Positions 1 to 64,000 of a stretch of DNA of 64,000 bases are shown one piece after another. Position 1 is the stretch's first letter. Each line of letters begins with the position of its first letter. Made by a program: the position numbers and the translations under genes. Below the pieces are notes generated by a model that did no database searches, was not told where the DNA came from, and saw only the letters and a program-made list of their open reading frames with translations. The DNA comes from a bacterium (lineage in GTDB: Bacteria; UBA8248), in the NCBI GenBank assembly GCA_965221165.1, contig CBDCRP010000003.1, forward strand, positions 1,664,001-1,728,000. The letters run 5' to 3'.

Positions 1-26
1 CATCCAACGAAGGAGACCAGAAGCCC

Positions 27-746
27 ATGAGCCGGATTATCGACCTTTCCATGCCCGTCCACATGTGGATGGAGCGATACCCGGGCACGCCGCAGCCCGT
101 CATCCAGATGATAGAGACCACCTTCGAGTCCGCCGAGCGCATCGGGACCGACAAGATGGGCTTCCCCGAGCTGTTCGCGCACAGCGTGTGCATCTTCAGC
201 GAGCATTGCGGCACCCACATCGACGCGAGAAGCCACGGCGGGCGAAACGATTCGTGGTCCGAGGACATCCCGCTCGATAAATGCTACGGGCCGGGCTTAA
301 GGCTGGACATGCGCCATAAAAAACAAGGTGAGCCCATTGGTGTCAACGACTTGAAAGATGCCCTCGCCAAGGAGAACTGCACGATTGAGGGCGGTGAGAT
401 CGTATTCCTCTGGACGGGCGCCGCCGCCTACAACGATGAACCGCGCTACCTGACGGACCACCCCGGCATGGTGGGCGAGAGCGCTGAGTGGCTGATCGAC
501 CAGGGCGTGCAGGTGATGGGCATCGACGCGCCGGGGTTTGACTTGCCCATCAAGGAGATGCTGGAGAGAAAAGACCCCTGGCCCTGTCATCGCCTGTTCC
601 AGACGCGCGAATACTGGCACATCGAGAACCTGTGCAACCTGGACGCCATTCCCGCAGCCCACGGCTTCACCGCCAGCGTGCTGCCGCTTCACTGGCAAGG
701 CGCCACCGGGACCCACATCCGCACCGTCGCCATCGTGAACGAGTAG
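27..746 (+). CDS. Cyclase family protein (kynurenine formamidase-like metal-dependent hydrolase)
   Basis: IIDLS start, EHCGTHIDA (HxGTHxD) motif, GIDAPG, HIENL; AAGGAG RBS. Confidence 0.9.
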   Translation: MSRIIDLSMPVHMWMERYPGTPQPVIQMIETTFESAERIGTDKMGFPELFAHSVCIFSEHCGTHIDARSHGGRNDSWSEDIPLDKCYGPGLRLDMRHKKQGEPIGVNDLKDALAKENCTIEGGEIVFLWTGAAAYNDEPRYLTDHPGMVGESAEWLIDQGVQVMGIDAPGFDLPIKEMLERKDPWPCHRLFQTREYWHIENLCNLDAIPAAHGFTASVLPLHWQGATGTHIRTVAIVNE

Positions 747-1814
747 ATGAAGGTGTCTTTCCTCCTCCTGCGAGAAGCCGTTCAGGCGAGAAAACGGGCG
801 ATGCGCCTCACCCTGCTCTCGCTCTTGCTCCTCACCGGGCTGCTCCTCATCCCGGGATATGCGGGTGCCGCGAAGCCATCCGCCTCTATGAGAATGGAAG
901 CGAAAGACGCGCAGCAGAGCCGTGAAGCGCGCATCAAGCTGTATGAGCGCACGCTCAAAGCGCATCTCGCATCGAACCCCTATCCCCTGGTTGACCTCGA
1001 AATCTCGCTCGTTCGGTGGAGAAGCGCCAAGCAACTCATCGAGGGCATGGATCGCGCGGGCGTCGCCTTGGGCGCGGTCACCGCGGCGAGTGAGCAGACC
1101 ATCAAAAAGGCGGTGGAGCGCTACCCCGGCCGATTGATTCCGCTCACCACGTCCGCCGCTCAAAAGGAGTGGGCGCGGCCCAAGGGCTCCTACTTATCCA
1201 GTATCAAGCGGCAACTAGGGGGCGGCGCATTCGGTATCGGGAAGATCACGTGGCGGCCGGGGTCCTCCCATAAAGCCCGGGCGGCGCGAGAGAAAGAGGC
1301 ATTGGGGGCGATCATCCGTCTGGCGACGGGAAAGAGCAGCCTCCTCCTGCTCGACATGCCTCCCGATGACGGCGGTCTGGAACAACTCGAGAGGCATCTG
1401 AGAGCAACCCCCGAGGCGAAAGTCATCTGGACGCAAGCTGGCAGGATATTGAACCCGAACGCCCTGCCCGGCTATGGACACGGCCTGCTCCGGGCGCTCA
1501 GCCTCCGACACCCCCACCTTTTCTTCACGCTCACCCAGGACCCGCCTGCCCCCGCAGATTCGTCCGCTCCGCGGAAAAACCACCTGTATGACCCCGGGGG
1601 GGCGTTCTCTCGTGAATGGAGGGCTTTGCTTGAAGCGCGGGTGGGTCATTTCATGGCCGGGAGTGATTCCTCCCCAACCGACCCGGCGATATATGCGGGA
1701 AGAACGCGCCTTTTTCGCGCAGAGGTGCTCGAAAAAATCAGCCCGCCGGCCAGAAGGCTCATCGCCTACCAAAACGCATGGCGTCTTCTGATGAACCGGA
1801 ACTGGAAGCCTTGA
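747..1814 (+). CDS. Secreted amidohydrolase-fold (TIM barrel) protein, metal ligands apparently degenerate
   Basis: Signal peptide; YPGRLIP, GAFGIGK, KVIWTQAG, FMAGSD, IAYQNAWRL resemble Amidohydro_2 but the His/Glu ligand positions are substituted. Confidence 0.6.
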   Translation: MKVSFLLLREAVQARKRAMRLTLLSLLLLTGLLLIPGYAGAAKPSASMRMEAKDAQQSREARIKLYERTLKAHLASNPYPLVDLEISLVRWRSAKQLIEGMDRAGVALGAVTAASEQTIKKAVERYPGRLIPLTTSAAQKEWARPKGSYLSSIKRQLGGGAFGIGKITWRPGSSHKARAAREKEALGAIIRLATGKSSLLLLDMPPDDGGLEQLERHLRATPEAKVIWTQAGRILNPNALPGYGHGLLRALSLRHPHLFFTLTQDPPAPADSSAPRKNHLYDPGGAFSREWRALLEARVGHFMAGSDSSPTDPAIYAGRTRLFRAEVLEKISPPARRLIAYQNAWRLLMNRNWKP

Positions 1815-1942
1815 TTCATAAAATTCTCCCGAATCCGTTGCATCCAACCCGGCGCATGGGGATAATGCCGACCCCCGGGGTTGAAAACATCCTGGAAAAG
1901 TGATTTCCCGACAAAAGAGCTTACGCGCAAGGAGTTCGCCTT

Positions 1943-3091
1943 ATGTACAGCATACGTCACCCGCAACGGACCTGGTTCGGCCTCGGAACCATCTCGAAGA
2001 TCAAGGATGAGGCGGAGTTTTTAGGCGCTCGCAATGCGCTTTTCTTCACGGACAAGGGCGTGAGGGGCGCAGGCGTAGCGGACATGGCGCTGGCTCCTCT
2101 GGAAGAGGCCGGCGTCGACGTGACGATATACGATGAGTGCCCACCCGAACCCGCCATCGGTGATCTCGAAAAGGCTTTTGAGGAATACAGAAACGGCTCT
2201 TTCGATCTCGTCGTCGGAGTCGGGGGCGGCAGTTCGATGGACATGGCGAAATCCATCGGCGTATTGCTCGGAAACGACGGCGCGCCCAGGGATTATCTGG
2301 GTATTGAACTCGTGCCGAAACCAGGCGTCTCCACCATTTTGGTGCCCACCACCAGTGGAACGGGCGCCGAAGCCACGCCCAACGCCATTTTCTCGGTGCC
2401 GGAGGAGCAAGTGAAGCTGGCTATCGTCAGCACGCACGTCATCCCGTTCGCCGCCATCGTCGACCCGAACCTCACGCTTTCCGCACCGCCGAAGGTCACC
2501 TCCGCCGCCGGGGTGGACGCCTTTACGCATTGCCTGGAAACCTACGTGGCCAGAAACGCCACTCCCCTGAGCGAGATGTACAGCCTGGAGGGAATGAAAC
2601 TCATCGCCCGTTCTTTACGGCGCGTATGTGACGATGTAAGCGATATCGAAGCCAGGACCGACATGGCCCTGGGCTCATACTATGGCGGCGTGGCGCTCGC
2701 CGGCGCGGGGGCGGGAGCCATTCATGCCCTGGCGTATCCGCTGGGTTCCAGGTTTCATATTCCCCACGGGGTCAGCAATTCCCTGATGTTTTCTCACGTC
2801 ATGAAGGAGAACCACGCGGCGGCGCCTGAGAAATTCGCCCGCATCGCCCAGATACTGGGCGAATCCATCGATGGCATATCCCAGGCGGAAGCTGCCGAGC
2901 TTTCCGTCGGCGCGGTGGAAAAACTCTGTCGTGATTGCGGGGTGCCCACCCGGCTCGGCGAAGTCGACGTTCCCCCACATGCCATACCGGAGTTGGCCGA
3001 AGCCGCTTTCAAACTCGAACGTCTCTTGAATTGCAATCCCAAAGAGCTCACGCTTGAGGACATTGAGAGAATATATCGCGCCGCGGCCTGA
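1943..3091 (+). CDS. Iron-containing alcohol dehydrogenase
   Basis: GGGSSMD, PTTSGTGAE, DAFTHCLE, HALAYPLG..HIPHG motifs. Confidence 0.93.
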   Translation: MYSIRHPQRTWFGLGTISKIKDEAEFLGARNALFFTDKGVRGAGVADMALAPLEEAGVDVTIYDECPPEPAIGDLEKAFEEYRNGSFDLVVGVGGGSSMDMAKSIGVLLGNDGAPRDYLGIELVPKPGVSTILVPTTSGTGAEATPNAIFSVPEEQVKLAIVSTHVIPFAAIVDPNLTLSAPPKVTSAAGVDAFTHCLETYVARNATPLSEMYSLEGMKLIARSLRRVCDDVSDIEARTDMALGSYYGGVALAGAGAGAIHALAYPLGSRFHIPHGVSNSLMFSHVMKENHAAAPEKFARIAQILGESIDGISQAEAAELSVGAVEKLCRDCGVPTRLGEVDVPPHAIPELAEAAFKLERLLNCNPKELTLEDIERIYRAAA

Positions 3092-3093
3092 AA

Positions 3094-3879
3094 ATGCCCA
3101 TACAATCAACACCTTCGCAAAACTTGCACCCGATGATGGATATTTCCCCCGGCGATATGGTCTGCGTCATGGGCGCCGGCGGCAAGGCCACGCTCATGAA
3201 GCGGCTCATCCGGGAGATGCTGGGTGAGCCGTTTCCCGTCATCATTACCAGCACGACGAATCTCCATGCCCTGGGTGGTGAAAATTCGCCGCCCGTTCTA
3301 CTGAGCGAGGAGGGACGCGTCGAGTTGCAATCCGTCGTCAAGGATTGGTCCATGCGTGGCGCCGTTGTTTGGGTGGAGAGGAAATTGCCACAAAACATGT
3401 TCCGTGGCCTCGAGGCGAACCAGGTGGAAGCGTTGCACCGCTCTGATTTTCACGGCGTGATGGTTGTAAAAACAGACGGGGCCAGAAAACGGCTCATCAA
3501 GGCCCCGGGGCCAAATGAGCCGGTTATCCCAAAAGGAGCGACACATTGCGTCCTCGTGTTGGGGCTCGTTGCAATTGGACAAAAAGCGGACGAGCGAATT
3601 GTTCATCGCATGGAAAAAGTTCGCGCCATAGCGGGCTTGAAAGCCGGGGAAGTCATCGAGCCACATCATTTGACGGGGCTGGCGAGTCATCCGGATAGCT
3701 ATCCGCATCGTTTTCCTCCAAACGCAAAGCGAATACTTTATTTGAGCCATTGCACCTCTAAAAAGGCCCTTCAGGATGCCCAAACGATATTCGAGGCCGT
3801 ACCGGATGGCATGTACGATGACCTGCTCGCAGGAGATTCAGTCACGGGAAATTTTTATCGCAAAGGATTACATGAATGA
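3094..3879 (+). CDS. yqeC: YqeC-family selenium-dependent molybdenum hydroxylase accessory protein
   Basis: MGAGGKATL, ITSTTNL, DGARKRLIKAP..EPVIP, VHRME motifs typical of YqeC; start uncertain. Confidence 0.75.
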   Translation: MPIQSTPSQNLHPMMDISPGDMVCVMGAGGKATLMKRLIREMLGEPFPVIITSTTNLHALGGENSPPVLLSEEGRVELQSVVKDWSMRGAVVWVERKLPQNMFRGLEANQVEALHRSDFHGVMVVKTDGARKRLIKAPGPNEPVIPKGATHCVLVLGLVAIGQKADERIVHRMEKVRAIAGLKAGEVIEPHHLTGLASHPDSYPHRFPPNAKRILYLSHCTSKKALQDAQTIFEAVPDGMYDDLLAGDSVTGNFYRKGLHE

Positions 3880-5033
3880 TCGGCGCAGCCGCTATCAGAA
3901 AATCCCTTGAAACCCGAAAAGATGAAATCATCGAACAAATCGCCCATGTGGTGAATATCGACTCCCCGACGTTTCCCAATAAGGGAACGAACGCTGTTTC
4001 CTCCCATTTTGCGGAAAAATACCTTGAAATGGGGGCCGAAGTGGAGATGATTCCAGGCACGCATGAAACGGGAGATCATCTTTTGGCGACGTTTCATGGC
4101 GCAAGAAAAAACGGCCCCCATATATTCCTGGTCGGGCATTGCGACACCGTTTTTGCAGAGGGAACCGCCGCGCAACGGCCGTTCACCATAAAAGACGGGA
4201 TGGCCTACGGCCCCGGGGTGGTTGATATGAAAGGATGTCTGGTGGTTTGCCAATTCGTGATGGAAGCGTTACTGGCCGAAGGGTTCGAAGAGTTCACGAA
4301 AATTCAAATTTTATACGACACCGATGAAGAACGCGGGAACCCCTCATCGAGAAAAGTGATAGAGCGAATCGGAAGAGACGCCGCCGCCGCGTTGATAATC
4401 GAGTCCGGCCGTGCAAACGGCTCCATCGTATCTTCGAGGAAAGGAAGTTGCTACGGGAAATTGCTCGTCAGCGGCGTCTCGGCCCATGCCGGCGTTGACC
4501 CTCAAAGAGGCAGAAGCGCTGTTCATGAGCTCGCCCACAATATGGTAGCCATCCAAAACCTGGAGCGAGGAGGCGGCACCATCAACATCACCGGTCTCTC
4601 AGGTGGGTACAGGCCGCATATCGTGGCGGATGAGGCTTCTTGCCACATTGAAGTGCGCGCGGAACGTCAGACAACCCTCGATTCCATGACGGATGAACTG
4701 CACCGCATAACTTCCGAACCCCACATCGAGGGAACAAGCCTGGAATTCAAAAAAATCAGCGGAAGACCCGCCATGGAATTCAACCACAGGACGGAAAAGC
4801 TCTTGTCCGCCGCGGCGGAAATCGCACAGGAGGCGGGCGTCAAATTTCAGTACGGCCCCACCGGCGGAGGTTCCGATGGAAATTATCTCTCCCCTCTCGG
4901 AGTCGCCGTTCTCGACGGATTAGGTCCTGTAGGAGGAAATTTACATACGGATGAAGAATACCTGGAACTCGACTCCATCGCCCCAAGAGGCGCGCTGCTC
5001 GGAGGGTTGCTTGAAAGTTTATCCTCACGGTGA
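3876..5033 (+). CDS. M20 family metallopeptidase (carboxypeptidase G2-like)
   Basis: GHCDTV, GPGVVDMKG, DEERG, SAHAG, GGGSDGN, HTDEEY; ATGA overlap with upstream gene. Confidence 0.92.
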   Translation: MIGAAAIRKSLETRKDEIIEQIAHVVNIDSPTFPNKGTNAVSSHFAEKYLEMGAEVEMIPGTHETGDHLLATFHGARKNGPHIFLVGHCDTVFAEGTAAQRPFTIKDGMAYGPGVVDMKGCLVVCQFVMEALLAEGFEEFTKIQILYDTDEERGNPSSRKVIERIGRDAAAALIIESGRANGSIVSSRKGSCYGKLLVSGVSAHAGVDPQRGRSAVHELAHNMVAIQNLERGGGTINITGLSGGYRPHIVADEASCHIEVRAERQTTLDSMTDELHRITSEPHIEGTSLEFKKISGRPAMEFNHRTEKLLSAAAEIAQEAGVKFQYGPTGGGSDGNYLSPLGVAVLDGLGPVGGNLHTDEEYLELDSIAPRGALLGGLLESLSSR

Positions 5034-5051
5034 GGTGTATAGCGGGAGTCC

Positions 5052-6293
5052 CTAGTCTTCCAAGGGCATCCCGAAATCCGATCTGGGCTTGGGCTCTCCG
5101 ACCACTTTACCTTCCAAGAACTCTTCTATCTGCGCATCGCTGAACCCGAGGATATCCGACAATATCTCTCGGGTATGTTCCCCGTGCAAAGGGGCCGGCC
5201 CCTGGACCTTACCCGGATTCTCTGAAAATTTAAGTGGAACGCCGGTGGCATTCATTTTACCCAGAAGCGAATGATTCGTCTCCACTACCATCTCTCTATG
5301 GCGAACCTGTTCATCTTCGAGCGCTTCCCGCACATCATAAACCGGACCACAAGGGATCCCCTTCTCTTCCAGCAATTTCAGCCATTCATCTCCATTTCGC
5401 TCGACGAGACGCCTCTCCAGTATGGGGATGAGTTCGTCCCGATTTTCCGCACGGCTGGGAATGTCGACGAATCTCGGATCGTTCACCAGTTCAGGGGCAT
5501 CGATGATGTGGCAAAAATAATTCCAAAAACGATCGCTCGTCACCCCGATGATGATTTCCTTATCCTTCGCCCGGAGCGCCTGGTAGGGAACGATTTGAAA
5601 ATGCGCCGACCCCCATCGCCCGCCAACGCTGCCATCCATGAAATAGCAGCCACTCAAGTTGGTGAGCAGCGATACACTACTATCCAGAAGGGATAGATCT
5701 ATATATTGCCCTTTGCCCGTCTTCTCCCTGGCGAACAATGCGCTGGTTACGCCATAAGCCGCCCACATGCCCGCCGTAAGGTCACTCAACGGAATCCCGG
5801 CCTTGCAAGGCCCGCCATCCGGATCACCCGTCGCGCTCATGATGCCGCTCATCGCCTGGCCGACAATATCAAAGCCCGAGCGCTCCCGATACGGTCCCGT
5901 CTGTCCGAAGCCGGAAACGGAAACGTATATCAATCGAGGATTCAAAGCGGATAGCGCCTCATACCCGACGCCCAGGCGCGCCGCGACGCCCGGGCGAAAA
6001 TTCTCGACAACGATATCCACCTTTTTTGCGATTGTGCGGGCGATCTCAAGACCTTCGTTTTTTTTGAGGTCGACCACAATGCTTTTCTTCCCACGGTTCA
6101 CACTCAGGAAGTAGGCGCTTTCTCCCTTCTTGAATGGAGGGCCCCAGGTGCGGGTTTCATCGCCATTTCCAGGAGATTCGAGCTTGATGATTTCCGCTCC
6201 CAAATCCGAGAGCATCGTGGTGCAAAAGGGTCCCGCGAGGATTCGGGACAAATCCAACACGCGAATTCCCTTCAATGGTCCTTGTGCGCTCAT
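5052..6293 (-). CDS. CaiB/BaiF family III CoA-transferase
   Basis: PLKGIRVLDLSRILAGP, NRGKKS, ENFRPG, SGFGQTGP, APLHGEHT. Confidence 0.93.
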   Translation of the reverse strand: MSAQGPLKGIRVLDLSRILAGPFCTTMLSDLGAEIIKLESPGNGDETRTWGPPFKKGESAYFLSVNRGKKSIVVDLKKNEGLEIARTIAKKVDIVVENFRPGVAARLGVGYEALSALNPRLIYVSVSGFGQTGPYRERSGFDIVGQAMSGIMSATGDPDGGPCKAGIPLSDLTAGMWAAYGVTSALFAREKTGKGQYIDLSLLDSSVSLLTNLSGCYFMDGSVGGRWGSAHFQIVPYQALRAKDKEIIIGVTSDRFWNYFCHIIDAPELVNDPRFVDIPSRAENRDELIPILERRLVERNGDEWLKLLEEKGIPCGPVYDVREALEDEQVRHREMVVETNHSLLGKMNATGVPLKFSENPGKVQGPAPLHGEHTREILSDILGFSDAQIEEFLEGKVVGEPKPRSDFGMPLED

Positions 6294-6547
6294 CGACCCC
6301 ATCCTGAATAACAAGCAAGAAGAATTTTACGAATGCTTAGAATGTGCAAAGGTGTGGGGTAATCTGTCAAGGAATCTTCATGAAATTCAACGCACCGCTT
6401 CTCGGCATCGGGATCATCACAATAATTCTTCACCGCTTGGCGTTGGCGCCACAACAAGGAGAGCAAACGCTATGGCGCGGCCTACGCAAGAGATCGGTTT
6501 TCGCCATAAAACGCTTGCCCCAGGCGATGCGGCCATCCATTTGTTGT

Positions 6548-7591
6548 CTACGAGGGATGCTTTGGGGCGGGAAAATGCTCCCAAGCGAGGTTTTCCAATG
6601 CGAAAACCCCTTCCGCTCGCTTCACGGAAACTCCTTTTGAGGCCGACACGATTTCTCCGATAGGCGTGAGCGGTGCCCCTCCCGCCTGTCGGACAATCTC
6701 TTGAAGCGCATGGACAGATTCTACAGGCGTCGTGACGAGAAGCTCGTAATCCTCTCCACCATGCAAGGCCCATCCAAGAGGATTTTTCGCCACGGTGGAC
6801 GCCAATTCCAGTAAGGCGTTGGAGATGGACAGTTCTTTCTCCCAAATGATTGCGCCTACTCCACTCGCATCACACAGGTGATGGATATCACCCGCCAGAC
6901 CATCACTGATGTCCATCATGGATGTGGCCAACCCCGATTCCGCGATGGCTGCCCCCTCCGCGACACGGGGCTGCGGCTTGAGTTGTGCGGAGGTAAGCGA
7001 GGTATACAAATCTTCCCGGATTCCGATTTGCGGTTGAGATAATAAATGTAGCCCCGCGACGGCATCGCCCAGGTGCCCCGTCACCAGAATTCGGTCTCCC
7101 ACGCGGGCACCGCTTCGGCGAAGAACTTTCTCCGCCATCATCTCGCCGACTAGAAACACATCGATGAACAAAGGGCCACTCGTTCGCGTGACGTTTCCGC
7201 CCAGAATCAAAATATCGTATCGCTCCGAGAGCGCACGCACCCCCTCATATACATCATCCAGGAACGAGACCGCCGTATCCTCGGGTATACCCAACGAGAT
7301 GAGCGCAAAGCGCGGCTTGCCCCCCATTGCCGCTACATCGCTTACGTTCACCGCCAGCGACTTGTAACCTACGGCGAAACCAGGAATACCCTCTGGGGAG
7401 GGAAAATGCACTCCGCTTACCTGCACATCGCACGTCACCACCCAGCATTTCCCATCTCCCGCTTTGATGACAGCCGCATCATCCCCATTACCGACGATGA
7501 CATCCGCGTTGTTCCCCACTGAACCGAGCCTGTTTCTCAAGCGCTCTATCAAGACGAACTCTCCGATCCCTTTCGCTGATTCGCTGTTCAC
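6548..7591 (-). CDS. thiL: Thiamine-monophosphate kinase
   Basis: GEFVLI, GDDAAV, NVSDVAAMGG, DISDGL, GGEDYEL; overlaps thiE stop. Confidence 0.95.
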   Translation of the reverse strand: MNSESAKGIGEFVLIERLRNRLGSVGNNADVIVGNGDDAAVIKAGDGKCWVVTCDVQVSGVHFPSPEGIPGFAVGYKSLAVNVSDVAAMGGKPRFALISLGIPEDTAVSFLDDVYEGVRALSERYDILILGGNVTRTSGPLFIDVFLVGEMMAEKVLRRSGARVGDRILVTGHLGDAVAGLHLLSQPQIGIREDLYTSLTSAQLKPQPRVAEGAAIAESGLATSMMDISDGLAGDIHHLCDASGVGAIIWEKELSISNALLELASTVAKNPLGWALHGGEDYELLVTTPVESVHALQEIVRQAGGAPLTPIGEIVSASKGVSVKRAEGVFALENLAWEHFPAPKHPS

Positions 7592-8232
7592 CTTCGCGCC
7601 CTCTCTATGCGATTGCGCAACTCTCTGGCCGCGGCTTCAGGGTCGGATGCTCCCATAACTGCGCCGATAACGGCAATACCGGAGGCTCCGGCCTCCATTA
7701 CCGGCTCTACGTTCTCGATGCCGATCCCCCCTATGGCGACAGCGGGCAACCCAGGAGCGAATTCGATTATTTTTCGGAATCCTTCCGCTCCAATAGGTGG
7801 CCTCGAGTCAGCTTTGCTTCCTGTCGCATAAATAGGGCCTATGCCGATATAATCCGCGCCCTCTTCGGCTGCCCGCGACGCCCATTCGGATTTTCCAGCC
7901 GTTACACCATAAAACAACGCACCCCCAGCTATCGCTCTTGCTCTCGGAAGCTGGAAATCCTCCTGGCCCAAATGCACCCCATGCGCGCCGGAGGCCATGG
8001 CGACATCCACCCTGTCATTCACCGTGAAGGCGCAATCGGTCCCTTCCAGAACTTCTTTTAGTTCATCCGCCAAACGAGTCATTTCCACGCCACCCATATT
8101 TTTCTCACGAAGCTGGATCATGGTGGCCCCACCCATTGCGGCTGCACGAACCGCGTCTTTTAATTTCCATCCCGAAGCCCGAGACAAGATATTCCGGTCT
8201 GTAATGACTATAAGCGATGGGTCGAATTTCAT
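7588..8232 (-). CDS. thiE: Thiamine-phosphate synthase
   Basis: QLREK, NDRVDVA, GVHLGQED, GPIYATGSK, AIGGI. Confidence 0.95.
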   Translation of the reverse strand: MKFDPSLIVITDRNILSRASGWKLKDAVRAAAMGGATMIQLREKNMGGVEMTRLADELKEVLEGTDCAFTVNDRVDVAMASGAHGVHLGQEDFQLPRARAIAGGALFYGVTAGKSEWASRAAEEGADYIGIGPIYATGSKADSRPPIGAEGFRKIIEFAPGLPAVAIGGIGIENVEPVMEAGASGIAVIGAVMGASDPEAAARELRNRIERARR

Positions 8233-8312
8233 GAGGCCCTCGAGTTAGTGAAACAAAAACATTCTGATGCCAATAAGTCATGACCACAAAAAAGGGCAAC
8301 GGCTATATCAGC

Positions 8313-8942
8313 TTATCCCTGGTCCATCGTTCCAGAACTTGACCAAGACAAAACGGACACTTTCATTTGGGTGGTCGGCTTATGTGCAGTTGATTTCCTT
8401 TGAAGTGTGCGGCGGATAATGCCGATCGCCTGATTGCTGCTCCAATCCGTCACTCCCACCACCCAAGCGACTAATTGCTGCTCGCGGTCGATGAGGTACA
8501 CCGTCGGCACGTAGCGCACATTGTGCATACGGCGAGACGCCCAGTTCTGATCGTGGAAAATCGGATAGTTCAACTTCTTGTTCTTGGCCCATTTTTGCAC
8601 AAACCCAGGGCCGGCCCTATCCACGGAAACAGCCAGAACCGTAAAACCCTCGTCCTCATATTTTTTCTGGAGGGCCGAAAACTTGGGCATCTCCTCCTCG
8701 CACAAAGGACACCATGTGGCGAAAAAAACGAGCATCACCACTTTGCCTTTAAAATCACTGAGTTTGTGCTGCTTTCCCGTGAGGTCCGGATATTGAAAAT
8801 CAGGGGGCGGCACGGAGTTTTCAGGAGCCATTCGCAAGACGTTAAAACGACTTTGGGCATCCGCCGGATCAGACGACACTGTCAGGAACAAGAGAACACC
8901 AAGAGCGAGGAAACACAGTCTGGAGAATGGAATTGGTCGCAT
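8313..8942 (-). CDS. TlpA/ResA-like exported thiol-disulfide oxidoreductase
   Basis: Signal peptide, LSDFKGKVV, FFATWCPLC (CxxC), VPT cis-Pro loop; AAGGGAG RBS before ATG 8942. Confidence 0.88.
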   Translation of the reverse strand: MRPIPFSRLCFLALGVLLFLTVSSDPADAQSRFNVLRMAPENSVPPPDFQYPDLTGKQHKLSDFKGKVVMLVFFATWCPLCEEEMPKFSALQKKYEDEGFTVLAVSVDRAGPGFVQKWAKNKKLNYPIFHDQNWASRRMHNVRYVPTVYLIDREQQLVAWVVGVTDWSSNQAIGIIRRTLQRKSTAHKPTTQMKVSVLSWSSSGTMDQG

Positions 8943-9031
8943 GGTGCTCCCTTGTGTAGACTTAAAATAGCCCAATGCAAGATAGCATATTTCAGATTAT
9001 TCGAGCCAAAGGAGACTTGCAATACATTTTG

Positions 9032-9910
9032 ATGGAAAGGAAACCGGCCATGTGGCTCATCTTCGCCATGCTATCGCTTCTCATCCTTCATGTTTCCGCA
9101 CAGGGCGCACTAAATACCTGCGAGAGAGATTCCAAACTTATCAAAATCCCTGCGGGCCCTTTTTCGATGGGCAGCGACAGGGCCGAGCGTGATTATGGTT
9201 ATCGAATAGGCAGCCGCGCCGCGCGCAGATGGCGCTGGTTCGACAACTGGGAACTTCCGCGCAAACGCGTCGTCTTGGCCGAATACTTTATTGACAGGAA
9301 CCTGACGACTCAGGCCGAATACCGCCGCTTCGTGTGGGAGAACGGCCATCGCGCTCCTTTCATTTCGCCCAAAAATTATAAACATCAAGGCTATCTCGTT
9401 CATTCCTATGAGTCCGTGCGGCGCTATCTTTGGGGGAAAAACAAAGACGGTCGGCCGACATACTCGAAAGGTCTAGCGAATCATCCCGTCGTGCTCGTAA
9501 GTCAATCAGACGCGCAGGCCTACTGCATCTGGCGGGGCGGAAAAGCTCCAGCGAGATACCGACTGCCCACGGAGGCGGAATGGGAAAAGGCGGCGCGCGG
9601 CGCCGATGCCAGATATTTCCCCTGGGGCAACACCTTCGATCCCGAACGCCTGAACTTTGGCTACAAGGTGCACGCCACAACGCCCGTTGGCACGTATCCG
9701 AAGGGCAAAAGCCCGTATGGCGTGCTCGACATGGCGGGAAACGTCTTCGAGTGGACATCCACCCCGTTTTCAAAATCAAAAGCCACGATGAAAGGGGGTG
9801 GGTCCTGGGACGATCAGCCGGGTATCACGCGGGCAGCCGCTCGCCATGGACGGGACCCGAAGGCCCGGCACCTACTTTTTGGTTTTCGGTGTGTTTGCGT
9901 AAACCCATAA
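9032..9910 (+). CDS. Formylglycine-generating enzyme (SUMF1/FGE-sulfatase) domain protein, exported
   Basis: GPFSMGS, HPVVLVS, RLPTEAEWEKAARG, DMAGNVFEW, GFRC; start may be 9050. Confidence 0.9.
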   Translation: MERKPAMWLIFAMLSLLILHVSAQGALNTCERDSKLIKIPAGPFSMGSDRAERDYGYRIGSRAARRWRWFDNWELPRKRVVLAEYFIDRNLTTQAEYRRFVWENGHRAPFISPKNYKHQGYLVHSYESVRRYLWGKNKDGRPTYSKGLANHPVVLVSQSDAQAYCIWRGGKAPARYRLPTEAEWEKAARGADARYFPWGNTFDPERLNFGYKVHATTPVGTYPKGKSPYGVLDMAGNVFEWTSTPFSKSKATMKGGGSWDDQPGITRAAARHGRDPKARHLLFGFRCVCVNP

Positions 9911-10085
9911 GACCAAATGACCCATGAAACATTGCCGATATCGTCAGAGTCACAAAATAGTTACATTCATCCATACTCGCTTGATGAAGGAATGCGCGTC
10001 CAGACAGGAAAATGCTTGAAGACCCTTCTTGCACATTCCTCATATAACTGAGAATCTCCTTCCCTTATCATCAGGGGAGCACGTC

Positions 10086-10685
10086 ATGGCTTGGATAGAA
10101 CCTATTTCTCCGGATTCCGCGGAGGGAACCACAAAAAAAATTATAGAAGGTCTGCGTAAGGCGAAAAAACCAATTCCCAAGATATTTCTTCAGATGGGCA
10201 GAAGGCCCGATGTTTTGGCCGGTCGCGAAATGCTCCGCAGTTCGGTCCATGGCGGCTCCAGCCTCGGAACGAGGCGGGAGGAATTGCTCGCCTTTTATGT
10301 GGCGGCTCATGGGGGGTGATACGGCTGAGCGATGAACCACGGACAGTTGTTCCGTGACGCGTGCGATGATGCCTCCATCGCTGAAGTAGGCCAGGTATTA
10401 GACGAGCCAAAACGCGCGAGAATTCTCGACCCTGCCGACCGCGCCATGCTCGCCTATGCGGAAAAAATGACCCATACGCCTCATCAAATGAAAAAAACAG
10501 ACATCGAGCGCTTAAGGTGTGCCGGCTTCAGCGAGGAAAACATCGTCGACATCATCGCGGCTGCGGCTTACAGAAACTTCGCCAATTCGATCAACTACGC
10601 CTACGGACACGTAGAGCAAAATCCCAAAGGCCCAAAGGAGCTGAAATCGGCCATTCAGAGGTTAAAAAAGAAAATTCGTGGATAA
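10086..10685 (+). CDS. AhpD/carboxymuconolactone-decarboxylase-like protein with two in-frame UGA (predicted Sec, UxxU motif)
   Basis: ORFs 10029-10319 and 10332-10685 are in one frame joined by TGA-TAC-GGC-TGA-GCG: REELLAFYVAAHGG-U-YG-U-AMNHG matches the AhpD-like E...CxxC..H motif; GGGGAG RBS before 10086; hairpin at 10338-10356. Confidence 0.85.
10338..10356 (+). promoter_or_regulatory. Candidate bacterial SECIS hairpin for the UxxU gene
   Basis: CACGG-AC-AGTT-GT-T-CCGTG; loop starts 16 nt after the second UGA and 25 nt after the first, G at second loop position. Confidence 0.6.
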
Positions 10686-11421
10686 AAAATCTCACGCGCT
10701 CTCATCTATTTCCTATCTGGGCTTGTTCATATCGAGCGCTTGCGCGCTGGCCGCTGTGGCGTCAGGGCTGGGTCATCGCTGGGGCTTATGGCATTTCAGC
10801 ATGGGATTTCAGATTTTCAAGGCCGCATCCATCATTGCGTTGATCTCCGTGGCCGTCTCCATAACGGGAGGCCTGTTTGCCCTGCGCGACGCTTCGAAGT
10901 TCAAGACTTCGGCCGCCGCCCTCGGCATCGCATTAGGTTTCACCGTAGCGGGCTTTCTTCACGCACACATGCAAATCTCGAGACGGGTACCCAAGATTCA
11001 CGACATCACGACAGACACTCAAAACCCGCCCTCTTTTCAAGACATCCTCCCACTGAGAAAAAGAGCGAAAAACCCACCCGCTTATGAGGGCATACGCATC
11101 GCACGGCTCCAGAAAAAAATGTATCCGGATATCAAGCCACTCATTTCCCGAGATTCAAAAGAGGAAATTTTCAAACGCGCTTTGGCCGCTGTACGCGCCA
11201 TCGGTTGGCAAGTGGTGACGTCAAAACCAGCCGAAGGACGTATCGAGGCGTATGACAATACTTTTTGGTATGGCTTTATCGATGACATCGTAATCCGGAT
11301 AACGTCGAATAATGGGATGACGCGCCTCGACATCCGCTCGAAATCCCGTGTGGGCGTAGGCGACATAGGCGCGAATGCCAGGCGAATTCGCACCTTTTTC
11401 GAAAAGCTAAAAGTAAGATAG
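10678..11421 (+). CDS. DUF1499 family membrane protein
   Basis: Three N-terminal hydrophobic helices, IHDITTD..NPP.F, YPDIKPL, GFIDDIVIR, RSKSRVGVGDIGANARRI. Confidence 0.85.
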   Translation: MDKKSHALSSISYLGLFISSACALAAVASGLGHRWGLWHFSMGFQIFKAASIIALISVAVSITGGLFALRDASKFKTSAAALGIALGFTVAGFLHAHMQISRRVPKIHDITTDTQNPPSFQDILPLRKRAKNPPAYEGIRIARLQKKMYPDIKPLISRDSKEEIFKRALAAVRAIGWQVVTSKPAEGRIEAYDNTFWYGFIDDIVIRITSNNGMTRLDIRSKSRVGVGDIGANARRIRTFFEKLKVR

Positions 11422-11497
11422 ACTGGGATATTCCACTTTTGTGATCGGGGATTCGCCATGAAATGATGATGTTTTGAGCATCGTATTGAGGACGCTA

Positions 11498-13816
11498 ATG
11501 TCTGAATACCTAATATTAGGCAAATCCATACCAAGACTCGATTCCGCAGAGAAAGTTTCCGGATTCGCCGATTTTGGAGATGACTTGCGCAGGCCCGGTT
11601 GCCTCACTGCGAAATTGCTCTTGAGTCCGCACCCCCATGCCCAAATCAAAAAAATCGACACCACCGATGCTTTGAAGATTCCCGGCGTACACGCTGTCGT
11701 CACGGCGGAGAATTTCTCCGGCATCCGCCACGGCAGGCTCGTGCGCGATGAACCGCTGCTCGCCATCGACAAAGTGCTTCACATCGGCGAGCGCGTGGCC
11801 GCCGTGGCCGCCGAAACCCCGGAAGCCGCGCAGGCCGCACTCAAGAAAATTCATGTAGATTATGAAGTGCTCCCCGCCGTATTCACGACAGACGACGCCC
11901 TGAAAGATGACGCTCCCCTCCTCCATGACTCCCTGGATGATTACACGTCGTTTCCGGGTATCGTGCGGTATGGAAACGTAGCCACCGATATTCTTATCCG
12001 ATCGGGCGACCCAATAGAGGAAGCGCTCACTCGGGCTGATTTCGTTTTCGAGGACGAATACGAAACGCCCCGCGTTCACCAGAATTATCTCGAACCCCGC
12101 GCCATGCTCGCGGAACCCGGACCCGAGGACAGCACGGTAGTCTATTCACCCACCCAGGCGGCTTTCGTGGTGCGCGCTATCGCTTCGGAAATACTCGAAC
12201 TTCCCATGAACAAACTACGCGTTGTGAGCACTCATGTAGGAGGCGCTTTCGGTGGCAAATCCCAACATCTACTGGAAGCCCTAGCCGTTCTTTTGAGCAG
12301 AAAATCGAACCGGCCCGTTCAACTGACTCTCAATCGCGAAGAGGAAACCATCACCGGAAACCCGAGGCACGCATACCGTATGCGCTATCGCACAGGCGTG
12401 ACGCGGGAAGGAAAAATCATCGGGCGCCACGTGCAAATAACATCGAACAACGGTGCCTATTGCATGACGGGTCCGATGGTGCTTGGAAAATCCTGCTACA
12501 CCAGTACGGGACCATACAAAATTCCCAATGTCAGGGTCGATGGTCTACTCGTATATACGAACCTTCCCCCCAGCGGTTCTTATCGGGGTCTGGGCGTGGC
12601 ACAGGTCGCTTTCGCCTGCGAGCGACATACTGACCGCATTGCTTCAGAATTAGGAATGGACCCACTCACTTTTCGGCTCCTTAATGCGATGGGTGAAAAC
12701 GATGCGGACCCCGCCGGTACGATTTTACAAAGCGTGAGCATAAAGGAAACGCTTGAACGCGCGGGCCAAAAAGCGGGCTGGGGGAAGCAGAAGGAGGAAA
12801 ATCAGGGCCTCAGAATCAGGCGGGGTTTGGGCATCGGCTGCGCGCGCTATCCCACGGGTGGAGGGGCATCGGGCGCCGTGGTGAAGGTGAACGAGGATGG
12901 GGGCTTGGCTGTATTGGCCGGCTGTTCCGACCTGGGCACGGGCGCGGCTACCTTGATGGCGCAGGTGGCGGCTGAGGTTCTGCAATCCGACATCGAAAAA
13001 GTTAGCGTTCGTATCGCCGACACCGAAACCACGCCCTTCGACTCCATCACCGCGGGTAGCCGCACCACGTTCAACATGGCGCACGCAGTGCGCATGGCGG
13101 CGGAAGATGCTCGCGAGCAATTGCTTCGCCAAGCGGCGCGCATGCTCGAATCATCCCCTGAGGACCTGGACATCGGCGATGGAAATATATTCATGCGCGC
13201 AGCGCCCTCGCGCGCCATTCCGTTCGCTGAAGTGGCGTATTCCGCTGTATGGAAAGGCGACGGACCCGTGACCGGTCGCGGTGCCTACCGTGGAGAGAAT
13301 CCTCCTCATCGGACGGATAATGTGCGTGGCCATCCAGAGCCCTCGAGACCCGGACCAGAATTTGCCACCCAAATCGCAGAAGTCGAAGTCGACACCGAGA
13401 CAGGAGAAACCAAGGTCTTAAGAATCACCAGCGCGCAAGATGTGGGCTTCGCCATGAACCCCCTCACCCTGAACGGACAGATAGAGGGCGGCATTGCGCA
13501 GGGGCTGGGCTGGGCTCTGGCCGAGCAGATTCACCATGAAAAGGGCGTCATCGTTCATGCGGATTTCGAGAGCCAACTCAACCCCACGAGTTTGGATGTC
13601 TCGGAAATCGAAAGCGTGATTGTGGAATCGCCCGATGTGGAAGGTCCCTTTGGAGCCAAGGGAGCGGGGGAAATGCCGCTCATTCCAGCGGCGCCCGCGA
13701 TTGCCAACGCGATCGCCGATGCCATCGGGGATCCGGCCAACCCGAACCTCAACAACCTGCCTATCGCACCGGAGGACATCGTTCGCGCGGTTCGCGAACA
13801 AAACGCTTCCGAATAA
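11498..13816 (+). CDS. Xanthine dehydrogenase family molybdopterin-binding (large) subunit
   Basis: SPHPHAQI, YLEPRA, VGGAFGGK, SYRGLG, GSRTT, GQIEGG, GAKGAGE. Confidence 0.93.
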   Translation: MSEYLILGKSIPRLDSAEKVSGFADFGDDLRRPGCLTAKLLLSPHPHAQIKKIDTTDALKIPGVHAVVTAENFSGIRHGRLVRDEPLLAIDKVLHIGERVAAVAAETPEAAQAALKKIHVDYEVLPAVFTTDDALKDDAPLLHDSLDDYTSFPGIVRYGNVATDILIRSGDPIEEALTRADFVFEDEYETPRVHQNYLEPRAMLAEPGPEDSTVVYSPTQAAFVVRAIASEILELPMNKLRVVSTHVGGAFGGKSQHLLEALAVLLSRKSNRPVQLTLNREEETITGNPRHAYRMRYRTGVTREGKIIGRHVQITSNNGAYCMTGPMVLGKSCYTSTGPYKIPNVRVDGLLVYTNLPPSGSYRGLGVAQVAFACERHTDRIASELGMDPLTFRLLNAMGENDADPAGTILQSVSIKETLERAGQKAGWGKQKEENQGLRIRRGLGIGCARYPTGGGASGAVVKVNEDGGLAVLAGCSDLGTGAATLMAQVAAEVLQSDIEKVSVRIADTETTPFDSITAGSRTTFNMAHAVRMAAEDAREQLLRQAARMLESSPEDLDIGDGNIFMRAAPSRAIPFAEVAYSAVWKGDGPVTGRGAYRGENPPHRTDNVRGHPEPSRPGPEFATQIAEVEVDTETGETKVLRITSAQDVGFAMNPLTLNGQIEGGIAQGLGWALAEQIHHEKGVIVHADFESQLNPTSLDVSEIESVIVESPDVEGPFGAKGAGEMPLIPAAPAIANAIADAIGDPANPNLNNLPIAPEDIVRAVREQNASE

Positions 13817-13821
13817 GCTTC

Positions 13822-15102
13822 TTAGTTTTTCAGTTCAAATTTCTCGTCATAAACATAAAAGTTCGATGACGCCGCGATATCTCGCGCCTGTGTGATGAGC
13901 TTGCGCGACAATCTTGAAATGTACGAATTCTTGAGAAACTCGACATAGAAATTGTAGTAAAAAGCATCGGGCCGCACATGAACGCGCACCCTGAGCCTCG
14001 CCGCACCCTCGGCTCGTCCTCTTCTGTATCGAAACGTGATGGATTTTTGAGGGGGAATGCGCGTGTCATAGATTTCGCGGCTAAAATCAGGCGAAAGTTT
14101 CCGCTCGATCACATTAATCTGCCTTGACCCCGGTATGGTTCGCCCACTCTTATTCTCCAGCTCGGAGATGACATCCACAGAAGGCGTAATATAGGTAGGG
14201 AAATAATGCCCGGCACCTGAGTTCGTGAGCTTAATTTCGGCCGTGACGATTTGCCCGGGCGCTTCCTCCCCGAGCGTGACGTCTATTTGCACGGCGCCCT
14301 GGGTCATATCCTTATCATGTATGCCTCGCCATAGATGTGCACGCCCGGGCATGTGACAACTCTGGCAAGCAATGCCCTCTTTGCCCCAAAGCGAGTTTTT
14401 CCACTCGTTGTACGTGTTCTGAATCGATTTCCCGTTCGGCCCGGGAAACGTGTGCTGGTGGCAACCCATGCAAAATTCAGCACGGCTGAAAAAAAGCGTG
14501 CGTTCTACCCCTGCGTGTGGACCACTCCTTGTCGTGTCATCCACCCCTTCGGGGGTTTCCTTCTTGGGTGGACCGTACACACGCCAATCACGCACATGGC
14601 ATGCGGCGCAGGCCAGTCCGTGCATCTCCAGTTTTCGATCGTGGATTGGGTTTTTCCGCCAATTCGCAAAAGGACCCGCACCCAACTTCGCGCGCTTCTG
14701 CTGTTCCGCCAAAGGCGCATGGCACTCATTACAACTTTGTGCTTCCTCGGGACTTGTTTTCCACATATCGACGAGTTGTCCATAGATGCCCGGGCTCATC
14801 GCGTTGGCGTGAAGCGTGGTCTTCCATTGTTTGTACTGATCGAGATGACAACTCCCGCAACTCTCGGGCAAAAGAGAACGCTCAGCGCCTTTGTATGATT
14901 TCGGCACCTCACCCATCGGGGACAAAGGGTAGGCGAAATGCTCCTTCACGAAATCCCGCCAATGTTTCCATTTGCCGGGAATCTCTTTTTCTTCCGCCGT
15001 CTCGATGGAGGAGAAGGCGAATCCATTTGATGTCTTCTGAAAAATAAAAGAGAGGACGAGAAAGTAAATAGCAACGATTATAACCATGAAATTCAAGCGC
15101 AT
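13822..15102 (-). CDS. Multiheme c-type cytochrome (5 CxxCH motifs)
   Basis: CGSCH, CNECH, CAACH, CMGCH, CQSCH; N-terminal hydrophobic anchor; NSGAGHYFPT. Confidence 0.9.
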   Translation of the reverse strand: MRLNFMVIIVAIYFLVLSFIFQKTSNGFAFSSIETAEEKEIPGKWKHWRDFVKEHFAYPLSPMGEVPKSYKGAERSLLPESCGSCHLDQYKQWKTTLHANAMSPGIYGQLVDMWKTSPEEAQSCNECHAPLAEQQKRAKLGAGPFANWRKNPIHDRKLEMHGLACAACHVRDWRVYGPPKKETPEGVDDTTRSGPHAGVERTLFFSRAEFCMGCHQHTFPGPNGKSIQNTYNEWKNSLWGKEGIACQSCHMPGRAHLWRGIHDKDMTQGAVQIDVTLGEEAPGQIVTAEIKLTNSGAGHYFPTYITPSVDVISELENKSGRTIPGSRQINVIERKLSPDFSREIYDTRIPPQKSITFRYRRGRAEGAARLRVRVHVRPDAFYYNFYVEFLKNSYISRLSRKLITQARDIAASSNFYVYDEKFELKN

Positions 15103-15398
15103 TTCATACTTCCTGTTCTAGCGGCTCACCGGCATGTCCTGCCTACTCTTGTGCAAAAACATCCATGCGGAAAATGCTCCAAAAGACAAATCCAAAAAAT
15201 TGTAGCGCTCTCGCGAGTAGGTTTCCAGAGTGGCGTGAAAACACCGTTTTTCTTAACGGGTGGATTTTCGCACAACGCTCAAGAATCCTCCGTCTCGGAG
15301 AGTTGACATCCCCAAGATGTGAATGGGTTTTACTTGTTTGATTGAATTAGATAGGGTCTCTCCAGCAATCGAAACCAATACGCATCAAACTCGGAGTA

Positions 15399-15854
15399 AT
15401 GATGAATTTCGCCATACGCCCTGCCACTGTTGAGGACGCAGAGAAAATTATCCAATTCAACATCGATATGGCCCTAGAAAGTGAAAACCTGCGCCTCAAG
15501 CCTGAAAAAGTTCGTCAAGGAGTGCAAAAATCGCTCTTAAACCCATCAATGGGACGATATTACCTCGCGCATCGGGGCGATGAAATTCTAGGGCAAATCC
15601 GAGTCACTCTGGAGTGGAGCGATTGGAACAACGGCCAGTATTGGTGGATTCAGAACGTATATGTCGTTCCATCGGCGAGAAAACAGGGCGTCTACAGCGC
15701 CTTGCACCATCACGTCAAAAATCTTGCCGTCCAGGCAGGAGCCTGTGGCCTGCAACTATACGTCGATGCGCAAAACTTGGGCGCGCAATCGGTGTATAAG
15801 AATCTGAACATGCTCGAAAGCCATTATCTTATTTTCGAGCAAATGGACGATTAG
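15399..15854 (+). CDS. GNAT family N-acetyltransferase
   Basis: IRPATVED, EWSDW, WIQNVYV..ARKQGVY acetyl-CoA motif A. Confidence 0.9.
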   Translation: MMNFAIRPATVEDAEKIIQFNIDMALESENLRLKPEKVRQGVQKSLLNPSMGRYYLAHRGDEILGQIRVTLEWSDWNNGQYWWIQNVYVVPSARKQGVYSALHHHVKNLAVQAGACGLQLYVDAQNLGAQSVYKNLNMLESHYLIFEQMDD

Positions 15855-15985
15855 CCAAAAAAACCGGGGGAGGCGTTGCTCTGCATCACACGATGGATGC
15901 GTCAAGTCCGGCCTTTCAGAAGAAATCCTTCAGTGTCCTCAGATGAGCGACACAGAATCCAAAATGTCTCTTTCGTGCCCGTAAA

Positions 15986-16465
15986 TCAACGCCCCTCTCG
16001 ATTTCTCTTGAGAGGTATAACATCCGCATGCTCCTGATCATTATTGTGGCGGTGGCCCCGCCAAGAAGAAGGCCAGACATATCGCACGCGCCATAGGGTT
16101 CGGGCAGCTCCTCCCACCGCCCACGTGACGACGCTTCCCGCAGCGCGCGTTCTCCGTCCCAGCGAGCGAAACGCCTTTTTCCCGCCCTCTTCACCAATCG
16201 AGACGAGGCGCGACGTAGCCTCTTTGGCTGCGCCAATCGGCCGGAGGGCCTGCTCGATCGCCTGACGCAAAATCCATTTCAGAACCAAGCAAAACACAAT
16301 CGAAAAAGCGAAAAATACGCCGAACACCTTAAGCCCGCGCGCGGGCTCATCCACTATCATGACGCTCATTTGGGCGATGCCGTAAAATATCAGGCCCACC
16401 ATGGCCAAACAAACGGCCACGGCGCCGCCCGAGCGCGTGATCACCCGGAATAAACCAAACATCAT
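15986..16465 (-). CDS. Hypothetical membrane protein
   Basis: Two hydrophobic helices, GGAG RBS; fills the gap between GNAT and serS. Confidence 0.55.
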
Positions 16466-16640
16466 CGTCTCCGAATTTCCGCCGGCGCCAGAGAATACTT
16501 CTGATTCGACTAGAATACCTCATTTTCGAAATCGAAATCCACCGCGGAGGTTTCATGTAGTACAGATATTTCCGTTGACGCGCGCAAACTCTCGTTTTAT
16601 GTTCACTAGCCGATATGGAAACCAAATGAGGAGCAAGAAA

Positions 16641-17924
16641 TTGTTCGACATCCGTCTCATCAGAAACAACCCCGAAGCGGTGGCGCGCGCACTCGCCCGC
16701 AGGGGCGGCGATTGGGACCTCTCCGGAATACTGAAAATCGACGCCCGAAGGCGGGACTTGACCCACCAGGTCGAAAGCCGGGTGGCCGACGTGAGAAAGC
16801 GCAGCAAAAAAATCGGTGAACTCAAACGCAATAAAGCGTCCGATGAGGAGGTCGAAGCATTTTTGGCCGAAAATCACCGATTGACCGCCGAGGCGAAATC
16901 CATAGAGGGAGAACTGGCCGAACTCGCGCAAAAACAAAACGATTTTCTGCTCGATCTCCCCAACGCGCCGCATGAGACCACCCCCGACGGCCAAAGCGCC
17001 GATGACAACACCCTCCTGAGGGCTTGGGGCGAAAGGCCGGTTTTTGGTTTCGAGCCCAAAGCGCATGATGATTTGGGCGAAGCCTTGGGCATTCTGGACA
17101 TGAAGCGCGCCGTAAAGATAGCAGGCGCGCGTTTTGCGCTGTACCGGGGCGCGGGGGCGCGTTTGGAGCGCGCCCTCATCAACTTCATGCTCGACCTGCA
17201 TACGAACGAGCACGGCTACACCGAGTGGCTTCCCCCCTTCATGGTGAACCCTGCGGCCATGACCGGCACCGGCCAGTTGCCGAAATTCGAAGAAGACCTC
17301 TTCCGGGTCGATGACGGAAAATTCTACCTGATTCCCACCGCCGAGGTGCCCGTCACCAACATCCACAGGGAGGAAATCCTGGACGGGCGGGATTTGCCGC
17401 TCAAATACACGGCCTATTCCCCTTGCTTCAGGAGCGAGGCGGGCTCCTACGGCCAGGATACGCGCGGCCTCATCCGCCTGCACCAGTTCAACAAGGTCGA
17501 ACTCGTCAAATTCGCCCGGCCCGAGGAGAGCTACGGGGAACTCGAAAGCTTGACCGCCGACGCCGAGGAAATCCTGAAGCGCCTGGGGCTTCACTACCGC
17601 GTCGTCGCGCTGTGCGCGGGGGATTTGGGTTTTTCCGCCGCCAAGACGTATGACATCGAGGTCTGGGTGCCCTCGCAGAACACCTACCGGGAAATCTCTT
17701 CTTGCAGTAATTTCGAGGATTTCCAGGCCAGGCGCGCCCAGATCCGCTATCGCCCCGAGCCGGGGGCCAGACCAGAACTCCTCCACACCCTAAACGGCTC
17801 GGGCCTCGCCGTGGGACGCACGCTGGTGGCGATTCTGGAGAATTTTCAGCGCGAAGACGGCTCCGTCGAGATACCCGAAATTCTAAGGCCCTACATGGGG
17901 GGAATGGCCTCCATTTCGGCCTAA
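16641..17924 (+). CDS. serS: Serine--tRNA ligase
   Basis: TTG start after GAGGAG; [52 protein letters not shown]. Confidence 0.97.
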
Positions 17925-17957
17925 AATCCTCATAACCCCTTTAATATCAACATTATA

Positions 17958-18109
17958 AATTTTCACTTATTTTCAGATATTTTTCCCTTTTTTCACCCTT
18001 TTTTCACTTATTTTCAGAAATTCATTGAACCCCGGACGTGACGACCCGCTTCGCAAGCATACACGGACATTCTTTCCATTCGAAAGCCGCAAATGCGGGC
18101 AAATGCGTG
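17958..18109. repeat. Copy 1 of a dispersed non-coding element with 10-bp phased ATTTTCA units
   Basis: ATTTTCACTT/ATTTTCAGAT-like 10-mers, then TGACGnnCCGCTTC..CATACACG, 29 nt, GCGGnCAAATGCGTG; same layout at 39320-39463. Confidence 0.7.
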
Positions 18110-18374
18110 TGCATCCTCGTGCGGTGAACGTGCGATGCGGACCAGTCCCCACCGAAGAGGTCGGGTGACGACCACCCTTTGAGGCCGCCCCACCCCGAGG
18201 AGGGGAAGACTGCGGTTTTCCGACCGGGGAGGCTCGTGGTTTTGCAGGGGTGGAAGCTCGCGCGTGTCCGCCCGGGCCATGGGAACGCCCCCCGGATAAT
18301 TGTCGTTGCCGACCATTGTCGGTGGATTTATAATACTTTTCATCCGGTTTCACGGTATCTCAAGGAGGATAACC

Positions 18375-19472
18375 ATGGCCGACACCGACGAGAGGCTCTT
18401 CGGCACGGACGGCGACGACACCATTGACGCAGAAGGCGGCAGCGACACCATCCTGGGCGATGCGGGCGACGACGACCTCACCGGCGGAACGGGCCGCGAC
18501 ATCATCCGCGGCGGCAGCGGAACGGACACCATCTACGGCGGCGCGGACGGCGACATCCTCAGAGGCGACAGCGGGGATGACACCATTTACGGCGGCGATG
18601 GCAACGACATGCTCGTGGGTGATTCCGGGGTCGATACGATAGACGGCGGGGCGGACAACGACACCATTGCCGGCGGCTCTGGGAACGACAACCTCACGGG
18701 CGGAGCCGGCGAGGACACGTTCGTGTTCATCGAGAACTCGGGCGACGACACTATCACCGATTTCGTCGTGGGCGCCGACACGATCGATCTGAGCATGATC
18801 CAGGAGGCGATCGCGTATGCGGACCTCACCATCACGCAGGTCGGGAGCGACACTACGATCACGCACACCGCGCTCGGCGGAACCATCACCCTCACCGGCG
18901 TGACGGCAACCGACCTCACCGCATCGAACTTCAACATGCCCGACGGGTCGACCACCTCGCTGACCACCGAGGAGAACGACAAGCTCCAGCGATACGCCAA
19001 CCCCTGGGAGGGAACCGACAGTTCCGACATCTACCTCGACGGTGCGAACGACACGCGGCTCTTGGGCAAGGGCGGCAACGACGTGCTCATGGCCGGCGAG
19101 GGCGACGACATGGTCGAGGGCGGCGCGGGTAATGACCTCCTGATGGGCGAGGAGGGGGACGACACCATCGACGGCGGGGCCGACGACGACACCCTGTGGG
19201 GCGGCAGCGGGGATGATACCTTCGTCTTCCAGGCCGGCCACGGGAACGACACCATCAAGGATTTCAAGGACGTCTCCGGCGGTGAGAACGACAAGATCGA
19301 CCTCACCGCATTCACCGGCATCACCGCTTTTACGGGTCTCGACGGCAAAATCACGCAGGACGGCGACGACACGAAGATCGACTTGAGCTCCTTTGGTGGG
19401 GGCGAGATCATCATCGAGGACTTCACCTCGACCGACCTGGGCGCAGAGGATTTCGACTTCTACACGATGTGA
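18375..19472 (+). CDS. RTX/hemolysin-type calcium-binding repeat protein (paralog 1)
   Basis: Many GGxGxDxIx nonapeptides, very acidic; AAGGAGG RBS; ends DFDFYTM. Confidence 0.92.
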   Translation: MADTDERLFGTDGDDTIDAEGGSDTILGDAGDDDLTGGTGRDIIRGGSGTDTIYGGADGDILRGDSGDDTIYGGDGNDMLVGDSGVDTIDGGADNDTIAGGSGNDNLTGGAGEDTFVFIENSGDDTITDFVVGADTIDLSMIQEAIAYADLTITQVGSDTTITHTALGGTITLTGVTATDLTASNFNMPDGSTTSLTTEENDKLQRYANPWEGTDSSDIYLDGANDTRLLGKGGNDVLMAGEGDDMVEGGAGNDLLMGEEGDDTIDGGADDDTLWGGSGDDTFVFQAGHGNDTIKDFKDVSGGENDKIDLTAFTGITAFTGLDGKITQDGDDTKIDLSSFGGGEIIIEDFTSTDLGAEDFDFYTM

Positions 19473-19504
19473 CGCGCAGCCGGACGGCATTTGAAGCCGC
19501 CGGG

Positions 19505-19680
19505 GGCGCATGCGCGGACAGGGGGACACGCAGGTCCGCCCCTACGGACTCGTTCGTCGCCCCCGTCATTCCGACCCCCGTAGGGGCCGACCTATGTGTC
19601 GGCCCGTTTTTATATGTCCGTTATTTTCATACCGGCCCGCCACCATCGTTCCGGCGTCAATTCCGACCGGGAAGGGGAAG
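19505..19680. repeat. REP-like palindrome cluster A
   Basis: GTAGGGGCCGACCTATGTGTCGGCCC (19580-19605) with an inverted partner ending ..GGTCCGCCCCTAC. Confidence 0.8.
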
Positions 19681-19889
19681 GCGGAGACTGCGCTCCTTTA
19701 CCGAGGGATGGACGCCCTGAGAAGGGAACTGGACCAAAACTACGAGGCGGAAAACGGCCTCAGGCAGCCCTCAGCCGATATGTGCCAAAAGAAATTACCC
19801 AGCATCTACAGGACTTGACCTATTTAAATATTATATGGCACCATTTTTCTCTATTTCACAGTCTTGTGAAAGGACAGTGGAGAACGAAC

Positions 19890-21005
19890 ATGACAAACGA
19901 CAGGTATTTCGGCACGAAAGGAGATGACACCTTCGACGGTGGCGAAGGCCACGACATCATCCTCGGCGATGAGGGCAATGATACGCTCACCGGCGGGGCG
20001 GGCTACGACAATATCAGAGGCGGCAGCGGCGACGATACGATCTACGGTGGCGATGACGTCGATCTCCTCCGGGGCGACAGCGGCGACGATACGATTTACG
20101 GCGGCGACGGCGCCGACACGATCTTTGGCGACGAAGGCAACGATACGATAGATGGTGGCGCTGGCAACGACACCATCCTCGGCGGTGAGGGGGACGATGC
20201 GCTCACCGGCGGAGCCGGCGAGGACACCTTCGCCTACAAGTATGTAACTGCGGGCGATGACACGATCACTGATTTCAACGTGGGTGAAGATACGATTGAT
20301 CTCAGCTTGATTCCGGAGACAATCACCTATGCCGACCTCACCATCGCGGATAACACCGACGGCGACGCCGTGATCACGGTCCCGCAATCATCTCTTGGCT
20401 CAGGCGCAACGGGAGACATAACGATCACCCTGACCGGCGTTTCGGCAAGCTCCGTCACCTCAGGCAACTTCGTTATGCCCAACCCGCCTGTCGAATCGAT
20501 CTCTACCGATGGGGGCGTCACGGTGTTGCAGGATACCGACCCCTTTGAGGGAAGCCAGTATAGCGAATTCTTGAGCGATAACTCGCAAGACTCCGAGATT
20601 TACGGCTATGGCGGAAACGACGATATTTACGGCGGCGAAGGCGACGACGAGATCTACGGCGGCGCGGGCTGCGACCTCCTGATGGGCGAGGAGGGCGACG
20701 ATACCCTCGACGGCGGCGCCGACGACGACATCCTGGTGGGCGGCAGCGGTGATGATACCTTCGTCTTCCAGGCGGGGCACGGGAACGACGCGATCAAGGA
20801 TTTCAAGGACGTCTCCGGCGGCGAAAACGACACCATCGACCTCACCGCATTCACCGGCATCACCGGCTTTTCTCAGCTCACCATCACGCAGGACGGCGAC
20901 GACACGAAGATCGACCTGAGCTCCCAGGGCGGGGGCGAGATCATCATCGAGGACTTCACTTCGACCGATCTCGACGCGACGGACTTCGACTTCTACACGA
21001 TGTGA
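19890..21005 (+). CDS. RTX/hemolysin-type calcium-binding repeat protein (paralog 2)
   Basis: GGxGxD repeats; C-terminal region nearly identical to paralog 1; ends DFDFYTM. Confidence 0.92.
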   Translation: MTNDRYFGTKGDDTFDGGEGHDIILGDEGNDTLTGGAGYDNIRGGSGDDTIYGGDDVDLLRGDSGDDTIYGGDGADTIFGDEGNDTIDGGAGNDTILGGEGDDALTGGAGEDTFAYKYVTAGDDTITDFNVGEDTIDLSLIPETITYADLTIADNTDGDAVITVPQSSLGSGATGDITITLTGVSASSVTSGNFVMPNPPVESISTDGGVTVLQDTDPFEGSQYSEFLSDNSQDSEIYGYGGNDDIYGGEGDDEIYGGAGCDLLMGEEGDDTLDGGADDDILVGGSGDDTFVFQAGHGNDAIKDFKDVSGGENDTIDLTAFTGITGFSQLTITQDGDDTKIDLSSQGGGEIIIEDFTSTDLDATDFDFYTM

Positions 21006-21039
21006 CGGCGGCACGGACGGCATTTGAAGCCGCCGGGGG

Positions 21040-21680
21040 CGCATGCGCGGACAGGGCGGGCACGCAGGTCCGCCCCTACGGACTCGTTCGTCGCTCCCGT
21101 CATTCCGACTCCCGTAGGGTCAGACATATATGTCTGCCACCTATGTGTCGGCCCGTTTTTATGACGCCCGCCTCCGCACGGGAGGGCACACCGGCTCTCC
21201 CCTACCCGGAACCACCGCGCATTTTGTAGGGGCGGTTCGCGAACGGTGGGGCAGTCCCGAGGAGGGATTGCCCCTACCGTCATTGCGGCGACAATCCCGA
21301 CCGGAGAGCGAGGGATTGCGGTTTTTCTTTTTGATCGTCATTCCGGCAGTTCCTCCCGCATTGGTCGGGGTAGGACCCGTAGGGGCCGCATACATGCGGC
21401 CCGTGTCTTGAAGGGGAAAAAGTGCGGGTCGCATGTATGCGACCCGCTACAAGGAATCACTCCTCGCTCGCGCACCCTCCCCCCGGTCGTCAAACCCGAC
21501 CGATGAGGGAGATTTGATGACACAACGCCGTCATTCCGGCGTCCGCCGGAATGACGAGCAAAGGCGAAGACAATTCCCATCTTAAAAACCACGCCGGGCC
21601 GTGCTAGTATATTCTTCGAACTTCCCCGCTCAGGAGTCGCCGGGATCAATCCCGACCGGGGAGGGAGGGATTGCATTTTT
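21040..21680. repeat. REP-like palindrome cluster B (composite)
   Basis: GTAGGGGCCGCATACATGCGGCCC (21379-21402), GTCATTCCGGCGTCCGCCGGAATGAC (21530-21555), several CCCGACCG..GAGGG units. Confidence 0.8.
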
Positions 21681-21684
21681 TCGC

Positions 21685-21770
21685 GGAGGGATGGCCGAGC
21701 GGCCGAAGGCGGTGGTCTTGAAAACCACTGAGCGAAAGCTCCGGGGGTTCGAATCCCTCTCCCTCCGCCA
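21685..21770 (+). tRNA. tRNA-Ser (anticodon TGA, reads UCA)
   Basis: GGAGGGA/TCCCTCC acceptor stem, CT-TGA-AA anticodon loop, long variable arm, GTTCGAATCC T-loop, G discriminator, encoded CCA. Confidence 0.95.
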
Positions 21771-21772
21771 AT

Positions 21773-21879
21773 TTCATACAGGCAGAATCGGTGAGAACCT
21801 GAGTTTCTCGCAGCCATCTTCATACGGGCAGAATCGGTGAGGACCTGGGTTTCTCGCAACCGTTTTGATACGGGCATAC
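21773..21879 (+). repeat. 46-bp tandem repeat (two full units plus a partial) directly after tRNA-Ser
   Basis: TTCATACRGGCAGAATCGGTGAGRACCTGRGTTTCTCGCARCC.. at 21773 and 21819, partial at 21865. Confidence 0.85.
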
Positions 21880-22044
21880 CCGGCGGACGGTTGAATTTCT
21901 CCCCGCCTTTCATGGCCGGTGCGCGCCCTCTTCTGTCGAGTAGCGGCGCACTGCCGGACGATTCAAAGACCATCGCTCCTCTGATGTCGCCGTCGCCGCC
22001 ATGAGGGCGTTCGGCCAGACCATAAGGAATCAGGAGAAAAGAGA

Positions 22045-23463
22045 ATGGATGCTAGCGACATTTGCGATCTCACCATCGCGGATTCATCGAAAAAAATCGC
22101 CGGTGGAGACTTATCGCCGGTCGAGGTGACCGAAGCGCATCTGGTGCGCATCGATGCGCTCAACCCGATTGTGAATGCGTTTACGACCGTGGCGCACGAG
22201 CGCGCGCGCGCCGAGGCGAAGGCGGCCGAGACCGAAATCGCGGCCGGCAACATCCGGGGGCCTTTGCACGGCGTGCCCATCGGCGTCAAGGACATCATCG
22301 ATACGGCGGGCGTGCGCACCACGCAGGGCTCGAGTTTTTTTCGCGACAACGTGCCGACGCAAGACGCGGAATGCGTCCGGCGGCTCCGCGAGGCCGGCGC
22401 CGTCATGATCGGCAAGTGCAACACGGCGGAGTTCGCCGCGGAATCGGCGACCAAGAACCCCCACCACGGGGCGTGCCGCAACCCCTGGGACGTCACCCGC
22501 GTGCCTGCGGGCTCGAGCGGCGGCTCGGGTGCCGCGGTCGCCGCGCGGATGGCGCCCGGCGCGCTCGGAACCGACACCGGGGGGTCGGTGCGGGGACCGG
22601 CGGCGATTTGCGGCGTCGTCGGGCTGAAGCCGACCTACGGGCGGATCAGCCTGCGCGGCGTTTATCCGAATGCGACCAGCCTCGATCACGTAGGACCCTT
22701 GACGCGGACGGTGCGTGATTGCGCGTTGCTGCTCCAGGCGATTGCCGGTTACGACCCGGGCGATCCGTTTTCCGCCGATATGGAAGCGCCCGAGTTTTCC
22801 GCCGACCTGGAAAAGGGTGTACACGGCATGCGTTTCATGATCTCCTCCGATTTGATCGACGTCGAAATCGATGAGCCGATCATGGAAGCGTTCGAGGCGG
22901 CGCTCGGCGCACTGCGCGGGCTGGGCGCAAAAATCGAGGATGCGCCCTGCCCCTTCGCCAGGGAGATCAACCCCCACCGACGGGTCATCGCGGACGCGGA
23001 ATTCTACCGCGTGCACGGCGAGCGCTATCACGAGGACCCGGGTGGCTACGGAGTTCGCTTGCAGGAGCGAATCGCGAACGCCGGGAAGACCACGCTGGCG
23101 ATGTATATCGACGCGCTGGGTCGCCGCAAGGCGCTGACGCGCTCGATGCTCGACCTCATGGCCCCTTACGACGCCATGCTCTCGCCCGGCTATCCCTGCC
23201 TCGCCGCGCCCGTCGAGACGACCATGGCGAGCGTCAACGGAAAGGAAATGGATTTCATCGGCCTGGCGCGAAACCTGACGGGCGTACAGAATTTCCTCGG
23301 CTTTCCCGGCCTGATGGTGCCCACGGGTTTTGATGCCGAACACGGATTGCCGATGGCGATGCAGATTACGACCCGCCCCGGCGAAGAGGCGCGCGGGTTC
23401 CGCGTCGGCCACGCCTTTGAGGGGGCGACTCCCGAATGGCGGAAGAGAAAACCCGAACTTTAG
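22045..23463 (+). CDS. Amidase signature family protein (GatA-like)
   Basis: GPLHGVPIGVKD, AGSSGGSGAAVA, GTDTGGSVRGPA (Lys-Ser-Ser triad). Confidence 0.93.
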   Translation: MDASDICDLTIADSSKKIAGGDLSPVEVTEAHLVRIDALNPIVNAFTTVAHERARAEAKAAETEIAAGNIRGPLHGVPIGVKDIIDTAGVRTTQGSSFFRDNVPTQDAECVRRLREAGAVMIGKCNTAEFAAESATKNPHHGACRNPWDVTRVPAGSSGGSGAAVAARMAPGALGTDTGGSVRGPAAICGVVGLKPTYGRISLRGVYPNATSLDHVGPLTRTVRDCALLLQAIAGYDPGDPFSADMEAPEFSADLEKGVHGMRFMISSDLIDVEIDEPIMEAFEAALGALRGLGAKIEDAPCPFAREINPHRRVIADAEFYRVHGERYHEDPGGYGVRLQERIANAGKTTLAMYIDALGRRKALTRSMLDLMAPYDAMLSPGYPCLAAPVETTMASVNGKEMDFIGLARNLTGVQNFLGFPGLMVPTGFDAEHGLPMAMQITTRPGEEARGFRVGHAFEGATPEWRKRKPEL

Positions 23464-23647
23464 GGTAATACGATCCCGTTCGCCTTAACCGACGGAAGGT
23501 TTGACTCCATCACCCAAACCTGCTTCAATAAATACAAATGTAAAATTTGACTGAGCAGGACAACCGTCTCTAAAAGACTCGCAGTGAGCGAGTCCTCATC
23601 GGATTCGTTCCGGGGACAAACTTTTACACCGTCAGGGGGAGGCAAAC

Positions 23648-24658
23648 ATGAAACTTTCCATGAAGTCGATTCTCGTTGGTTTGGTCGTCGCCGGGACTGT
23701 AGCGTTTACGTCCCACGCAGTCGTGGCGAACGCCGCCAACCTCATCTTCTACTCGTCGCTCACCACCGCCGCGCAAGCGACATTGGTGAAGGCCATCGAA
23801 AAGAAATTTCCGGACATCAAGGTCCAGTCCATCACCGCAGGCGGCGTCAGCCTCTATCAGCGCTTCGTCGCCGAGCGTTCGGTGGGCAAGGGCAAAATCG
23901 ACCTGCTGCACTTCAGCTACACGCCGGGCTGGTATCACCTCGCCAGGGAAGGCTGGGTGAAGAACGTGACGCAACTCCCCGAAGCCAAGAATTTCCCGGC
24001 CTGGGGCAAGGACGAAAAAGCGCAATGGGTCGGCCTGCGCGCGCCGACTCTCCAGGTCATCTACAACACCGACAACGTGAAGCCCGGCGAGGCGCCGAAG
24101 AGCTTTGCGGAACTGACGGGGCCGAAATGGAAGGGCCGTCTCGTGCTGGTCGATCCGTTCCAGTCCGCGGGCCTGTGGGATTTCTTCTACGGTTCGAAGG
24201 GATTCGGCGAAAAATACATCAAGGGTCTGCTCTATAACGGAACGTTGGTGCAATCGCGCATGGGCGCGTCGACCGAGCGCGTCGCCACGGGCGAGCGCGA
24301 CGTGACGATGGTGTTCGAATACATCGCGATTCGGCGCATCAACAAGGGCGCGAAGATCAAGATCGCCGAGATGAAGGAAGGCACCCCGGTCATACCTGCT
24401 TCGTTCGGCATGATCAAGGACGGGCCGAACCCGAAAAACGCGGAGAGGGTGTATCGCTGGATACTTTCCAAGGAAGGCCAGACGGTCATCACCCAGAACG
24501 TGAAAATCAACTCCGCGCGTTCGGACGTGCCGCACGTGAAAGGCATTCCCTATCCCTTCACGCCGCTGTATGCGGATTGGGAGAAAGTCGCCAACGAACA
24601 GAAAAAATATCGCGCCTTCATGACCAAGCACATCCGTGAGGCGAAGAGAAAGAAATGA
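23648..24658 (+). CDS. ABC transporter substrate-binding protein (Fe3+/thiamine/polyamine-type)
   Basis: Signal peptide, LIFYSS, IYNTD..APKSFAEL..PKWKG; GGAGG RBS. Confidence 0.88.
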   Translation: MKLSMKSILVGLVVAGTVAFTSHAVVANAANLIFYSSLTTAAQATLVKAIEKKFPDIKVQSITAGGVSLYQRFVAERSVGKGKIDLLHFSYTPGWYHLAREGWVKNVTQLPEAKNFPAWGKDEKAQWVGLRAPTLQVIYNTDNVKPGEAPKSFAELTGPKWKGRLVLVDPFQSAGLWDFFYGSKGFGEKYIKGLLYNGTLVQSRMGASTERVATGERDVTMVFEYIAIRRINKGAKIKIAEMKEGTPVIPASFGMIKDGPNPKNAERVYRWILSKEGQTVITQNVKINSARSDVPHVKGIPYPFTPLYADWEKVANEQKKYRAFMTKHIREAKRKK

Positions 24659-24681
24659 TCGCCTTAAGTCGATGACCTGAG

Positions 24682-26397
24682 ATGCGTCCCCGTTCGTTTA
24701 CCATGTTCAGGGCTCCGGGCACCGTTCGCGTACTCGAATGGGGATGTCTTCTCGTCATCGGCTTTCTGGTGCTGTATCCGCTGTTCTGGCTGCTGCTGGG
24801 CAGCTTCAGACCGAACCCGATGAGTTCGGACTTCACCCTCGACGCCTACTTCGCCATATTAGAAGAGGAGTACATGGGTGAAGTGTTGTGGAACACCGCC
24901 GTCATGTCGGCCGGGGTCACGAGTCTGTCCGTTCTCATCGGCGTTCCGCTCGCCTGGATCGTCGGGCGCACCGATACGCCGTTCAAAAACTACATCAACA
25001 TGATTGCGATTCTGCCCTTCATCATGCCGCCCGTGGTGGTGGCGGTGGCCTGGGCCTATCTCGGCACGCCGCGCGTCGGTTTCGTCAACCTGTTCTGGAA
25101 GTGGATTATCGGCACCAAGGAGCCGCTGTTCGATATTTTCACCATGGGCGGGCTCATCTTCGTGATGGCCCTGTCTTTGGCGCCGTATGTTTTCATCTTC
25201 ACGGTCACGGCGTTCAAGAACATGGACCCGACGCTGGAGTACGCCGCCCACGTGAGCGGCGCGAACCAGTGGAAGACGACGCTCCGCATCACATTGCCCA
25301 TGGCGGCGCCGGCCATATTGTCCGGTGCGCTGCTGGCGTTCATCCAGTCGCTGGAGGTTTTCGCCATACCGGCGACGATAGGCGTCTCGGGCGGCATATA
25401 CGTATTCTCGACCCAGCTTTGGCGCATGATGATCGGCATCCCGCCGAACTTCTCCCATGCCGCCGCCATGTCGATCCCCGTTCTGCTAGTTTGCGGGCTG
25501 GCGCTCTGGGGGCAGACCAGGGCGTTGGGGCGAAGCGCCAAATACACCACGGTCGCCGGCAAGGGCTTTCGGCCGCGGCTCGTGGAGCTCGGCCCCTGGA
25601 AATACGTCGCGCTGGCGTTCGCCGCCGTCTATCTTCTGGTTTCGGCGATCCTGCCGGTGCTGACGCTGATTTACGGCACCTTTATTTCCAATCGCGGACG
25701 CCCGCCGACCCTGGAATTCCTCACACTGGGCCACATCCATGAGATCATTACCGGTGACGGCGGCGCGGTCATTCTCCGGTCCATCCAGAACAGCCTGTTC
25801 CTGAGTTTTCTCGGCGCGACCATCGGCATCGGTCTCTCCGCCGTGGTCGCCTATTTCGTGGTCCGCAGCACCTGGAAGGGCCGGGGAACGCTCGATTTTC
25901 TGGCGCTCATTCCGGTGGCGATTCCGGGCGCGGTCATCGCCATCGCCATGCTCTGGGCGTATATCCGCCAACCGTTCGATCTGTATCACACGCTGTGGAT
26001 CATCCTGATCGCCTACATCACGCGCTTCCTGCCGTTCGGCGTGCGGGCGGTCTCCAATTCCATCACGCAAATCCATGAGGAACTCGAACGGGCCGCCGCC
26101 GTGAGCGGCGCGAACTGGGGCGTCGTCTTCTGGAAGATACTCGTGCCCCTGGCCATGCCGGGCATCGTCGCCGGCTGGGTCATTCTTTTCGTATCGATGA
26201 TGCGCGAACTATCGGCCTCGATCATGTTGTTCAGCTCCAACAAAGAGGTGATCGGCACGATCCTGATCCAGCTCTATGACGAGGGGCTCTTTTCCCATGT
26301 GTGCATTCTTTCGCTCATCATCGTCATCTTGTCGCTCGGTTCGGTGGCGTTCGTGCGCTGGCTCACGAAACAAAAGGACGTGGAGGGCCTGACCTGA
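24682..26397 (+). CDS. ABC transporter permease (FbpB-type, two fused domains)
   Basis: About 12 TM helices, two EAA-like motifs (LEYAAHVSGA, LERAAAVSGA). Confidence 0.92.
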   Translation: MRPRSFTMFRAPGTVRVLEWGCLLVIGFLVLYPLFWLLLGSFRPNPMSSDFTLDAYFAILEEEYMGEVLWNTAVMSAGVTSLSVLIGVPLAWIVGRTDTPFKNYINMIAILPFIMPPVVVAVAWAYLGTPRVGFVNLFWKWIIGTKEPLFDIFTMGGLIFVMALSLAPYVFIFTVTAFKNMDPTLEYAAHVSGANQWKTTLRITLPMAAPAILSGALLAFIQSLEVFAIPATIGVSGGIYVFSTQLWRMMIGIPPNFSHAAAMSIPVLLVCGLALWGQTRALGRSAKYTTVAGKGFRPRLVELGPWKYVALAFAAVYLLVSAILPVLTLIYGTFISNRGRPPTLEFLTLGHIHEIITGDGGAVILRSIQNSLFLSFLGATIGIGLSAVVAYFVVRSTWKGRGTLDFLALIPVAIPGAVIAIAMLWAYIRQPFDLYHTLWIILIAYITRFLPFGVRAVSNSITQIHEELERAAAVSGANWGVVFWKILVPLAMPGIVAGWVILFVSMMRELSASIMLFSSNKEVIGTILIQLYDEGLFSHVCILSLIIVILSLGSVAFVRWLTKQKDVEGLT

Positions 26398-27488
26398 TGC
26401 AAAACGTGCGGGTGGAGAAACTGGTCAAGAAATTCGGCGACGTGGTCGCCGTCGACGGGGTTTCGTTCGAAGTGCCCAAGGGCAAGCTGCTGACCCTGCT
26501 GGGGCCCAGCGGCTGCGGCAAGACGACCACTTTGAATATAATCGCCGGTTTCGAAACCCCCGACGGCGGCGACGTCCACGTCGGCGACAGGCTGATCTCG
26601 AGCGCCTCGCAAAGCGTGCTGGTGCCGGCGCACAAGCGAAACCTCGGCATGGTCTTTCAGTCCTACGGCCTCTGGCCGCATCTGAGGGTGCGCGACAACG
26701 TCGCCTTCGGCCTGCAGATGCGGAAAACGCCGCGAAACGAAATCGCAGGAGCCGTGGAGCGCGCCCTGGGGCTGGTGCGGCTCGACGGCCTGGGGGAGCG
26801 CTACCCCTCGCAGCTCTCAGGCGGCCAGCAGCAGCGCGTCGCCTTTGCCCGCGCGCTGGTATACGAGCCCGACGTATTGCTCCTCGACGAACCTCTTTCC
26901 AACCTCGATGCGGCGTTGCGCGAGGAGATGCGCCTCGAACTCAAGGATCTGCAAACCGAATCCGGCATCACCACCATATTCGTTACCCACGATCAGGTCG
27001 AAGCCATGGTGATGAGCGACATTATCGTAGTGATGAACAACGGGCGCATCGAACAGATGGGCTCGCCGAGCGATGTCTACCAAAACCCCGCAAATCAGTT
27101 CGTCGCCGGTTTTGTCGGGGTTTCGAACTTCCTCGAAGGCGAGGTCGTCGCCGCCGGCATGGGCGACGCGCAGACTGCGGTGAAGACCGGCGACATCACG
27201 CTGTTCTGCAGGACCGCCGGCGTCGCCGAAGGTTCAAAAGTATTGCTCTCGATCCGGCCCGAGGATTGCGTCGCCAGCCTGGACGCGCCTCCGGAAGGGA
27301 CCCCGAACCTCATCAGATGCACCGTCGATCAGGCGGTGTATATGGGTGGCGTGCTGGAGCTTTGGCTGAGCGCCGGAAACCAGAAAATCCGCGTGCACGG
27401 ACACCGCTTGCCGATACTCGAATCGGGTGCTGCGATTTACGTTTCTATCGAGCCCGGTTCGATTAGTGCGATTGAAAATAGTCCTTAG
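26397..27488 (+). CDS. ABC transporter ATP-binding protein (FbpC/PotA-type)
   Basis: GPSGCGKTT, LSGGQQQR, LLLDEP, VTHDQ; TGATG overlap with permease. Confidence 0.95.
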   Translation: MQNVRVEKLVKKFGDVVAVDGVSFEVPKGKLLTLLGPSGCGKTTTLNIIAGFETPDGGDVHVGDRLISSASQSVLVPAHKRNLGMVFQSYGLWPHLRVRDNVAFGLQMRKTPRNEIAGAVERALGLVRLDGLGERYPSQLSGGQQQRVAFARALVYEPDVLLLDEPLSNLDAALREEMRLELKDLQTESGITTIFVTHDQVEAMVMSDIIVVMNNGRIEQMGSPSDVYQNPANQFVAGFVGVSNFLEGEVVAAGMGDAQTAVKTGDITLFCRTAGVAEGSKVLLSIRPEDCVASLDAPPEGTPNLIRCTVDQAVYMGGVLELWLSAGNQKIRVHGHRLPILESGAAIYVSIEPGSISAIENSP

Positions 27489-27539
27489 CGATAAAAGCGC
27501 TAATCGCCGCAATTCCGGAAATTCTCTGGGAGCAAGAAA

Positions 27540-27836
27540 ATAAAAATGGGGGGCTGTGGAGCCTTCGGGGTAAGCGAATCCCCGGGTCTCGTCATCACTG
27601 TCACCCTCGCCGACCAAAGGAAGCCTTCGGTTCGATTTGCCTGACCGGATGCCTCGTCGCCAGAGAAGACTACCTCCCGTCCAGCCAGGCAGGTGCTTCT
27701 TCACGACCATGTCGCTCACGGCATCAACGACCCCTTCGGGGGAGTTCGTCGTCCGCGTCCCGCGCAAGCCCGGGGCGGTAAACGGCACCCTCGGTACAGC
27801 GGCGGAACTGACCGCCTCCGAAACGCGTGGCATTAC
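27540..27836 (-). ncRNA. Candidate unclassified structured RNA (~295 nt)
   Basis: Several stems whose G.U pairs form only on the minus strand, e.g. GCCUGGCUGGA/UCCGGUCAGGC; upstream promoter and U-rich 3' end; no credible ORF. Confidence 0.6.
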
Positions 27837-27842
27837 GATTTC

Positions 27843-27870
27843 ACTATACTTTCTGAGGACATTCTTACAA
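27843..27870 (-). promoter_or_regulatory. Sigma70-type promoter for the candidate RNA
   Basis: TTGTAA-16 nt-TATAGT on the minus strand. Confidence 0.55.
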
Positions 27871-27981
27871 AATAGAGTCATTGCGTGCAGTCCACCGGGA
27901 TAATGACCAGCGGGGGTGGTGGAGTGGGTGGAAGGTAGCATGGAGATTGCCGGACGAAAAAAGGGCGCTGCCGGGGTCCAG

Positions 27982-30384
27982 ATGAACGGCCGGCTTGGGC
28001 GCGGGCACGGCGTTGCTTCACCCCCTTCCCTCGTCGATGGGGGGCGCGGCACCCGTGCCGGGTTCGTGGTCAATCGGGCCTCGATTTGCGCCGTCATCCT
28101 TTCTGCGATGCTCGTCGTTACCGGCTGTGGCGGCGGCGGATCGAAACCACAACCAAGAGTCGCGGTGATGCCCCAGGTTCAGGTGTCGCCGGACGACTGC
28201 ATCCCGCTCCACGACGGGACATGCCCGTCAGAAGAAGATTTCAACACCGCTGCGGAGCAGCTTATCGATGAATACCTCCTTGAGGACTCCTTCAAGAATC
28301 AATGGGGTCTGGAGGCCGTCGGCGCACATTGGGCCTACGCCTACGTGAACCTCCTCAAGGGTGAAAACGCCGGGCCAGGCTCCGGGGTGACCATTGGCTT
28401 CATCGACAGCGGCATCGATCAGGCGCACCCGATGTTCGCGGGAAAGACGATTACCGAGGTGCTCCTGCCAGGCGCTACGGACGAGACGGGTACGCGGTTT
28501 TCTCACGGCACGGCCGTCGCGAGCGTCGCCGCCGGCGTCCACTGGCCCGTTTACACCGCTGCACCGCAAGGTCTCGCGTGGGGCGCCGATATCGCCATGT
28601 TCGCGTTTACCCTCGGCACCGGTGGCGGTCCGTACGCCCCCATCACACTCACGAACCTGGCGGGGAGAGACGCCTCCTGGGCGGAACGGTTCAATCAGGC
28701 TCTGGCTTGGCGAAACGGCCAAAAGCGCGTCGACATACTGAACCTGAGTATCGGCTTACTGGGTCTCATCGGCGACTACAGCGAAAATGACCTTCGAACC
28801 AATTTCGGACAGGCGATCGCCGCGATGGCGCAATCGGGAGCCACTGATAAGGCGATTCTCGTCTGGGCGGCCGGCAATGCCCACGGAGACCCATGCGATC
28901 CGTCCGTCATGACGAACAACTGCGAGAACGACAAAGTCAACGCGGTTTCGGTCGAGGTGCTGCCGGGTCTTGCCGCGCTCATCCGGGAACTTCGGGGACA
29001 TTCCATCGCCGTCGTGGCGCTGAAACCGGATGATTCGACAATCGCCGATTTTTCCAATCGCTGCGGCATCATCGCGGCCGATTTTTGCATCGCGGCGCCC
29101 GGAGAAGACGTTCGTGTCGCCTTTTTCGGGCCCGACCCCGACCCCGCCAATCCCGATCCTATTCGAAGCGTCGGCCTGGACGCCAAAGGAACATCCTTTG
29201 CCGCGCCGATGGTGGCCGGCGGGCTCGCGATCATGAAACAACTCTTCCGGGATCAGATCTCGAACACGGAACTGGTAACGCGCCTCCTCGAAACCGCCGA
29301 CGATACCGGCGTGTACTCGGACAGCAGCATCTACGGCCGGGGCAAAATGGACCTCGCCGCCGCCGTGCACCCCGTGGGCGTTCTGGAGGTTCCGATTGGC
29401 GCAAACACGAACCAGGCCGGGAGCAATCTGGGCGCTACGCGCCTGAGCATGGGGACACCGTTCGGGAACGGGCTCGCCCGCTCTGTCGGGAACCATGAAA
29501 TCATGGCCGTAGACGATCTCGGTGCGCCGTTCTGGTACAGGCTTGGTGATTTTATGGCGGTGGCGAACGGCCCGCCGATGGACGCGCGGGTGCGCGGTTT
29601 TCTGGCGAGTGCGCCCGGGTTTGGGGGGGACGCAGCCAGACCGGCCGGCGGCGCTTCACGATGGCCGCAGGTAGAGGTTCGGGAAACGCCGGCAGAAACC
29701 GGAGGCGGCCATCTCTCGCTGGCCGAAGGCGGGGTGATGGTGACGTTCGCCGGCCGGAGTGACCTCTCCACCTCCATCTTCGCGACCAACAGGGAGCATG
29801 ATGCCATGGGCGGGACCCTCAACTGGCGTCCGGAAGAGTCGCCGGTCGGTCTTCGCGTCGGGTGGATAGGCGAGGGAAAAACCATTCTCGGAGGCGAAGG
29901 CCGAGGGGCTTTCGGAACGCTTGCTGCGGATACCACCTTCCTTCGCGTGGAGGGAGATGCGAAACTCGGCGCGTGGCGGCTCGGAGCAGGCGCGGAATGG
30001 GGAATCGTGCGCCCGCAAGTGGGAGGCGGAATCATCGACGAAGTCTCACTACTTACGACCAGCGCGTTCGAACTGCACGCGAGCACCGCCGTCACGGACA
30101 GGAACTTCGTGCGCTTTTCCTTGTCACAGCCCTTGCGCGTCGAGAACGGCCGGGCGTCATTGACGCTTCCATTTGCGCGAACCAAGTACGGCAGGGTGTT
30201 GCGCACATCGGTCGCGTCGGCTCTTGAGCCCGGTGAGCGGCAGATCGATATCGCCGCGCGGTGGGAGAGGCCGCTGGCGAGCGGGCAACTCCGCCTCGGC
30301 GTTATCTGGAGTCACTATCCCGGCCATCGCAGGTCCGCGGAAGCGCAACTGACGTTTCTTGCAGGCTGGCGAAGAGCGTTTTGA
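27982..30384 (+). CDS. S8 subtilase with lipoprotein signal and C-terminal beta-barrel-like (autotransporter-like) region
   Basis: VTGC lipobox-like; triad IDSG, HGTAVA, GTSFAAP; oxyanion AAGN; terminal Phe; start uncertain (27916-28108). Confidence 0.85.
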   Translation: MNGRLGRGHGVASPPSLVDGGRGTRAGFVVNRASICAVILSAMLVVTGCGGGGSKPQPRVAVMPQVQVSPDDCIPLHDGTCPSEEDFNTAAEQLIDEYLLEDSFKNQWGLEAVGAHWAYAYVNLLKGENAGPGSGVTIGFIDSGIDQAHPMFAGKTITEVLLPGATDETGTRFSHGTAVASVAAGVHWPVYTAAPQGLAWGADIAMFAFTLGTGGGPYAPITLTNLAGRDASWAERFNQALAWRNGQKRVDILNLSIGLLGLIGDYSENDLRTNFGQAIAAMAQSGATDKAILVWAAGNAHGDPCDPSVMTNNCENDKVNAVSVEVLPGLAALIRELRGHSIAVVALKPDDSTIADFSNRCGIIAADFCIAAPGEDVRVAFFGPDPDPANPDPIRSVGLDAKGTSFAAPMVAGGLAIMKQLFRDQISNTELVTRLLETADDTGVYSDSSIYGRGKMDLAAAVHPVGVLEVPIGANTNQAGSNLGATRLSMGTPFGNGLARSVGNHEIMAVDDLGAPFWYRLGDFMAVANGPPMDARVRGFLASAPGFGGDAARPAGGASRWPQVEVRETPAETGGGHLSLAEGGVMVTFAGRSDLSTSIFATNREHDAMGGTLNWRPEESPVGLRVGWIGEGKTILGGEGRGAFGTLAADTTFLRVEGDAKLGAWRLGAGAEWGIVRPQVGGGIIDEVSLLTTSAFELHASTAVTDRNFVRFSLSQPLRVENGRASLTLPFARTKYGRVLRTSVASALEPGERQIDIAARWERPLASGQLRLGVIWSHYPGHRRSAEAQLTFLAGWRRAF

Positions 30385-30485
30385 GTAATTGAAGCGGTCC
30401 ACGACATCCGCTCGGCATCGGGTCGATTTCCCATAAAGCGTATAGCCACCGTACCTCGTTGTGCGATAAGATGCGCCTCCTGAAC

Positions 30486-30577
30486 GGAGAGATGGCCGAG
30501 TGGCTGAAGGCGCTCGCCTGCTAAGCGAGTAGGCTGGGAAACCGGCCTCGAGGGTTCGAATCCCTCTCTCTCCGCCA
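30486..30577 (+). tRNA. tRNA-Ser (anticodon GCT)
   Basis: GGAGAGA/TCTCTCC acceptor, CT-GCT-AA loop, long variable arm, GTTCGAATCC, encoded CCA. Confidence 0.95.
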
Positions 30578-30665
30578 AAACCAAGCCCGCCTTCGCGATA
30601 AACCAGCCTCCGCATATTATCGGCGCCGCCTCGTTCGACCCGGCCGTTCGGATGGAGATGAAGTT

Positions 30666-31166
30666 TTGCGGAGAACCGGCAAGAGCGAGAAGAAAACGCG
30701 GCTCAACTTCTTCCGCCTGCACACGACCCGGAGGCTCCCTATTCCCTTGGAGGCCGCCTGGGAGTTTTTCTCGAATCCCAGGAACTTGAAGGAGATCACC
30801 CCGCCCGAACTACACCTCATCGTCGAGAACGAGCTCCCCTCGAAGGTGCACGCCGCCACCCTCATCTGCTACCGGGTGAAGCCTTTTCCGGGGATTCCGG
30901 CCCACTGGGTGACCGAGATAACGCACGTGGAGGAGGGCCGTTTCTCCGTGGACGAGCAGCGCTTCGGCCCCTACCGCTTCTGGCATCACCAGCATCATTT
31001 TCAAGAGATGGAGGGAGGCGTCGATATGCGCGACATCATCCACTACAAGCTGCCGCTGGGGCCTTTGTAGTTCCTGGCCGAGGGTCTCGTGGTGCGCCGG
31101 CGACCAGGCCGCATCTTCGCCTACCTCGAAGAGGTGCTCGCGCAGCGCTTCGGGCGGATGAATTGA
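30666..31166 (+). pseudogene. SRPBCC family gene interrupted by in-frame TAG (31068-31070), no good start codon
   Basis: AWEFFSNPRNLKEITP, WVTEITHV, DEQRFGPY..WHHQHHF, YKLPLGPL*; frame continues FLAEGLVVRRR..IFAY..RFG to TGA 31166. Confidence 0.65.
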
Positions 31167-31289
31167 TTTCGCCTCGTTCCAGGGGTATGAAGATTCATGC
31201 CCCGTCAAACATCAAGCGCCCGGCCGGATTCGTTTGCCCGAGCCGCCCGGGAAACTACCTTTTTTCACGCCTGCATCTGGAGATAGCCG

Positions 31290-32120
31290 ATGAGAATCAC
31301 CCTCGCACTCGCCGTCCTGCTCTTCGTGGCTCCAATCTGCCTCGCGCAAGAGATAACCAGGGAAAAACCCACGAACCCGGTTCTTCTGATGAAGACGAAT
31401 TTCGGCGACGTCTACATCGAAATGTTTCCCGAAGAAGCGCCCAAGACGGTGGCGAACTTCATGGATCTCGCGGCGGGCAAGCGCGTCTTCGTCGACCACA
31501 AGACCAAGGCGAAGGTAACGCGCCCGTTTTACGACGGGCTGACGTTTCACCGCGTCATCAAGGAGTTCATGATCCAGGGAGGCGACCCCAAGGGCAACGG
31601 AACCGGGGGACCCGGCTATAGCTTTGAAGATGAGATCAACGCCGAAGCCCTGGGTCTCCACAAGCAAAAAGCCCTGAAGGACGGCCGCCCCCACAGTTTT
31701 CTGCCAATCAGAAACCAGAGCGATTTTCAGCGCACCCTGATGAGTCCCCTGTTCCAGAAGATGGGAATCCGCTCCCAGGCGGAACTCGACAAGCGCATCA
31801 AAGAAGTAAAAGAGCGCATCGCCAACCTCACGCTCAAAGACGCCTATGAGAACATGGGCTATCACTTCAACGAGAAGCTCGCATCGCGCCCGCCGCAAAA
31901 GGGCGTGCTCGCGATGGCGAATTCAGGCCCCGACACGAACGGCTCGCAGTTCTTCATCAACCTGATCGACACCCCCTGGCTCGCCGGCAAACACACGGTG
32001 TTCGGCAAGGTGGCCAAAGGTATGGACGTGGTGGAGAAAATCGGCGAAACGCCCGTGGGGACGGGAAGCATCCCCCAGAAAAAAGTGCGAATCATCTCGA
32101 TCCGGGTTCATCAGCCATGA
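31290..32120 (+). CDS. Exported cyclophilin-type peptidyl-prolyl isomerase with internal insertion
   Basis: APKTVANF, FYDGLTFHRVI..FMIQGGDP, AMANSGPDTNGSQFFI, WLAGKHTVFG. Confidence 0.93.
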   Translation: MRITLALAVLLFVAPICLAQEITREKPTNPVLLMKTNFGDVYIEMFPEEAPKTVANFMDLAAGKRVFVDHKTKAKVTRPFYDGLTFHRVIKEFMIQGGDPKGNGTGGPGYSFEDEINAEALGLHKQKALKDGRPHSFLPIRNQSDFQRTLMSPLFQKMGIRSQAELDKRIKEVKERIANLTLKDAYENMGYHFNEKLASRPPQKGVLAMANSGPDTNGSQFFINLIDTPWLAGKHTVFGKVAKGMDVVEKIGETPVGTGSIPQKKVRIISIRVHQP

Positions 32121-32174
32121 GGCAAGCGTAAGGAAGGGGCGGCGAAGCCGCCGGCCGTGAACGCTCCCGGAGCG

Positions 32175-32783
32175 CTACATTTCACGCCGCCCTTCCAGGG
32201 AGCGGGTGAGCGTCATCTCGTCCGCATATTCGAGATGGCTCCCCATGGGCAGGCCGTGCGCCAGCTGGGTGACGCGCACGCCGAGGGGCTTGAGCACCTG
32301 GGCGAGATACAGAGAAGTTCCCTCTCCCGCCATATTGGGGTTTAAGGCCAGAATCACCTCTTTCACCTCGCCTCCCTTCACGCGCTCGATCAGCTTGGGG
32401 ATGGTGAGGTCCTCGGGCTCCACGCCGTCGAGGGGAGATATCACGCCCATCAGCACATGGTAGCGGCCCTTCACGCCTCCTGCGCGCTCCACTGCGAACA
32501 CGTCGGCCGGCTCTTCCACCACGCAGATGACGCCGGGTTCGCGCGCACTGCAGACGGAACAGTCCTCTCCGCCGGCTTCACCCTCCACGAGCATCGAACA
32601 CGTGCCGCACAGGCCTACTTTTTCGTGAAGAACCTCACACGAGGCGGCGATTCTGGCCGCGGCTTCAGGGTCTTTGCCCAAAAGGTGAAAAACGATTCTC
32701 TGCGCACTCTTGGGCCCGATACCGGGGAGCCTGCGAAACGCCTCGATACACTCTTCCATGGCGGGAAACCGGTTCAGTTGCAT
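32175..32783 (-). CDS. recR: Recombination mediator RecR
   Basis: LPGIGPKSAQR, C4 zinc finger, ICVVEEP, YHVLMG.ISPLDG, LEYADE.TL. Confidence 0.96.
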   Translation of the reverse strand: MQLNRFPAMEECIEAFRRLPGIGPKSAQRIVFHLLGKDPEAAARIAASCEVLHEKVGLCGTCSMLVEGEAGGEDCSVCSAREPGVICVVEEPADVFAVERAGGVKGRYHVLMGVISPLDGVEPEDLTIPKLIERVKGGEVKEVILALNPNMAGEGTSLYLAQVLKPLGVRVTQLAHGLPMGSHLEYADEMTLTRSLEGRREM

Positions 32784-32822
32784 GACGCTCCCTCACGCGC
32801 GTTTTCGAGGGCGCGCATCGGC

Positions 32823-33140
32823 TCAGAACAGGCCGGGAATGGGGAGACCGCCGGTGAGTTTCTTCATCTCTTCGGACATCATGTCCTTGCCTTTCCTGGA
32901 TGCCTCGTTGCACGCGGCGCGCACCAGATCTTCCAGCATTTCCACGTCGTCGGGGTCCACCACCTGCGGGTCTATCTTCACCGCCACGACGTCGCCCGCT
33001 CCATTGGCGGTCACGTTCACCATGCCGCCGCCCGCCGAAGCCTCCACCGTCTTCGCCGCCATCTCCTCCTGGAGCTTGGCCATCTTGTCCTGGAGCTGGC
33101 GCGCCTGTTTCATCAAATTGCCGATACCACCTTTTAACAT
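32823..33140 (-). CDS. ybaB: YbaB/EbfC nucleoid-associated protein
   Basis: LMKQARQLQ, SAGGGMV, DVEMLEDLV; located between dnaX and recR. Confidence 0.95.
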   Translation of the reverse strand: MLKGGIGNLMKQARQLQDKMAKLQEEMAAKTVEASAGGGMVNVTANGAGDVVAVKIDPQVVDPDDVEMLEDLVRAACNEASRKGKDMMSEEMKKLTGGLPIPGLF

Positions 33141-33171
33141 GAGAATCTCCCCGGGGTATTTCCCTGACTGC

Positions 33172-34905
33172 TCAAGCCATTGAATTTCCACCCGATTTTC
33201 TCACTCGCCCTTGGCGAGTGTCGAGTATCATCTTCCCGTTGAACAGATCCACGATTTCCTGAATCAAGGCCTCCTCGTTCTCATCCGCCTTCTGGTGGCG
33301 AGCGTCGCCGGCCTGGGCCGCTCCTTTTGCGGTTTGGGGATGCGCGCCGTTTTCCACGCCCGCTATCTCGACCCTGGCGCTCCAGGGGGAGTGCGTCCTG
33401 AAAAATTCCTCGATTTCGGGCAGCACCTCTTGCGCCAAATGCAAACACTGCGCCGTCTGATTCTCCCGGGCGAGAACCACGCGGACGAGCCCCTCGGTTC
33501 CCAAATCGAGTTCAACGCCCTGAAAAAGCGGACGCCTCATCGGACGCAAGGCCTCCACCGCTCCCGTCCATACGCTGCGCGCCTGGACGGAATCCCACTT
33601 CTGCGCTTCCGCCTGCGCGACGGGAGAATCTCCAGAAGCGCTTTCGGGCTTGGGCGGCGCCGGAGCGGGCGGCGAGGGTTCCCGATGAACCGGAGTGGGC
33701 GCGCTCGCAGGAGCTTCTCCCCGAGGCGAGTCGGTGCGTGGAGGCTTCTCCGATGCCCCTCCGCCCATGGTTTCGAGCCTTTCCATCAAAGAGCCCAGAT
33801 CCACTATCGGCTCAATCTGGCACATCCGCAGAATCGCGACTTCAAGCGTCATTCGGGGATGATCCGATGTTCTGAGCTCGAGTTCCGCCCCCTGCAAGAT
33901 GGAATACGCCTGATGCGCCTCGGCGAAATTCATCTTCCCCGCCACTTCCCTGCGCTCTGCAATCTCCGATGCCGCCACGTCGAAGAGCGCCTCGTCGTCA
34001 CCGGCCGATAACAGCACCATGCAGTCGCGCAGATACTCCAGTAGGTTCGCGGAGAAGAGCCCGAGATCGTGGCCTGCGTCAAACAGGCTTTTCAGTTCGA
34101 CGAGCGCCTTGTTCCCGTCGCGCTCGATCACCGCCTCGACAAGGGCCTTGTACATGCTCCCCGACGGCACGCCGAGCACTTTTTCCACTTCCTCGCTCGA
34201 TGCCGGGTCCTCGGCGGCGAAAGCCAGCACCTGATCGAGCAAGGATTGCGCATCGCGTATGCTGCCCTCCCCCATCCGCGCCAGCAATTTGACGGCCGCC
34301 TCGTCCATCTTCCTCCCCTGCGCCTCGACGATGCGAGAGAGATGCGCCGCGATGACCGAGGTCGCTATTCTCCGGAACTCGAACACCTGGCAGCGGCTCA
34401 AAATGGTGTCGGGGACGTTCTTGACCTCCGTGGTGGCCAGAATGAAAACGACGTGGGGCGGCGGCTCCTCGAGCGTCTTGAGCAACGCGTTGAAAGAGCT
34501 TTTGGAGAGCATGTGCACTTCATCGAAAATCACCGTCTTGTAGCGCCCGCGCGCGGGGTGGTAGCGCAGCCCCTCGCGCAGTTCACGCACGTTGTCGACC
34601 CCCGTATAGGTGGCGGCGTCGATCTCCAGGATATCCGGATGGCTCCCCCTCGTAATCTCCTCGCAAGATGAACACTGGTTGCACGGCTCGGGAAGAGGCC
34701 CTTCTCCCGACTCGCAATTCAGCGCCTTGGCGAGAATGCGCGCGGTGGTCGTCTTGCCGACCCCGCGCGTTCCGCTGAACAGATAAGCGGACGCGACGCG
34801 CCCCGAGGCAAGCGCATTGGAGAGGGTTCGCCGGATATGTTCCTGGCCGATGAGTTCTTCGAAACGCTGCGGCCGCCATTTTCTGGCGCTACCGATGAAG
34901 GCCAT
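33172..34905 (-). CDS. dnaX: DNA polymerase III subunit gamma/tau
   Basis: ARKWRPQRF, GTRGVGKTT, EIDAA, DEVHML, NALLKTLEEPP, SRC motif. Confidence 0.97.
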   Translation of the reverse strand: MAFIGSARKWRPQRFEELIGQEHIRRTLSNALASGRVASAYLFSGTRGVGKTTTARILAKALNCESGEGPLPEPCNQCSSCEEITRGSHPDILEIDAATYTGVDNVRELREGLRYHPARGRYKTVIFDEVHMLSKSSFNALLKTLEEPPPHVVFILATTEVKNVPDTILSRCQVFEFRRIATSVIAAHLSRIVEAQGRKMDEAAVKLLARMGEGSIRDAQSLLDQVLAFAAEDPASSEEVEKVLGVPSGSMYKALVEAVIERDGNKALVELKSLFDAGHDLGLFSANLLEYLRDCMVLLSAGDDEALFDVAASEIAERREVAGKMNFAEAHQAYSILQGAELELRTSDHPRMTLEVAILRMCQIEPIVDLGSLMERLETMGGGASEKPPRTDSPRGEAPASAPTPVHREPSPPAPAPPKPESASGDSPVAQAEAQKWDSVQARSVWTGAVEALRPMRRPLFQGVELDLGTEGLVRVVLARENQTAQCLHLAQEVLPEIEEFFRTHSPWSARVEIAGVENGAHPQTAKGAAQAGDARHQKADENEEALIQEIVDLFNGKMILDTRQGRVRKSGGNSMA

Positions 34906-34971
34906 CAAGAATCCATCCTAAAGGATTTTCACCATCGAGCGAGTCCAGCACATCATGAGAATTGATCGGAC

Positions 34972-35104
34972 CCTGCGTTGGAGTCGACCGGCCAGGCGCC
35001 CTCGTGGCGCCCGGGAGTATCCACTTACCGCTGCTTCCTTCCGGACCTGACGGGGTTCGCGGGCTCCCGCCGCACGAGACCCAACCGGCCGAATCCATCG
35101 CAGG
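34972..35104 (-). ncRNA. ffs: Signal recognition particle RNA
   Basis: Helix-8 signature UCAGGUCCGGAAGGAAGCAGC on the minus strand within a long hairpin; upstream of dnaX; ends approximate. Confidence 0.93.
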
Positions 35105-35274
35105 CTCTCAGGGAAATCCTACCCCGTAGGCAGGCCTTTGGGAAGCGGGGGCGTCTGCATTTTCGGCATGGCGAAGTGGCGCGCCGGGGGGAAGCGGATA
35201 ACCCTTCATGTAACACGGCGTTAGGGGGAACCTCCTCCGCGCGGCCGGCAACCAGCGAGGTTCCTTGTCCTGGA

Positions 35275-35710
35275 ATAGGGACGGACCTGTGTGTCCGCCC
35301 GCCTTTGTTTTTGATCGTCATTCCGGCAGTCCCTCCCGCATTGGTCGGGGTAGGACCCGTAGGGGACGGCCCCAAGGAGTCGGTTCCGACCGAAGAGGGA
35401 GGAACCGCCACCTACACCCCGAATGACGACCGTAGTAGGGACAATCCCCTGTGGTTGCCCTTCGTCAGGACAGGCGCGGGAATCGGACAGGCACGGGGGC
35501 TTGTGGGGCAGCCCCGAGGAGGGCAGCCACTACGAAACCATTATGCTCCCGTAGGGGCGGACCTGTGTGTCCGCCCGTCTTTGTTTTTGATCGTCATTCC
35601 GGTGCATGCTGGTGGCAACCGCAGGTTGACCAGGCGGACGGGAAACGCATCGTCAAACCCGACCGAAGAGGGAGAGTTTGTGGATTCCGGCATCCGCCGG
35701 AATGACGTTG
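35275..35710. repeat. REP-like palindrome cluster C (composite)
   Basis: GTAGGGGCGGACCTGTGTGTCCGCCC (35551-35576), ATTCCGGCATCCGCCGGAATGAC; 58-nt block shared with cluster B. Confidence 0.8.
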
Positions 35711-35913
35711 GTGGGACCGCTCATGGGTCGGGGATACAAAAAGCCGGGACGATGCAGCGCTAAAGTAGTTATCGGTAAAATTTCTCCGGCGGGCTGCGGA
35801 TGTCGCCATTTCGCCCGCAATGGGGTTACAATGGATTTTCAAATACCCGATCGCGCGAAGCCCTTGGCGCGGGTATCTTTCTTCGCGCCAAATGCGGAAA
35901 GGCAACCCGAAGC

Positions 35914-36777
35914 ATGTCTTATTCGAAGTTAGTCGAACTCTCGGAGGGAAAGGCTTACGTCCTCCACAACACGTTTCCGCTGGATGGCCGAATCAGCGCT
36001 TATCCCATCAGCGCGCGCGGGCATAGCGTCTCGAACTGCTATCTCTTGAAAGAAGAAACAGGCGCGCTTCTGCTCGATACGGGCTACGCCGTTCACGAAG
36101 CCGAAATCCTGGCGCAGCTCGCATCCGTTCTCGACCCCGAGACGCCGCTGTCGCTCCTTCCGCTTCGCATCAACGAATTCATGTCGGTGGGCAACGCCAT
36201 GGCGATCGCCAAGCGCTTCAACGTGGTGGAATGCCTGGCCCCCGTGCCGAAAATAAACGAGTGGCTCGAGTTCGAAACGATTGATCCGGGCGGCGGGAAC
36301 AACGGCAACCCCACCCTCAACACTACGCTATTGAAACCACTCCACCCCTTTGAAATCGGCGAGAGATACATCGAAGTCATGAACGCGCCGATCCGTCTCA
36401 TCAACACCCGCTGGATTTACGACGAGGCCACGCGCACGCTGTTCTCCTCGGACATGTTCTCCCACATCTGGCAAGAACGCGCCGACGGCCCCTGGATGCT
36501 GGATGAAGACGACGTGACGACAAACGCCTTCGTCCGCTCGTTTTTACTGAACACCCGCTACTGGTGGCTCGAGGGCGCGAGGACGGACGACATCCGAAAA
36601 GGGGTCGCCGAAGTCTTCGAGCGTTATGAAATCGAAACCATCGCTCCGGGATACGGCGTCATCCTGCGCGGACGTCATCTGGTCGAGCGGCAATTCTCCG
36701 TGCTCGACGAGGTTCTGGCGGGCCTAGACCGCACGGTCGTCAAACCAGGATACGTCGCCTTGGGCCTCGAGAGATAG
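35914..36777 (+). CDS. Metallo-beta-lactamase-fold protein (FprA N-domain-like), metal ligands degenerate
   Basis: NCYLL..LLDTG, IYDEATRTLFSSDMF, IAPGYG; LRINEFMS in place of HxExxH. Confidence 0.7.
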   Translation: MSYSKLVELSEGKAYVLHNTFPLDGRISAYPISARGHSVSNCYLLKEETGALLLDTGYAVHEAEILAQLASVLDPETPLSLLPLRINEFMSVGNAMAIAKRFNVVECLAPVPKINEWLEFETIDPGGGNNGNPTLNTTLLKPLHPFEIGERYIEVMNAPIRLINTRWIYDEATRTLFSSDMFSHIWQERADGPWMLDEDDVTTNAFVRSFLLNTRYWWLEGARTDDIRKGVAEVFERYEIETIAPGYGVILRGRHLVERQFSVLDEVLAGLDRTVVKPGYVALGLER

Positions 36778-36786
36778 GATAAATTC

Positions 36787-37548
36787 ATGAGTTATCCGCT
36801 GCCCCGTGAAATATCGACCGGCGTCTTCTGGCTCGGCGACTGCCTCGTACAACACTCCCAGGGGAAAATCTACCACTCCTACAATGCGGCTTTTCTCGTC
36901 ATCGGCTCGGAAGCCTCCATACTCGTGGAGACGGGGCATCCCAAGGATTTTCCCGCCATCGAGGGGCAGATGCGAGACATTCTGGCCAGAGGCGGCGGGC
37001 CGCTCAAGCACCTGTTCCTGACCCATCAGGAAACCCCCCATTCGGGCGGTCTGGGCCGCGTGCTCGACCGATACCCCGACCTCACCATCCACGGGGATAT
37101 GTGCGACTACCACCTGGCGTTCCCCCAACACGCGGATCGCTTCAAGGAAATGCGGGTGGGAGAGGCCATCGACTTGGGGAACACGAGGTTCATGGCCGTG
37201 GAGCCCGTGATCAGGGACTTGAGGAGTTCTCTTTGGGGATTCGAGACCGCCGGGCGGGTGCTCTTTCCCGGAGACGGCTTCGCCTACAGCCACTACCATA
37301 CGGACGGGCATTGCGGCATGTTCGCGGAGGAGGCCACCTCTCTCGACCTGGTCGACGTGCTGGGCGTATTCGCGGAGCGCGCCCTGTTCTGGACCACCTT
37401 CACCGACATGAACATCTATGCCGACAAGCTCGAAGAACTGATGGATAAGCTGAACGTCGGGGTGGTCGCTCCGACCCACGGCCTCCCGATAAGGAACATC
37501 GCGCAAACGATGCCCAAGGTGAGAGAAGGCCTCGTCAGAGACGAGTAA
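36787..37548 (+). CDS. Metallo-beta-lactamase-fold protein (FprA/flavodiiron N-domain-like, stand-alone)
   Basis: YNAAFLV, VETG, THQETPHSGG, LFPGDGF, VAPTHG. Confidence 0.8.
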   Translation: MSYPLPREISTGVFWLGDCLVQHSQGKIYHSYNAAFLVIGSEASILVETGHPKDFPAIEGQMRDILARGGGPLKHLFLTHQETPHSGGLGRVLDRYPDLTIHGDMCDYHLAFPQHADRFKEMRVGEAIDLGNTRFMAVEPVIRDLRSSLWGFETAGRVLFPGDGFAYSHYHTDGHCGMFAEEATSLDLVDVLGVFAERALFWTTFTDMNIYADKLEELMDKLNVGVVAPTHGLPIRNIAQTMPKVREGLVRDE

Positions 37549-37584
37549 GGTTCAGCGCCAAGACTCCAGAATATTCAAACCGGC

Positions 37585-37983
37585 TTAGACGTCCTCCACC
37601 AGTTCCCACAGCGCGCCCATGGTGCTTTTGGGCTGGATGAAGGCGATGAGGTGCCCGCCGAAGCCGGGCCTTGATTTCTCGTCAATCAACTCGAAGCCCC
37701 GCGCCTTCAAATCGGCCAGCACGCCGTCGATGTTCTTCACGTCGAAGGCCACGTGGTGGAGGCCCTCGCCGCGCTCTTCGATGAATTTGGCGAGAGGGGT
37801 GCCTTCCTTGATGGGCGAGATGGGCTCGATGAGGTCGCCGCCCAGATCCAGCATCGCCAGATCGGTCGCGCCGTCGGCCGAAGTCTCCCGCGCGAGCAAT
37901 TTAGCGCCCATGCTTTCATACAGAGCAATGGAGGCGTCCATATCCTTCACCGCGACGCCTATGTGATGAAATTTGTTGAACAT
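37585..37983 (-). CDS. VOC family protein, methylmalonyl-CoA epimerase-like
   Basis: HHIGVAV, FIEERGEGLHHVAF, IAFIQPKS..G.LWEL. Confidence 0.85.
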   Translation of the reverse strand: MFNKFHHIGVAVKDMDASIALYESMGAKLLARETSADGATDLAMLDLGGDLIEPISPIKEGTPLAKFIEERGEGLHHVAFDVKNIDGVLADLKARGFELIDEKSRPGFGGHLIAFIQPKSTMGALWELVEDV

Positions 37984-38205
37984 ATTCGCGTTTCCTCCCG
38001 ATCAGGCGCGGGGACGGGAATTTCCCCCGCCCGCCGCATCGAATGCTCCATGGATTGACGAGACATCTGTTTAGCAGGCTTGCCGGAATTCCACAATCAA
38101 ACCCTTAGTTTTCGGTTCCGGGAAACTATACTTGAGCGCGCGTTTGCCGTATCCTGCACTTATCAGCGGGAATCATACGGACGACATATTCATAAGGAGA
38201 AATTC

Positions 38206-38766
38206 ATGGAAGGCCCGATTGATGGACACGGCACGTCCACGGTTCCGGGTGAGCGCGTCATCGACAAGCCCGAACACCCCGCCGGGGGGCTTTATACGGA
38301 CAACACCGTCCACACCGAGATGCACGAGGGCGCTCTTCAGCTCAAGCGCGGCAGGGCGGGAGATTTCGAGATATTCTGCGACGAGGGCGCCGGGATCGGC
38401 GGCACGGCCCGATACCCCACCCCGATGGCCTATCTCGCGATGGCGACGGGGTTCTGACTGCTCACCCAGGTGTCGCGGTACGCGCACATGATGAAAATGG
38501 AAATCAAGGGGGCGAGCGTCTCGGTCCGGTTCAAAAAGCTGCTGGGCGGCTCCGTTTTGAAGGGAACCGTGTTCAACAAGTGGGAGAGCGTGGACACGCA
38601 CCTGAAAGTCGAATCGGACGAGCCTGCGGACAAGCTCGCGCATCTCATCAAAAACGCCAAGAACGGCTGTTTCGCCGAGGGCTTGATCACCGAGCCGGTG
38701 CCTTTGAACTCCACCGTGGAGGTGAACGGCGAGCCGTTCAGAATCGAAGGGGTAACGGCGGACTGA
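38206..38766 (+). CDS. OsmC/Ohr-like protein with in-frame UGA (predicted Sec) at 38455-38457
   Basis: DEGAGIGG..PTPMAYLAMATGF-U-LLTQVSRYA places U at the first OsmC Cys; second Cys in NGCF; TAAGGAG RBS; ORFs 38080-38457 and 38470-38766 share a frame. Confidence 0.88.
38470..38487 (+). promoter_or_regulatory. Candidate bacterial SECIS hairpin for the OsmC-like gene
   Basis: GTG-T-CGC-GGTAC-GCG-CAC: bulged U, G-starting loop about 19 nt after UGA. Confidence 0.65.
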
Positions 38767-38788
38767 CCCGCCATATATGGAGCCATCA

Positions 38789-39238
38789 ATGGAATACTTC
38801 GACGCGTCGCCCGACATATCATTCGGCTCACAGCCCGAGCCTGCGGATCTCGAATCCCTCGCAGATAGAGGGGTCAGGACCATCATCAACACGCGCTTTC
38901 CCGAGGAAGACCAGGGCGAGTTGCCGCCCGCGCGCGCGAAGGCCGAGGCCGAGGCGCTGGGGATGCGCTACGTGAACATCCCCGTCTCGCCGGTGGAGTT
39001 CAGTCCCGATTCGCTCGCCGAGGTGAGCCGCGCGCTCGATGAGTCCAAGGCCCACGGGCCTACGTTCGTGCACTGAAAGGCCACTGGGCGGGCCGGGATT
39101 TGCTCGCTGAACCATCTGGCGGATGAGAACGCGTGGAGCGCGGGGGAGATGGAGGGGGCCGCCGACGCCACGGGCTTCGACTGGCGCGAAGCGCCGCTGG
39201 CGCCCAAATACCGCGAATTCTTCGCGCAGAGGGGATGA
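38789..39238 (+). CDS. DUF442/phosphatase-fold sulfurtransferase-like protein with in-frame UGA (predicted Sec) at 39074-39076
   Basis: SQP..DL..LA..GVRTIIN.R..EE, LGMRYVNIPV, GPTFVH-U-KATGRA equals the H-C-x4-R active loop; frame stays open 53 codons to TGA 39238. Confidence 0.85.
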
Positions 39239-39319
39239 CCCCCCCTACCCCCCGAAAAGGGCGATTTTGGGCCGATCTGTTTTCTATCTATTTGATTATA
39301 CTTGACTTACCGCCCATTT

Positions 39320-39463
39320 AATTTTCAGATATTTTCGCCTAATTTCGCCTATTTTCAGATATTTTCACTTATTCGCGCCCCCGCTCCGCGCATGACGCTC
39401 CGCTTCACCACCATACACGCCCGCGCCCCGAGGCCGGTGACGGGATTTGCGGCCAAATGCGTG
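39320..39463. repeat. Copy 2 of the dispersed non-coding element with 10-bp phased ATTTTC units
   Basis: ATTTTCAGAT ATTTTCGCCT AATTTCGCCT ATTTTCAGAT ATTTTCACTT, then the same two conserved blocks as 18039-18109. Confidence 0.7.
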
Positions 39464-39544
39464 GTTCAATTCCGAGCGATGAGGGAGGGATTGTTCCGAC
39501 CAATACGAGAGGCATTCCTGAGCGGTCGTGGCTCCCTTCATCTG

Positions 39545-39960
39545 CGCGGGCCGCATGTATGCGGCCCCTACAATCGCCACGCATGCTTTTTCCGTAGGGG
39601 TCGCATATATGCGACCCGACGGCACAATTCCCACCTATAAAGGAAACCCACTCCCCCCTACGGGTCAAACCCGACCGGGGAGGGAGGGGCTGCCGACCGG
39701 GGAGGGGTTGGTTGCGCGTCTTCTGTAGGGGCGGACCTGTGTGTCCGCCCGCCTTCGTCATATCCGCCCCTGCGCCCGCCCTATGGTGGGGTGATGCAAT
39801 GGGCGGACACACAGGTCCGCCCCTACGATCAATCGCGACCGATGAGGTCAATCCCGACCGGGGAGGGAGGGATTGGATTGCTGGCCGAGGAGCGGAGAAT
39901 AGCCTGCGGGTATGATTTCGCCCGTCATACCGGAATGGTCCTATCCGGTATCCAGAGACT
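39545..39960. repeat. REP-like palindrome cluster D (composite, includes REPIN-like inverted pair)
   Basis: GTAGGGGCGGACCTGTGTGTCCGCCC (39725-39750) and its exact reverse complement (39801-39826); GGGCCGCATGTATGCGGCCCCTAC (39548-39571). Confidence 0.85.
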
Positions 39961-40028
39961 TTGCGGACGAGGAAACAACCCCGATCTCAAAGCGATGCTT
40001 TCACGGCATATTCTGAAATAAGGGGGTT

Positions 40029-42452
40029 TCAGGCGTCCTCCCCCCACACCCTTGCGACCGCCGCCTGAATCTTTTTCTCGAAGCGATCGATGAGTTTGCG
40101 GTTGGATTCGACCATGGCCTGCTCGGCTTCTATCTCGGCGACGATGTCCTGTTGGGTTTCAAGGGGTGGAAGGGGAATTAGTATTCTCTCCAAATTTCCT
40201 TTCGTGATGTGGACAAGACCAACACCACCATGAAGATTTTCTTCAACCTCCGCAACTGCTCTATTTAGTACGTAGTGCAAATACATTTTCATTGTCTGAC
40301 TTTGATTGAATTCGATCTTGAAAATGTGCTGGTTCAATATGGCCTTGCCGCCACTCCAAATATGCGCTCCAAAAGAGGTGCCTCGTGAGCCAGACCATGA
40401 GAACAAAAGCTGCCCTCGGCTAATAATGTACTGATCTTTCACTTTCCCAGTGTAATAATTAAACTCACTGCTAGGGGAATTTAGGTTTTGAATTCGTACA
40501 ATCGGGAGGCCACCACTATCGGCACGCTCCCAGTCCTGTGGCTTAAAAGCACGCCCGTTGACAAGGTTGCAAATATCACCAATCGCCACCATCGGCCATT
40601 CAGGATCGACCGCGATATGCGGGCGATAATTGTCGACCACCGCGCGCGCTCCGTCGATGACCTTCTGGTAGCCCTCGATTTCGGCGACGATCTCCTTTTG
40701 AATATCGAGAGGAGGGAGGGGGATTTTGTGCGTTTGGTAAACTTCCGTCCTGTTAAGGCCCGGAATACCCGCACCGCCCCTCAATTCTTGAAGTTTTAGG
40801 CTCTTCAAGACCCAATAGAGATAAACGAGCTCAGATTCACTGGGGTTGGTTTGCCTAACGTAATACGTCGTATCTATAGGAAAGCAATTTTGCTGAATAA
40901 ATGTCACTTCACCTGCCGATCCTTTTCTTCCGACGACAATTGCAGGCCCCTCGATGAGGAAATCGTTATGGTATCCAGTGATACCGTTCGAGCCAACGAC
41001 AGGAAAGGAACCCTCGACACGCTTTGCTTTTGGTAGGCTCGCACCATATTCAAGTGTGCAGACATCTTCAAATTGGCATAACGGAAACTTGGATCTAGCT
41101 TGAGCTGCCTCTCGATACCTCTCCCCACTCAGATTGTACTCCCCGTTCTCCGCAATCTTCTCCTTCTCGACGATCAGCCCGAGCGTCGGCTCGAAATCAT
41201 CCAGTGGTTCCCCCGCCCGCAGCCGCCGCAGGTATTCGATTATCTCCGTCTTAGCTTGAGGCAGGTTGTTCTTATCAATCTCCCGCCGCTGCGCTCCCAG
41301 GTCGTAGCCGTCGTTCTCGACTTTGAAGAAGGCGACGTGGTTCGCCCTCCTCGCCAGCGGCTTATCCAGAATGAGGATGGAGGTCTTGACACCCGAATAG
41401 GGCTGGAACACGCCCGGAGGCAAAGAGACCACGGCGACGAGATATTCTTCCACCAGCATCTTGCGAAGCTGCTTATAAGCGTTCTGGCTCTGGAAGATGA
41501 TTCCCTCGGGCACGATGATGCCCGCGCGGCCCCCCGTCGTCAGGTGCCCGGCCATGTAGTCCACGAAGAGCACCTCGCTGCGCCTGGATTGCACCGAGAA
41601 GCGGTTGTGCGGGCGGATGCCGCCTTTGGGGGACATGAACGGCGGGTTCGCCAGAATAACGTCCGCGAATTCGTTCCAGTTATCTTCGCTCGTGAGCGTG
41701 TCGTACTCGGAAATATGCGGGTCGGTGAACCCGTGCAGGTACATGTTCGCCAGAGAGAGCCGCACCATGTCGGGCGAAATGTCGTAGCCCTTGAGATTGG
41801 CGGCCAGCCGTGTCTTCTCGTCCGGCGTCAGGCTGCTCCCGCCGTTTTCATCCGTGTTGGCCTTTAGAACGTGCTTGTAGGCGGAAATCAGAAAGCCTGC
41901 GGTGCCGCAGGCGGGGTCGAGCAGCCTCTCGTCTTTTTTGGGGTCTACTATCCCGACGATGAAGTCGATGATGTGGCGTGGGGTGCGGAACTGCCCGGCG
42001 TCGCCCTGGGAGCCGAGCACGGAGAGCAGGTACTCGAAGGCGTCGCCCAGCCGTTCCGAGTGATCGTAAGTAAACTCGTCGATAATTTTGAGAAAGGCGC
42101 GCAGGGTTTCGGGGTCTCGGTAGGGCAGATAGGCGTTCTTGAAGATGTCGCGAAACAGCGGCGGAACCCCCGGGTTCTCCGGCATCCGGGTGATGGCCTC
42201 GGCGTAGAGGTTCAGGGTCTCATGGCCGCCCAGGCCCGCGCGGGTCAGCTTCGCCCATCCGTAGCGGGCGAAATCACCGGCGAAAAAGCTGCGCTTCCCG
42301 CCCAACTCCTCGCTTTCGGCGTCGATGTCGTCCATGAACTTGTAGATCAAGGCGATGGTTATCTGCTCGACCTGGCTTTTGGGGTCGGGCACCTTGCCCA
42401 CGAGAATGTCGCGGGCGGTGTCGATGCGGCGTTTTGTGTCGGCGTCGAGCAT
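40029..42452 (-). CDS. Type I R-M fused methyltransferase-specificity subunit (HsdM-HsdS)
   Basis: GQFRTPRH, DPACGTAGFL, ANPPF (N6-MTase); two TRDs each ending IPLPPL..Q..IVAEIE. Confidence 0.92.
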   Translation of the reverse strand: MLDADTKRRIDTARDILVGKVPDPKSQVEQITIALIYKFMDDIDAESEELGGKRSFFAGDFARYGWAKLTRAGLGGHETLNLYAEAITRMPENPGVPPLFRDIFKNAYLPYRDPETLRAFLKIIDEFTYDHSERLGDAFEYLLSVLGSQGDAGQFRTPRHIIDFIVGIVDPKKDERLLDPACGTAGFLISAYKHVLKANTDENGGSSLTPDEKTRLAANLKGYDISPDMVRLSLANMYLHGFTDPHISEYDTLTSEDNWNEFADVILANPPFMSPKGGIRPHNRFSVQSRRSEVLFVDYMAGHLTTGGRAGIIVPEGIIFQSQNAYKQLRKMLVEEYLVAVVSLPPGVFQPYSGVKTSILILDKPLARRANHVAFFKVENDGYDLGAQRREIDKNNLPQAKTEIIEYLRRLRAGEPLDDFEPTLGLIVEKEKIAENGEYNLSGERYREAAQARSKFPLCQFEDVCTLEYGASLPKAKRVEGSFPVVGSNGITGYHNDFLIEGPAIVVGRKGSAGEVTFIQQNCFPIDTTYYVRQTNPSESELVYLYWVLKSLKLQELRGGAGIPGLNRTEVYQTHKIPLPPLDIQKEIVAEIEGYQKVIDGARAVVDNYRPHIAVDPEWPMVAIGDICNLVNGRAFKPQDWERADSGGLPIVRIQNLNSPSSEFNYYTGKVKDQYIISRGQLLFSWSGSRGTSFGAHIWSGGKAILNQHIFKIEFNQSQTMKMYLHYVLNRAVAEVEENLHGGVGLVHITKGNLERILIPLPPLETQQDIVAEIEAEQAMVESNRKLIDRFEKKIQAAVARVWGEDA

Positions 42453-42463
42453 GGGGTTCCTCT

Positions 42464-45016
42464 CTAGGGGTACGGCGCGAACCGGTTCAGAGAAACGTAA
42501 TCCTTGACGTAGTTCGGAATCAGAGCGCGGTATTTCTCCGGCACGTTGCTAAAGGCGGCGAAAGAGAGGGCCGGTTCCGTGGCGAGGGCGGGGTATCGCC
42601 TCTCGTCGATGATGGCGCGAATCCTGTCGCTCGTGGCATACGCCTCGAAGTAGCTCCGCATGGCCGGGATGGCGGCGGCGTCCTCGGGTTCATGATCAAC
42701 GAGGAACTTGGCGAATTCCTCCTCCAGCAGGTCGCGCTTCGACTTGAAATCGGGAATGAAGCCGAAGACTTTCTCCAGAATCTCGCGGAGGGTGAGGCGT
42801 CTATCGGCATCAGCCGCCTTACGCAGCTTGTCGAGGTTGTAATAATCCTCTGGCTTGTCGAACACCTCGCGGTTCACGTGGTCGATCACGCGCTCCCACT
42901 CACCGGCCTGGACGGCGGCAGCGATGTTCGCGTCCTCCCGCACGGTATCGCGAAACCTGTCGAAGAGCATTCGGTCGACCTTCATGCCCCGATACCCGAT
43001 GGGCACTTCCTTGACGCCCGCGAGGATGTCCTCGCCTGTGTGCTCGTAAACGCCTCGTATCTGAGTAGGCCCGTCGCCCTCACCGGGATCACCCCCGCCG
43101 CGCTTGCGGATCTGCGGCAGCTTCAACACTTGCTCGTAGTCGTACTCGGTCTCGAAGTATTCGTAGTTGCCGAAGAAATCGAAGAGCCTGAACGCTGTTT
43201 TTTGCGTCTCCTCCGACTCGGGAATATCTTGTAAAAGCCTCTCGTCGGTGATCTGCTGCCTGAAATCGTGCATACGCGTGCCGCGTCCTTTGATCTGCAC
43301 GAAATCCGTGGGCGAGAAGATGGGGCGGAACAGGCCGACGTTCAAGACGTCGGTGCAGTCGTAACCCGTCGTCATCATCCCCACCGTCACGCAAACTCGG
43401 GCCTTGCTCGTCCGGTAGCCGTCCAGAAAATTGGCCGAGCCCAGTAGGTTGTTGTTCGCGAAGTTGACGGTGAACCGCTGGGCGTCTGCGATTTGGGAGG
43501 TCACCTGCACGGCGAAGTCGGACTGATATTTGCCCGGAAACATCCTGTCGGCTATCTCGTTCATTATCTGTGCGAGCTTGGCCGCGTGGTTCTGGCTCAC
43601 GGCGAAGACGATCCCCTTCCCGACCTCCCCGCTCACGGGATCGCGCAGGGCGTTCTCCAGAAAAGTCTTACAAAAAAGCTGGTTGGTGGCTTCGGAGTAG
43701 AAGCATTTTTCGAACTCGCGCTTTTTGTAGATTTCCTCCCACTCCTCGCCCTCATCGTCGGTGAAAGCGGCGACGAAGCCCTCATCCGAAAGAAGCTGCG
43801 TGGTTATGTCCGTGCGGGCGTCCACCACGGTCGCGTTGATCAGGTATCCGTCCCTCACGCCGTCGAGCAGCGAATAATGAAAGGTGGGTTGATCTATCTC
43901 GCAGCCGAATGTGTGGTACGTGTCTCGTTGCAGGCGGCGCTCCACCGCGCGCGGGTCGCGAATGGTCGCGTCTACCTCATCGAAGTTTTTGAGGTAAGCG
44001 CGGGGCGTGGCAGTGAGACCCAGCTTGCAGCCCACGAAGAAATCGAACACGCCGCGGGCGTTGCCGCTTATCGAGCGGTGCGCTTCGTCTGAGATCACGA
44101 GGTCGAAATCCGTCGGCGAAAAAAGTCGCTCGTATTTGTCGTTGAACTGGAAGGATTGCACGGTGGTAACGACGATTTCGGCGCGCCGCCAGTCGTCGGG
44201 GTTGTGCTTGTAGACGACGGTGTCGTAGTCATTCGAAAGCAAATCTTTGAAGGCCTTGAACGCCTGCTCTTCGAGTTCGAGCCTGTCCACCAAGAAGAGC
44301 ACCCGGCGGGCGTTGCCCGTGCGCAGGAACAGTTTGATGACGGCGGCGGCGGTGAGCGTCTTGCCCGTGCCCGTGGCCATCTCGAACAAGAAGCGATCGC
44401 CACCCTCACGCACCGCTTTTTGCAGCGCGTGGATTGCCCGCAGTTGATAAGGGCGCAGAAACCGCAGCTTGTTGGCCCGAATGTATTCTTCGCGCTCGTT
44501 CTCGTTTCTCCAGGCGGCCTCTTTGGCGTAGTTCGGCTGCTGGGTGAGGACGATGTAATCCTCGCCGACTTGCTCGTCGACCAGACGCCCAAGATCCGGG
44601 GAAAACTCCCGGCGTGCGGAGGCTGAGTCCGGCGTCGGGAACGCGGTGATGGGATGGGGGTTGCCGTGCTCCAGGTCCCAGAAGTGGTGCTGGTTGCCGT
44701 TCGAGAGGATGACGAAACGGCAGTTCTGCGAGCGGGCGTATGTGCGGGCCTGCTCTTTTCCTACGAGCGGATTTATCCTCTCGGACTTCGCCTCCAGGAC
44801 GATGAACGGGAATCCCGCCTCATCGAGCAGCAGGAAGTCGATGAAGCCCCTGGAGGTTTGCTCGAAGTCATCACCCAGGCCGTCCAGGTCCGCCGTCTTG
44901 ATGGTGACGCTCGGCTCCAGGCGGATGTTGGCGGGCTTTCCGTCTTCGGAGAAAAAGCGCCAGCCGGCCTCTTCGAGCAGCTTGTTTATCTTGACGCGAG
45001 CAGCAGCCTCGCTCAT
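42464..45016 (-). CDS. hsdR: Type I restriction enzyme R subunit (EcoAI/EcoEI-like)
   Basis: IDFLL..LEAK nuclease, LRPYQ, MATGTGKT, DEAHR, GLTATP, MMTTGYD, QIKGRGTR; GAGGAAGAGG RBS before MSEAAAR. Confidence 0.9.
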   Translation of the reverse strand: MSEAAARVKINKLLEEAGWRFFSEDGKPANIRLEPSVTIKTADLDGLGDDFEQTSRGFIDFLLLDEAGFPFIVLEAKSERINPLVGKEQARTYARSQNCRFVILSNGNQHHFWDLEHGNPHPITAFPTPDSASARREFSPDLGRLVDEQVGEDYIVLTQQPNYAKEAAWRNENEREEYIRANKLRFLRPYQLRAIHALQKAVREGGDRFLFEMATGTGKTLTAAAVIKLFLRTGNARRVLFLVDRLELEEQAFKAFKDLLSNDYDTVVYKHNPDDWRRAEIVVTTVQSFQFNDKYERLFSPTDFDLVISDEAHRSISGNARGVFDFFVGCKLGLTATPRAYLKNFDEVDATIRDPRAVERRLQRDTYHTFGCEIDQPTFHYSLLDGVRDGYLINATVVDARTDITTQLLSDEGFVAAFTDDEGEEWEEIYKKREFEKCFYSEATNQLFCKTFLENALRDPVSGEVGKGIVFAVSQNHAAKLAQIMNEIADRMFPGKYQSDFAVQVTSQIADAQRFTVNFANNNLLGSANFLDGYRTSKARVCVTVGMMTTGYDCTDVLNVGLFRPIFSPTDFVQIKGRGTRMHDFRQQITDERLLQDIPESEETQKTAFRLFDFFGNYEYFETEYDYEQVLKLPQIRKRGGGDPGEGDGPTQIRGVYEHTGEDILAGVKEVPIGYRGMKVDRMLFDRFRDTVREDANIAAAVQAGEWERVIDHVNREVFDKPEDYYNLDKLRKAADADRRLTLREILEKVFGFIPDFKSKRDLLEEEFAKFLVDHEPEDAAAIPAMRSYFEAYATSDRIRAIIDERRYPALATEPALSFAAFSNVPEKYRALIPNYVKDYVSLNRFAPYP

Positions 45017-45262
45017 GGGGTCCTCTTCCTCGTGTCGAAATATCCACCTTTTGGATACCTTTCTTTTAGAACTTTTCTCCGAGGAGAGCAATCTCACCCG
45101 GCTTTTCCGGCGGAAAACTAACCCCGCCCCCCATTCATGTCAAAACATCAATTTCCCGTGAATAGTCCCCATAAAACACCCTTCATTCACGCTGAACCGC
45201 CTAAATAACGTGAATGGATTTTCCGCTATGAGGAGTACGCGCGGTCGCAATTGTCTTTCTTC

Positions 45263-45291
45263 TTGACACGCATCATGCGTCTCGCTAGGTT
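45263..45291 (+). promoter_or_regulatory. Sigma70 promoter of fhs with palindrome in the spacer
   Basis: TTGACA-17 nt-TAGGTT; ACGCAT-C-ATGCGT inverted repeat at 45268-45280. Confidence 0.65.
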
Positions 45292-45348
45292 TGCTTGGCA
45301 CTCCACACATCTGTCCTGTGTTTGTCGCCGCAAGTCCAGGGGGGGACC

Positions 45349-47031
45349 ATGGCCATCGCATCGGACGTCGAAATCGCACAGGGGGCGAAGCTCAAGCCCA
45401 TCGCCCAAATCGCCGAAGAACTGGGACTCGGGCCGGACGAGATAGAGCTCTACGGCGCGCACAAGGCCAAGGTCGATCTCGCAGCGCTCGCGCGGCGCGA
45501 GAACGACCCCGACGGCAAGCTCATTCTCGTCACCGCCATGACGCCCACCCCGCTCGGCGAGGGCAAGACCCTGACCACGGTGGGGCTCGGCCAGGCCCTC
45601 GCGCGGCTGGGGAAAAAGAGCGTCATCTGCGTGCGCGAACCCTCGCTGGGGCCCGTGTTCGGCATCAAGGGCGGGGCGGCGGGCGGCGGCATGTCCCAGG
45701 TGCTGCCCATGGAGGACATCAACCTCCACTTCACTGGCGACATCCACGCGGTCACCTCCGCCCACAACCTGCTTTCCGCCCTCTTGGACGCGCACGTGTT
45801 CCACGGCAACGAACTGGCGCTCGACGTGAACCGCATCACCTGGAAGCGCGTGATGGACATGAACGACCGCGCGCTGCGCCACGTCCTCGTCGGCCTCGGC
45901 GGCAGGACGCACGGCGTCCCCCGTGAGGAGGGCTTCATGATCACGGCGGCGTCCGAGATCATGGCCGTGCTCTGCCTCGCGAGCGACCCGGTGGACATGA
46001 AAGAGCGCATCGGGCGCGTCGTGGTCGGCTATACGCGAAAGGGCGCGCCCGTCACCGCAGCGGATTTGAACGCATCGGGCGCGATGGCCATGCTCTTAAA
46101 AGACGCCATCAAGCCCAACCTCGTACAGACCTTGGAGCACTCCCCGGCCTTCGTCCACGGGGGCCCCTTTGGGAACATCGCCCACGGGACGAACTCCATC
46201 ATCGCGGACAGGCTCGCGCTCAAGCTCGCCGACGCGATCGTCGTGGAAGCGGGCTTCGGTTCGGATTTGGGCGCCGAGAAATTCTTCGACATCACGGCGC
46301 GAACGGCGGGGCTGAACGTGGACGCGGTCGTGCTCGTGGCCTCCGTCCGCGCGCTCAAACTCCACGGCGGCGTTTCCTTCGAGGCGGACGCTTTGGCCGA
46401 GGAAAACGTCGACGCCATCACCCGGGGATTCGAGAACCTGAGAACCCACATCGAGAACATGAAGAGCTTCGGCGCGCCCGTGGTGGTGGCCGTCAACCGC
46501 TTTGAGGCGGATACCGATGCCGAAATCGCGCGCATAAAAGATCTTTGCATGGAGGCGGGAGCGCCCTGCTGCGCGCATGAGCTTCACTCGAGAGGCGGCG
46601 AGGGGGGCCTGGAACTCGCCGAGACGGCGTATGGCCTCGCGGCGGAGGCGGATAAACGCTACACGCCGCTCTACCCTCTCGACATGCCGCTCAAGGAGAA
46701 GATAGAGACCATCGCGACGCGCATCTACCGCGCGGAGGGGGTGAGCTTCGAGCCCGCCGCCGCGCGCAGCCTGCGCTCACTGACGAGGCTGGGCTACGGC
46801 GAATTACCCGTCTGCATCGCCAAAACGCAGGCCTCGCTGTCTGACGACTCCAGGAAGATCGGCGCGCCGACGGGCTTCACGGTGAACGTGCGCGAGGTGT
46901 ACGTCTCCGCAGGAGCGGGCTTCGTGGTCGCCACCGCGGGGAGCATCATGCAGATGCCGGGCCTCGCGAAAACTCCCGCTGCGGCGGGGATGGACATCAC
47001 CGCAGACGGCAGGATTACGGGACTTTTCTAG
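45349..47031 (+). CDS. fhs: Formate--tetrahydrofolate ligase
   Basis: TPTPLGEGKT, REPSLGPVFGIKGGAAGGG, NLHFTGD, HGGPFGNIAHG, CIAKTQ, MPGL. Confidence 0.97.
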   Translation: MAIASDVEIAQGAKLKPIAQIAEELGLGPDEIELYGAHKAKVDLAALARRENDPDGKLILVTAMTPTPLGEGKTLTTVGLGQALARLGKKSVICVREPSLGPVFGIKGGAAGGGMSQVLPMEDINLHFTGDIHAVTSAHNLLSALLDAHVFHGNELALDVNRITWKRVMDMNDRALRHVLVGLGGRTHGVPREEGFMITAASEIMAVLCLASDPVDMKERIGRVVVGYTRKGAPVTAADLNASGAMAMLLKDAIKPNLVQTLEHSPAFVHGGPFGNIAHGTNSIIADRLALKLADAIVVEAGFGSDLGAEKFFDITARTAGLNVDAVVLVASVRALKLHGGVSFEADALAEENVDAITRGFENLRTHIENMKSFGAPVVVAVNRFEADTDAEIARIKDLCMEAGAPCCAHELHSRGGEGGLELAETAYGLAAEADKRYTPLYPLDMPLKEKIETIATRIYRAEGVSFEPAAARSLRSLTRLGYGELPVCIAKTQASLSDDSRKIGAPTGFTVNVREVYVSAGAGFVVATAGSIMQMPGLAKTPAAAGMDITADGRITGLF

Positions 47032-47068
47032 GAGAAGTGCGCGACGCCCGGCTTTGGTTCATCCCGAA

Positions 47069-47269
47069 TCAGGGCTGACTTTCACCCACGCGATTCCATA
47101 ATCTATCTACGTGATCTCGCAATTCATTCGCCTGATCGGAAAGATTGTCCATCCTCTCCGTAATCCTTCTGACGTATACGAAACCGGCAATAGCAATCAA
47201 GGAAGGCAGCGCAACGCCAATAACCGCCATGAGTATGGAAATAATTTGTAATTGGAATTCGATATTCAC
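47069..47269 (-). CDS. Small membrane protein with coiled-coil tail
   Basis: GTG overlaps the TGA of the upstream gene; hydrophobic N-half then heptad-like segment. Confidence 0.55.
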   Translation of the reverse strand: MNIEFQLQIISILMAVIGVALPSLIAIAGFVYVRRITERMDNLSDQANELRDHVDRLWNRVGESQP

Positions 47270-47502
47270 TTGGCCGAATCCCCCACCAAGCCCCTTCTGG
47301 TGGGGTTGCCCCATCGCGCCTGCTCGCTCTCCCATTTGAGTGCGGCGTCCATCGTGGTCGCGCCCCCCACCTGCTTGATGTAGCCGTCCTCCCCGAACTC
47401 CTGTTTGAGTTCGCACTCGCGCTTTTCGAGATCCTTGGTGATCCCGGAATACAATGTCTTCCTGCCCTTCTTGAAGTGATACTTGTAGGTCTTTCTGGCC
47501 AT
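47266..47502 (-). CDS. Minimal GIY-YIG-like protein (78 aa)
   Basis: TYKY..LYSGITKDLEKR..E, AALKWE; GGAGG RBS. Confidence 0.65.
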   Translation of the reverse strand: MARKTYKYHFKKGRKTLYSGITKDLEKRECELKQEFGEDGYIKQVGGATTMDAALKWESEQARWGNPTRRGLVGDSAK

Positions 47503-47584
47503 CTGAGCCTCCATGAGTAGAGCGTGGAGTCGCACCTCATGGTATCGGCAAACACCGGACGCGGCAACGGCCTGCTACTCCCCC

Positions 47585-48217
47585 CTACCCGCTCAGCTCA
47601 TCCAGCTTCTCCTCCAGCCGCTCGATGACCTCGGCGGCATCGGGGGCCTCGTTGTAGTCCTGCGCGAGGTCGCCGTCCCCGCAGGGGCTCTTGGCGGCGA
47701 AGAACACCGCCTTATCGCTGATGGTGCGCCCGCCGTGGCGGGTGTTCCGGGGGATATGCACGAGGTCTCCCGGCTCGACGACGCGCTCCTCATCGCCCAC
47801 GATCACGTACCGCCTGCCCTTCAGGACGAGGATGAACTGCTCCTCGTTGGGGTGAAAATGGGGCGTGGCGCCTTCCTGATCGAGCCGCCCGTCGCCCGAA
47901 GGACTCTTGGCGGTGAACATGCGGAATTCCTCGTCGATGATGACGCCGCCGTGCTTCGCCCCCCGGGGGATGTGAACCAGGTCGCCCGGGCCGATGAGCC
48001 GCTCCTCGTCTCCCACGATCATCCACTGCCTGCCCTCGAGGATTAAGAGGAACTGCTCCTCGTTCGGGTGGTAGTGCGGCCTCGACACCTTGCCCTTGGG
48101 ATAGGTGACGAAGCCCACCTTCATCAACTCCCCCGCCAGACCCTTGAAGCGGCCCATGGGCTGGGCGGCCACGCGGGATTCCGCCATCTCGGATACTCTG
48201 TAAAACGGCATTTTCAT
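47585..48217 (-). CDS. Cupin protein with two near-duplicate domains
   Basis: HxHPNEEQF..GDEER..PGDLVHIP...HGG..AKSP.GDG occurs twice; AAGGAG RBS. Confidence 0.85.
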   Translation of the reverse strand: MKMPFYRVSEMAESRVAAQPMGRFKGLAGELMKVGFVTYPKGKVSRPHYHPNEEQFLLILEGRQWMIVGDEERLIGPGDLVHIPRGAKHGGVIIDEEFRMFTAKSPSGDGRLDQEGATPHFHPNEEQFILVLKGRRYVIVGDEERVVEPGDLVHIPRNTRHGGRTISDKAVFFAAKSPCGDGDLAQDYNEAPDAAEVIERLEEKLDELSG

Positions 48218-48478
48218 ACGTCTCCTTCCGTCTTTTCCCCTAACACTGCGTAGAGAGTGCGCGGGGCGGCTGCTCCTGAGCGGGAGAAACCCGGGGTTGT
48301 TGGGATTTCCTGTCATGACGACGCCCGAGTTTTCCCCATCTTATAGAACCCGCCGGTTTTTCGCACGAGAACGCAGCCTGGGCCAAGCTTCCGGGCGATT
48401 CGAGAGACCTGGAGGATGTGGTAATATCCCTTTGAGGACCCGGGCATTTTATGCAAAAACTCCTGGAGGAATTTCACC

Positions 48479-49069
48479 ATGAGCCGCTATGCCTCGTCCG
48501 CACCCAGACTCCTCAGCGCAATCGCACTCGCTCTATTTCTCTCCGGCTGCGCGGTGCAGACGTTCCCCACCCACGGGATATTGCACGAAGGCCTCTCCGG
48601 CATGGTGGGTTCTCCCGTCGAGGGCCTCGTCGGGAAGATAGGGTACCCGGACAGCGAAGTCACGGTCGGCGGCCGGAAAGTCTATACCTGGGACCACAGA
48701 AGAGCCTTCACCTATACGGTGCCGGAGACCATCTGCCGCGAAAAAATCGTGGAGCGTTTCATTCCGAACCGGCCCCGCGCGCCCGTGCGCCGCAAGTTGG
48801 TACAGGAGTGCGAAACACATCAGGTGGAAAAAACACGGCTGCATTCCTGCACGATAAAGATCGAGACCGACATCGCGGAGGAAATCACCGGATACACCTT
48901 TGACGGGAACAAACAAGGATGCGAGCACTTCGCCGTGGTTTTCCGGAATCTCCCCTACGAGGCGTGCATCAAAAATCTCTCCGGCCTTAAGTTCGCGGTG
49001 AATATCGGGACGGAGCCCAAGGAGAAGCTATCCGCCGCGATAGCCCGGTGCGAGAGAATGCACCGCTAG
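48479..49069 (+). CDS. Hypothetical lipoprotein
   Basis: LSGC lipobox, IGYPD..GRKVYTW, several Cys; GGAGGA RBS. Confidence 0.75.
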   Translation: MSRYASSAPRLLSAIALALFLSGCAVQTFPTHGILHEGLSGMVGSPVEGLVGKIGYPDSEVTVGGRKVYTWDHRRAFTYTVPETICREKIVERFIPNRPRAPVRRKLVQECETHQVEKTRLHSCTIKIETDIAEEITGYTFDGNKQGCEHFAVVFRNLPYEACIKNLSGLKFAVNIGTEPKEKLSAAIARCERMHR

Positions 49070-49113
49070 CACATCACGACGCCGGAAATCTCACGGAGAA
49101 TGGCCTGAAAGCT

Positions 49114-50508
49114 TCACACCGCCTGTTCCGCCGGCTCCTCCCGTGCGCCCGCACCGCCCAGAAGACGCATCAAGGAATCGATCTCAGGCTGCGCTTCGAG
49201 TGTCTCGAGACGCGCGAGCACGTCCTCGTATACTTCCTCCGGCATGGAGGATTTCGCGCAGTCGCGGAACTTGGAGCGTATCTTGGCATCCTCCATCGGC
49301 CAGAGCGCGCAGCCACGCGAGACGTCCGTTCTCTTTCTCAGCACGCGGCCATCGTGTAAGTGAAGGCGCACGTCGCTCGGCTTGCGCATGCCGGGCCGCC
49401 AGCCCATATCGTCGGCGGTGACGTGAATCTTGCTTACCCACTCCTGAAGCAGGGGTTCGCGCACCGCCTCGTCCGTGAAGGTCTCGAGGCGCAAATCGCC
49501 ATCCAGCAGCATCCGCGCGAGACAATACTCGATGGAGAATTTGCCCTCGAGGCCCGTTTCAGGCGCATGGTAGCGAAGAACCTGCGTGGCGATTTCGACG
49601 AGTGAGACCTCGACCCGCGCGACGTCCGCCGCCGTGATGCTCGACTCCTCCATGATGTCATAGAGCGCATCCACCGCCGGGTGGGTCGAGAGACAACACG
49701 GATAGGGCTTCATGTTCATGCCGGGATCCGCCAGGGCGTAAGGACTCCCGAGGCTTGTTACTATCTCCTCCGGGTTGGGGGAGCCGCCTCCGGCGAAGGC
49801 GTCGAGGAACCCGCGCGGGGCTTCGAGGATAGTCGTGCTCGCCGTGAGGCCTGCGGCTGCGAGCGCAACCGCGCGCAGGCCGGCTTCGGGTGCCAAGCCG
49901 GCGTGTAAGGGCTTCGTCATCGTGCCGAAGTTCGCGTGAACGCCCGAAGCATGGGAGGCGGCGCAGCCCAGGGCGTGGCGCGTCGTTTCTAAGTCCAATC
50001 CCCGCAGGTGGGCGGCGGCGGCCGCAGCGCCCATGGTGCCGAGCGTGCAGGTGGCATGCCAACCCGCGCCGTAGTGTTCGGGATTCATGCCCTCGCCGAG
50101 CTTGGTCGATATCTCATAGCCGATGATGAAGGCCTCTAAAACCTCGCGTCCCGACGCCCCTTGCATCTCTCCCTGCGCCAGGACGGCGGGCAGCACGCCC
50201 ACGCTCGGATGGCCGTTCAGCAGATAGCTCGAATCATCGAAATCAAGCGCGTGGCCCATCGCGCCGTTGGCGAGGGCGGCCATCGGCGCGGCCGCACGGG
50301 CCCCGACGCCGATGATGGTCGCCTCGGGCGCGCCGCCCATCTTTTGCGCGAAATGGGCCACGATGCGCCCGACGGGCTCACCCGCTCCCGCCAGCGTCAC
50401 GCCCACGGTGTCGACCACCGCCTTCTTCGCGCGCTCGATAACCAGTTCGGGAAAATCCGACCACTTCGTCTCGACGATGAATTCCGCCATCCGTCCGGTA
50501 ACGCTCAT
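49114..50508 (-). CDS. MmgE/PrpD family protein
   Basis: ANGAMGHALDFDD, GHPS, GWHATCT, TKPLHAG, KPYPCC, KFSIEY. Confidence 0.93.
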   Translation of the reverse strand: MSVTGRMAEFIVETKWSDFPELVIERAKKAVVDTVGVTLAGAGEPVGRIVAHFAQKMGGAPEATIIGVGARAAAPMAALANGAMGHALDFDDSSYLLNGHPSVGVLPAVLAQGEMQGASGREVLEAFIIGYEISTKLGEGMNPEHYGAGWHATCTLGTMGAAAAAAHLRGLDLETTRHALGCAASHASGVHANFGTMTKPLHAGLAPEAGLRAVALAAAGLTASTTILEAPRGFLDAFAGGGSPNPEEIVTSLGSPYALADPGMNMKPYPCCLSTHPAVDALYDIMEESSITAADVARVEVSLVEIATQVLRYHAPETGLEGKFSIEYCLARMLLDGDLRLETFTDEAVREPLLQEWVSKIHVTADDMGWRPGMRKPSDVRLHLHDGRVLRKRTDVSRGCALWPMEDAKIRSKFRDCAKSSMPEEVYEDVLARLETLEAQPEIDSLMRLLGGAGAREEPAEQAV

Positions 50509-50543
50509 GCGACGCCTCCTCGCTTACGAGCCTTGGGGTCGGC

Positions 50544-50659
50544 TCAACTCTCCAGAAAGTTTTCCACCTCACGATACAACTCCTCGCGGCGTTTTTCGAA
50601 TTCCATATAGTGGGTGCCGTCGCCGATGACGACGAAGCGCTTGACGGAATAAGCTCGCC
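50544..50659 (-). pseudogene. Orphan 3' fragment of an alpha/beta-hydrolase gene
   Basis: Reads KRFVVIGDGTHYMEFEKRREELYREVENFLES* (catalytic-His strand and last helix); no upstream body. Confidence 0.6.
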
Positions 50660-51835
50660 TCAAGCCCTAAGTTTCTCGCGCAGCCAGTCGTAGATGTAGG
50701 TCGTCCCCAGCGTCATGTTGTCGCGCTGGCAGTGTTGCGCGCCGCCTTCTTTCGACGTGAACACCTTGAAGGTCTTGTCCTTTGAACCCACGGCATTAAA
50801 CAGCTTGCGGGCGGCGCGCATGGGTATCTGCTTGTCCTGCGCCCCGTGGACGAGGAGAAAGGGGCAGCGCATCTTCTGCACCACGCCGTCGAGGCGAAAA
50901 CCCTCGAGCTTACGAAGCGCATCTTCGGTCGTCCTGGCGTTCATGATCCACAGGATGTGATGATCGGGCACCGCGTGTAAGGACGTGCCCCAGGCCGCAA
51001 GGCGCTTTTTCCAGGTGGCGTGGTAGTCCCAAATCGCCCCCCATGCGACGCAGGCCTTGTAGCGGCGGTCCATGCTCGCCGCCCTGGGCGCGTAATATCC
51101 GCCCGCGCTGAGCGCGATGATGGCCGCGCGACGCGCGTTCACGTCCCCTCGCGTTTCGAGGTAATCGAGCGCGGCCGAGCCCGCGACCTCGTAATCGTGG
51201 CGCAGGTAGAGGTTTCTGAAGCGCGCGGCCTCGCCGGAACCCGGCCCGTCCACGACGAGACAACTCATCCCGCGCGCGACGAGACTCTCCACCCCCCGGA
51301 CGTAGACGAGTTCCTTGGTGTTGTCGAGACCATCGAAGAAGACCACGACGGGAGGCTTTCTTTTTCTCGTGTTCTCCGCATGAACGAGGTAGGCGGGCAG
51401 CGACGCGCCGTTTTCGTAGGGAATCTCGACGCACTCGATTCGCGGACGCTCGCTCAGACGGGCGAAGCGGTGAAAACAATCGAGCGATTTCCTGAAGACG
51501 GTGTGGCCCCGCCTGTCCTTGGGCGTGCGGAAGCGCTCCCCCATCTGGTAATAGACGCAGGCCCGCAGATGGTGGGCGGACGCGGTGAAGCTCGAAGCCT
51601 CGCGCTCCGCCGCCAGGCCGAGTGCGCGAACGTGACCGGCCATGCGGACCCATTCGCGGAACCAGGCCTCGTCATCGCCGGGCTTGCGGGCGAGCCGACG
51701 CCCCACCCGGTCGACCTCTCCAATTTCCGAAGCGCCCCATCTGGCGCAGGAAATCATGAAACACACCGCCGAGGACCACCGGTACTCGCCCGGAAAATAC
51801 GTGAACCAGTTCGCCTCCGCCGGCATATCCGCCAA
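50660..51835 (-). CDS. Alpha/beta hydrolase, FrsA/2,6-dihydroxypseudooxynicotine hydrolase-like (paralog 1)
   Basis: HHLRACVYY, FDGLDNTKE, DGPGSGE, ALSAGGYYAPR, GGAQHCQ; start 51835 (TTG) or 51826. Confidence 0.9.
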   Translation of the reverse strand: MADMPAEANWFTYFPGEYRWSSAVCFMISCARWGASEIGEVDRVGRRLARKPGDDEAWFREWVRMAGHVRALGLAAEREASSFTASAHHLRACVYYQMGERFRTPKDRRGHTVFRKSLDCFHRFARLSERPRIECVEIPYENGASLPAYLVHAENTRKRKPPVVVFFDGLDNTKELVYVRGVESLVARGMSCLVVDGPGSGEAARFRNLYLRHDYEVAGSAALDYLETRGDVNARRAAIIALSAGGYYAPRAASMDRRYKACVAWGAIWDYHATWKKRLAAWGTSLHAVPDHHILWIMNARTTEDALRKLEGFRLDGVVQKMRCPFLLVHGAQDKQIPMRAARKLFNAVGSKDKTFKVFTSKEGGAQHCQRDNMTLGTTYIYDWLREKLRA

Positions 51836-52264
51836 AATTCCACCTCCCGCACCACACCGCCGATTCGCCTCGACCGAAGTGGGTGATCGGAATTATCAAC
51901 CGTTTCCATATTCTCTATTCATGGATGAGAGTTTTCTACACTCCAGCATCCATTCTAGGTCTACGGTCTGTGGGTGGCCCGGATCTTCCCTGTCCCTCGG
52001 TGCCCTGTGTCGCAATATCGTTATTAGAATAATAACAAATCCAGAATTTATTTTGTAGATTGTAGTCATTTTTCGCTCGACTCCGGCGTGTCCAATAGCG
52101 ATGTTTTGATCTAACCTCGCAAAAACTTTACAAACAAAATGCGCCATGATAGCTTCGACGAAATAAATCACCCAGAAAATCTGCCCGGTTCCCACTTGCT
52201 ATGTTGCATGATTTCGTGCGCTCAGAGGACTGAATTTCTATATTGCCAAACATGGAGTGTAATA

Positions 52265-53713
52265 ATGAGTAGCATCGACGATATTTTAGAGAAAGCCCAA
52301 CTCGCAAGGCTTATTCCTACGATTGCCGACTCCCGCAAGGAAGGGCGGCTTGTATCCGTTCTGCTCTCAACGCTGTCCGTGGTGCATCCGTTCGCCAAAC
52401 AGCTTTTGGATCGCTGTGGAATGAGGATGGGAAAGACATCCAAATTACTCAGCCATACGGAGGTCAAATTTCCAACCTCTGATGAAAGCGGCAATGGAAG
52501 TAGTGAAGACCGGCCCGATGGTGTCTTGACTCTATCAACAGGTAAGTCCCGGTGGAGAGCACTGGTCGAAGCGAAGATTGACAATGTCGAGATTGATCAA
52601 GAGCAGGTGCATCGGTACGCAAGAATCGCACGAACTTGCGGGATCGACGCAGTGATCACGTTGTCGAATCAGCTAACGCCTTTGCCAACACATATCCCGT
52701 ACTCAATGCCAAAGACACTCAGAAATCGCGTCGATTTCTTTCATATTTCCTGGATTAGCGTACTCACCCAAGCATCATTGATTTTGAGGGATAAAGAAGA
52801 AATAAGCAGCGAGCAAGCATTCATTCTCGAAGAGATGGTTCGTTATTTCGAACATCCAAAGTCCGGGGTCAAGCGGTTCGATCAAATGAATAAAGAATGG
52901 CGGCCACTCGTTAGCGGAATTAGTAATGGGCAAAAGTTCAGCCGCTCCGCTCCCGAGATCGAGAATACGATTTCCAGTTGGCATCAGGAAGAGCGAGACG
53001 TTTGTCTATTGTTGAGCCGTCTCATCAGAAAACACGTCGATATCCGCCTCTCTCGCAAGCACCAGAACGATACCACGCTGAGGTTTCGTGAAGCATGTGA
53101 TTCGCTGATTGCTTCCCATGAACTGCGTTCCAGCTTCAGTGTACCGAATGCCGCCGGCGACATAGAAGTAACAGCGAATTTGGAGCGTAGAACGATTTCC
53201 TGCTCCATGAAACTGAATGCGCCCGGCGACAAGAAGCGAGCCGGCGCGAGAATTAACTGGCTCCTTCGACAGTTGCGAGACGTTGCCGGGGATGATGTGA
53301 TCGTTCGGGCTTTATGGCCTAGGGGAGCAACGACTCAGGAGTACCTATCAAAGGTCCGAGGCGATATCAATTGTCTTGAAATCGGGCGTCCAGGCGCAAC
53401 GCTTACAAGTTTCGAGGTTGTGATGGTCGAATACCTCGCAGGCCGTTTCTCAGGGCCACGGAACTTCATTGAAGATTTGGAAGAATTAGTACCTGAATTC
53501 TACGACATAATTGGTCAGCGTTTACGGCGTTGGTCTCCCCCACCCCCACCGATCGATAAGCGCGACCCAATCCAGGAACCCACTACCTCTAAAGCATCCG
53601 AAGAGAGAAGTGTGAACGAATCTCCGCCATTGGAGACGAACCAAACTCACGATCTTCCCGAATCAAACGATACGAACTCATCATCCACGGAGCATCCACA
53701 CAGGATGGTTTAA
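52265..53713 (+). CDS. Hypothetical protein with PD-(D/E)xK nuclease-like N-terminal domain
   Basis: RPDG..ALVEAK..Q..Y motif; AT-richer than flanks; GGAG RBS. Confidence 0.7.
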   Translation: MSSIDDILEKAQLARLIPTIADSRKEGRLVSVLLSTLSVVHPFAKQLLDRCGMRMGKTSKLLSHTEVKFPTSDESGNGSSEDRPDGVLTLSTGKSRWRALVEAKIDNVEIDQEQVHRYARIARTCGIDAVITLSNQLTPLPTHIPYSMPKTLRNRVDFFHISWISVLTQASLILRDKEEISSEQAFILEEMVRYFEHPKSGVKRFDQMNKEWRPLVSGISNGQKFSRSAPEIENTISSWHQEERDVCLLLSRLIRKHVDIRLSRKHQNDTTLRFREACDSLIASHELRSSFSVPNAAGDIEVTANLERRTISCSMKLNAPGDKKRAGARINWLLRQLRDVAGDDVIVRALWPRGATTQEYLSKVRGDINCLEIGRPGATLTSFEVVMVEYLAGRFSGPRNFIEDLEELVPEFYDIIGQRLRRWSPPPPPIDKRDPIQEPTTSKASEERSVNESPPLETNQTHDLPESNDTNSSSTEHPHRMV

Positions 53714-53785
53714 TTCCACAAAACCAGACAGAGGATCCCGGGAGGAAACCCGGACGACCCCGTCACCCCGACAGAGGAGCGCGTC

Positions 53786-54961
53786 ATGCCGGAAGCCCCC
53801 GCCAACACCCGATGGTTCACCTACTTTCCAGAGGATTGCCGCTGGTCTTCGGACGTCGTGAACTGCCTCTCCGTGGCCCCCTGGGGCGGAGCCGACATCG
53901 GCGAGGTCGATCAGGTGGGCAGACGGCTCAGAAAAGACATCGGAAACGACGCGCTGTGGTTCCGCGAATGGGTTCGCATGGCGAACAAGGTGCGCGATCT
54001 GGGGCTGGCGGCAGAGGAGAAAAAACACCGCTTAAGCGCCGCCTACCACCACAAGCGCGCCGCCATGTACTACCAGATAGGGGAGCGCTTCCGCACGCCC
54101 AAGGACAAGCGGGCGAAAGACGCCTACAGACTCGCGCTCGACAGTTTTTTACGCTTCACGAAGCTCACCGATGCTCCCAGAATCGAGCGCGTGGAAGTGC
54201 CATTCGAGAACGGCGTGAACCTGCCGGGATATTTCGTCCACGCGCAGAACACGAAAAAGGCCAAGCCGCCCGTTATCGTCTACTTCGACGGTCTCGACAT
54301 CACGAAGGAGATTCAATACCTGCGCGGCGCGGAAGAATTCGTGCGGCGCGGCATGAGCTGTCTCGTCATGGACGGGCCGGGAACCGGGGAGGCCATCCGC
54401 TTCAGGGAGCAATATCTGCGCCCCGACTACGAGGCGGCGGGCTCGGCCGCGCTCGATTATCTCGAAACGCGAGGCGACGTGAACGCAGGCAAAGCCGCCG
54501 TGGTGGCCATCAGTCTCGGGGGATACTACGCGCCCCGCATCGCCGGCATGGAGAGGCGGTATAAGGCGTGCGTCGCCTGGGGGGCGTGCTGGGATTATCA
54601 CGCGACGTGGAAAAAGCGCGTCGCCGCCTCCATGAAGACGGAACTCTCCGTACCGGGCCACCACATCATGTGGGTGTTCAACACCAAGAACTATGAGGAC
54701 ACCTTCAAAAAGCTGGAAGCCTTCCGCCTGGACGGCGTGGTGCAGAAGATGCGCTGTCCCTTCCTGCTCACCCACGGCATCGACGACAAGCAGGCGCCCA
54801 CGAGCGACGCGCGCAAGCTGTTTGGCGCCGTGGGCTCCAGGGACAAGACGCTCAAGATATTCACCGTCAGGGAGGGGGGCTCCCAGCACTGCCAGCGCGA
54901 CAACCTCTCGCTCGGCGTCACCTACGTCGCGGATTGGCTGATGGAGAAGCTGAGGCCTTGA
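53786..54961 (+). CDS. Alpha/beta hydrolase, FrsA/2,6-dihydroxypseudooxynicotine hydrolase-like (paralog 2)
   Basis: FDGLDITKE, DGPGTGE, AISLGGYYAPR, GGSQHCQ; colinear with paralog 1. Confidence 0.9.
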   Translation: MPEAPANTRWFTYFPEDCRWSSDVVNCLSVAPWGGADIGEVDQVGRRLRKDIGNDALWFREWVRMANKVRDLGLAAEEKKHRLSAAYHHKRAAMYYQIGERFRTPKDKRAKDAYRLALDSFLRFTKLTDAPRIERVEVPFENGVNLPGYFVHAQNTKKAKPPVIVYFDGLDITKEIQYLRGAEEFVRRGMSCLVMDGPGTGEAIRFREQYLRPDYEAAGSAALDYLETRGDVNAGKAAVVAISLGGYYAPRIAGMERRYKACVAWGACWDYHATWKKRVAASMKTELSVPGHHIMWVFNTKNYEDTFKKLEAFRLDGVVQKMRCPFLLTHGIDDKQAPTSDARKLFGAVGSRDKTLKIFTVREGGSQHCQRDNLSLGVTYVADWLMEKLRP

Positions 54962-55069
54962 GCGAGACTTGGGTGAATAGCTAGTTGACCATAGCTCCCG
55001 ATGTGTCGAGAATAGCACTTGCAACTTGAAAGCTTTATTTTGATGTGCCTCTCGAAGGGATTAAGTAAA

Positions 55070-56200
55070 ATGCCTAGAAAACAATCAGGCGGCCACCTTC
55101 ACCTTCATGATCTAGCGATCAAGGGGTTTCGCGGAATTAAAAGTCTTTCCCTTCCCCGGCTGGGCCGTGTGACCTTGCTCGCCGGAAAGAACGGTGTCGG
55201 AAAATCCACCGTACTCGAAGCGGTCGCGGTATACGCAGCGCGCCGTTATTGCAATGAAGTTCTTTCCAATATGCTGAAAAAGCGTGAGGAATTGTCTATT
55301 GCGCAAGATGAAAATGGCGATACGTTTCCTGTACCCAATATTGAAGCTCTTTTCCACGGTTGGGATGCATCGAAAAATGCGTTTATCGTGATTGGCCCAT
55401 CTAAAGAGCCAGATCAACTCAGAATTGAAAATGCCTCTCACAACGATCTCACAAATGAACAGATGGTACTTGAAGGCTTCAGGTCTGAATCGTACCACTA
55501 TGATGATATGCAATGGCTAAATATCAAATTTCGAGGCAAACAGAATATTTTCCCTTGGGCAAATCTCAAAAGCCGTCGCCCGCTAAGAGGTAGGTGGGGA
55601 TTCGTTGCAGAAGCAAATCTTCCAAAAGAAATAAAATGTGAGACATTGGGTCCGGGCCTACTTAACAACGATGAGATAGCAAAGTTTTGGGACAAAATCG
55701 CGCTGACCTCTGAAGAGGATCAGACAGTTAATGCCCTGAAGTTGATCTTCGGAGTCAAAGTGGAGCGCATTGCGGTCACTGCAGAAGAATATAAACAGCA
55801 TGGTCGCCGCGTTATCGTAAAGCTCAAGGATCACTCTGACCCCGTTCCTCTGAAAAGCTTGGGAGACGGCGCGATTCGCCTTTTCAGCATTGCCCTGGCT
55901 TTGGCGAACAGTAGGGACGGCATCCTGTTAATCGACGAAGCGGAAAACGGAATTCACCATTCCGTGCAATCGGATTTCTGGCGCATGGTGCTGCGAATGG
56001 CGAACGAGAACAACACGCAGGTTCTGGCCACGACCCATAGCTGGGACTGCGTGCGGGGATTCGCACAAGCCGCGACCGATGACGAAGACACCGAGGGCAT
56101 TCTCTTTCGCCTCGAACGGGACGACGAAGACGTTTGGGCGATCTTCTACCCTGAAGATCAACTTAAGATCGCCGCCGAACAGGGCACCGAAGTCAGGTAA
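55070..56200 (+). CDS. AAA_15/AAA_21-type ABC-like ATPase
   Basis: IKGFRGIK, GKNGVGKST, SLGDG signature, LLIDEAENGIH, ATTHS. Confidence 0.9.
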   Translation: MPRKQSGGHLHLHDLAIKGFRGIKSLSLPRLGRVTLLAGKNGVGKSTVLEAVAVYAARRYCNEVLSNMLKKREELSIAQDENGDTFPVPNIEALFHGWDASKNAFIVIGPSKEPDQLRIENASHNDLTNEQMVLEGFRSESYHYDDMQWLNIKFRGKQNIFPWANLKSRRPLRGRWGFVAEANLPKEIKCETLGPGLLNNDEIAKFWDKIALTSEEDQTVNALKLIFGVKVERIAVTAEEYKQHGRRVIVKLKDHSDPVPLKSLGDGAIRLFSIALALANSRDGILLIDEAENGIHHSVQSDFWRMVLRMANENNTQVLATTHSWDCVRGFAQAATDDEDTEGILFRLERDDEDVWAIFYPEDQLKIAAEQGTEVR

Positions 56201-56205
56201 AAAGT

Positions 56206-56913
56206 ATGCCCACCGCTGGTTCGCCATCTTTTCTTTTGTTGGTCGAAGGGCAGGATGATCGTCATTTCGTCAAACAGTTATGGGACAAGCATCACGGCGG
56301 GTCGTCGAAACCGTTATTTTTCAATGGCGCGGAGCCGCCATTTGGCATATCAGACAAAGGAAACTTTAATGAACTCTGCAAAGATATTCCCACACAAATT
56401 ACCACTCCCGGCAGAGAAGTGCTCGGAATTCTCGCGGACGCAAACGGCGACCCAGTGAAGCAGTGGGAAGAAATATCAAGCGAACTTAAAAAAACTTGTG
56501 ACCTGAGAGGCGCAAGTAAACATCTACAACTCGACTCAACTCAAATCCCGAATGCTCCAGACCCAACCGGAACGATCATCAATAGCAAACCACGCATCGG
56601 TATATGGCTGATGCCCGATAACGCATCGCCCGGCGAGTTGGAAGACTTTGCGGTGAAAATGGTTCCCGGTGACGACCCTGTCTGGCCGTTCTCCAAGGAA
56701 TACATCAACAATATCCCAAAGCAACATCGCAAATTTACAAGCGACAAAACGCCAAGAGCCGAGTTGTTCGCATGGCTTGCAACGAGAAAGGAACCCGGGC
56801 GTATGGGAGCAGCCATCGGCGCTGGTGGTTTGACACTGGACAATAAACCTAGCGAAACATTCCTGAAGTGGCTAAACGAGTTATTCAAACAACCTGCGAA
56901 CGTATCTTCTTAA
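56206..56913 (+). CDS. DUF3226-like TOPRIM-fold protein
   Basis: LLVEGQDD, GILADAN, GIWLMPDN..PGELEDF, AWLAT..EPG. Confidence 0.8.
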   Translation: MPTAGSPSFLLLVEGQDDRHFVKQLWDKHHGGSSKPLFFNGAEPPFGISDKGNFNELCKDIPTQITTPGREVLGILADANGDPVKQWEEISSELKKTCDLRGASKHLQLDSTQIPNAPDPTGTIINSKPRIGIWLMPDNASPGELEDFAVKMVPGDDPVWPFSKEYINNIPKQHRKFTSDKTPRAELFAWLATRKEPGRMGAAIGAGGLTLDNKPSETFLKWLNELFKQPANVSS

Positions 56914-56977
56914 ACTCAGGCAGAAAAAACACAGGCATTACTCAGAGCGACGTGCGTCGCCAGAACATCTCCCCTAC

Positions 56978-57601
56978 TCACGCTCCCCCAAGCCACTCCT
57001 CCGCCTCATCCCGCACGGCGCGCTCTTCCGCGCTGTGCTGGAGGACGATGTTCCTGGCCGGTGGGTGGCCTATTTTCGCGTTTCGCCAGCAATGGTAGCG
57101 GATGGCCTGGGGATAGCCCGAAAGGTTGATGGAGGCGTAGAACGAGGTGGGGAGTTCGTCGGGCTTATACGGGTCCATCCTGTCTTTCTCGTAGATGTTG
57201 GTCCGCTTCCAGATGCGCCACCCGCCGTCTCGTTTTTCCAGCAGTGCGAGGACGCGGCTCCAGGTGGTGAAATCAAGCTCCACGCCGTCGATCAACCTTC
57301 TCTGGTAGAGGATCAGGTCGTGCTCGGCCGCGGCGCGCGTGTCTTTCAGGCGCACCCAGGGGTTCGTGACGGTGTGCTTCTGGCTCTCGCCGGGGTGGCG
57401 CGCTATCTTCATCTTTTTCGCGGCGTCGACGAATTCATCCCGCGTTCCGCTGAACCACGATGTCGTGAGCGTGGCGTCGGGGTGATAACACGCGCCCCAC
57501 TCCTCCCAGAGGCCTGCGTCGCGCGCGTAGTTCACGACCGAAAGAACGTCTTTTATCTCGCTCTTGTCGAGGTTTTCCTGCGCTCTCCTTTCCGCTTCCA
57601 T
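56978..57601 (-). CDS. SnoaL/NTF2-like protein
   Basis: DKSEIKD..YARDAG.W, YHPDA, EKRDGGWRI, IYEKDRMDP. Confidence 0.85.
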   Translation of the reverse strand: MEAERRAQENLDKSEIKDVLSVVNYARDAGLWEEWGACYHPDATLTTSWFSGTRDEFVDAAKKMKIARHPGESQKHTVTNPWVRLKDTRAAAEHDLILYQRRLIDGVELDFTTWSRVLALLEKRDGGWRIWKRTNIYEKDRMDPYKPDELPTSFYASINLSGYPQAIRYHCWRNAKIGHPPARNIVLQHSAEERAVRDEAEEWLGGA

Positions 57602-57614
57602 GAAAATCCTTTCT

Positions 57615-58031
57615 TCAGATGAACTCGTGCACCTCGGCGAACATGCCCTTCACGATCCCCCCGCTCAGGTGGCCGACCAGGATTTCGTCCGGCTGGTAGG
57701 GGCCGCCGCTCAGCGCGAGATGGAGGTGAATATAGGGCTGGGGTTCATCCCACGTCTCATCCCCCCGAACGGCGGGAGGCTTTTCGGGCCAGGAGATGTT
57801 TCCCACGGCGATGAGTTCGCGCCAGTCGTGGAAATAGCGCCGGGCCGAGGGGCCGATGACTTCCCTGAAACCCGTACGGACGTCTGATTCCTTGAGCGCG
57901 CCGAACACGATGAGCGAAGCGCTCCGTATGTTCTTCTCTTTCACGAAATAATTGAATTCCTCGAAAAAATCATCGTCCTCATCGAATTCCAGATGAAAGA
58001 CGCGGCCCAGCTTCTTCTCTTCCGCTCGCAT
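57615..58031 (-). CDS. PPC/DUF296 domain protein
   Basis: GRVFHL, FGALK, ELIAVGNI, PYIHLHLAL, VGHL; GAGG RBS. Confidence 0.8.
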   Translation of the reverse strand: MRAEEKKLGRVFHLEFDEDDDFFEEFNYFVKEKNIRSASLIVFGALKESDVRTGFREVIGPSARRYFHDWRELIAVGNISWPEKPPAVRGDETWDEPQPYIHLHLALSGGPYQPDEILVGHLSGGIVKGMFAEVHEFI

Positions 58032-58033
58032 AC

Positions 58034-58897
58034 CTAGCCCTCCCTCACCTCCGTGTAGAGGTTCTCGAGCCCCCGCCGGAAAGTCCTCCTCCTGTGCGCG
58101 ACCCAGGATGCTCCCCGCCCCGTATCGGACCAGAAGAACTTCTCGAAACCGGCGTCTGCGGCGGCGGCTTCTCGCTCCATTCCTTTTTTCACGAGGTTTT
58201 CCATCATCCCCCACATCTCTAAAAAAAAGTTCTTGAAACGCCGCACCTCTTCGATTCCGCATATCTCCCCGTGGCCGGGAACGACGTGCGCCACGGGCAG
58301 GCTCTCCATCCACGCGAGCGCCCCTATCCATTCCTGAAAACGCGCTTCGCGCATCCCGGGGCCCGACTCGTTTATCATCACGTCGCCCGTGAAGATGACG
58401 CCTTCCTCAGGCACGTACACCGAACTGCAGGCGGGCGTGTGACCGCCCAGGCGATACATTTGAAACGTCAGGGGACGTAAGTGGAGCGTCATCCCCTCAT
58501 CGAAACAAACCTGAGGCAGGGGGAGGACGGCTTCTTCGATCTCCCGCGCCTCGTCATGCGCGCCGATGTCGTTCAAGGTGTTGATGAAGGTCTCGCGCCC
58601 CGCGAGGGGGTTATCCTTCGCGGCGAGCGCATCGTACACGCGCTGGGGAGCAATGGAAACGACCCCCGCATCCTCGATGAACGCGGAGCCGATGGCGTGA
58701 TCGCCGTGATAATCCGTCGAAATGCGGTAGCGGATGCCTCTGGGGCTAAGCGTCCTTAGTTTTTCTTGCCAGTCCCTTGAATCCGAGGGCCGCACGGGAC
58801 AGTCGATGAGCACCACGCCGGCCTCGGTGACGCCCGCGCCCACGTTCGCCCAGAGATATTCGGTCTCCGCCACCAAATGCTTGCTCAGCCGCCGCAT
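58034..58897 (-). CDS. MBL-fold metallo-hydrolase
   Basis: VVLIDCP, TDYHGDHAIG, GGHTPA, FTGD, VVPGHG. Confidence 0.88.
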   Translation of the reverse strand: MRRLSKHLVAETEYLWANVGAGVTEAGVVLIDCPVRPSDSRDWQEKLRTLSPRGIRYRISTDYHGDHAIGSAFIEDAGVVSIAPQRVYDALAAKDNPLAGRETFINTLNDIGAHDEAREIEEAVLPLPQVCFDEGMTLHLRPLTFQMYRLGGHTPACSSVYVPEEGVIFTGDVMINESGPGMREARFQEWIGALAWMESLPVAHVVPGHGEICGIEEVRRFKNFFLEMWGMMENLVKKGMEREAAAADAGFEKFFWSDTGRGASWVAHRRRTFRRGLENLYTEVREG

Positions 58898-58990
58898 GGT
58901 TCATGCCCGCCCATACCTGGAAAAGCCGCAGGCGGGGGCGCGAACAGACACCCCCGCCGCGATTACCGGCTTCTCATGAACGCCCGGGCT

Positions 58991-59980
58991 TTAGTTTCTA
59001 ATTTTGACCCCGGCATTTTTGAAAATAGTCTTGTTGCTATTGTACTCCGCCTTCAACTCCTTCAAGAGTTGCTCTTCGACAACCGGCTGGGAGCTAACGC
59101 CCATCTTCTTGAGAAGGCGCTTGAAGGTCTTGTCCTTGGCCATCTTGAGCAGGGCGTTCCTCAGAATCTCTATTCTGTCCTTGGGCGTTCCCGCGGGCGC
59201 CATGACGATTCGCTTCGAATGCAGGAGAAGGTCTACTCCCTCCTCCCTGAGAGTCGGGACATCCGGAAACGTTTTGTATCGCTTCGCGGCGGCGACGGCC
59301 AGAATGCGTATTTTGCCGGATTTGTAGTTGGAGAGAACGCCGCCCGTCGCCGGGTTGGCGCCCGCCGTTTGCACGTGTCCGCCCAGCATGGCGAGCATGG
59401 CCGGGCCGCCACCTCGGAAGGGAACGTGGTTCAGCGTCGTCTTCGTGTCGTAGGCGATCTTGAGCAGCATGGTGTGGCTGAGGCCATACGCTCCCGTAGA
59501 GCCGTGCATGATCTTGCCTTTGCTCTTTTTCGCCGCGGCGATGTATTCCTTGAAATTCTTCCAGGGCCTGTTCCCCAACGAGACCAGCAGATAGGGAAGC
59601 TCGTTAATCTGAAAAACGGGGATGAAATCCTTGAAGGGGTCAATACCCATGTCCTTCACATGGGTAGACAGGTAGAGCTGGCTGTTCGAGCCCATCAAGA
59701 GGGTGTAGCCGTCGGGTTTGGCCCGCTTGAGCGCTCCCATCCCTATCTTCCCGCCGCCGCCCGGCATGAGCTGCACGAACGCCGGCTGGCCGATGTATTG
59801 GTGAAGAACGCTGGCCACGGCGCGCGCATGGAGGTCGTGCGAGCCGCCCGCTCCTAAGGGCACGATGATCTTGATGGGTTTCGAGGGATACTTCTCCGCC
59901 GCCGCGGGGGGGGCGGTGAAAGTGAGGAGCCCGAGCGACAAGACTACCGCCAGGACGATCTTCCATGATTTGCGCATCAT
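58991..59980 (-). CDS. tctC: Tripartite tricarboxylate transporter substrate-binding protein
   Basis: YPSKPIKIIVP..AGGS.D, PGGGG, PDGYTLL, HVPFRGGGPA, PDVPTLRE. Confidence 0.9.
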   Translation of the reverse strand: MMRKSWKIVLAVVLSLGLLTFTAPPAAAEKYPSKPIKIIVPLGAGGSHDLHARAVASVLHQYIGQPAFVQLMPGGGGKIGMGALKRAKPDGYTLLMGSNSQLYLSTHVKDMGIDPFKDFIPVFQINELPYLLVSLGNRPWKNFKEYIAAAKKSKGKIMHGSTGAYGLSHTMLLKIAYDTKTTLNHVPFRGGGPAMLAMLGGHVQTAGANPATGGVLSNYKSGKIRILAVAAAKRYKTFPDVPTLREEGVDLLLHSKRIVMAPAGTPKDRIEILRNALLKMAKDKTFKRLLKKMGVSSQPVVEEQLLKELKAEYNSNKTIFKNAGVKIRN

Positions 59981-61515
59981 CTTGGTTCCTCCTTTGAATT
60001 GGATGAATTGGCTCCCGTTTGCGGCTTCAAGGTCGAAGCCCACGGACGCCTCCAAATACTCAACGTCAGCATCAGTACGGTCATGGCGATGAAAAAAGCA
60101 GCGATGGGGCGGGTGATGAAAACCGAATAATCGCCCCGTGAAATGATGAGCGTCTGCTGTAAGGCCTCCTCCGCCCGAGGCGCGAGAATGAACGCGATGA
60201 CGAGCGGGGCCATGGGAAATTTCAATTTCCTCAGCCCGTATCCGAACAGGCCCGCGATGAGCGCCAGAACGAGGTCGCCCAGGTTGCTGTGATAGACATA
60301 CGCCCCCACGAGGCAGGAGACGATGATGCCCGGCACCAGTAGCGACTGCCTGATGGTGACGATCTTGGCGAACATGCCCGTGAGCAGCCAGCCCTGGACC
60401 AGCATGATGGGGTTGCCCAGCAGGAGAAGCGTGAAGATGGCGTACATGACGGGGGCGTGTTCCTGAAAAAGGCTCGGCCCCGGCCGCAGCCCCTGGGCGA
60501 TGAACGCGCCCATGAGAATCGCAGCGCTCGGATCCCCCGGGATTCCGAACGTGAGGGTGGGTATCAGGTCCGCTCCCGCGACCGCGCTGTTGGCGGCTTC
60601 AGAAGCCGCGACGCCCTCGTAGCTGCCGTGGCCGAACTCCTCCGGTTTTTTGGATGCGCGTTTCGCCGCCGCGTAGCTCACGAAGGTGGCGATGGCCGCC
60701 CCCGTACCCGGAATCGCGCCGACGAATGTGCCTATCATGGACGAGCGCAGGATGGTGCGCGCGGAATGCCAGACCTCGATGATCTTGAGCTTCCTGCCGC
60801 CTTTCAGGTGCAGGGTATCGGGCGGGCGCGCCAAATCGACGGCCCGCTTTTCCGCTTGGATGAAAACCTCGCTCATGGCGAAAAGCCCGATGAGTAGGGG
60901 CACCACTCCCACTCCTTCGGCCAGGCCGGGAAGGCCGAACGTGAAGCGCTCCCCTCCCGAGACGATGTCCGTACCCACCATGCCGAGTTGGAGTCCGATG
61001 AGGGCGGAGAGTATTCCCTTCACCACGGAGGTCCCCGTAACACTGGAGATGATGGCCATTCCCATGAGCAGGAGCCCGAAAAACTCGGCCGGCCCGAACA
61101 GGAGCGCCACCGCGGCCAGCGGAAGCGCCGCCAGGATGAGTACGAGATCGCTGAAGGTATCCCCGATGGTGGAGGAATAGAGCGCCATCTGGATGGCGCT
61201 CCTCGCCTCTCCTTTTTGCGCGAGCGGAAACCCGTCCATACACGTCGCCGCAGCGGGCGCGGTTCCCGGCGTGTTCACCAGAATGGCCGGAATGGAGCCG
61301 CCGAAGAGCGTTCCCTTGTGAATCCCCAGCAGAAAGGGGATACCCAACACGGGCGGCATGAAAAACGAGAAGGGAACCAGAATCGCCGTCGCCATGACGC
61401 TGGTGAGTCCCGGAATCGCTCCCACCGTGATGCCTACGAAGACGCCCACCGCTATCATGGCCAGACCCTGCCATGTGAGCGCCATCGTGATCCCCTGGAG
61501 TATCTGCTCGAACAT
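59977..61515 (-). CDS. tctA: Tripartite tricarboxylate transporter large permease
   Basis: GAIPGL, GGSIPAILVNTPGT, GAIPGTG, SEAANSA, TFGIPG, GLRPGP. Confidence 0.93.
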   Translation of the reverse strand: MFEQILQGITMALTWQGLAMIAVGVFVGITVGAIPGLTSVMATAILVPFSFFMPPVLGIPFLLGIHKGTLFGGSIPAILVNTPGTAPAAATCMDGFPLAQKGEARSAIQMALYSSTIGDTFSDLVLILAALPLAAVALLFGPAEFFGLLLMGMAIISSVTGTSVVKGILSALIGLQLGMVGTDIVSGGERFTFGLPGLAEGVGVVPLLIGLFAMSEVFIQAEKRAVDLARPPDTLHLKGGRKLKIIEVWHSARTILRSSMIGTFVGAIPGTGAAIATFVSYAAAKRASKKPEEFGHGSYEGVAASEAANSAVAGADLIPTLTFGIPGDPSAAILMGAFIAQGLRPGPSLFQEHAPVMYAIFTLLLLGNPIMLVQGWLLTGMFAKIVTIRQSLLVPGIIVSCLVGAYVYHSNLGDLVLALIAGLFGYGLRKLKFPMAPLVIAFILAPRAEEALQQTLIISRGDYSVFITRPIAAFFIAMTVLMLTLSIWRRPWASTLKPQTGANSSNSKEEPR

Positions 61516-61523
61516 ACGCGACC

Positions 61524-62000
61524 TTAACTAAAAAGACTGCCTTCGGGCAGCGCCAGCTTGAAGGCGAACCAGAAGAAATAATTCACCACGATGGGGAACA
61601 GAATGGCCATGGAGACGACGTACCGCCAGTCGCGCGTACCCATGAAGGTGATCAGGATCGCGAGAAAAACGGGAGAACTCACCAGAAAGCCGAAATACGC
61701 CAAAGACTCGACGTAGACGTAGCAGAGGACGAAAACGGCGCAGACTTGCAATAGCGCTCTTTTACTCGTGATCGTTTGCGCGCCCGCTTCATTTCTCCTG
61801 AGCGCTCCGAACAGGAACACGAGGCTCACCAACCCGAAGGTGACGACGGCCGAGGTGGGAAAAAACGTCGGCAGGAAGACGGCGTTCGAGACCTCTTCGG
61901 GCGGAATGGCGTATTGAATCTGTGTGGGAATGATATAGAAAAAACCGATGAGGCTATAGAGCAGAAAAACGACCGCTGTACAGACATCGGCTCTTCGCAC
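61524..62000 (-). CDS. tctB: Tripartite tricarboxylate transporter small permease
   Basis: Hydrophobic, PTFFP, YFGFLVSS, LALPEG; directly upstream of tctA; GTG start assumed. Confidence 0.8.
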   Translation of the reverse strand: MRRADVCTAVVFLLYSLIGFFYIIPTQIQYAIPPEEVSNAVFLPTFFPTSAVVTFGLVSLVFLFGALRRNEAGAQTITSKRALLQVCAVFVLCYVYVESLAYFGFLVSSPVFLAILITFMGTRDWRYVVSMAILFPIVVNYFFWFAFKLALPEGSLFS

Positions 62001-62273
62001 GTCCGGCCCCCTAAGCGGTTGTGGAATACACGCTGCCCTCATTCATGCCGCCGCCGAGGCCACAGCCTTGATTCCTGGATGCGCCGTCACTCTTGAATCT
62101 TCTTTGCGTATGAGAAAAAGACTAGCAAGAATCGCCGCGCGTGTCATCTTGAGAAGAGGCTCGAAAGCGGGTTCTACCATAATCATCCTCCACTCCCTCT
62201 CTAGTGAAATGTGGGATAAGCTACTGGAAATTGTCTTGCCCATTTCAAAATTCAAATTTGTCAGGAGTGTATA

Positions 62274-63556
62274 TGAGCACCGACCCAACAATCATATGCC
62301 CGGAGTGTTCTGAGGAGATCAAACTTACAGAGTCATTAGCAGCGCCTCTTATCAAAACCGTCCAAACGGAATACGAGGCAAAAATCACTGAGAAAGAAAT
62401 GGAAGTTTCAAAGCGCGAGAATGAAATTCGCGCCCAACAAAGAGATATCGAGCGCGCGCAAAATGCGATTGATGAACAAGTTGCAGAAAAACTAAAAATG
62501 GAACGCGCTGCAATTTCGGAGGAGGAAGCTCAAAAGGCGAAACGTGCCGCTGCGTCTGACCTAGAAGCTAAAACAAAGGAGTTGGAAGAACTCGAAGAAG
62601 TCCTTAAGCAACGTGATCAGAAGCTGGAAGAGGCACAAAAAGCTGAAGCTGAACTACGTCGTAAGCAGCGCGAACTCGATGATGCCAAGCGCGAGTTAGA
62701 GCTAACTGTGGAAAAACGTGTCCAAGCCTCCGTGGAGGAAGTACGACAGAAAGCGAAGCAAGATGCAGAAGAAGACCTCAGGCTCACGGTCACAGAAAAG
62801 GAAGAACAGATTTCCTCGATGAAGCGCCAAATTGAGGATTTACAAAAAAAGGCAGAACAAGGATCCCAACAACTACAAGGGGAAGCTCTTGAACTGGAGC
62901 TTGAAACAAGATTGAACGTGAAATTTTCGTCAGATAGCATCGAGCCTGTTCCGAAAGGTGAGTCTGGCGCTGATGTGATCCAAAAGGTTGTTGGTCCGAT
63001 AGGTCAGACTTGTGGTCATATCCTCTGGGAATCAAAAAGGACTAAAAACTGGAACGATGAATGGCTTGCAAAACTCAGAAATGACCAACGCGCGGCCAAA
63101 GCGGAGATTGCTATTATCGTATCGACTGCATTGCCAAAAGACATAGAGACATTCGGGAATAGAGACGGCGTATGGATAACAGAACCTCGTTTTGCAATGC
63201 CACTGGCGGGTTGTCTTCGCCAATCTTTAATCGACGTGGCGAATACCCGAAAAGCACAAGAGGGTCAAGAAACAAAAATGGAGATGGTTTACCAGTATTT
63301 GACGGGGCCAGGATTCAAACACCGGGTAGAAGCAATCGTTGAAAAATTTTCAGATATGCAAGAGGACCTCGATAGAGAACGAAAAACCATGACACGATTG
63401 TGGGCGAAGCGCGAAGCACAAATCCAAGGAGTCATAGAATCAACGGCTGGCATGTATGGAGATCTCCAAGGCATTGCTGGCCGTGAACTTCAAGAAATTG
63501 AAAGTTTGGAGATCCCTCTTCTTGACGCCGGTGTGATTGATCATGATGGTGAGTAA
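62274..63556 (+). CDS. DUF2130 family coiled-coil protein with C-terminal nuclease-like domain
   Basis: IICPEC..I.L, long coiled coil, GSQQLQGE.LE, ILWESKRTKNW; AT-richer; AGGAG RBS. Confidence 0.85.
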
Positions 63557-63716
63557 CAACAAAAGGATCGTAGTACGATGACCAAATATATGCGCATATC
63601 GAATTTTAGGAGCTTTGCAGAGTTTGTTTTTGAAATAAGAAGGTCCTAGGGTTCAAGATTTCGTCAATTGAAGCACGAATTTTTTGAAAAATTACATTGC
63701 AAGAAGGAGTGGGTTC

Positions 63717-64000
63717 ATGTCCAGAGTCCCGTTGCTCGGCCGAGAAGGCGCGGAGGGAGAGATCGCGCGCACCTTCGGCATCCTGGGTAACTTCCAGCGC
63801 AGGCAGGTCAATTCCACCCGGGCGACGGCGCACTCCCCGTTTCTCGCCCGCATTTTCTATCCCCTCGTCCAGACCCTGATGCGCGAGGGGCTCGGCACCG
63901 TCCTCTCCTCCAGGATAAAAGAAATCGCCGTCATCAAAACCAGCCGGATGAACGGGTGTGACTACTGACTCGCCCACAACACCGCTCTCGGCCGGGTGCT
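63717..64000 (+). CDS. AhpD/CMD-like protein with CxxU motif (predicted Sec, UGA 63966-63968); runs off the window
   Basis: KEIAVIKTSRMNG-C-DY-U-LAHNTALGRV; AAGGAG RBS; frame open to window end. Confidence 0.85.

Follow-up and report, generated by a model that had tools for sequence, protein, structure and literature searches.

The N-terminal DUF442 domain of Blh from Xylella and Agrobacterium is a demonstrated sulfurtransferase, for which thiosulfate:cyanide or thiosulfate:GSH transfer is described in PMC5823870. AhpD-like selenoproteins (TIGR01926 / COG2128) are entered in Table 1 of PMC13188914 as CxxU proteins with one Sec. The bacterial SECIS model given in the same source is a hairpin located 16-37 nt past the UGA, whose first two loop nucleotides include a G. 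Among Sec-rich bacteria, the BSepDB counts in Table 2 of PMC13326102 include 63 Sec genes for the Olavius Delta 1 symbiont and 54, 50 and 48 for UBA8248 MAGs labelled Nitrospinota/Nitrospinaceae/Nitrospinae. The genome of the Delta 1 symbiont is about 13.5 Mb (PMC1976440), against 3.7 Mb for the genome analysed here, whose assembly has an estimated completeness of 96.34% and contamination of 8.47%.

Five in-frame TGA codons were located in four genes of the window (the whole 64-kb stretch of DNA that was analysed), at positions 10317, 10326, 38455, 39074 and 63966. We are highly confident that they are the Sec codons of four selenoprotein genes, presumably decoded through downstream hairpins and SelB, and that the window samples a Sec-rich genome. 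The initial annotation had placed the five codons on catalytic-Cys positions, and both the positions and the domain placement were confirmed. In AhpD-like proteins the sites fall on the CxxC pair, in OsmC-like selenoproteins on the UxxT position and in DUF442 on the nucleophile of the CX4R P-loop, and every TGA of the four genes lies within one single protein-domain match (Pfam). Each TGA was retained in relatives down to 30-45% identity, the lone exception being one genus in which TGT replaces the first TGA of gene 1. Neither condition named in the initial annotation as refuting, a genome lacking the Sec genes or relatives with TGC/TGT at these codons, was thus borne out. Elsewhere TGA is an ordinary stop, as had been claimed: it is the commonest one in the genome (579 of the 1377 ORFs with 350 aa or more end in it), and it also closes genes 2 and 3. 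A UGA scan found no further Sec genes in the 64-kb window. The window had also been described as selenium-rich. The four genes are real, and they exceed the genome average by little: about 1.06 Sec genes were expected from the genome-wide density (Poisson P(>=4) = 0.023). With such a P value, and with two of the four genes forming one adjacent pair, the enrichment is only mild.

Gene 1 (10086..10685, + strand) encodes a predicted AhpD-like (TIGR01926) selenoprotein of 199 aa, with Sec codons at 10317-10319 and 10326-10328 and the motif G-G-U-Y-G-U (UxxU). It scored 90.5 bits against the NCBIfam model TIGR01926 (cut-off 81.8), and its Pfam domain is CMD. The two TGAs were kept in 24 matches from three genera (51-99% identity). 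The UxxU motif was read at 23 loci, and one further genus has TGT followed by TGA, a Cys/Sec exchange of the kind expected at a redox site. A SECIS-like hairpin (10338..10356, + strand) carries the apical loop A-G-U-U, which begins 28 nt past the first UGA and 19 nt past the second. It was seen in all 24 orthologous loci read, with AGUU, GGUC or GGUCC loops, and an A/G change in the stem still pairs with U. This single hairpin lies at an accepted distance from both UGAs and probably serves both. The product would be an AhpD-like protein with a diselenide-capable UxxU centre. The double-Sec AhpD-like form is absent from the 119-family catalogue of May 2026. Literature reports of UxxU were found for Prx-like, FmdB-type and putative mercuric-reductase families alone, and a double Sec is reported for ferredoxin-thioredoxin reductase; UxxU in AhpD-like proteins was not found there, and candidate lists beyond this search (the groundwater-MAG study, BSepDB tables) might include it. 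Such a natural site, in which one hairpin accompanies UxxU, offers a ready system for studying the spacing rules of SelB-dependent decoding.

The 5' part of gene 4 (63717..64000, + strand, continuing past the window) encodes a putative AhpD-like CxxU selenoprotein, with the motif C-D-Y-U and the Sec codon at 63966-63968. Its Pfam domain is also CMD. The score against TIGR01926 was 27.4 bits, for the 105-aa window fragment alone, and its orthologues and paralogues cluster with the AhpD-like family. One TGA was present in 59/59 matches. The SECIS-like hairpin (63984..63999, + strand) has a G-G-C-C tetraloop (G-G-U-C in paralogues) about 24 nt past the UGA. When 10 paralogues were compared, each of the 6 predicted pairs was changed on both sides and still paired in at least one sequence, with some pairs broken in individual sequences. 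The frame of gene 4 is lost about 93 nt past the window end, 42 codons after the Sec codon. It seems rather probable that the gene is a pseudogene in this strain, its Sec codon being genuine in the lineage. Its open frame amounts to 144 aa, whereas 17 orthologues have 226-328 aa. Compared with the paralogue frame, a G run has lost one base. Contigs of runs X1 and X2 agree with the assembly over the gene without a gap, and an extra base at the G run was present in contigs of X3 and X6 and in minor variants of X1 and X2. However, X1 and X2 may be the source sample of the assembly and so not independent, and rare variants drop out of contigs. The truncated product of 140 aa also keeps the CxxU centre and might still fold.

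Gene 2 (38206..38766, + strand; Sec codon 38455-38457) encodes an OsmC-related product with the motif G-F-U-L-L-T. It scored 164.2 bits against the NCBIfam model NF041052, OsmC-related (seleno)protein (cut-off 95), and its Pfam OsmC match (46.8 bits) extends across the TGA. The motif and the TGA were found in 20/20 same-genus loci, each immediately upstream of gene 3. In the predicted SECIS-like hairpin (38470..38487, + strand), one U bulges from the stem and the loop, G-U-A, lies 23 nt past the UGA; the GUA loop is identical in two paralogues. By its sequence, gene 2 is a known OsmC-type selenoprotein, a predicted homologue of the seleno-peroxidase. Two weakly matched metallo-beta-lactamase-fold genes (35800..37548, + strand; matches below or near cut-offs) lie upstream of genes 2 and 3 as context, and the second of them holds its position within the genus. 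An OsmC gene near the gene 3 homologue in other genera, or beside a DUF442 paralogue, was found at 0/26 more distant and paralogue loci. The link between genes 2 and 3 and the beta-lactamase-fold genes is confined to the genus, and a conserved system is therefore not claimed.

Gene 3 (38777..39238, + strand; Sec codon 39074-39076) encodes a putative sulfurtransferase-like selenoprotein of the DUF442 / PF04273 family. Its likely start is the ATG at 38789, which gives 149 aa, and its motif H-U-K-A-T-G-R-A-G-I-C-S-L places U100 in the P-loop. The match to Pfam BLH_phosphatase PF04273 reached 52 bits (gathering cut-off 26.1) over residues 11-106, including U100; a paralogue in the genome reached 41.4 bits. 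Against TIGR01244 the scores were 50.7 bits and, for the paralogue, 55.1, both below the cut-off of 85.85, so the two proteins are related to that subfamily model without belonging to it. Exactly one TGA was found in 56/59 matches in 36/51 phylum genomes. Among 185,579 species genomes, 45 loci were found, and all 45 have TGA at the nucleophile. The internal TGA is present in 20/20 orthologues, of which 5 have TGA and 15 TAA/TAG as the final stop. Residues H99, G104, R105, A106, G107, C109, S110, L111 and W136 are invariant. The Cys nine residues past Sec is invariant in 12 aligned members of the subfamily and is missing from the ordinary DUF442 homologue P0065. A Cys counterpart of the whole protein exists in P0037 (49% identity, full-length), with the motif H-C-K-A-I-G-R-A-G-V-C. 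The SECIS-like hairpin of gene 3 (39087..39108, + strand) has a stem of 7 bp and, 20 nt past the UGA, a loop of 8 nt, C-G-G-G-A-U-U-U. None of its 7 pairs is broken in 25 distinct sequences, and one pair alternates between G-U and A-U. No compensatory double changes were found among these 25 sequences, the pattern being invariance with one one-sided change. The hairpin nucleotides are invariant at synonymous sites while the proteins are 40-93% identical. The DUF442 selenoprotein family is absent from the 119-family catalogue of May 2026; other candidate lists might hold it.

A structure model of gene 3 was predicted with a pLDDT of 86.2; in it a beta-strand ends with the nucleophile, and the CX4R loop and a helix follow. 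A PDB sequence search returned nothing at E <= 0.01, and only the fold search gave matches. The best solved folds are DUF442 proteins (2f46_A, E = 4.6e-8, TM 0.77/0.82; 3gxh and 3gxg, TM 0.73-0.75). Many protein-tyrosine or dual-specificity (PTP/DSP) phosphatases also match the fold (TM 0.6-0.75), and PTP-type Pfam families match gene 3 at low scores, so the product could be read as a phosphatase with a Sec nucleophile and not as an S/Se transferase. The CX4R P-loop of gene 3, however, is shorter by one residue than the HCX5R signature of PTPs. Both by structure and by sequence, gene 3 matches DUF442 best (2f46, 3gxh, PF04273), and the NCBIfam models that match gene 3 carry sulfur transferase names. 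With the sole assayed DUF442 domain found in the literature being a sulfurtransferase (PMC5823870), we consider the phosphatase reading unlikely. In the preferred transferase reading, Sec would act as the P-loop nucleophile with the Cys nine residues on as a possible partner. As DUF442 is a proven sulfurtransferase in Blh, Sec in the gene 3 product most likely bears a persulfide or selenosulfide, by analogy with that domain. A more elaborate proposal is a Sec100-Cys109 selenenylsulfide/perselenide relay, working with the adjacent OsmC selenoprotein on reactive S/Se species and perhaps supplying Se to SelD or YqeB/YqeC, combined with the view that gene 1 shows one bacterial SECIS routinely serving two UGAs nine nucleotides apart. 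This is speculative and we think it improbable; if true, the relay would help sustain the selenoproteome of about 60 genes. A phosphatase-fold protein with a Sec nucleophile is in any case a natural test of what selenium contributes to persulfide or phospho-transfer chemistry.

The predicted hairpin loops of genes 1-4, starting 19/28, 23, 20 and about 24 nt past the UGA, agree with the bacterial SECIS model. Covariation supports the AhpD-like CxxU hairpin only, and the other hairpins are supported by conservation. Downstream folding energy was compared between 61 Sec sites and 600 Cys codons (means -14.6 and -13.2 kcal/mol; one-sided Mann-Whitney p = 0.006); the difference is slight and unfit as a stand-alone criterion. 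A hairpin with a G in its apical loop, 19-28 nt downstream, would recruit SelB and Sec-tRNA(Sec), and Sec would enter where relatives or paralogues carry a redox or nucleophilic Cys. Such a Cys is seen at the UGA site of gene 3 in P0037 and at the first position of gene 1 in the genus with TGT, and for genes 2 and 4 through Cys-bearing family models. The present data establish the codons with their conservation, the decoding machinery, the fold and the hairpins, and from them we infer that Sec is inserted at the five UGAs, that one SECIS serves two of these and what chemistry gene 3 performs.

It is scarcely credible that the TGAs arose by nonsense mutation, as pseudogene lesions or through assembly errors, leaving dead or split genes: an enoyl-CoA hydratase gene (C2:1289981-1290706) does hold a private TGA shared by 0/20 orthologues, a plain nonsense codon, and the frameshift of gene 4 is real in the assembly, but between 20 and 59 matches, from as many as 36 genomes, share each of the five TGAs at an unchanged codon, conservation of the protein persists past them (e.g. 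the invariant residues of gene 3) and contigs of X1 and X2 span the TGA of gene 4 without difference, and the reading was rejected on this conservation in relatives. It is likewise very improbable that UGA is read by a suppressor tRNA (Trp, Cys, Gly) or a reassigned code, a reading with no specific support, although sequence alone cannot separate read-through from Sec insertion: reassignment was rejected because TGA is the commonest stop and the residue aligned with the recoded sites is Cys and neither Trp nor Gly, and the genome holds the canonical Sec genes and hairpins with G-containing loops at the SECIS distance given in PMC13188914.

The machinery for Sec decoding by SelB is present. A search of the genome, proposed in the initial annotation, recovered tRNA-Sec(UCA), selA, selB, selD and yqeB. 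The tRNA-Sec scored 75.9 bits (cut-off 47) and was called SeC(tca) by ARAGORN; selA (564.2 bits), selB (383.8 bits) and selD (329.8 bits) all exceeded their curated cut-offs, and one in-frame TGA identifies a Sec-containing selD. The gene selU (TIGR03167) was not found in the 96.34%-complete genome and its absence is likely. The seryl-tRNA synthetase gene (16401-17924) had been cited because the enzyme charges tRNA-Sec; as a housekeeping gene it counts for nothing as evidence. The window also contains a YqeC paralogue (TIGR03172; 3094..3879, + strand; Pfam 109.7 bits), which scored 135.9 bits against TIGR03172 (136.1 in the genome search; cut-off 73.05). It had been taken as a mark of the selenium cofactor trait. 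The trait is complete in the genome, where yqeB, two yqeC copies and selD were all found above cut-offs, and the YqeC of the window is the second paralogue, the yqeB-adjacent copy lying elsewhere. A molybdenum hydroxylase large subunit of the xanthine-dehydrogenase family (11474..13816, + strand) is encoded 7.6 kb from the window yqeC. All its equivalog matches fell below cut-off (TIGR03311, 401.6 against 830.45; TIGR03313, 299.3 against 1101.9), which does not place it in the selenium-dependent type; it is possibly a client of the selenium cofactor.

Genome-wide, about 61 Sec genes were found in 3.7 Mb, or 59 when each of two near-identical pairs counts as a single gene. This is among the largest bacterial sets and one of the densest selenoproteomes reported. 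It includes three rhodanese-like selenoprotein genes and, outside the window, a CoA-transferase gene with a conserved UGA, which is absent from the 119-family catalogue of May 2026 and might be held by other candidate lists. Cys/Sec pairs within the genome were scanned using 3589 ORFs as tblastn queries (NCBI table 10). The scan returned 407 TGA sites, nearly all noise (antisense frames, gene ends), and added only a methyltransferase site, P-U-H-R-V. It gained little because most paralogues of Sec genes are Sec forms too. No Sec formate dehydrogenase was found, an in-frame stop being present in 0/11 molybdopterin-oxidoreductase (PF00384) matches. The selenoproteome had been supposed to be large and under-annotated, and this is borne out by the gene count and by public gene calls, in which 58/63 database homologues of gene 3 are 95-residue stumps stopping at the UGA. 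Standard gene calling thus serves Sec-rich lineages badly. The organism labels of the relatives suggest a marine or sponge-type habitat. The size of the Sec gene set bears on selenium demand in such inferred habitats.

In comparison with known systems, this genome has about as many Sec genes as the Sec-rich bacteria of BSepDB, and its relatives bear the organism labels of the UBA8248 MAGs listed there, which suggests that it too belongs to UBA8248; the present count takes in families (DUF442, CoA-transferase) that would escape a database of known families. All three components of the YqeB/YqeC/SelD trait of molybdenum hydroxylases are present, but the window YqeC is not the copy by yqeB. Gene 2 shares the U-L-L-T motif and a second conserved Cys with NF041052 and the 'OsmC-like protein, UxxT' of the 2026 catalogue, with no essential difference. 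Gene 4 and at least 13 paralogues have the catalogued AhpD-like CxxU form, in which the second position is Sec. Gene 1 lies above the family cut-off, but both of its positions are Sec (UxxU). The rhodanese-like selenoproteins that the 2026 catalogue lists as PF00581 forms 1-5 and gene 3 are both small sulfurtransferase-type proteins with a Sec nucleophile; gene 3 differs in its Pfam family and active-site loop and has no PF00581 match. With the Blh DUF442 domain, 2f46 and 3gxh, gene 3 shares the fold (TM 0.73-0.82) and a PF04273 match above cut-off. Unlike Blh, it has Sec in place of Cys and is a stand-alone protein of about 150 aa without the ETHE1 dioxygenase fusion.

The genome comprised 3.69 Mb in three contigs with 59% G+C, and was estimated to be 96.34% complete and 8.47% contaminated. 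In the reading frames of the window, TGA was found in frame at positions 10317, 10326, 38455, 39074 and 63966. Each of these codons fell within a single Pfam domain match in one of four genes, which bore out the five selenocysteine (Sec, U in motifs) codons proposed in the initial annotation. Reassignment of TGA throughout the genome was discarded because TGA ended 579 of the 1377 ORFs of at least 350 aa (TAG, 440; TAA, 358) and was also the terminal stop of genes 2 and 3. The Sec machinery, for which a genome search had been proposed, was complete. A tRNA-Sec was located at C2:1080614-1080706 (Rfam 75.9 bits, cut-off 47; ARAGORN tRNA-SeC(tca), 97 bases), selA at C3:1580000-1581385 (564.2 bits), selB adjoining it at C3:1582325-1584211 (383.8 bits) and selD, with one in-frame TGA of its own, at C2:975065-976027 (329.8 bits). 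Since all four were present, the Sec reading could not be refuted by a lack of SelA, SelB or tRNA-Sec; the Sec observation of the initial annotation was confirmed and its interpretation supported.

Gene 3 (38777-39238), read with TGA as U, encoded a DUF442 protein with the motif V-H-U-K-A-T-G-R-A-G. A six-frame search of the whole phylum, represented by 51 species genomes, found matches in 36 of them. Exactly one TGA was present in 56 of the 59 matches and two in one match; the others were a C-terminal fragment not extending to the site and a 34%-identical match without a stop. Thirty-six loci were read (20 from the same genus and 16 more distant or paralogous); all contained H-U-[KRA]-x-x-G-R-A-G-[IV]-C-S-L and in all of them protein conservation continued past the TGA. 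The internal TGA was kept in 20/20 orthologues, of which five ended with TGA and 15 with TAA or TAG. In an alignment of 12 sequences, 40-93% identical to the window protein, the invariant residues included H99, U100, G104, R105, A106, G107, C109, S110 and L111. A pattern scan of one genome per species (185 579 species) returned 45 loci with the motif G-R-A-G-[IV]-C-S-L-x-H, with TGA at the nucleophile position in 45/45. The source genomes were all MAGs, under the labels Nitrospinota, Nitrospinaceae, Candidatus Tectomicrobia or simply 'bacterium'. A search of 5.8 billion proteins detected 63 homologues; 58 of these had a length of exactly 95 residues, beginning at the start and stopping immediately ahead of the UGA. 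The names given to these 58 were 'sulfur transferase domain-containing protein', 'hypothetical protein' and 'TIGR01244 family'. One full-length homologue (P0037, 162 aa, 49% identical) had Cys at the Sec site and also had the second Cys.

The AlphaFold2 model of gene 3, built from the alignment, had a pLDDT of 86.2 and a pTM of 0.83. U100 closed strand 96-99, ahead of helix 104-118. The closest solved structures were the DUF442 proteins 2f46 (TM 0.77/0.82) and 3gxh/3gxg; phosphatases of the dual-specificity and tyrosine types came next. We infer that gene 3 encodes a sulfur or selenium transferase in which Sec would be the carrier atom. It was matched by no '(seleno)protein' model of NCBIfam release 20, and belongs to a selenoprotein family that has yet to be catalogued.

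Gene 1 (10086-10685), read in the same way, encoded a 199-aa AhpD-like protein with the motif G-G-U-Y-G-U, assigned to TIGR01926 of NCBIfam (90.5 bits, cut-off 81.8). Matches were present in 45 of the 51 genomes of the phylum. Both TGAs were kept in 24 matches (51-99% identity) from three genera: 19 were from the same genus (this genome included), and the two other genera gave one and four. The G-G-U-Y-G-U motif was read in 23 loci. A 53%-identical match of another genus had a single TGA, with TGT at the first position (G-G-C-Y-G-U), and C-Y-G-U was also the form found in a paralogue family 47% identical to gene 1. As this TGT and the C-Y-G-U paralogues show, the first position of the pair toggles between Cys and Sec, which is the behaviour expected of a redox pair. 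Gene 1 belongs to a known family and is a new variant of it, with two Sec residues. The cluster at 8313-11421 contained a Cys-type redoxin (-), an FGE-sulfatase-domain gene, gene 1 and an overlapping DUF1499 gene. DUF1499 was downstream of gene 1 in 18/18 other loci of the genus, as well as at one locus in a different genus; the FGE gene was beside a gene 1 homologue in only 7/23 other loci.

Genes 2 and 4 belong to selenoprotein types already known. Gene 2 (38206-38766) was OsmC-like, with the motif G-F-U-L-L-T, and scored 164.2 bits (cut-off 95) with the NCBIfam model NF041052, 'OsmC-related (seleno)protein'. Its motif with TGA was found directly 5' of gene 3 in 20/20 loci of the genus. None of the 26 DUF442 loci that were more distant or paralogous had it alongside. 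OsmC-DUF442 adjacency was also found in 18/19 loci of a further count (L130-L148). Directly downstream of this pair lay a Type I restriction-modification system (40029-45097 (-)), with a fused methylase-specificity gene and an R subunit. Gene 4 (63717 onward) encoded the second AhpD-like protein, of which the window covered the N-terminal 94 residues, with the motif C-D-Y-U. One TGA was present in 59/59 matches, from 23/23 genomes of the genus. The open frame was 144 aa long here vs 226-328 aa in 17 orthologues; it changed phase after '...T-V-L-W', where a G run was one base short of the paralogues' reading, and was lost at C3:about 1728093, some 93 nt past the window end. The contigs of sequencing runs X1 and X2, which contained 95-96% of the sampled words and may represent the source sample, matched the assembly at this G run without a gap. 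An extra base at this place was found in related populations (contigs of runs X3 and X6) and in minor variants within X1 and X2. The contigs of X1, X2 and X6 spanned the Sec TGA of gene 4, and no change there was among the differences listed, which lends weak support to this codon.

A hairpin with G at the first or second apical-loop position followed each UGA. In gene 1 the loop (A-G-U-U) began 28 nt downstream of the first UGA, and thereby 19 nt from the second. The loop of gene 2 (G-U-A, with a bulged U in the stem) lay at 23 nt, that of gene 3 (8 nt, on a 7-bp stem) at 20 nt and that of gene 4 (G-G-C-C tetraloop) at about 24 nt. All four fit the published bacterial SECIS model (PMC13188914), with G in the first two loop positions and a distance of 16-37 nt from the UGA. 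In 25 distinct sequences of the gene 3 hairpin, none of the seven pairs was broken, one alternated between G-U and A-U, and no compensatory change was present. Because this stretch was identical at synonymous positions among proteins just 40-47% identical, it was taken as probably constrained beyond protein coding. Ten CxxU AhpD paralogues had a hairpin in common, with GGUC or GGCC as its loop; 6/6 predicted pairs were changed on both sides yet still paired in at least one sequence, and some cells were broken. The 50 nt downstream of 61 Sec sites had a slightly more favourable mean folding energy, -14.6 kcal/mol vs -13.2 kcal/mol for 600 Cys codons (p = 0.006), a weak statistic.

Frames joined across TGA were sought genome-wide with a codon-usage scan, which gave 194 candidates. 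Eighty-five were picked by eye; the other 109 mostly had the TGA near the ORF end. Clustering yielded ten groups of at least two candidates with TGA at aligned positions. Pfam analysis of 39 candidates placed the TGA inside one domain or family in 22, resolved 14 into two adjacent same-frame genes and gave no match for three. A tblastn search under table 10 recovered all 51 sites then known and added 11 at which TGA lined up with the Sec of a paralogue; the gene 1 pair accounted for two of these. A within-genome Cys/Sec scan added one site, in a methyltransferase. An enoyl-CoA hydratase with TGA at the F-[CS]-A-G position (C2:1289981-1290706 (-)) was rejected: the codon was shared by 0/20 orthologues. 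Being either a nonsense codon peculiar to this genome or an error, it was used as a negative control.

The final list contained 61 Sec genes with 62 Sec codons, a triage-dependent lower bound because 109 candidates were left aside after the choice by eye. The large selenoproteome expected from the window was thereby found. It included 15 AhpD/CMD genes, seven each of the DsbA-like and UGSC types, five OsmC, four Prx-like, three each of the deiodinase-like, PrdB-like and rhodanese types, and two each of GrdA, GrdB, DsrE and DUF442. Trx, DUF3179 and SelD were represented by one gene each, as were a Grx-DinB fusion (C2:665134-665886 (+); glutaredoxin domain with U12 in G-U-Y-T-C, and DinB_2 domain), a methylated-DNA-protein-cysteine methyltransferase homologue (C3:2023882 (-); TGA at the P-C-H-R-V active site, giving P-U-H-R-V) and a CoA-transferase (C2:359328-360155 (+)). 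Over 70-81 residues, two pairs of Sec genes reached 93-98% identity; they may be strain duplicates, which would leave 59 distinct genes. Many ORFs of C2:about 30-107 kb, these two pairs included, were 65-97% identical to ORFs of C3:about 1-53 kb and about 2,067-2,126 kb. A segmental duplication or a strain assembled together with this one may account for these stretches, which agrees with the contamination estimate. With 61 genes, 1.06 are expected per 64 kb, so the four Sec genes of the window are a modest excess over the genome density (P = 0.023).

The CoA-transferase gene was subunit-A-like (Pfam CoA_trans, residues 38-255), with TGA at residue 134 in the motif E-H-A-U-A-S-V. The TGA was kept in 35/35 matches (63-100% identity, five genera) and was absent from all paralogues at or below 55% identity. 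A GGC-loop hairpin was found 26 nt after it.

The yqeB gene, whose presence was to be checked after yqeC had been seen in the window, was found at C3:542652-543434 (360.6 bits, cut-off 220). One yqeC copy lay 3 kb away (C3:546186-546845, 154.2 bits), in the canonical yqeB-yqeC neighbourhood, and the window's yqeC was a second paralogue (136.1 bits). In the phylum, yqeC was present in 49 of the 51 genomes, mostly as two copies. As yqeB and yqeC were present and selU was not found in this genome, two of the three known selenium traits are represented. The molybdenum hydroxylase large subunit at 11474-13816 scored below every NCBIfam equivalog cut-off, those of selenium-dependent types included. 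A multihaem c-type cytochrome gene (13822-15102 (-)) with Cytochrome_C554 and MtrC/MtrF-like domains adjoined it. Two adjacent RTX proteins (18300-19472 and 19596-21005 (+); HemolysinCabind 120.7 and 128.2 bits) had six calcium-binding repeat stretches each.

These families were compared with Table 1 of a May 2026 review, which lists 119 selenoprotein families (PMC13188914). It includes OsmC-like, UGSC, DUF3179, DsbA-like, deiodinase-like and rhodanese forms and a methyltransferase, and gives the AhpD-like family as CxxU, with one Sec. The review text contained none of the terms DUF442, PF04273, phosphatase, tyrosine, beta-lactamase, CoA transferase or PF01144. In a literature search of article texts, no report was found that tied a selenoprotein to DUF442, selenocysteine to TIGR01244 or to a CoA-transferase 'selenoprotein family', or a UxxU motif to AhpD. 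The CoA-transferase is possibly a further new selenoprotein family, since no CoA-transferase is entered in the 2026 catalogue (PMC13188914). The ten highest Sec gene numbers of BSepDB are 63, 57, 56, 56, 54, 50, 49, 49, 48 and 46 (PMC13326102), and three of these ten genomes are MAGs of UBA8248 that bear the label Nitrospinota, Nitrospinaceae or Nitrospinae. Relatives of the present genome carry the labels Nitrospinota or Nitrospinaceae, as these MAGs do, and the selenoprotein richness of the lineage is therefore probably already on record. A Methylomirabilota MAG is predicted to have 63 selenoproteins, as reported in the review (PMC13188914). Few known selenoproteomes are as large or as dense as the one described here, and its lineage has already been noted as rich in Sec.

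Follow-up and report, generated by a model that had tools for sequence, protein, structure and literature searches.

The locus lies in a 64,000-nt window (the whole stretch of DNA that was analysed) and is centred on an AhpD-like gene with two in-frame TGA codons. From its ATG at 10086-10088 the frame is broken by nothing but the TGAs at 10317-10319 and 10326-10328, and the local codons are GGG-TGA-TAC-GGC-TGA-GCG-ATG-AAC-CAC. Read with TGA as selenocysteine (Sec, U), the peptide is HGGUYGUAMNHGQLF, and its motif is U-Y-G-U-A-M-N-H (U78, U81, H85). Under translation table 11 the frame splits into ORFs at 10029..10319 and 10332..10685, and the proteins held in public databases for the two-TGA gene are 117-118-aa 'hypothetical' fragments, from an ORF that begins at M83. 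Direct reading of the sequence bears out the proposal of the initial annotation that TGA-TAC-GGC-TGA joins the two ORFs into a single 199-aa frame. Scanning the locus for a promoter and a terminator gave nothing useful.

The gene appears to be part of an operon (Table 1). The DUF1499 gene overlapping its end is probably co-translated with it, and the overlap arrangement recurs in 19/19 same-genus loci and in locus L036. The gene for the molybdopterin-binding subunit, a protein without an NCBIfam equivalog at its cut-off, is likewise kept in 19/19 same-genus loci. On the upstream side, the gene for the FGE-sulfatase domain protein, which has weak EgtB/SenA/OvoA similarity below the cut-offs, precedes the orthologue in 9/24 UYGU loci (within 1500-nt flanks), and the TlpA/ResA-like gene is found nearby in 7/24 (L017-L020, L034, L035 and L065). 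The TlpA/ResA-like protein is a possible redox partner of the AhpD-like enzyme.

Table 1. Genes and sequence features at the two-TGA locus (positions within the window).
Feature	Position	Strand	Details
TlpA/ResA-like thiol:disulfide oxidoreductase	8313..8975	-	AhpC/TSA-Redoxin fold; divergent neighbour
FGE-sulfatase domain protein	8975..9910	+	311 aa; upstream; PF03781, 150.5 bits
Shine-Dalgarno-like GGGGAG	10074..10079	+	6 nt 5' of ATG; read from sequence
AhpD-like (TIGR01926) two-TGA gene	10086..10685	+	199 codons, TGA read as Sec at codons 78 and 81; TAA stop 10683-10685
UGA-78 (first in-frame UGA)	10317..10319	+	first Cys of CxxC; predicted derived Sec site
UGA-81 (second in-frame UGA)	10326..10328	+	second Cys of CxxC; predicted Sec site common to CxxU sister clade and paralogues
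Candidate SECIS hairpin A	10338..10356	+	stem CACGGAC/G.UCCGUG, 7 pairs, bulged U, AGUU apical loop; RNAfold
Second, weaker stem (status uncertain)	10363..10381	+	GCGAUG...CAUCGC; 3' arm could pair with 10329-10334 as lower stem
DUF1499 protein	10678..11421	+	247 aa; PF07386, 83.5 bits; GTG start overlaps end of AhpD-like gene by 8 nt
Molybdopterin-binding large subunit, xanthine-dehydrogenase / aldehyde-oxidase family	11474..13816	+	780 aa; PF02738, PF20256, PF01315; third gene of apparent operon

HMM score, sequence alignment and fold all support the AhpD-like assignment. The whole protein, with Cys put in place of U, scores 90.5 bits against TIGR01926 ('peroxidase-related enzyme'; cut-off 81.8); in a six-frame search of the genome with TGA as stop, this locus reaches 75.3 bits and misses the cut-off. 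Profile searches match 6k40 (5.2e-23) and 3c1l (2.5e-20), and in the profile alignment U78 and U81 fall on the two Cys, and H85 on the His, of 6k40 ('c vy ca vsHG') and 3c1l ('cyyc ltaHG'), in agreement with the earlier claim that both Cys of the AhpD CxxC..H motif are TGA here. Positions C78, C81 and H85 (U read as C) are unchanging throughout the sequence alignment. The AlphaFold model (pLDDT 93.7, pTM 0.88) has the ten helices of an all-helical AhpD/CMD fold, with Foldseek TM scores of 0.75 to 6k40 and 0.66-0.75 to 2prr, 3c1l and 2oyo; it places U78 just ahead of helix 79-92 and U81 in the first turn of that helix.

Structures of AhpD-like CxxC proteins (D. radiodurans 6k40, M. loti 3c1l, 2prr, 2oyo, 2pfx and M. 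tuberculosis AhpD 1knc) have the same fold and, as here, CxxCxxxH at a helix N-terminus, but all of them carry Cys where the present protein has UxxU. M. tuberculosis AhpD presumably has, in E118/C130/C133/H137, the same spacing as E66-x11-U78-xx-U81-xxx-H85. Bmp8 is an AhpD-fold enzyme that uses a redox Cys in reductive dehalogenation. This debrominase (6ohi, 6ohj) is related in structure (Foldseek E 4e-6 to 8e-6, TM 0.68; profile E 2e-4), with just 18% identity to the protein described here.

Homologues show all three forms of the motif that the initial annotation had advised looking for: CxxC in the PDB relatives, CxxU in a sister clade and in paralogues, and UxxU in orthologues. The sister clade has TGC/TGT at the first site in 27/27 and TGA at the second, and the AhpD-like paralogues in the source genome, about a dozen single-Sec copies, are likewise C-x-x-U. 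The UU group needs one change on the tree, with weak branch support for a single UU origin (70/56; 65% of bootstrap trees). The UxxU form would have arisen within Nitrospinaceae from a CxxU ancestor, through a TGC-to-TGA change at the first site.

The full-length two-TGA form is present in 24/51 genomes of the phylum, at 51-96% identity and in three genera of one family (19/23, 4/5 and 1/1 genomes); a search of 61 genomes gave a two-TGA full-length match in 23. All 24 orthologues have UYGU with TGA at both codons, and TGA is still a stop in their genomes, since 7 of the 24 genes terminate on it. A scan of 185,579 species genomes for the exact pattern returned 20 orthologues and 4 chance matches, and the named source records of those 20 are Nitrospinota/Nitrospinaceae. 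Metagenomes yielded at least 6 true homologues (5 UYGU, 1 UHGU) among at least 119 matching stretches. Contigs of three sequencing runs (X3, X4 and X5) span both TGAs and the hairpin, and among the matches listed (40 of 149) they show no differing letter at 10284-10381, a weak agreement that has no bearing on expression; another run, X1, may come from the source sample. The locus turned up in none of the RNA runs searched. Two other searches led elsewhere: a second '2 TGA' match, in genome G025, is a CFYU protein plus a natural TGA stop and no double-Sec gene, and a scan of the source genome for TGA pairs 1-5 codons apart in stop-free stretches produced 529 candidates, nearly all of them in off-frames of this GC-rich genome, which makes it uninformative without a coding filter.

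Both halves of the gene around the UGAs evolve under purifying selection, with a median dN/dS of 0.141 over 223 pairs for the part before the UGAs (codons 1-77) and of 0.215 over 264 pairs for the part after them (codons 82-199); the median dS is 0.77-0.79. Because both TGAs, and the hairpin with them, are kept in all 24 orthologues, chance nonsense mutations are no explanation for them, in line with the earlier argument that a random hit on both Cys is unlikely. The gene is missing from four same-genus genomes that are 95-100% complete and is therefore dispensable. Codon 83 varies among orthologues (ATG, GTG, GTC, GTA or ATT), which means that a re-initiation start at M83 has not been kept. 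Homologues have Cys at both TGA columns, neither half is under relaxed selection and the Sec machinery is present in the genome, the three points on which the claim had been said to depend. It is likely, with a probability of about 0.8, that this is a functional selenoprotein gene encoding an AhpD-fold thiol/selenol oxidoreductase in which CxxCxxxH has become U78-Y-G-U81-A-M-N-H85.

The predicted decoding of the two UGAs as Sec calls attention to the hairpin that follows them. Folding and measured spacing confirm its position as first reported: the apical loop lies 16 nt from UGA-81 and 25 nt from UGA-78, both inside the published 16-37 nt window for bacterial SECIS elements (PMC13188914), and the stem begins 9 nt and 18 nt past the respective codons. 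Hairpin A, which codes for H85-G86-Q87-L88-F89-R90 and has a GGUC apical loop in other genera, is predicted independently by RNAalifold. Across 23 distinct orthologue sequences, 98.8% of cells are paired, compared with 21-44% in slid controls, counted for the two-helix structure. Synonymous change reaches its gene-wide minimum at codons 81-100 (0.16 at codon 91; the mean over the gene is 0.49), and the hairpin keeps CGT and TTG, each accounting for merely 13% of the usage of its codon family.

Published bSECIS rules (PMC13188914) specify a loop of 3-9 nt, a stem of 4-16 bp, a G in loop position 1 or 2, a spacing of 16-37 nt and an MFE <= -7.5 kcal/mol. Hairpin A fits in its 4-nt loop, its G at position 2 (AGUU) or 1-2 (GGUC), its 7 pairs and its spacings; its MFE falls short for the bare 19 nt (-6.7 kcal/mol) and reaches the threshold for 21 nt, with one flanking base per side (-8.2 kcal/mol). 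This stability is ordinary, 109/3000 random 19-mers of the genome folding at least as well, and so is that of the 91-nt region (z = 0.34; 121/200 shuffles fold at least as well). An Rfam scan of 9000-12000 at E <= 10 returned chance-level matches alone, with no SECIS family. Covariation, which the initial annotation had put forward as a check on the hairpin, failed to appear: there are 0 compensatory pairs among the orthologues. What argues for hairpin A is sequence conservation only, part of which is due to the conserved peptide NHG..FR. Other AhpD-like selenoprotein genes of the source genome have GGUC-loop hairpins 21 nt past the UGA (C2:109543, C2:502481 and C3:1727810, the last with GGCC; spacings read by eye from the sequences), so that 16 and 25 nt bracket the local norm. 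In some paralogues, automatic choice of the lowest-energy hairpin picks one that lacks the GGUC loop.

The longer of the two spacings bears on a different reading, in which only UGA-81, the site common to every CxxU relative, is read as Sec, while UGA-78 acts in termination/attenuation or is passed by near-cognate (Trp, Cys) read-through, so that the full-length protein would be rare, selenium-gated and equipped with one Sec. The 25 nt exceed the 21 nt typical of the other AhpD-like SECIS elements in the source genome, and the upper stem-loop is 18 nt from UGA-78, as against 11 nt after the UGA in E. coli fdhF (PMC8659212). Yet a spacing of 25 nt is still within the 16-37 nt window (PMC13188914), and in the CxxU sister clade the best bSECIS candidate, an alternative hairpin that is lost in the UxxU clade, stands at a comparable 24 nt from its UGA. 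The codon itself also tells against this reading: codon 78 is TGA without exception in 24/24 orthologues, in which all 6 TGA bases but only 1 of 26 fourfold sites are unchanged (25/26 vary), and a leaky Cys or Trp codon should drift to TGC, TGT or TGG, which are one step away. An attenuator alone, moreover, would have no need to coincide with the position of a catalytic Cys. Decoding of UGA-81 alone is improbable, and Sec is probably inserted at both UGAs.

It is also conceivable that the SECIS is larger than hairpin A or consists of two elements, a stem of 10329-10334 or 10363-10368 with 10376-10381 helping to decode the upstream UGA. Low synonymous change extends up to codon 100, past hairpin A, and RNAfold includes the long-range stem in its structure for 10310-10400. 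Pairing is retained in 84.1% of cells for the local hairpin and in 88.4% for the long-range stem, with a change on both sides in one sequence (L036). In the orthologue alignment, however, covariation of either form is no better than in shuffles; the stem is broken in the sequences of the other genera (L037, L038, L040 and L065). The loop of the second stem lacks a G at positions 1 and 2, and its distances of 40 and 49 nt from the UGAs exceed the 16-37 nt range. A contribution from this stem is unlikely, and the single hairpin A probably serves both UGAs.

The machinery required for Sec insertion is encoded in the genome: selA (564.2 bits), selB (383.8 bits), selD (329.8 bits) and tRNA-Sec (75.9 bits) were all found, each above its curated cut-off, and the selD gene itself contains a TGA. 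ARAGORN finds 49 tRNAs, and the UCA anticodon occurs in a single one, a canonical tRNA-Sec whose acceptor and T stems have 8 and 5 bp and whose discriminator base is G (G73); the matches that rank next for Rfam tRNA-Sec in the genome belong to ordinary tRNAs for Leu, Ser or Tyr. These data bear on whether one or both UGAs might instead be translated as Cys, by a tRNA(ReC)-type allo-tRNA or by Cys-charged tRNA-Sec, to give a CxxU, UxxC or CxxC protein. Genomes with UXXU-type group 4 hydrogenases are reported to be enriched in tRNA(ReC)-like genes, and either UGA might be Cys there (PMC13582414). Among the 49 tRNAs of the present genome, which is 96.3% complete, ARAGORN reports no second UCA or tRNA(ReC)-type allo-tRNA, and tRNA-Cys is represented by one ordinary 75-nt tRNA-Cys(GCA). 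A tRNA gene could have been missed at this level of completeness, but nothing supports this, and decoding as Cys is very unlikely. Three further readings, a pseudogene, an artefact of sequencing and a pair of separate small genes, can be dismissed: public gene callers do give the ORF from M83, but the same two TGAs recur in 24 independently assembled genomes and in metagenome contigs, dN/dS stays low in both halves (0.14 and 0.22), codon 83 is no conserved start, and a single HMM covers the full length, which folds into one domain.

Under the preferred reading, with Sec at both positions, SelB carrying Sec-tRNA(Sec) would bind the single hairpin at 10338-10356, UGA-78 would be decoded at 25 nt, and three codons later the same or a second SelB would decode UGA-81 at 16 nt. 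The i, i+3 spacing at the helix N-terminus in the model suggests an intramolecular diselenide between U78 and U81. At the N-terminal end of helix 79-92 the protein would then alternate between a diselenol and this diselenide, with Sec81 attacking and Sec78 resolving, by analogy with AhpD; it may reduce a peroxide, a partner of the peroxiredoxin type or some different oxidised substrate. The SECIS may have been remodelled along with the second Sec, through loss of the sister-clade hairpin at 24 nt and tightening of the upstream hairpin to a 4-nt, G-containing loop. The proposal in its entirety, namely that Nitrospinaceae possess a one-hairpin/two-UGA module (25 and 16 nt) for an AhpD-fold enzyme with an obligate diselenide/diselenol couple and a SECIS remodelled with the second Sec, is tentative and has slightly less than an even chance of being correct.

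SelL, from aquatic eukaryotes, is a thioredoxin-fold UxxU protein whose SECIS lies in the 3' UTR and for which a diselenide has been shown. It has the UxxU redox motif in common with the present protein, which differs in its AhpD fold and its candidate bacterial in-frame SECIS. The likeness is confined to the motif: membership of the SelL family is ruled out by the all-helical model, whose best structural matches are AhpD-like. Given this shared motif, a diselenide is the expected oxidised state. The initial annotation had described CxxU AhpD-like selenoproteins as known and UxxU as rare, which stands, and had named SelL as the classic case; SelL (reference 40 in PMC2398784) has ceased to be the sole comparison, UxxU having already been described in four prokaryotic families (PMC13188914, PMC13582414). 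These families have two UGAs three codons apart, as here, but their UxxU centres are thioredoxin-like, metal-binding or Ni ligands, in contrast with the all-helical AhpD fold. For the UXXU hydrogenases, a single downstream SECIS has been proposed and an origin from CXXU suggested (PMC13582414); hydrogenase genomes with tRNA(ReC) differ in this respect from the source genome, where none was seen among the 49 tRNAs.

The closest known selenoproteins are the 'AhpD-like 1' proteins (COG2128/YciW, TIGR01926) of the Sargasso Sea and GOS surveys, which share the family, the fold, the second-position Sec and a SECIS hairpin directly downstream, but have Cys at the first position, where the gene described here would encode Sec. 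In the passages on this family in reviews from 2022 and 2026, and in the tables of the GOS paper, it is given as CxxU with one Sec and in no other form. The two-Sec AhpD-like form was not found in the literature searched on UXXU, AhpD diselenides and Nitrospina selenoproteins, and it may have an entry in BSepDB. As judged from its sequence, the protein is a conserved two-Sec variant, so far unannotated, of a known selenoprotein family in marine nitrite-oxidiser-type bacteria (Nitrospinaceae).

In the sea, AhpD-like proteins belong to the most abundant selenoproteins, and the host group, Nitrospinota/Nitrospinaceae, is ecologically important. Where gene callers and selenoprotein pipelines allow for a single UGA per SECIS, they can cut genes of this kind short. 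The predicted two-Sec form brings a new fold to the short list of bacterial UxxU centres and provides a test case both for the distance over which bacterial SelB decodes UGA and for diselenide versus selenenylsulfide in catalysis. If one hairpin does serve two UGAs, the locus would be a genetically simple system in which to study the spacing tolerance of SelB; if the diselenide couple is real, it would constitute a bacterial diselenide redox centre outside the thioredoxin fold.

The gene reads from ATG to TAA as a single frame of 199 codons, broken solely by TGA at codons 78 and 81, and GGGGAG lies 6 nt 5′ of the start (Table). Translation with TGA read as selenocysteine (Sec, U) gives ...AAHGG-U-Y-G-U-AMNHGQLFR... 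around the two sites, which bears out the initial annotation of one continuous frame with a U-Y-G-U motif; under translation table 11 the same frame is split into two ORFs. Codon 83 is ATG, GTG, GTC, GTA or ATT across the orthologues, which excludes a conserved restart at Met83.

Coordinates of the features (window positions unless another contig is named)
Feature	Position	Strand	Remark
Two-TGA gene	10086-10685	+	TAA stop 10683-10685
First TGA	10317-10319	+	codon 78
Second TGA	10326-10328	+	codon 81
ORFs under table 11	10029-10319; 10332-10685	+	
Hairpin A	10338-10356	+	candidate SECIS
Second stem	10363-10368, or alternatively 10329-10334, with 10376-10381	+	candidate
TlpA/ResA-like redoxin	8313-8975	-	no in-frame TGA
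426-aa ORF	13822-15102	-	
AhpD-like frame	63810-64000 (G000:C3:1727810-1728004)		one in-frame TGA; cut by window end
Partial copies in genome G009	G009:C4:127136-127390; G009:C5:835962-836216		last 85 codons
U-H-G-U homologue, L163	match at ~3972 of a metagenome contig	-	

The frame and its two TGAs are under selection. Among 24 two-TGA (UYGU) orthologues, with a median pairwise dS of 0.77-0.79, codons 1-77 have a median dN/dS of 0.141 (from 223 usable pairs out of 276) and codons 82-199 one of 0.215 (from 264 pairs), so that the relaxed selection on the halves considered in the initial annotation is not seen. Neither TGA codon varies at any of its three bases, yet only one of 26 fourfold-degenerate columns is invariant. 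Seven of the 24 orthologues also terminate on TGA, so the codon has not been reassigned in these genomes.

The protein belongs to a known selenoprotein family. With U read as C, it matches NCBIfam TIGR01926, ‘peroxidase-related enzyme’ (90.5 bits vs a cut-off of 81.8), further AhpD-related (seleno)protein models below their cut-offs, and Pfam CMD weakly. A profile of 30 relatives matches the solved AhpD-like structures 6k40 (5.2e-23) and 3c1l (2.5e-20), and the alignments place U78 and U81 in the columns of the two CxxC cysteines and H85 in that of the histidine. The AlphaFold model built from the same 30 relatives (pLDDT 93.7, pTM 0.88) is all-helical, with helix 79-92 beginning right after U78 and U81 falling within its first turn; its top Foldseek matches are the same AhpD-like structures (TM 0.75 to 6k40), and the debrominase Bmp8 ranks lower. 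The AhpD-like identity and the placing of both TGAs at Cys positions, with a His after them, are thus upheld. As had been stated, AhpD-like CxxU selenoproteins are known: COG2128/TIGR01926 is so tabulated in passages of the GOS paper, a 2022 review and a 2026 review (PMC13188914), the last describing AhpD-like proteins with one Sec and listing UxxU for Prx-like, MerA-like metal-binding and FmdB-family proteins.

The genome of the window (G000) encodes the selenocysteine machinery: selB, selA and selD exceed their cut-offs at 383.8, 564.2 and 329.8 bits, respectively, and selD too contains an in-frame TGA. There is a tRNA-Sec (75.9 bits), for which ARAGORN draws acceptor and T stems of 8 and 5 bp and a G as discriminator base. 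The concern that no such machinery might exist is thereby removed. The tRNA inventory matters also because a 2026 study of UXXU-type hydrogenases (PMC13582414) reports that UXXU genomes are enriched in tRNA(ReC)-like genes, and raises Cys decoding of UGA as an alternative. Among the 49 tRNAs of G000 no tRNA(ReC)-type tRNA was seen; the single UCA tRNA is tRNA-Sec, and there is one ordinary tRNA-Cys besides.

The candidate SECIS is hairpin A. RNAalifold, given 31 UYGU and sister-clade sequences, predicts exactly one helix, which coincides with this hairpin. The spacings are as proposed, 16 nt from UGA-81 and 25 nt from UGA-78, both within the bSECIS spacing rule. Its 7-pair form (alignment columns 31-37 with 42-49, with a bulged U) is paired in 98.8% of cells across 23 distinct UYGU sequences; a slid control, with the 3′ partners moved by 1-3 columns, gave 21-44%, counted for the two-helix structure. 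The loop reads AGUU in the genus of the window; the other genera have GGUC or GGUCC. Loop length, G position and stem length agree with the bSECIS rules set out in section 5 of the 2026 review (PMC13188914), which also cover spacing and MFE; the energy is borderline, at -8.2 kcal/mol with one flanking base per side vs -6.7 bare. The stability is ordinary (region z-score 0.34; 109 of 3000 random 19-mers fold as well or better). The covariation check proposed in the initial annotation found no pair changed on both sides in the UYGU sequences, so the hairpin is supported by conservation, not covariation. This conservation exceeds what the protein explains: synonymous change reaches its gene-wide minimum at codons 81-100 (0.16 at codon 91 vs a mean of 0.49), 23 of the 24 sequences use CGT for Arg90, and every sequence with Leu at position 88 uses TTG, each codon accounting for only 13% of its own family's usage in the genome. 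For a candidate second stem, 84-88% of cells are paired; it shows no covariation signal and is broken in the other genera.

G000 has 14 TIGR01926 matches, of which 11 contain a single in-frame TGA, placed at the CxxU position; by sequence the genome holds a large expansion of predicted AhpD-like selenoproteins. Most of the single-TGA genes have a GGUC-loop hairpin 21 nt 3′ of the UGA, so that the 16 and 25 nt of the two-TGA gene bracket the local norm. The TIGR01926-type frame at the window's end has the motif C-D-Y-U-L-A-H-N and a GGCC-loop hairpin ∼21 nt downstream.

The nearest relatives form a sister clade of 27 sequences, 20 of them distinct (L039, L041-L046, L085-L104), with C-Y-G-U: the first site is TGC or TGT in 27/27. 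These genes are paralogues beside the UYGU gene in the same genomes and the sole copy in some others, and more distant G000 paralogues are likewise C-x-x-U. In a tree of 24 UYGU and seven CYGU sequences (all of L017-L046 and L065; the 20 CYGU sequences L085-L104 left out) with four outgroup paralogues, the two-TGA group needs only one change, with weak support (70/56, 65% of bootstrap trees). The simplest history would be that a CxxU ancestor within this family underwent a single TGC-to-TGA change. In the CYGU clade, hairpin A has at most five pairs, a 9-nt loop and a distance of 14 nt from the UGA, and falls outside the bSECIS rules. An alternative hairpin B, which excludes hairpin A, lies 24 nt from the UGA and has the stem GCUUUC/GAAAGC and the loop CGUGCU. 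It is paired in 95.8% of CYGU cells, and in one genus four sequences carry a compensatory change of one pair from G-C to A-U; it is not kept in the UYGU clade (63% paired, no better than a slid control). The SECIS was possibly remodelled when the second Sec arose; a distant FYUT paralogue has an A-like hairpin, so the direction of change is not readable.

A six-frame search found full-length two-TGA matches in 23 of 61 related genomes. Across the 51 genomes searched in the phylum the gene occurs in 24, all within one family: 19/23 in the window's genus, 4/5 in a second genus and 1/1 in a third. It was not found at E <= 1e-40 in the family's other six genera (0/13 genomes) or the phylum's other three families (0/9). 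Each of the 24 orthologues has U-Y-G-U and is 51-96% identical to the protein of the window. The four same-genus genomes lacking it are 95-100% complete. Three of these (G001, G006, G008) are the smallest of the genus, at 3.0-3.1 Mb and 99-100% complete (two closed as single contigs, G008 in 10 contigs), and have the CYGU paralogue only; larger genomes of the genus have both. The fourth, G009, has the last 85 codons in two stop-free copies at 76% identity, which may be remnants or assembly duplicates. The pattern G-U-Y-G-U-x-x-N-H-G has 24 exact matches in 185,579 species genomes: 20 are orthologues, in records titled Nitrospinota/Nitrospinaceae or ‘bacterium’ MAGs, and four are chance matches with no homologous frame around them. 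With a looser pattern, metagenome contigs gave at least six homologues among the 119 matches listed, five UYGU and one UHGU; the latter (L163, 51% identity over 108 residues) indicates that the middle residues of the U-x-x-U motif are not fixed.

At all 19 same-genus loci a DUF1499 gene comes next, its start overlapping the end of the UYGU gene, and after it the gene for a molybdopterin-binding large subunit of xanthine-dehydrogenase type; the DUF1499 gene is likewise 3′ in the third genus. Upstream in the window lie a FGE-sulfatase-domain gene and, divergent from it, the TlpA/ResA-like thiol:disulfide oxidoreductase gene. Within 1500-nt flanks, the former is also upstream at eight further UYGU loci, and the latter is near the orthologue at six. 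These neighbours fit a redox role and name no substrate. The redoxin resembles the ‘WAxxUGC’ and ‘SelL-related redox protein’ models weakly, with scores below their thresholds, and the 426-aa ORF matches an ExtKL multiheme c-type cytochrome (seleno)protein weakly (57 bits vs a cut-off of 250).

We infer from sequence that Sec is inserted at both UGAs through a single SECIS and that the pair can form a diselenide. SelB with Sec-tRNA(Sec) on hairpin A would decode UGA-78, and UGA-81 would follow three codons on. While UGA-78 is being decoded, the distance between hairpin and decoding centre would be 9 nt greater than at UGA-81, leaving the mRNA slack, not strained. Catalysis would alternate between diselenol and diselenide; by analogy with Mycobacterium tuberculosis AhpD, Sec81 would attack, Sec78 would resolve, and H85 and E66 would act as proton relay. 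The same single-SECIS proposal accompanies the two-UGA motif of group 4 hydrogenases, whose UxxU was reported in 2026 (PMC13582414).

A literature search with Nitrospina-type names and selenoprotein or selenocysteine gave, among the matches listed, the BSepDB paper alone, with supplements and BSepDB entries outside its scope; the passages concerned point to other ‘Nitrospinota’ MAGs as rich in selenoproteins and contain no UxxU. The full-length protein was not found at E <= 1e-10 in a collection of 5.8 billion proteins: 24 of the 26 matches are 117-118 aa, labelled hypothetical, with the Met that follows the second TGA as their first residue; two of them bear the name ‘hypothetical protein [Nitrospinae bacterium]’. 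Gene callers systematically truncate the gene. The selected frame, the conserved TGAs, their Cys columns and the Sec machinery support the overall interpretation first proposed. The gene is a genuine member of a known selenoprotein family, conserved but unannotated, in a variant form with two predicted Sec residues.

Follow-up and report, generated by a model that had tools for sequence, protein, structure and literature searches.

Two adjacent genes of a Nitrospinota-type genome each hold an in-frame TGA, and this raises the question of whether both codons are read as selenocysteine (Sec) and whether the two proteins form one functional unit. We analysed them within a window of 64,000 nucleotides, the whole stretch of DNA on which positions are counted here. 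Gene 1, which is OsmC-like, starts at ATG 38206 and ends with the stop codon 38764-38766; gene 2, of the DUF442 type, starts at ATG 38789 and ends with the stop codon 39236-39238. Translation from a second possible ATG, at 38777, would lengthen the gene 2 product to 153 aa; position 38789 is the start in all homologues and gene calls. With this start, the genes, both on the + strand, are 22 nt apart, as a first reading made without database searches (hereafter the sequence-only reading) had described.

We consider it highly likely that both are real selenoprotein genes, probably co-transcribed, in a genome with the full Sec machinery, gene 1 being of hydroperoxide type and gene 2 of sulfur/selenium-transfer type, and that their adjacency is a genus-level trait. 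The features of the locus are listed below.

38196-38199, + strand: ribosome-binding site GGAG of gene 1, 6 nt 5′ of the ATG, read from the sequence
38206-38766, + strand: gene 1; its product is a predicted OsmC-like selenoprotein of 186 aa, with U84 in a U-L-L-T motif
38455-38457, + strand: TGA predicted to encode Sec84 of gene 1; present in 17/17 loci
38470-38487, + strand: SECIS-like hairpin in gene 1, with stem segments of 3 bp and 4 bp on either side of the bulged U38473 and a GUA loop
38668-38670, + strand: Cys155 codon of gene 1, second conserved Cys of the OsmC family, candidate resolving Cys
38779-38782, + strand: ribosome-binding site GGAG of gene 2, within the 22-nt spacer; GGAG retained in short spacers, 17/21 loci of the genus
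38789-39238, + strand: gene 2; its product is a predicted phosphatase-fold selenoprotein of the DUF442 type, 149 aa long, with U96 in the P-loop H-U-K-A-T-G-R
39074-39076, + strand: TGA predicted to encode Sec96 of gene 2 (counted from 38789); present in 17/17 loci
39087-39108, + strand: SECIS-like hairpin in gene 2, with a stem of 7 bp (39087-39093 paired to 39102-39108) and an 8-nt loop, CGGGAUUU (39094-39101)
39101-39103, + strand: Cys105 codon of gene 2, nine residues past Sec, from the alignment

Reading of the two TGA codons

Gene 1 belongs to a known family. It scored 164.2 bits against the NCBIfam model OsmC_like_Se (NF041052) in a profile search, above the cut-off of 95, and 155.9 bits by genome search; against Pfam OsmC, the score was 47.4 bits. 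It has the UxxT motif catalogued for OsmC-like selenoproteins (U84-L-L-T87), the second Cys (C155) and a SECIS-like hairpin right after the TGA, and nothing essential sets it apart from the other members. The first report of OsmC-like selenoproteins came in 2005, from metagenome data of the Sargasso Sea, and NF041052 is an established family, in keeping with the sequence-only reading. Upon alignment with the OsmC-like structure PDB 3CJE, U84 was matched to the first conserved Cys (CVMTQ), and Cys155, invariant in 17/17 loci, to the Cys of GCF. We take this first Cys to be the peroxidatic residue of OsmC proteins, and gene 1 would most likely follow a hydroperoxide reductase-type cycle, via a selenenic acid and an Se-S bond. 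The family is multi-copy in the source lineage, with three genes over the cut-off in the source genome and up to 16 matches in relatives. Taken alone, the OsmC-like gene is ordinary.

Gene 2 matched the Pfam family PF04273 (BLH_phosphatase) over residues 11-106 (52.1 bits, cut-off 26.1). In 63/63 distant loci, U96 was aligned with the P-loop HC. Full-length Cys forms, P0036 among them, also align with Cys at the Sec site; a 162-aa Cys form is 49% identical over 97% of the length. The expectation of the sequence-only reading, that each TGA stands at the nucleophilic Cys position, was therefore correct for both genes. Among phylum-wide matches to gene 2, 57 of 59 (51 genomes) hold an internal TGA, 56 of them one and the last one two.

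Both genes show the traits of a selenoprotein gene, namely a conserved TGA with a variable stop, Cys homologues, conservation downstream, a hairpin fitting the SECIS model, and Sec machinery in the genome. The internal TGA was present in 17/17 related loci for each gene, and for gene 1 these loci are otherwise conserved as well. The terminal stop of gene 1 differs among its 17 loci (TGA, TAA or TAG), the internal TGA being fixed; for gene 2, also over 17 loci, protein conservation runs to a variable terminal stop (TGA, TAG or TAA), then collapses. In the relatives of both genes, selection on the protein persists past the TGA up to the real stop. Homologue DNA continues past the TGA and Cys is found at its position, the reverse of what the sequence-only reading had named as signs against itself.

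The source genome encodes a tRNA-Sec (75.9 bits, cut-off 47), as well as selA, selB and selD (564, 384 and 330 bits, all above curated cut-offs). Its selD itself has one TGA. The assembly is of the metagenome type, and its contamination is estimated at 8.47%. From established knowledge of bacterial Sec insertion, we infer that SelB, acting on the hairpin just 3′ of the UGA, would deliver Sec-tRNA in each gene, so that the UGA would be read as selenocysteine.

The AlphaFold2 model of gene 2 consists of one compact domain spanning the TGA (pLDDT 95.4). In this model, strand 92-95 is followed by U96, then by helix 100-114, which would place the loop as in the phosphatase fold.

Could one or both TGAs be true stops, the genes being decayed fragments or pairs of short ORFs? 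Public gene calls, which end 58 of 66 gene 2 relatives at exactly 95 aa, would agree with this, as would the unexceptional energies of the hairpins reported below. The invariance of the TGA next to variable real stops argues against it, as do the purifying selection past each TGA up to the real stop, the single modelled domain of gene 2, the full Sec machinery of the genome and the match of gene 1 to a curated selenoprotein model. Moreover, the downstream part, taken as a separate ORF, has no start codon: the ORF ending at 38766 opens at GTG 38470, inside the hairpin. This explanation is contradicted by the comparative data and hardly conceivable; both TGAs are almost certainly Sec codons, as predicted here, at nucleophilic Cys positions. 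The public calls of gene 2 relatives keep the first 95 residues and drop the active site, a systematic annotation error, and the fragmentation that the sequence-only reading had expected of standard annotation does occur.

Hairpins downstream of the TGA codons

The published model of bacterial SECIS elements asks for a loop of 3-9 nt, with a G within its first two positions, 16-37 nt from the UGA, and for an energy of -7.5 kcal/mol or lower. The hairpins of both genes satisfy these constraints. In gene 1, the pairing is GUG-U-CGCG / GUA / CGCG-CAC, with an energy of -8.1 kcal/mol, and the loop begins 20 nt 3′ of the TGA. The bulged-U hairpin with a G-starting loop that the sequence-only reading had seen in the OsmC-like gene is thus found at 38470-38487. 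In gene 2, the energy is -10.5 kcal/mol and the loop begins 17 nt 3′ of the TGA.

Energy by itself did not single out these structures. Folding of the 61 nt after each TGA, with the real stop codons of the two genes as controls, was no better than that of shuffled sequences (gene 1, z = -0.78; gene 2, z = +0.66), and the gene 1 hairpin is not the minimum-energy fold of its 61-nt stretch. An Rfam scan of positions 37500-40000, with E up to 10, returned eukaryotic families at chance level and no SECIS family. The case for both hairpins is built on comparison with relatives and not on energy.

All 18 nt of the gene 1 hairpin are identical in 17/17 loci, third codon positions included, and synonymous variation was found in 2 of its 10 codons, versus 121 of 165 elsewhere. 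Among paralogues, one stem pair covaries (CG 14, AU 2, GC 1), with a covariation score reached by 0/500 shuffles. The bulged-U register is that of the gene 1 copy, whereas its paralogues use another one.

For the gene 2 hairpin, pairing was kept in 196/196 cells over 28 distinct sequences, down to some 40% protein identity, versus 32-56% in slid controls, and synonymous variation affected 2 of 9 codons, compared to 99 of 134 elsewhere. Two-sided pair changes were absent from the 28 sequences, in which only G-U/A-U and G-C/G-U switches occurred. Support for this hairpin therefore comes from invariance and not from covariation. For both genes, synonymous sites right after the TGA were suppressed (p = 0.001 and 0.003, for windows picked post hoc). 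The codon of Cys105 lies within the 3′ arm of the gene 2 hairpin, so the constraint on it could act on the RNA, on the protein, or on both. Relatives of gene 2 share a sharply conserved SECIS motif, GCGRGC-CGGGRUYU-GCUCGC, which could serve as a probe for more members of the family.

A predicted DUF442-type selenoprotein and its probable chemistry

A catalogue of prokaryotic selenoproteins from May 2026, comprising 119 families, does not contain the gene 2 family, and NCBIfam has no separate model for it. The literature titles and abstracts that were listed yielded no DUF442-type (PF04273/TIGR01244/COG3453) or phosphatase-fold selenoprotein; the family lists of BSepDB and of the source papers behind the reviews may have further entries. 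Gene 2 would add to the catalogue a selenoprotein family with a fold unrepresented among the 119, from a lineage already ranked among the richest bacterial selenoproteomes.

Gene 2 scored 50.7 bits against TIGR01244, below the cut-off of 85.85, and 51.4 bits against the Blh model NF040641, versus a cut-off of 625, with a match to profile positions 5-130 of 423, which is not that of a full-length Blh. A sequence search of the PDB gave no match with E ≤ 0.01. By fold, the PDB structures closest to the model were DUF442 entries, 3GXG and 3GXH from Shewanella and 2F46 from Neisseria (NMA1982), with TM of 0.71-0.78 over some 146-149 columns; these are Cys enzymes, 19-20% identical to gene 2. In the tree, a long branch sets the Sec clade off from Cys DUF442 outgroups (support 99/98). 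The score below the TIGR01244 cut-off and the lack of a PDB sequence match point to a divergent branch, which may not share the activity of Blh-type domains.

The closest characterized proteins are the DUF442/PF04273 domains, found at the N-terminus of Blh (Xylella, Agrobacterium) and fused to SQR in Cupriavidus pinatubonensis. Gene 2 resembles them in its phosphatase fold, its C/U-x4-R loop and the position of its nucleophile, near residue 95. It differs from them in having Sec instead of Cys, in standing alone, without a dioxygenase or SQR domain, and in a conserved Cys nine residues past the nucleophile. This Cys105 is nearly invariant in the Sec clade and missing in an ordinary DUF442 protein. 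The Blh and C. pinatubonensis domains have a measured thiosulfate:cyanide sulfur-transferase activity, which in C. pinatubonensis is abolished by C94S. Gene 2, as a stand-alone DUF442 protein with Sec in place of the P-loop Cys, would most likely carry sulfane sulfur or selenium on its Sec (Se-S or Se-Se) and hand it to a thiol acceptor; Cys105 might, more speculatively, be a second redox partner.

The fold is also that of protein tyrosine and dual-specificity phosphatases, and gene 2 has weak matches to several Pfam phosphatase families. The structures nearest to the model were deposited as ‘putative phosphatase’, and arsenate reductase selenoproteins are known, although of another fold. Gene 2 might accordingly be a phosphatase- or arsenate-reductase-type enzyme forming a seleno-phospho or seleno-arsenate intermediate, and no sulfur transferase. 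We regard this as distinctly unlikely. The classic phosphatase signature H-C-x5-R is not present, as the gene 2 loop has four residues between nucleophile and Arg; this U-x4-R spacing is that of DUF442 sulfur transferases and of the DUF442-type minority of distant loci (10/63), unlike the C-x5-R of classic phosphatases seen in the other 53. Furthermore, the top Pfam and NCBIfam matches are sulfur-transferase families, and DUF442 domains assayed so far are rhodanese-like.

With sulfur transfer as the preferred function, a parallel exists in the rhodanese-like selenoproteins, of which the 2026 catalogue has five forms (PF00581 and others). In these, Sec also stands for the sulfur-carrying Cys, and the chemistry is likely the same. 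Their rhodanese fold is, however, unrelated to the phosphatase fold of gene 2, which has no PF00581 match. Judging from its sequence, gene 2 may be a sulfur transferase of the phosphatase fold in which Sec has naturally taken the place of Cys, and would then offer a ready-made system to study what selenium gains in persulfide chemistry.

Adjacency of the two genes

The OsmC/DUF442-Sec adjacency was found in 21 of the 22 examinable loci of one genus; in one genome of this genus, the nearest OsmC_like_Se gene is some 7 kb away. Spacers in the genus are mostly 21-25 nt long, with GGAG kept in 17 of the 21 loci, and measure 71, 73, 205 and 697 nt in the four others. The MBL-MBL-VOC genes upstream are also syntenic in the genus (15/16 loci for at least MBL2 and VOC), so the adjacency is not independent evidence of coupling and may reflect relatedness.

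Outside this arrangement, the DUF442-Sec gene has other neighbours. Among loci from other genera and second copies, it follows a transglutaminase-like gene next to ilvD in 17/18, with no OsmC gene within 1.5-2.5 kb of these loci, and the OsmC adjacency was seen in 0/18; an operon shared across lineages was not found. The source genome itself has a second DUF442-Sec copy, located after a transglutaminase-like gene near ilvD. The OsmC-linked copies cluster in the tree as a derived group of shallow depth. Conservation of the gene pairing, proposed as a check by the sequence-only reading, therefore held within one genus and failed beyond it. The adjacency is best explained as a genus-level arrangement, born from relocation or duplication of the DUF442-Sec gene.

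Regarding expression, contigs from RNA libraries of relatives (two studies, 88-95% alike) cross both TGAs and the spacer. These contigs are short and show presence in RNA libraries rather than a single transcript; they do not cover 38100-38263 and 39248-39300, where they are uninformative. A scan of positions 37500-39700 for promoters and terminators revealed neither a promoter-like site nor a terminator 3′ of gene 2.

The sequence-only reading had proposed a coupled Sec/Sec module for peroxide, sulfane-sulfur or selenium handling. Such a module could take the form of a dedicated redox relay: the OsmC-like selenoprotein might, for example, be recycled or loaded by the DUF442-Sec protein, or a peroxide or persulfide substrate might be handled by one protein after the other. 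The co-orientation, the 21-25 nt spacers with their conserved GGAG, the adjacency within the genus and the RNA-library contigs bridging the spacer are in favour of such a relay. So are two public proteins in which the C-terminal part of AhpC/TSA is fused to DUF442, linking the latter to a peroxidase-type fold (P0064 and P0065, whose matches to the AhpC-TSA profile in a Pfam scan begin at its positions 47 and 45 of 124). Selenoprotein genes of one operon often serve one pathway, according to a review. Multi-selenoprotein operons (Prx with SelW-like, Prx-like with AhpD-like, Tso, SAO) likewise consist of co-oriented redox selenoprotein genes a few nt apart; the present pairing differs in being limited to one genus and a conserved feature of neither family. 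This restriction, together with the upstream synteny, speaks against the relay, as do the four long spacers, the OsmC_like_Se gene some 7 kb away in one genome and the transglutaminase-linked loci. In addition, OsmC_like_Se is multi-copy, and most copies have no DUF442 neighbour. We find a dedicated relay rather unlikely, and the coupled module did not stand as a conserved unit in the form proposed, the data favouring it weakly.

A fuller version, in which the relay would involve the first natural phosphatase-fold selenoenzyme, a selenium or sulfane-sulfur carrier recruited by an OsmC-type selenoperoxidase, is quite improbable. It would proceed by exchange of the Se-Se or Se-S kind, resolved by Cys105 and Cys155, and, if true, would give Nitrospinota-like bacteria rich in selenoproteins one means of meeting peroxide and persulfide stress.

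A metagenome scan with the fusion protein P0064 gave 22 loci, among which the fusion was not retrieved; the 21 that were read are stand-alone Cys DUF442 genes. Most of these 21 genes have a hydrophobic, signal-like N-terminus.

Gene 2 as a predicted DUF442-type selenoprotein gene

The two genes are co-oriented and separated by a spacer of 22 nt, and each has GGAG 6 nt 5' of its start codon; gene 2 also has an ATG further 5', at 38777, which overlaps its GGAG and is used by neither homologues nor gene callers.

Genes of the pair
38206-38766, + strand: gene 1, OsmC-like; in-frame TGA at 38455-38457; 186 aa with TGA read as U
38789-39238, + strand: gene 2, DUF442-type; in-frame TGA at 39074-39076; 149 aa with TGA read as U

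The organism is able to insert Sec, since tRNA-Sec (75.9 bits, cut-off 47), selA, selB and selD are all present in the same genome above curated cut-offs. The selD gene (contig C2, 975065-976027, - strand) has one in-frame TGA, so that selenophosphate synthetase is itself predicted to be a selenoprotein here.

Gene 1 belongs to an already known selenoprotein family. It matched the NCBIfam model OsmC_like_Se (NF041052) with 164.2 bits (cut-off 95), and Pfam OsmC as well. The peroxidatic residue of OsmC and Ohr is the first of the two conserved Cys, and U84 and C155 of gene 1 align with both Cys of the OsmC-like structure 3CJE. Its motif, U84-L-L-T, is the UxxT listed for this family from the Sargasso Sea study onwards (PMC1088965, PMC2398784; Table 1 of PMC13188914). 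The genome has three OsmC_like_Se genes above the cut-off, with one TGA each, and a fourth match below it (48.7 bits), also with a TGA; among relatives, up to 16 matches per genome were found. OsmC-like selenoproteins are expanded in this lineage.

Further OsmC-family genes of the same genome (one in-frame TGA each; two above the NF041052 cut-off, one more distant)
Contig C3, 1092999-1093427
Contig C2, 1176698-1177093
Contig C2, 870616-871011

On an excerpt of contig C2 (L150), a 403-aa PurM-superfamily protein (L150:2084-3292) is encoded about 190 nt 3' of an OsmC-like Sec gene (L150:1501-1896). It scores 107 bits with HypE and 89.5 bits with SelD, both sub-threshold, and might serve as a partner that activates selenium or sulfur.

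Gene 2 matched PF04273 (BLH_phosphatase, formerly DUF442) with 52.1 bits (cut-off 26.1), and TIGR01244 with 50.7 bits, below the cut-off of 85.85; in the profile match, the dioxygenase half of Blh has no counterpart in gene 2. Among its 66 relatives in protein databases, 58 are exactly 95 aa long, the length from the ATG at 38789 up to the TGA. At the DNA level, in the window and the genomes of 16 other species (17 loci), the internal codon is always TGA, the 53-59 residues following it are conserved, and similarity stops at the terminal codon, which is TGA, TAG or TAA. More broadly, the family was found in 36 of the 51 genomes of the phylum that were searched (59 matches), with one TGA in 56 matches and two in one. 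Of the two matches devoid of TGA, one is a 44-residue contig-end piece short of the site and the other an ordinary Cys DUF442, only distantly related. The match with two TGAs, a second-copy gene ending early (131 aa; G024:C5:285655-286089, excerpt L134), may be a decaying copy.

The position of the Sec is that of a Cys elsewhere. The public protein P0036 (162 aa), 49% identical to gene 2 over 97% of the length, has Cys at the Sec site, then the same GRAG-V-CS, and in 63 of 63 distant loci from other phyla an H-C is aligned with the Sec. The loop of the latter is C-x4-R in 10 cases and C-x5-R in 53; U-x4-R, in gene 2, is of the DUF442 type. An AlphaFold2 model (25 sequences; pLDDT 95.4, pTM 0.91) shows one compact domain that spans the TGA, with strand 92-95 preceding U96 and helix 100-114 following it. 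Its top PDB fold matches are the DUF442 entries 3GXG, 3GXH and 2F46 (TM 0.71-0.78), with dual-specificity phosphatases ranking below.

No PF04273, TIGR01244, DUF442 or phosphatase-fold entry figures among the 119 prokaryotic selenoprotein families of the May 2026 catalogue (Table 1, PMC13188914), NCBIfam release 20 holds no specific model for gene 2, and full-text literature search found no link between DUF442 and selenocysteine. Gene 2 is classed as representing a new Sec-for-Cys selenoprotein family in bacteria. According to the BSepDB paper, the richest selenoproteomes include those of MAGs filed under UBA8248 and labelled Nitrospinota, Nitrospinaceae or Nitrospinae (48-54 genes).

SECIS-like hairpins behind both TGA codons

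The bulged-U hairpin that the sequence-only reading had proposed for gene 1 was located at 38470-38487, with the U between stem segments of 3 and 4 bp and with GUA as the loop. Its loop begins 20 nt past the UGA; its energy, -8.1 kcal/mol, is unremarkable, and a lower-energy fold exists for its region. Its 18 nt are nevertheless identical in 17 of 17 loci, while flanking third positions vary. Synonymous variation affects 2 of 10 hairpin codons versus 121 of 165 elsewhere, in a codon window picked after data inspection. In 17 distinct hairpins of OsmC_like_Se paralogues, one pair of the stem reads CG (14), AU (2) or GC (1), and the observed covariation score was reached by none of 500 shuffles. 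Two outer pairs score as unpaired in the paralogue register, because the bulged register is that of the window's own clade.

Gene 2 hairpin
39087-39093 with 39102-39108, + strand: stem; loop CGGGAUUU

This second hairpin (-10.5 kcal/mol) has a loop beginning 17 nt past the UGA, and its core GCGRGC-CGGGRUYU-GCUCGC is kept in 28 distinct sequences, to about 40% protein identity. All 196 stem cells are paired, versus 32-56% in slid controls. Two-sided changes were found in no stem pair among the 28 sequences, the only changes being G-U to A-U (11/28 and 1/28) and G-C to G-U (1/28). Of its codons, 2 of 9 vary synonymously, versus 99 of 134 elsewhere. An Rfam search returned no match for the hairpins. 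Both fit the bacterial SECIS model in all four of its published constraints (section 5 of PMC13188914).

Origin of the pair and hints of a functional link

The sequence-only reading took the two genes as a coupled Sec/Sec module. Within the genus (the window's genome and 22 others, of which one has a contig-end fragment only), an OsmC-like Sec gene lies directly 5' of gene 2 in 21 of 22 examinable loci, with spacers of 21-25 nt in 17 loci and of 71, 73, 205 and 697 nt in four; the one exception has its nearest OsmC_like_Se gene at a distance of about 7 kb. Adjacency did not hold more widely: at 18 loci outside the genus or corresponding to second copies, no OsmC gene was found within 1.5-2.5 kb. 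Within the genus, adjacency is not independent evidence of coupling, because the genes 5' of the pair are syntenic in the same genomes.

Genes 5' of the pair
35800-36777 and 36787-37548: adjacent metallo-beta-lactamase-fold genes, with weak ODP/flavodiiron-like matches
37585-37983, - strand: VOC-family gene, 111.4 bits, just under the methylmalonyl-CoA epimerase cut-off of 114.95

Most genomes of the genus, the window's own included, have a second copy of the gene 2 family.

Second DUF442-type Sec gene of the same genome
Contig C3, 689741-690187 (excerpt L125:2492-2944), - strand: 43% identical to gene 2; one TGA

It lies 24 nt 3' of a transglutaminase-like gene, adjoining ilvD and a TPP enzyme. 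In all, 17 of the 18 loci outside the OsmC arrangement have the gene 2 homologue behind a co-oriented transglutaminase-like gene (PF13369, weakly SirB1-like), adjoining ilvD. In a maximum-likelihood tree (45 rows, midpoint root, long outgroup branches), a Sec clade of 41 members was separated from four Cys DUF442 outgroups with support 99/98; the Cys form P0036 falls inside it, and the OsmC-linked copies make up a shallow group that branches from within the transglutaminase/ilvD-context copies. This topology suggests that the transglutaminase/ilvD setting is the older context. On the most parsimonious reading, a DUF442-Sec copy came to lie behind one of the OsmC-like genes of the genus ancestor. 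The pairing itself is no more than an oddity at genus level.

There are hints that the two genes are functionally linked. The tight spacer carries gene 2's own ribosome-binding site. In two studies, RNA-library contigs from relatives span the spacer and both TGAs, but such contigs cannot show a single transcript, and DNA carry-over is possible. Finally, in two public proteins (P0064 and P0065) a DUF442 domain is joined to the C-terminal two-thirds of AhpC/TSA. Their gene calls start at positions 47 and 45 of the 124 of the AhpC-TSA profile, presumably just past the expected peroxidatic residue. A TGA may have cost these calls their N-termini, in which case the proteins would be peroxiredoxin(Sec)-DUF442 fusions.

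Proposed chemistry and downstream DNA

Next to the observed codon, hairpins, machinery, folds and aligned catalytic positions, a chemistry may be proposed. Gene 1 would perform OsmC/Ohr-type hydroperoxide reduction, Sec84 being converted to a selenenic acid resolved by Cys155. Gene 2 would be expected to act like a rhodanese, transferring sulfane sulfur or selenium by way of a Sec-bound intermediate, because sulfur-transfer activity was measured for Blh and the C. pinatubonensis DUF442 domain, and in the latter is abolished by C94S (PMC5823870, PMC9163753). The Sec is followed, nine residues on, by a nearly invariant Cys that an ordinary DUF442 protein lacks and that may be a resolving residue. 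RNA and protein constraints on this Cys are inseparable because its codon sits in the 3' arm of the hairpin, but the Cys form P0036 has it too, which mildly favours a role in the protein.

Synteny does not extend past gene 2, as the 807-aa ORF found downstream was not found in 16 related loci. The stretch separating them (39238-40029) is non-coding and contains several repeats.

Features downstream of the pair
40029-42452, - strand: 807-aa ORF, putative type I restriction-modification methylase/specificity fusion
39321-39389: A/T-rich unit repeats, five overlapping copies at 10-nt spacing
39464-39875: direct repeat of 22-26 nt, three to four copies
39725-39750 with 39801-39826: perfect 26-nt inverted repeat
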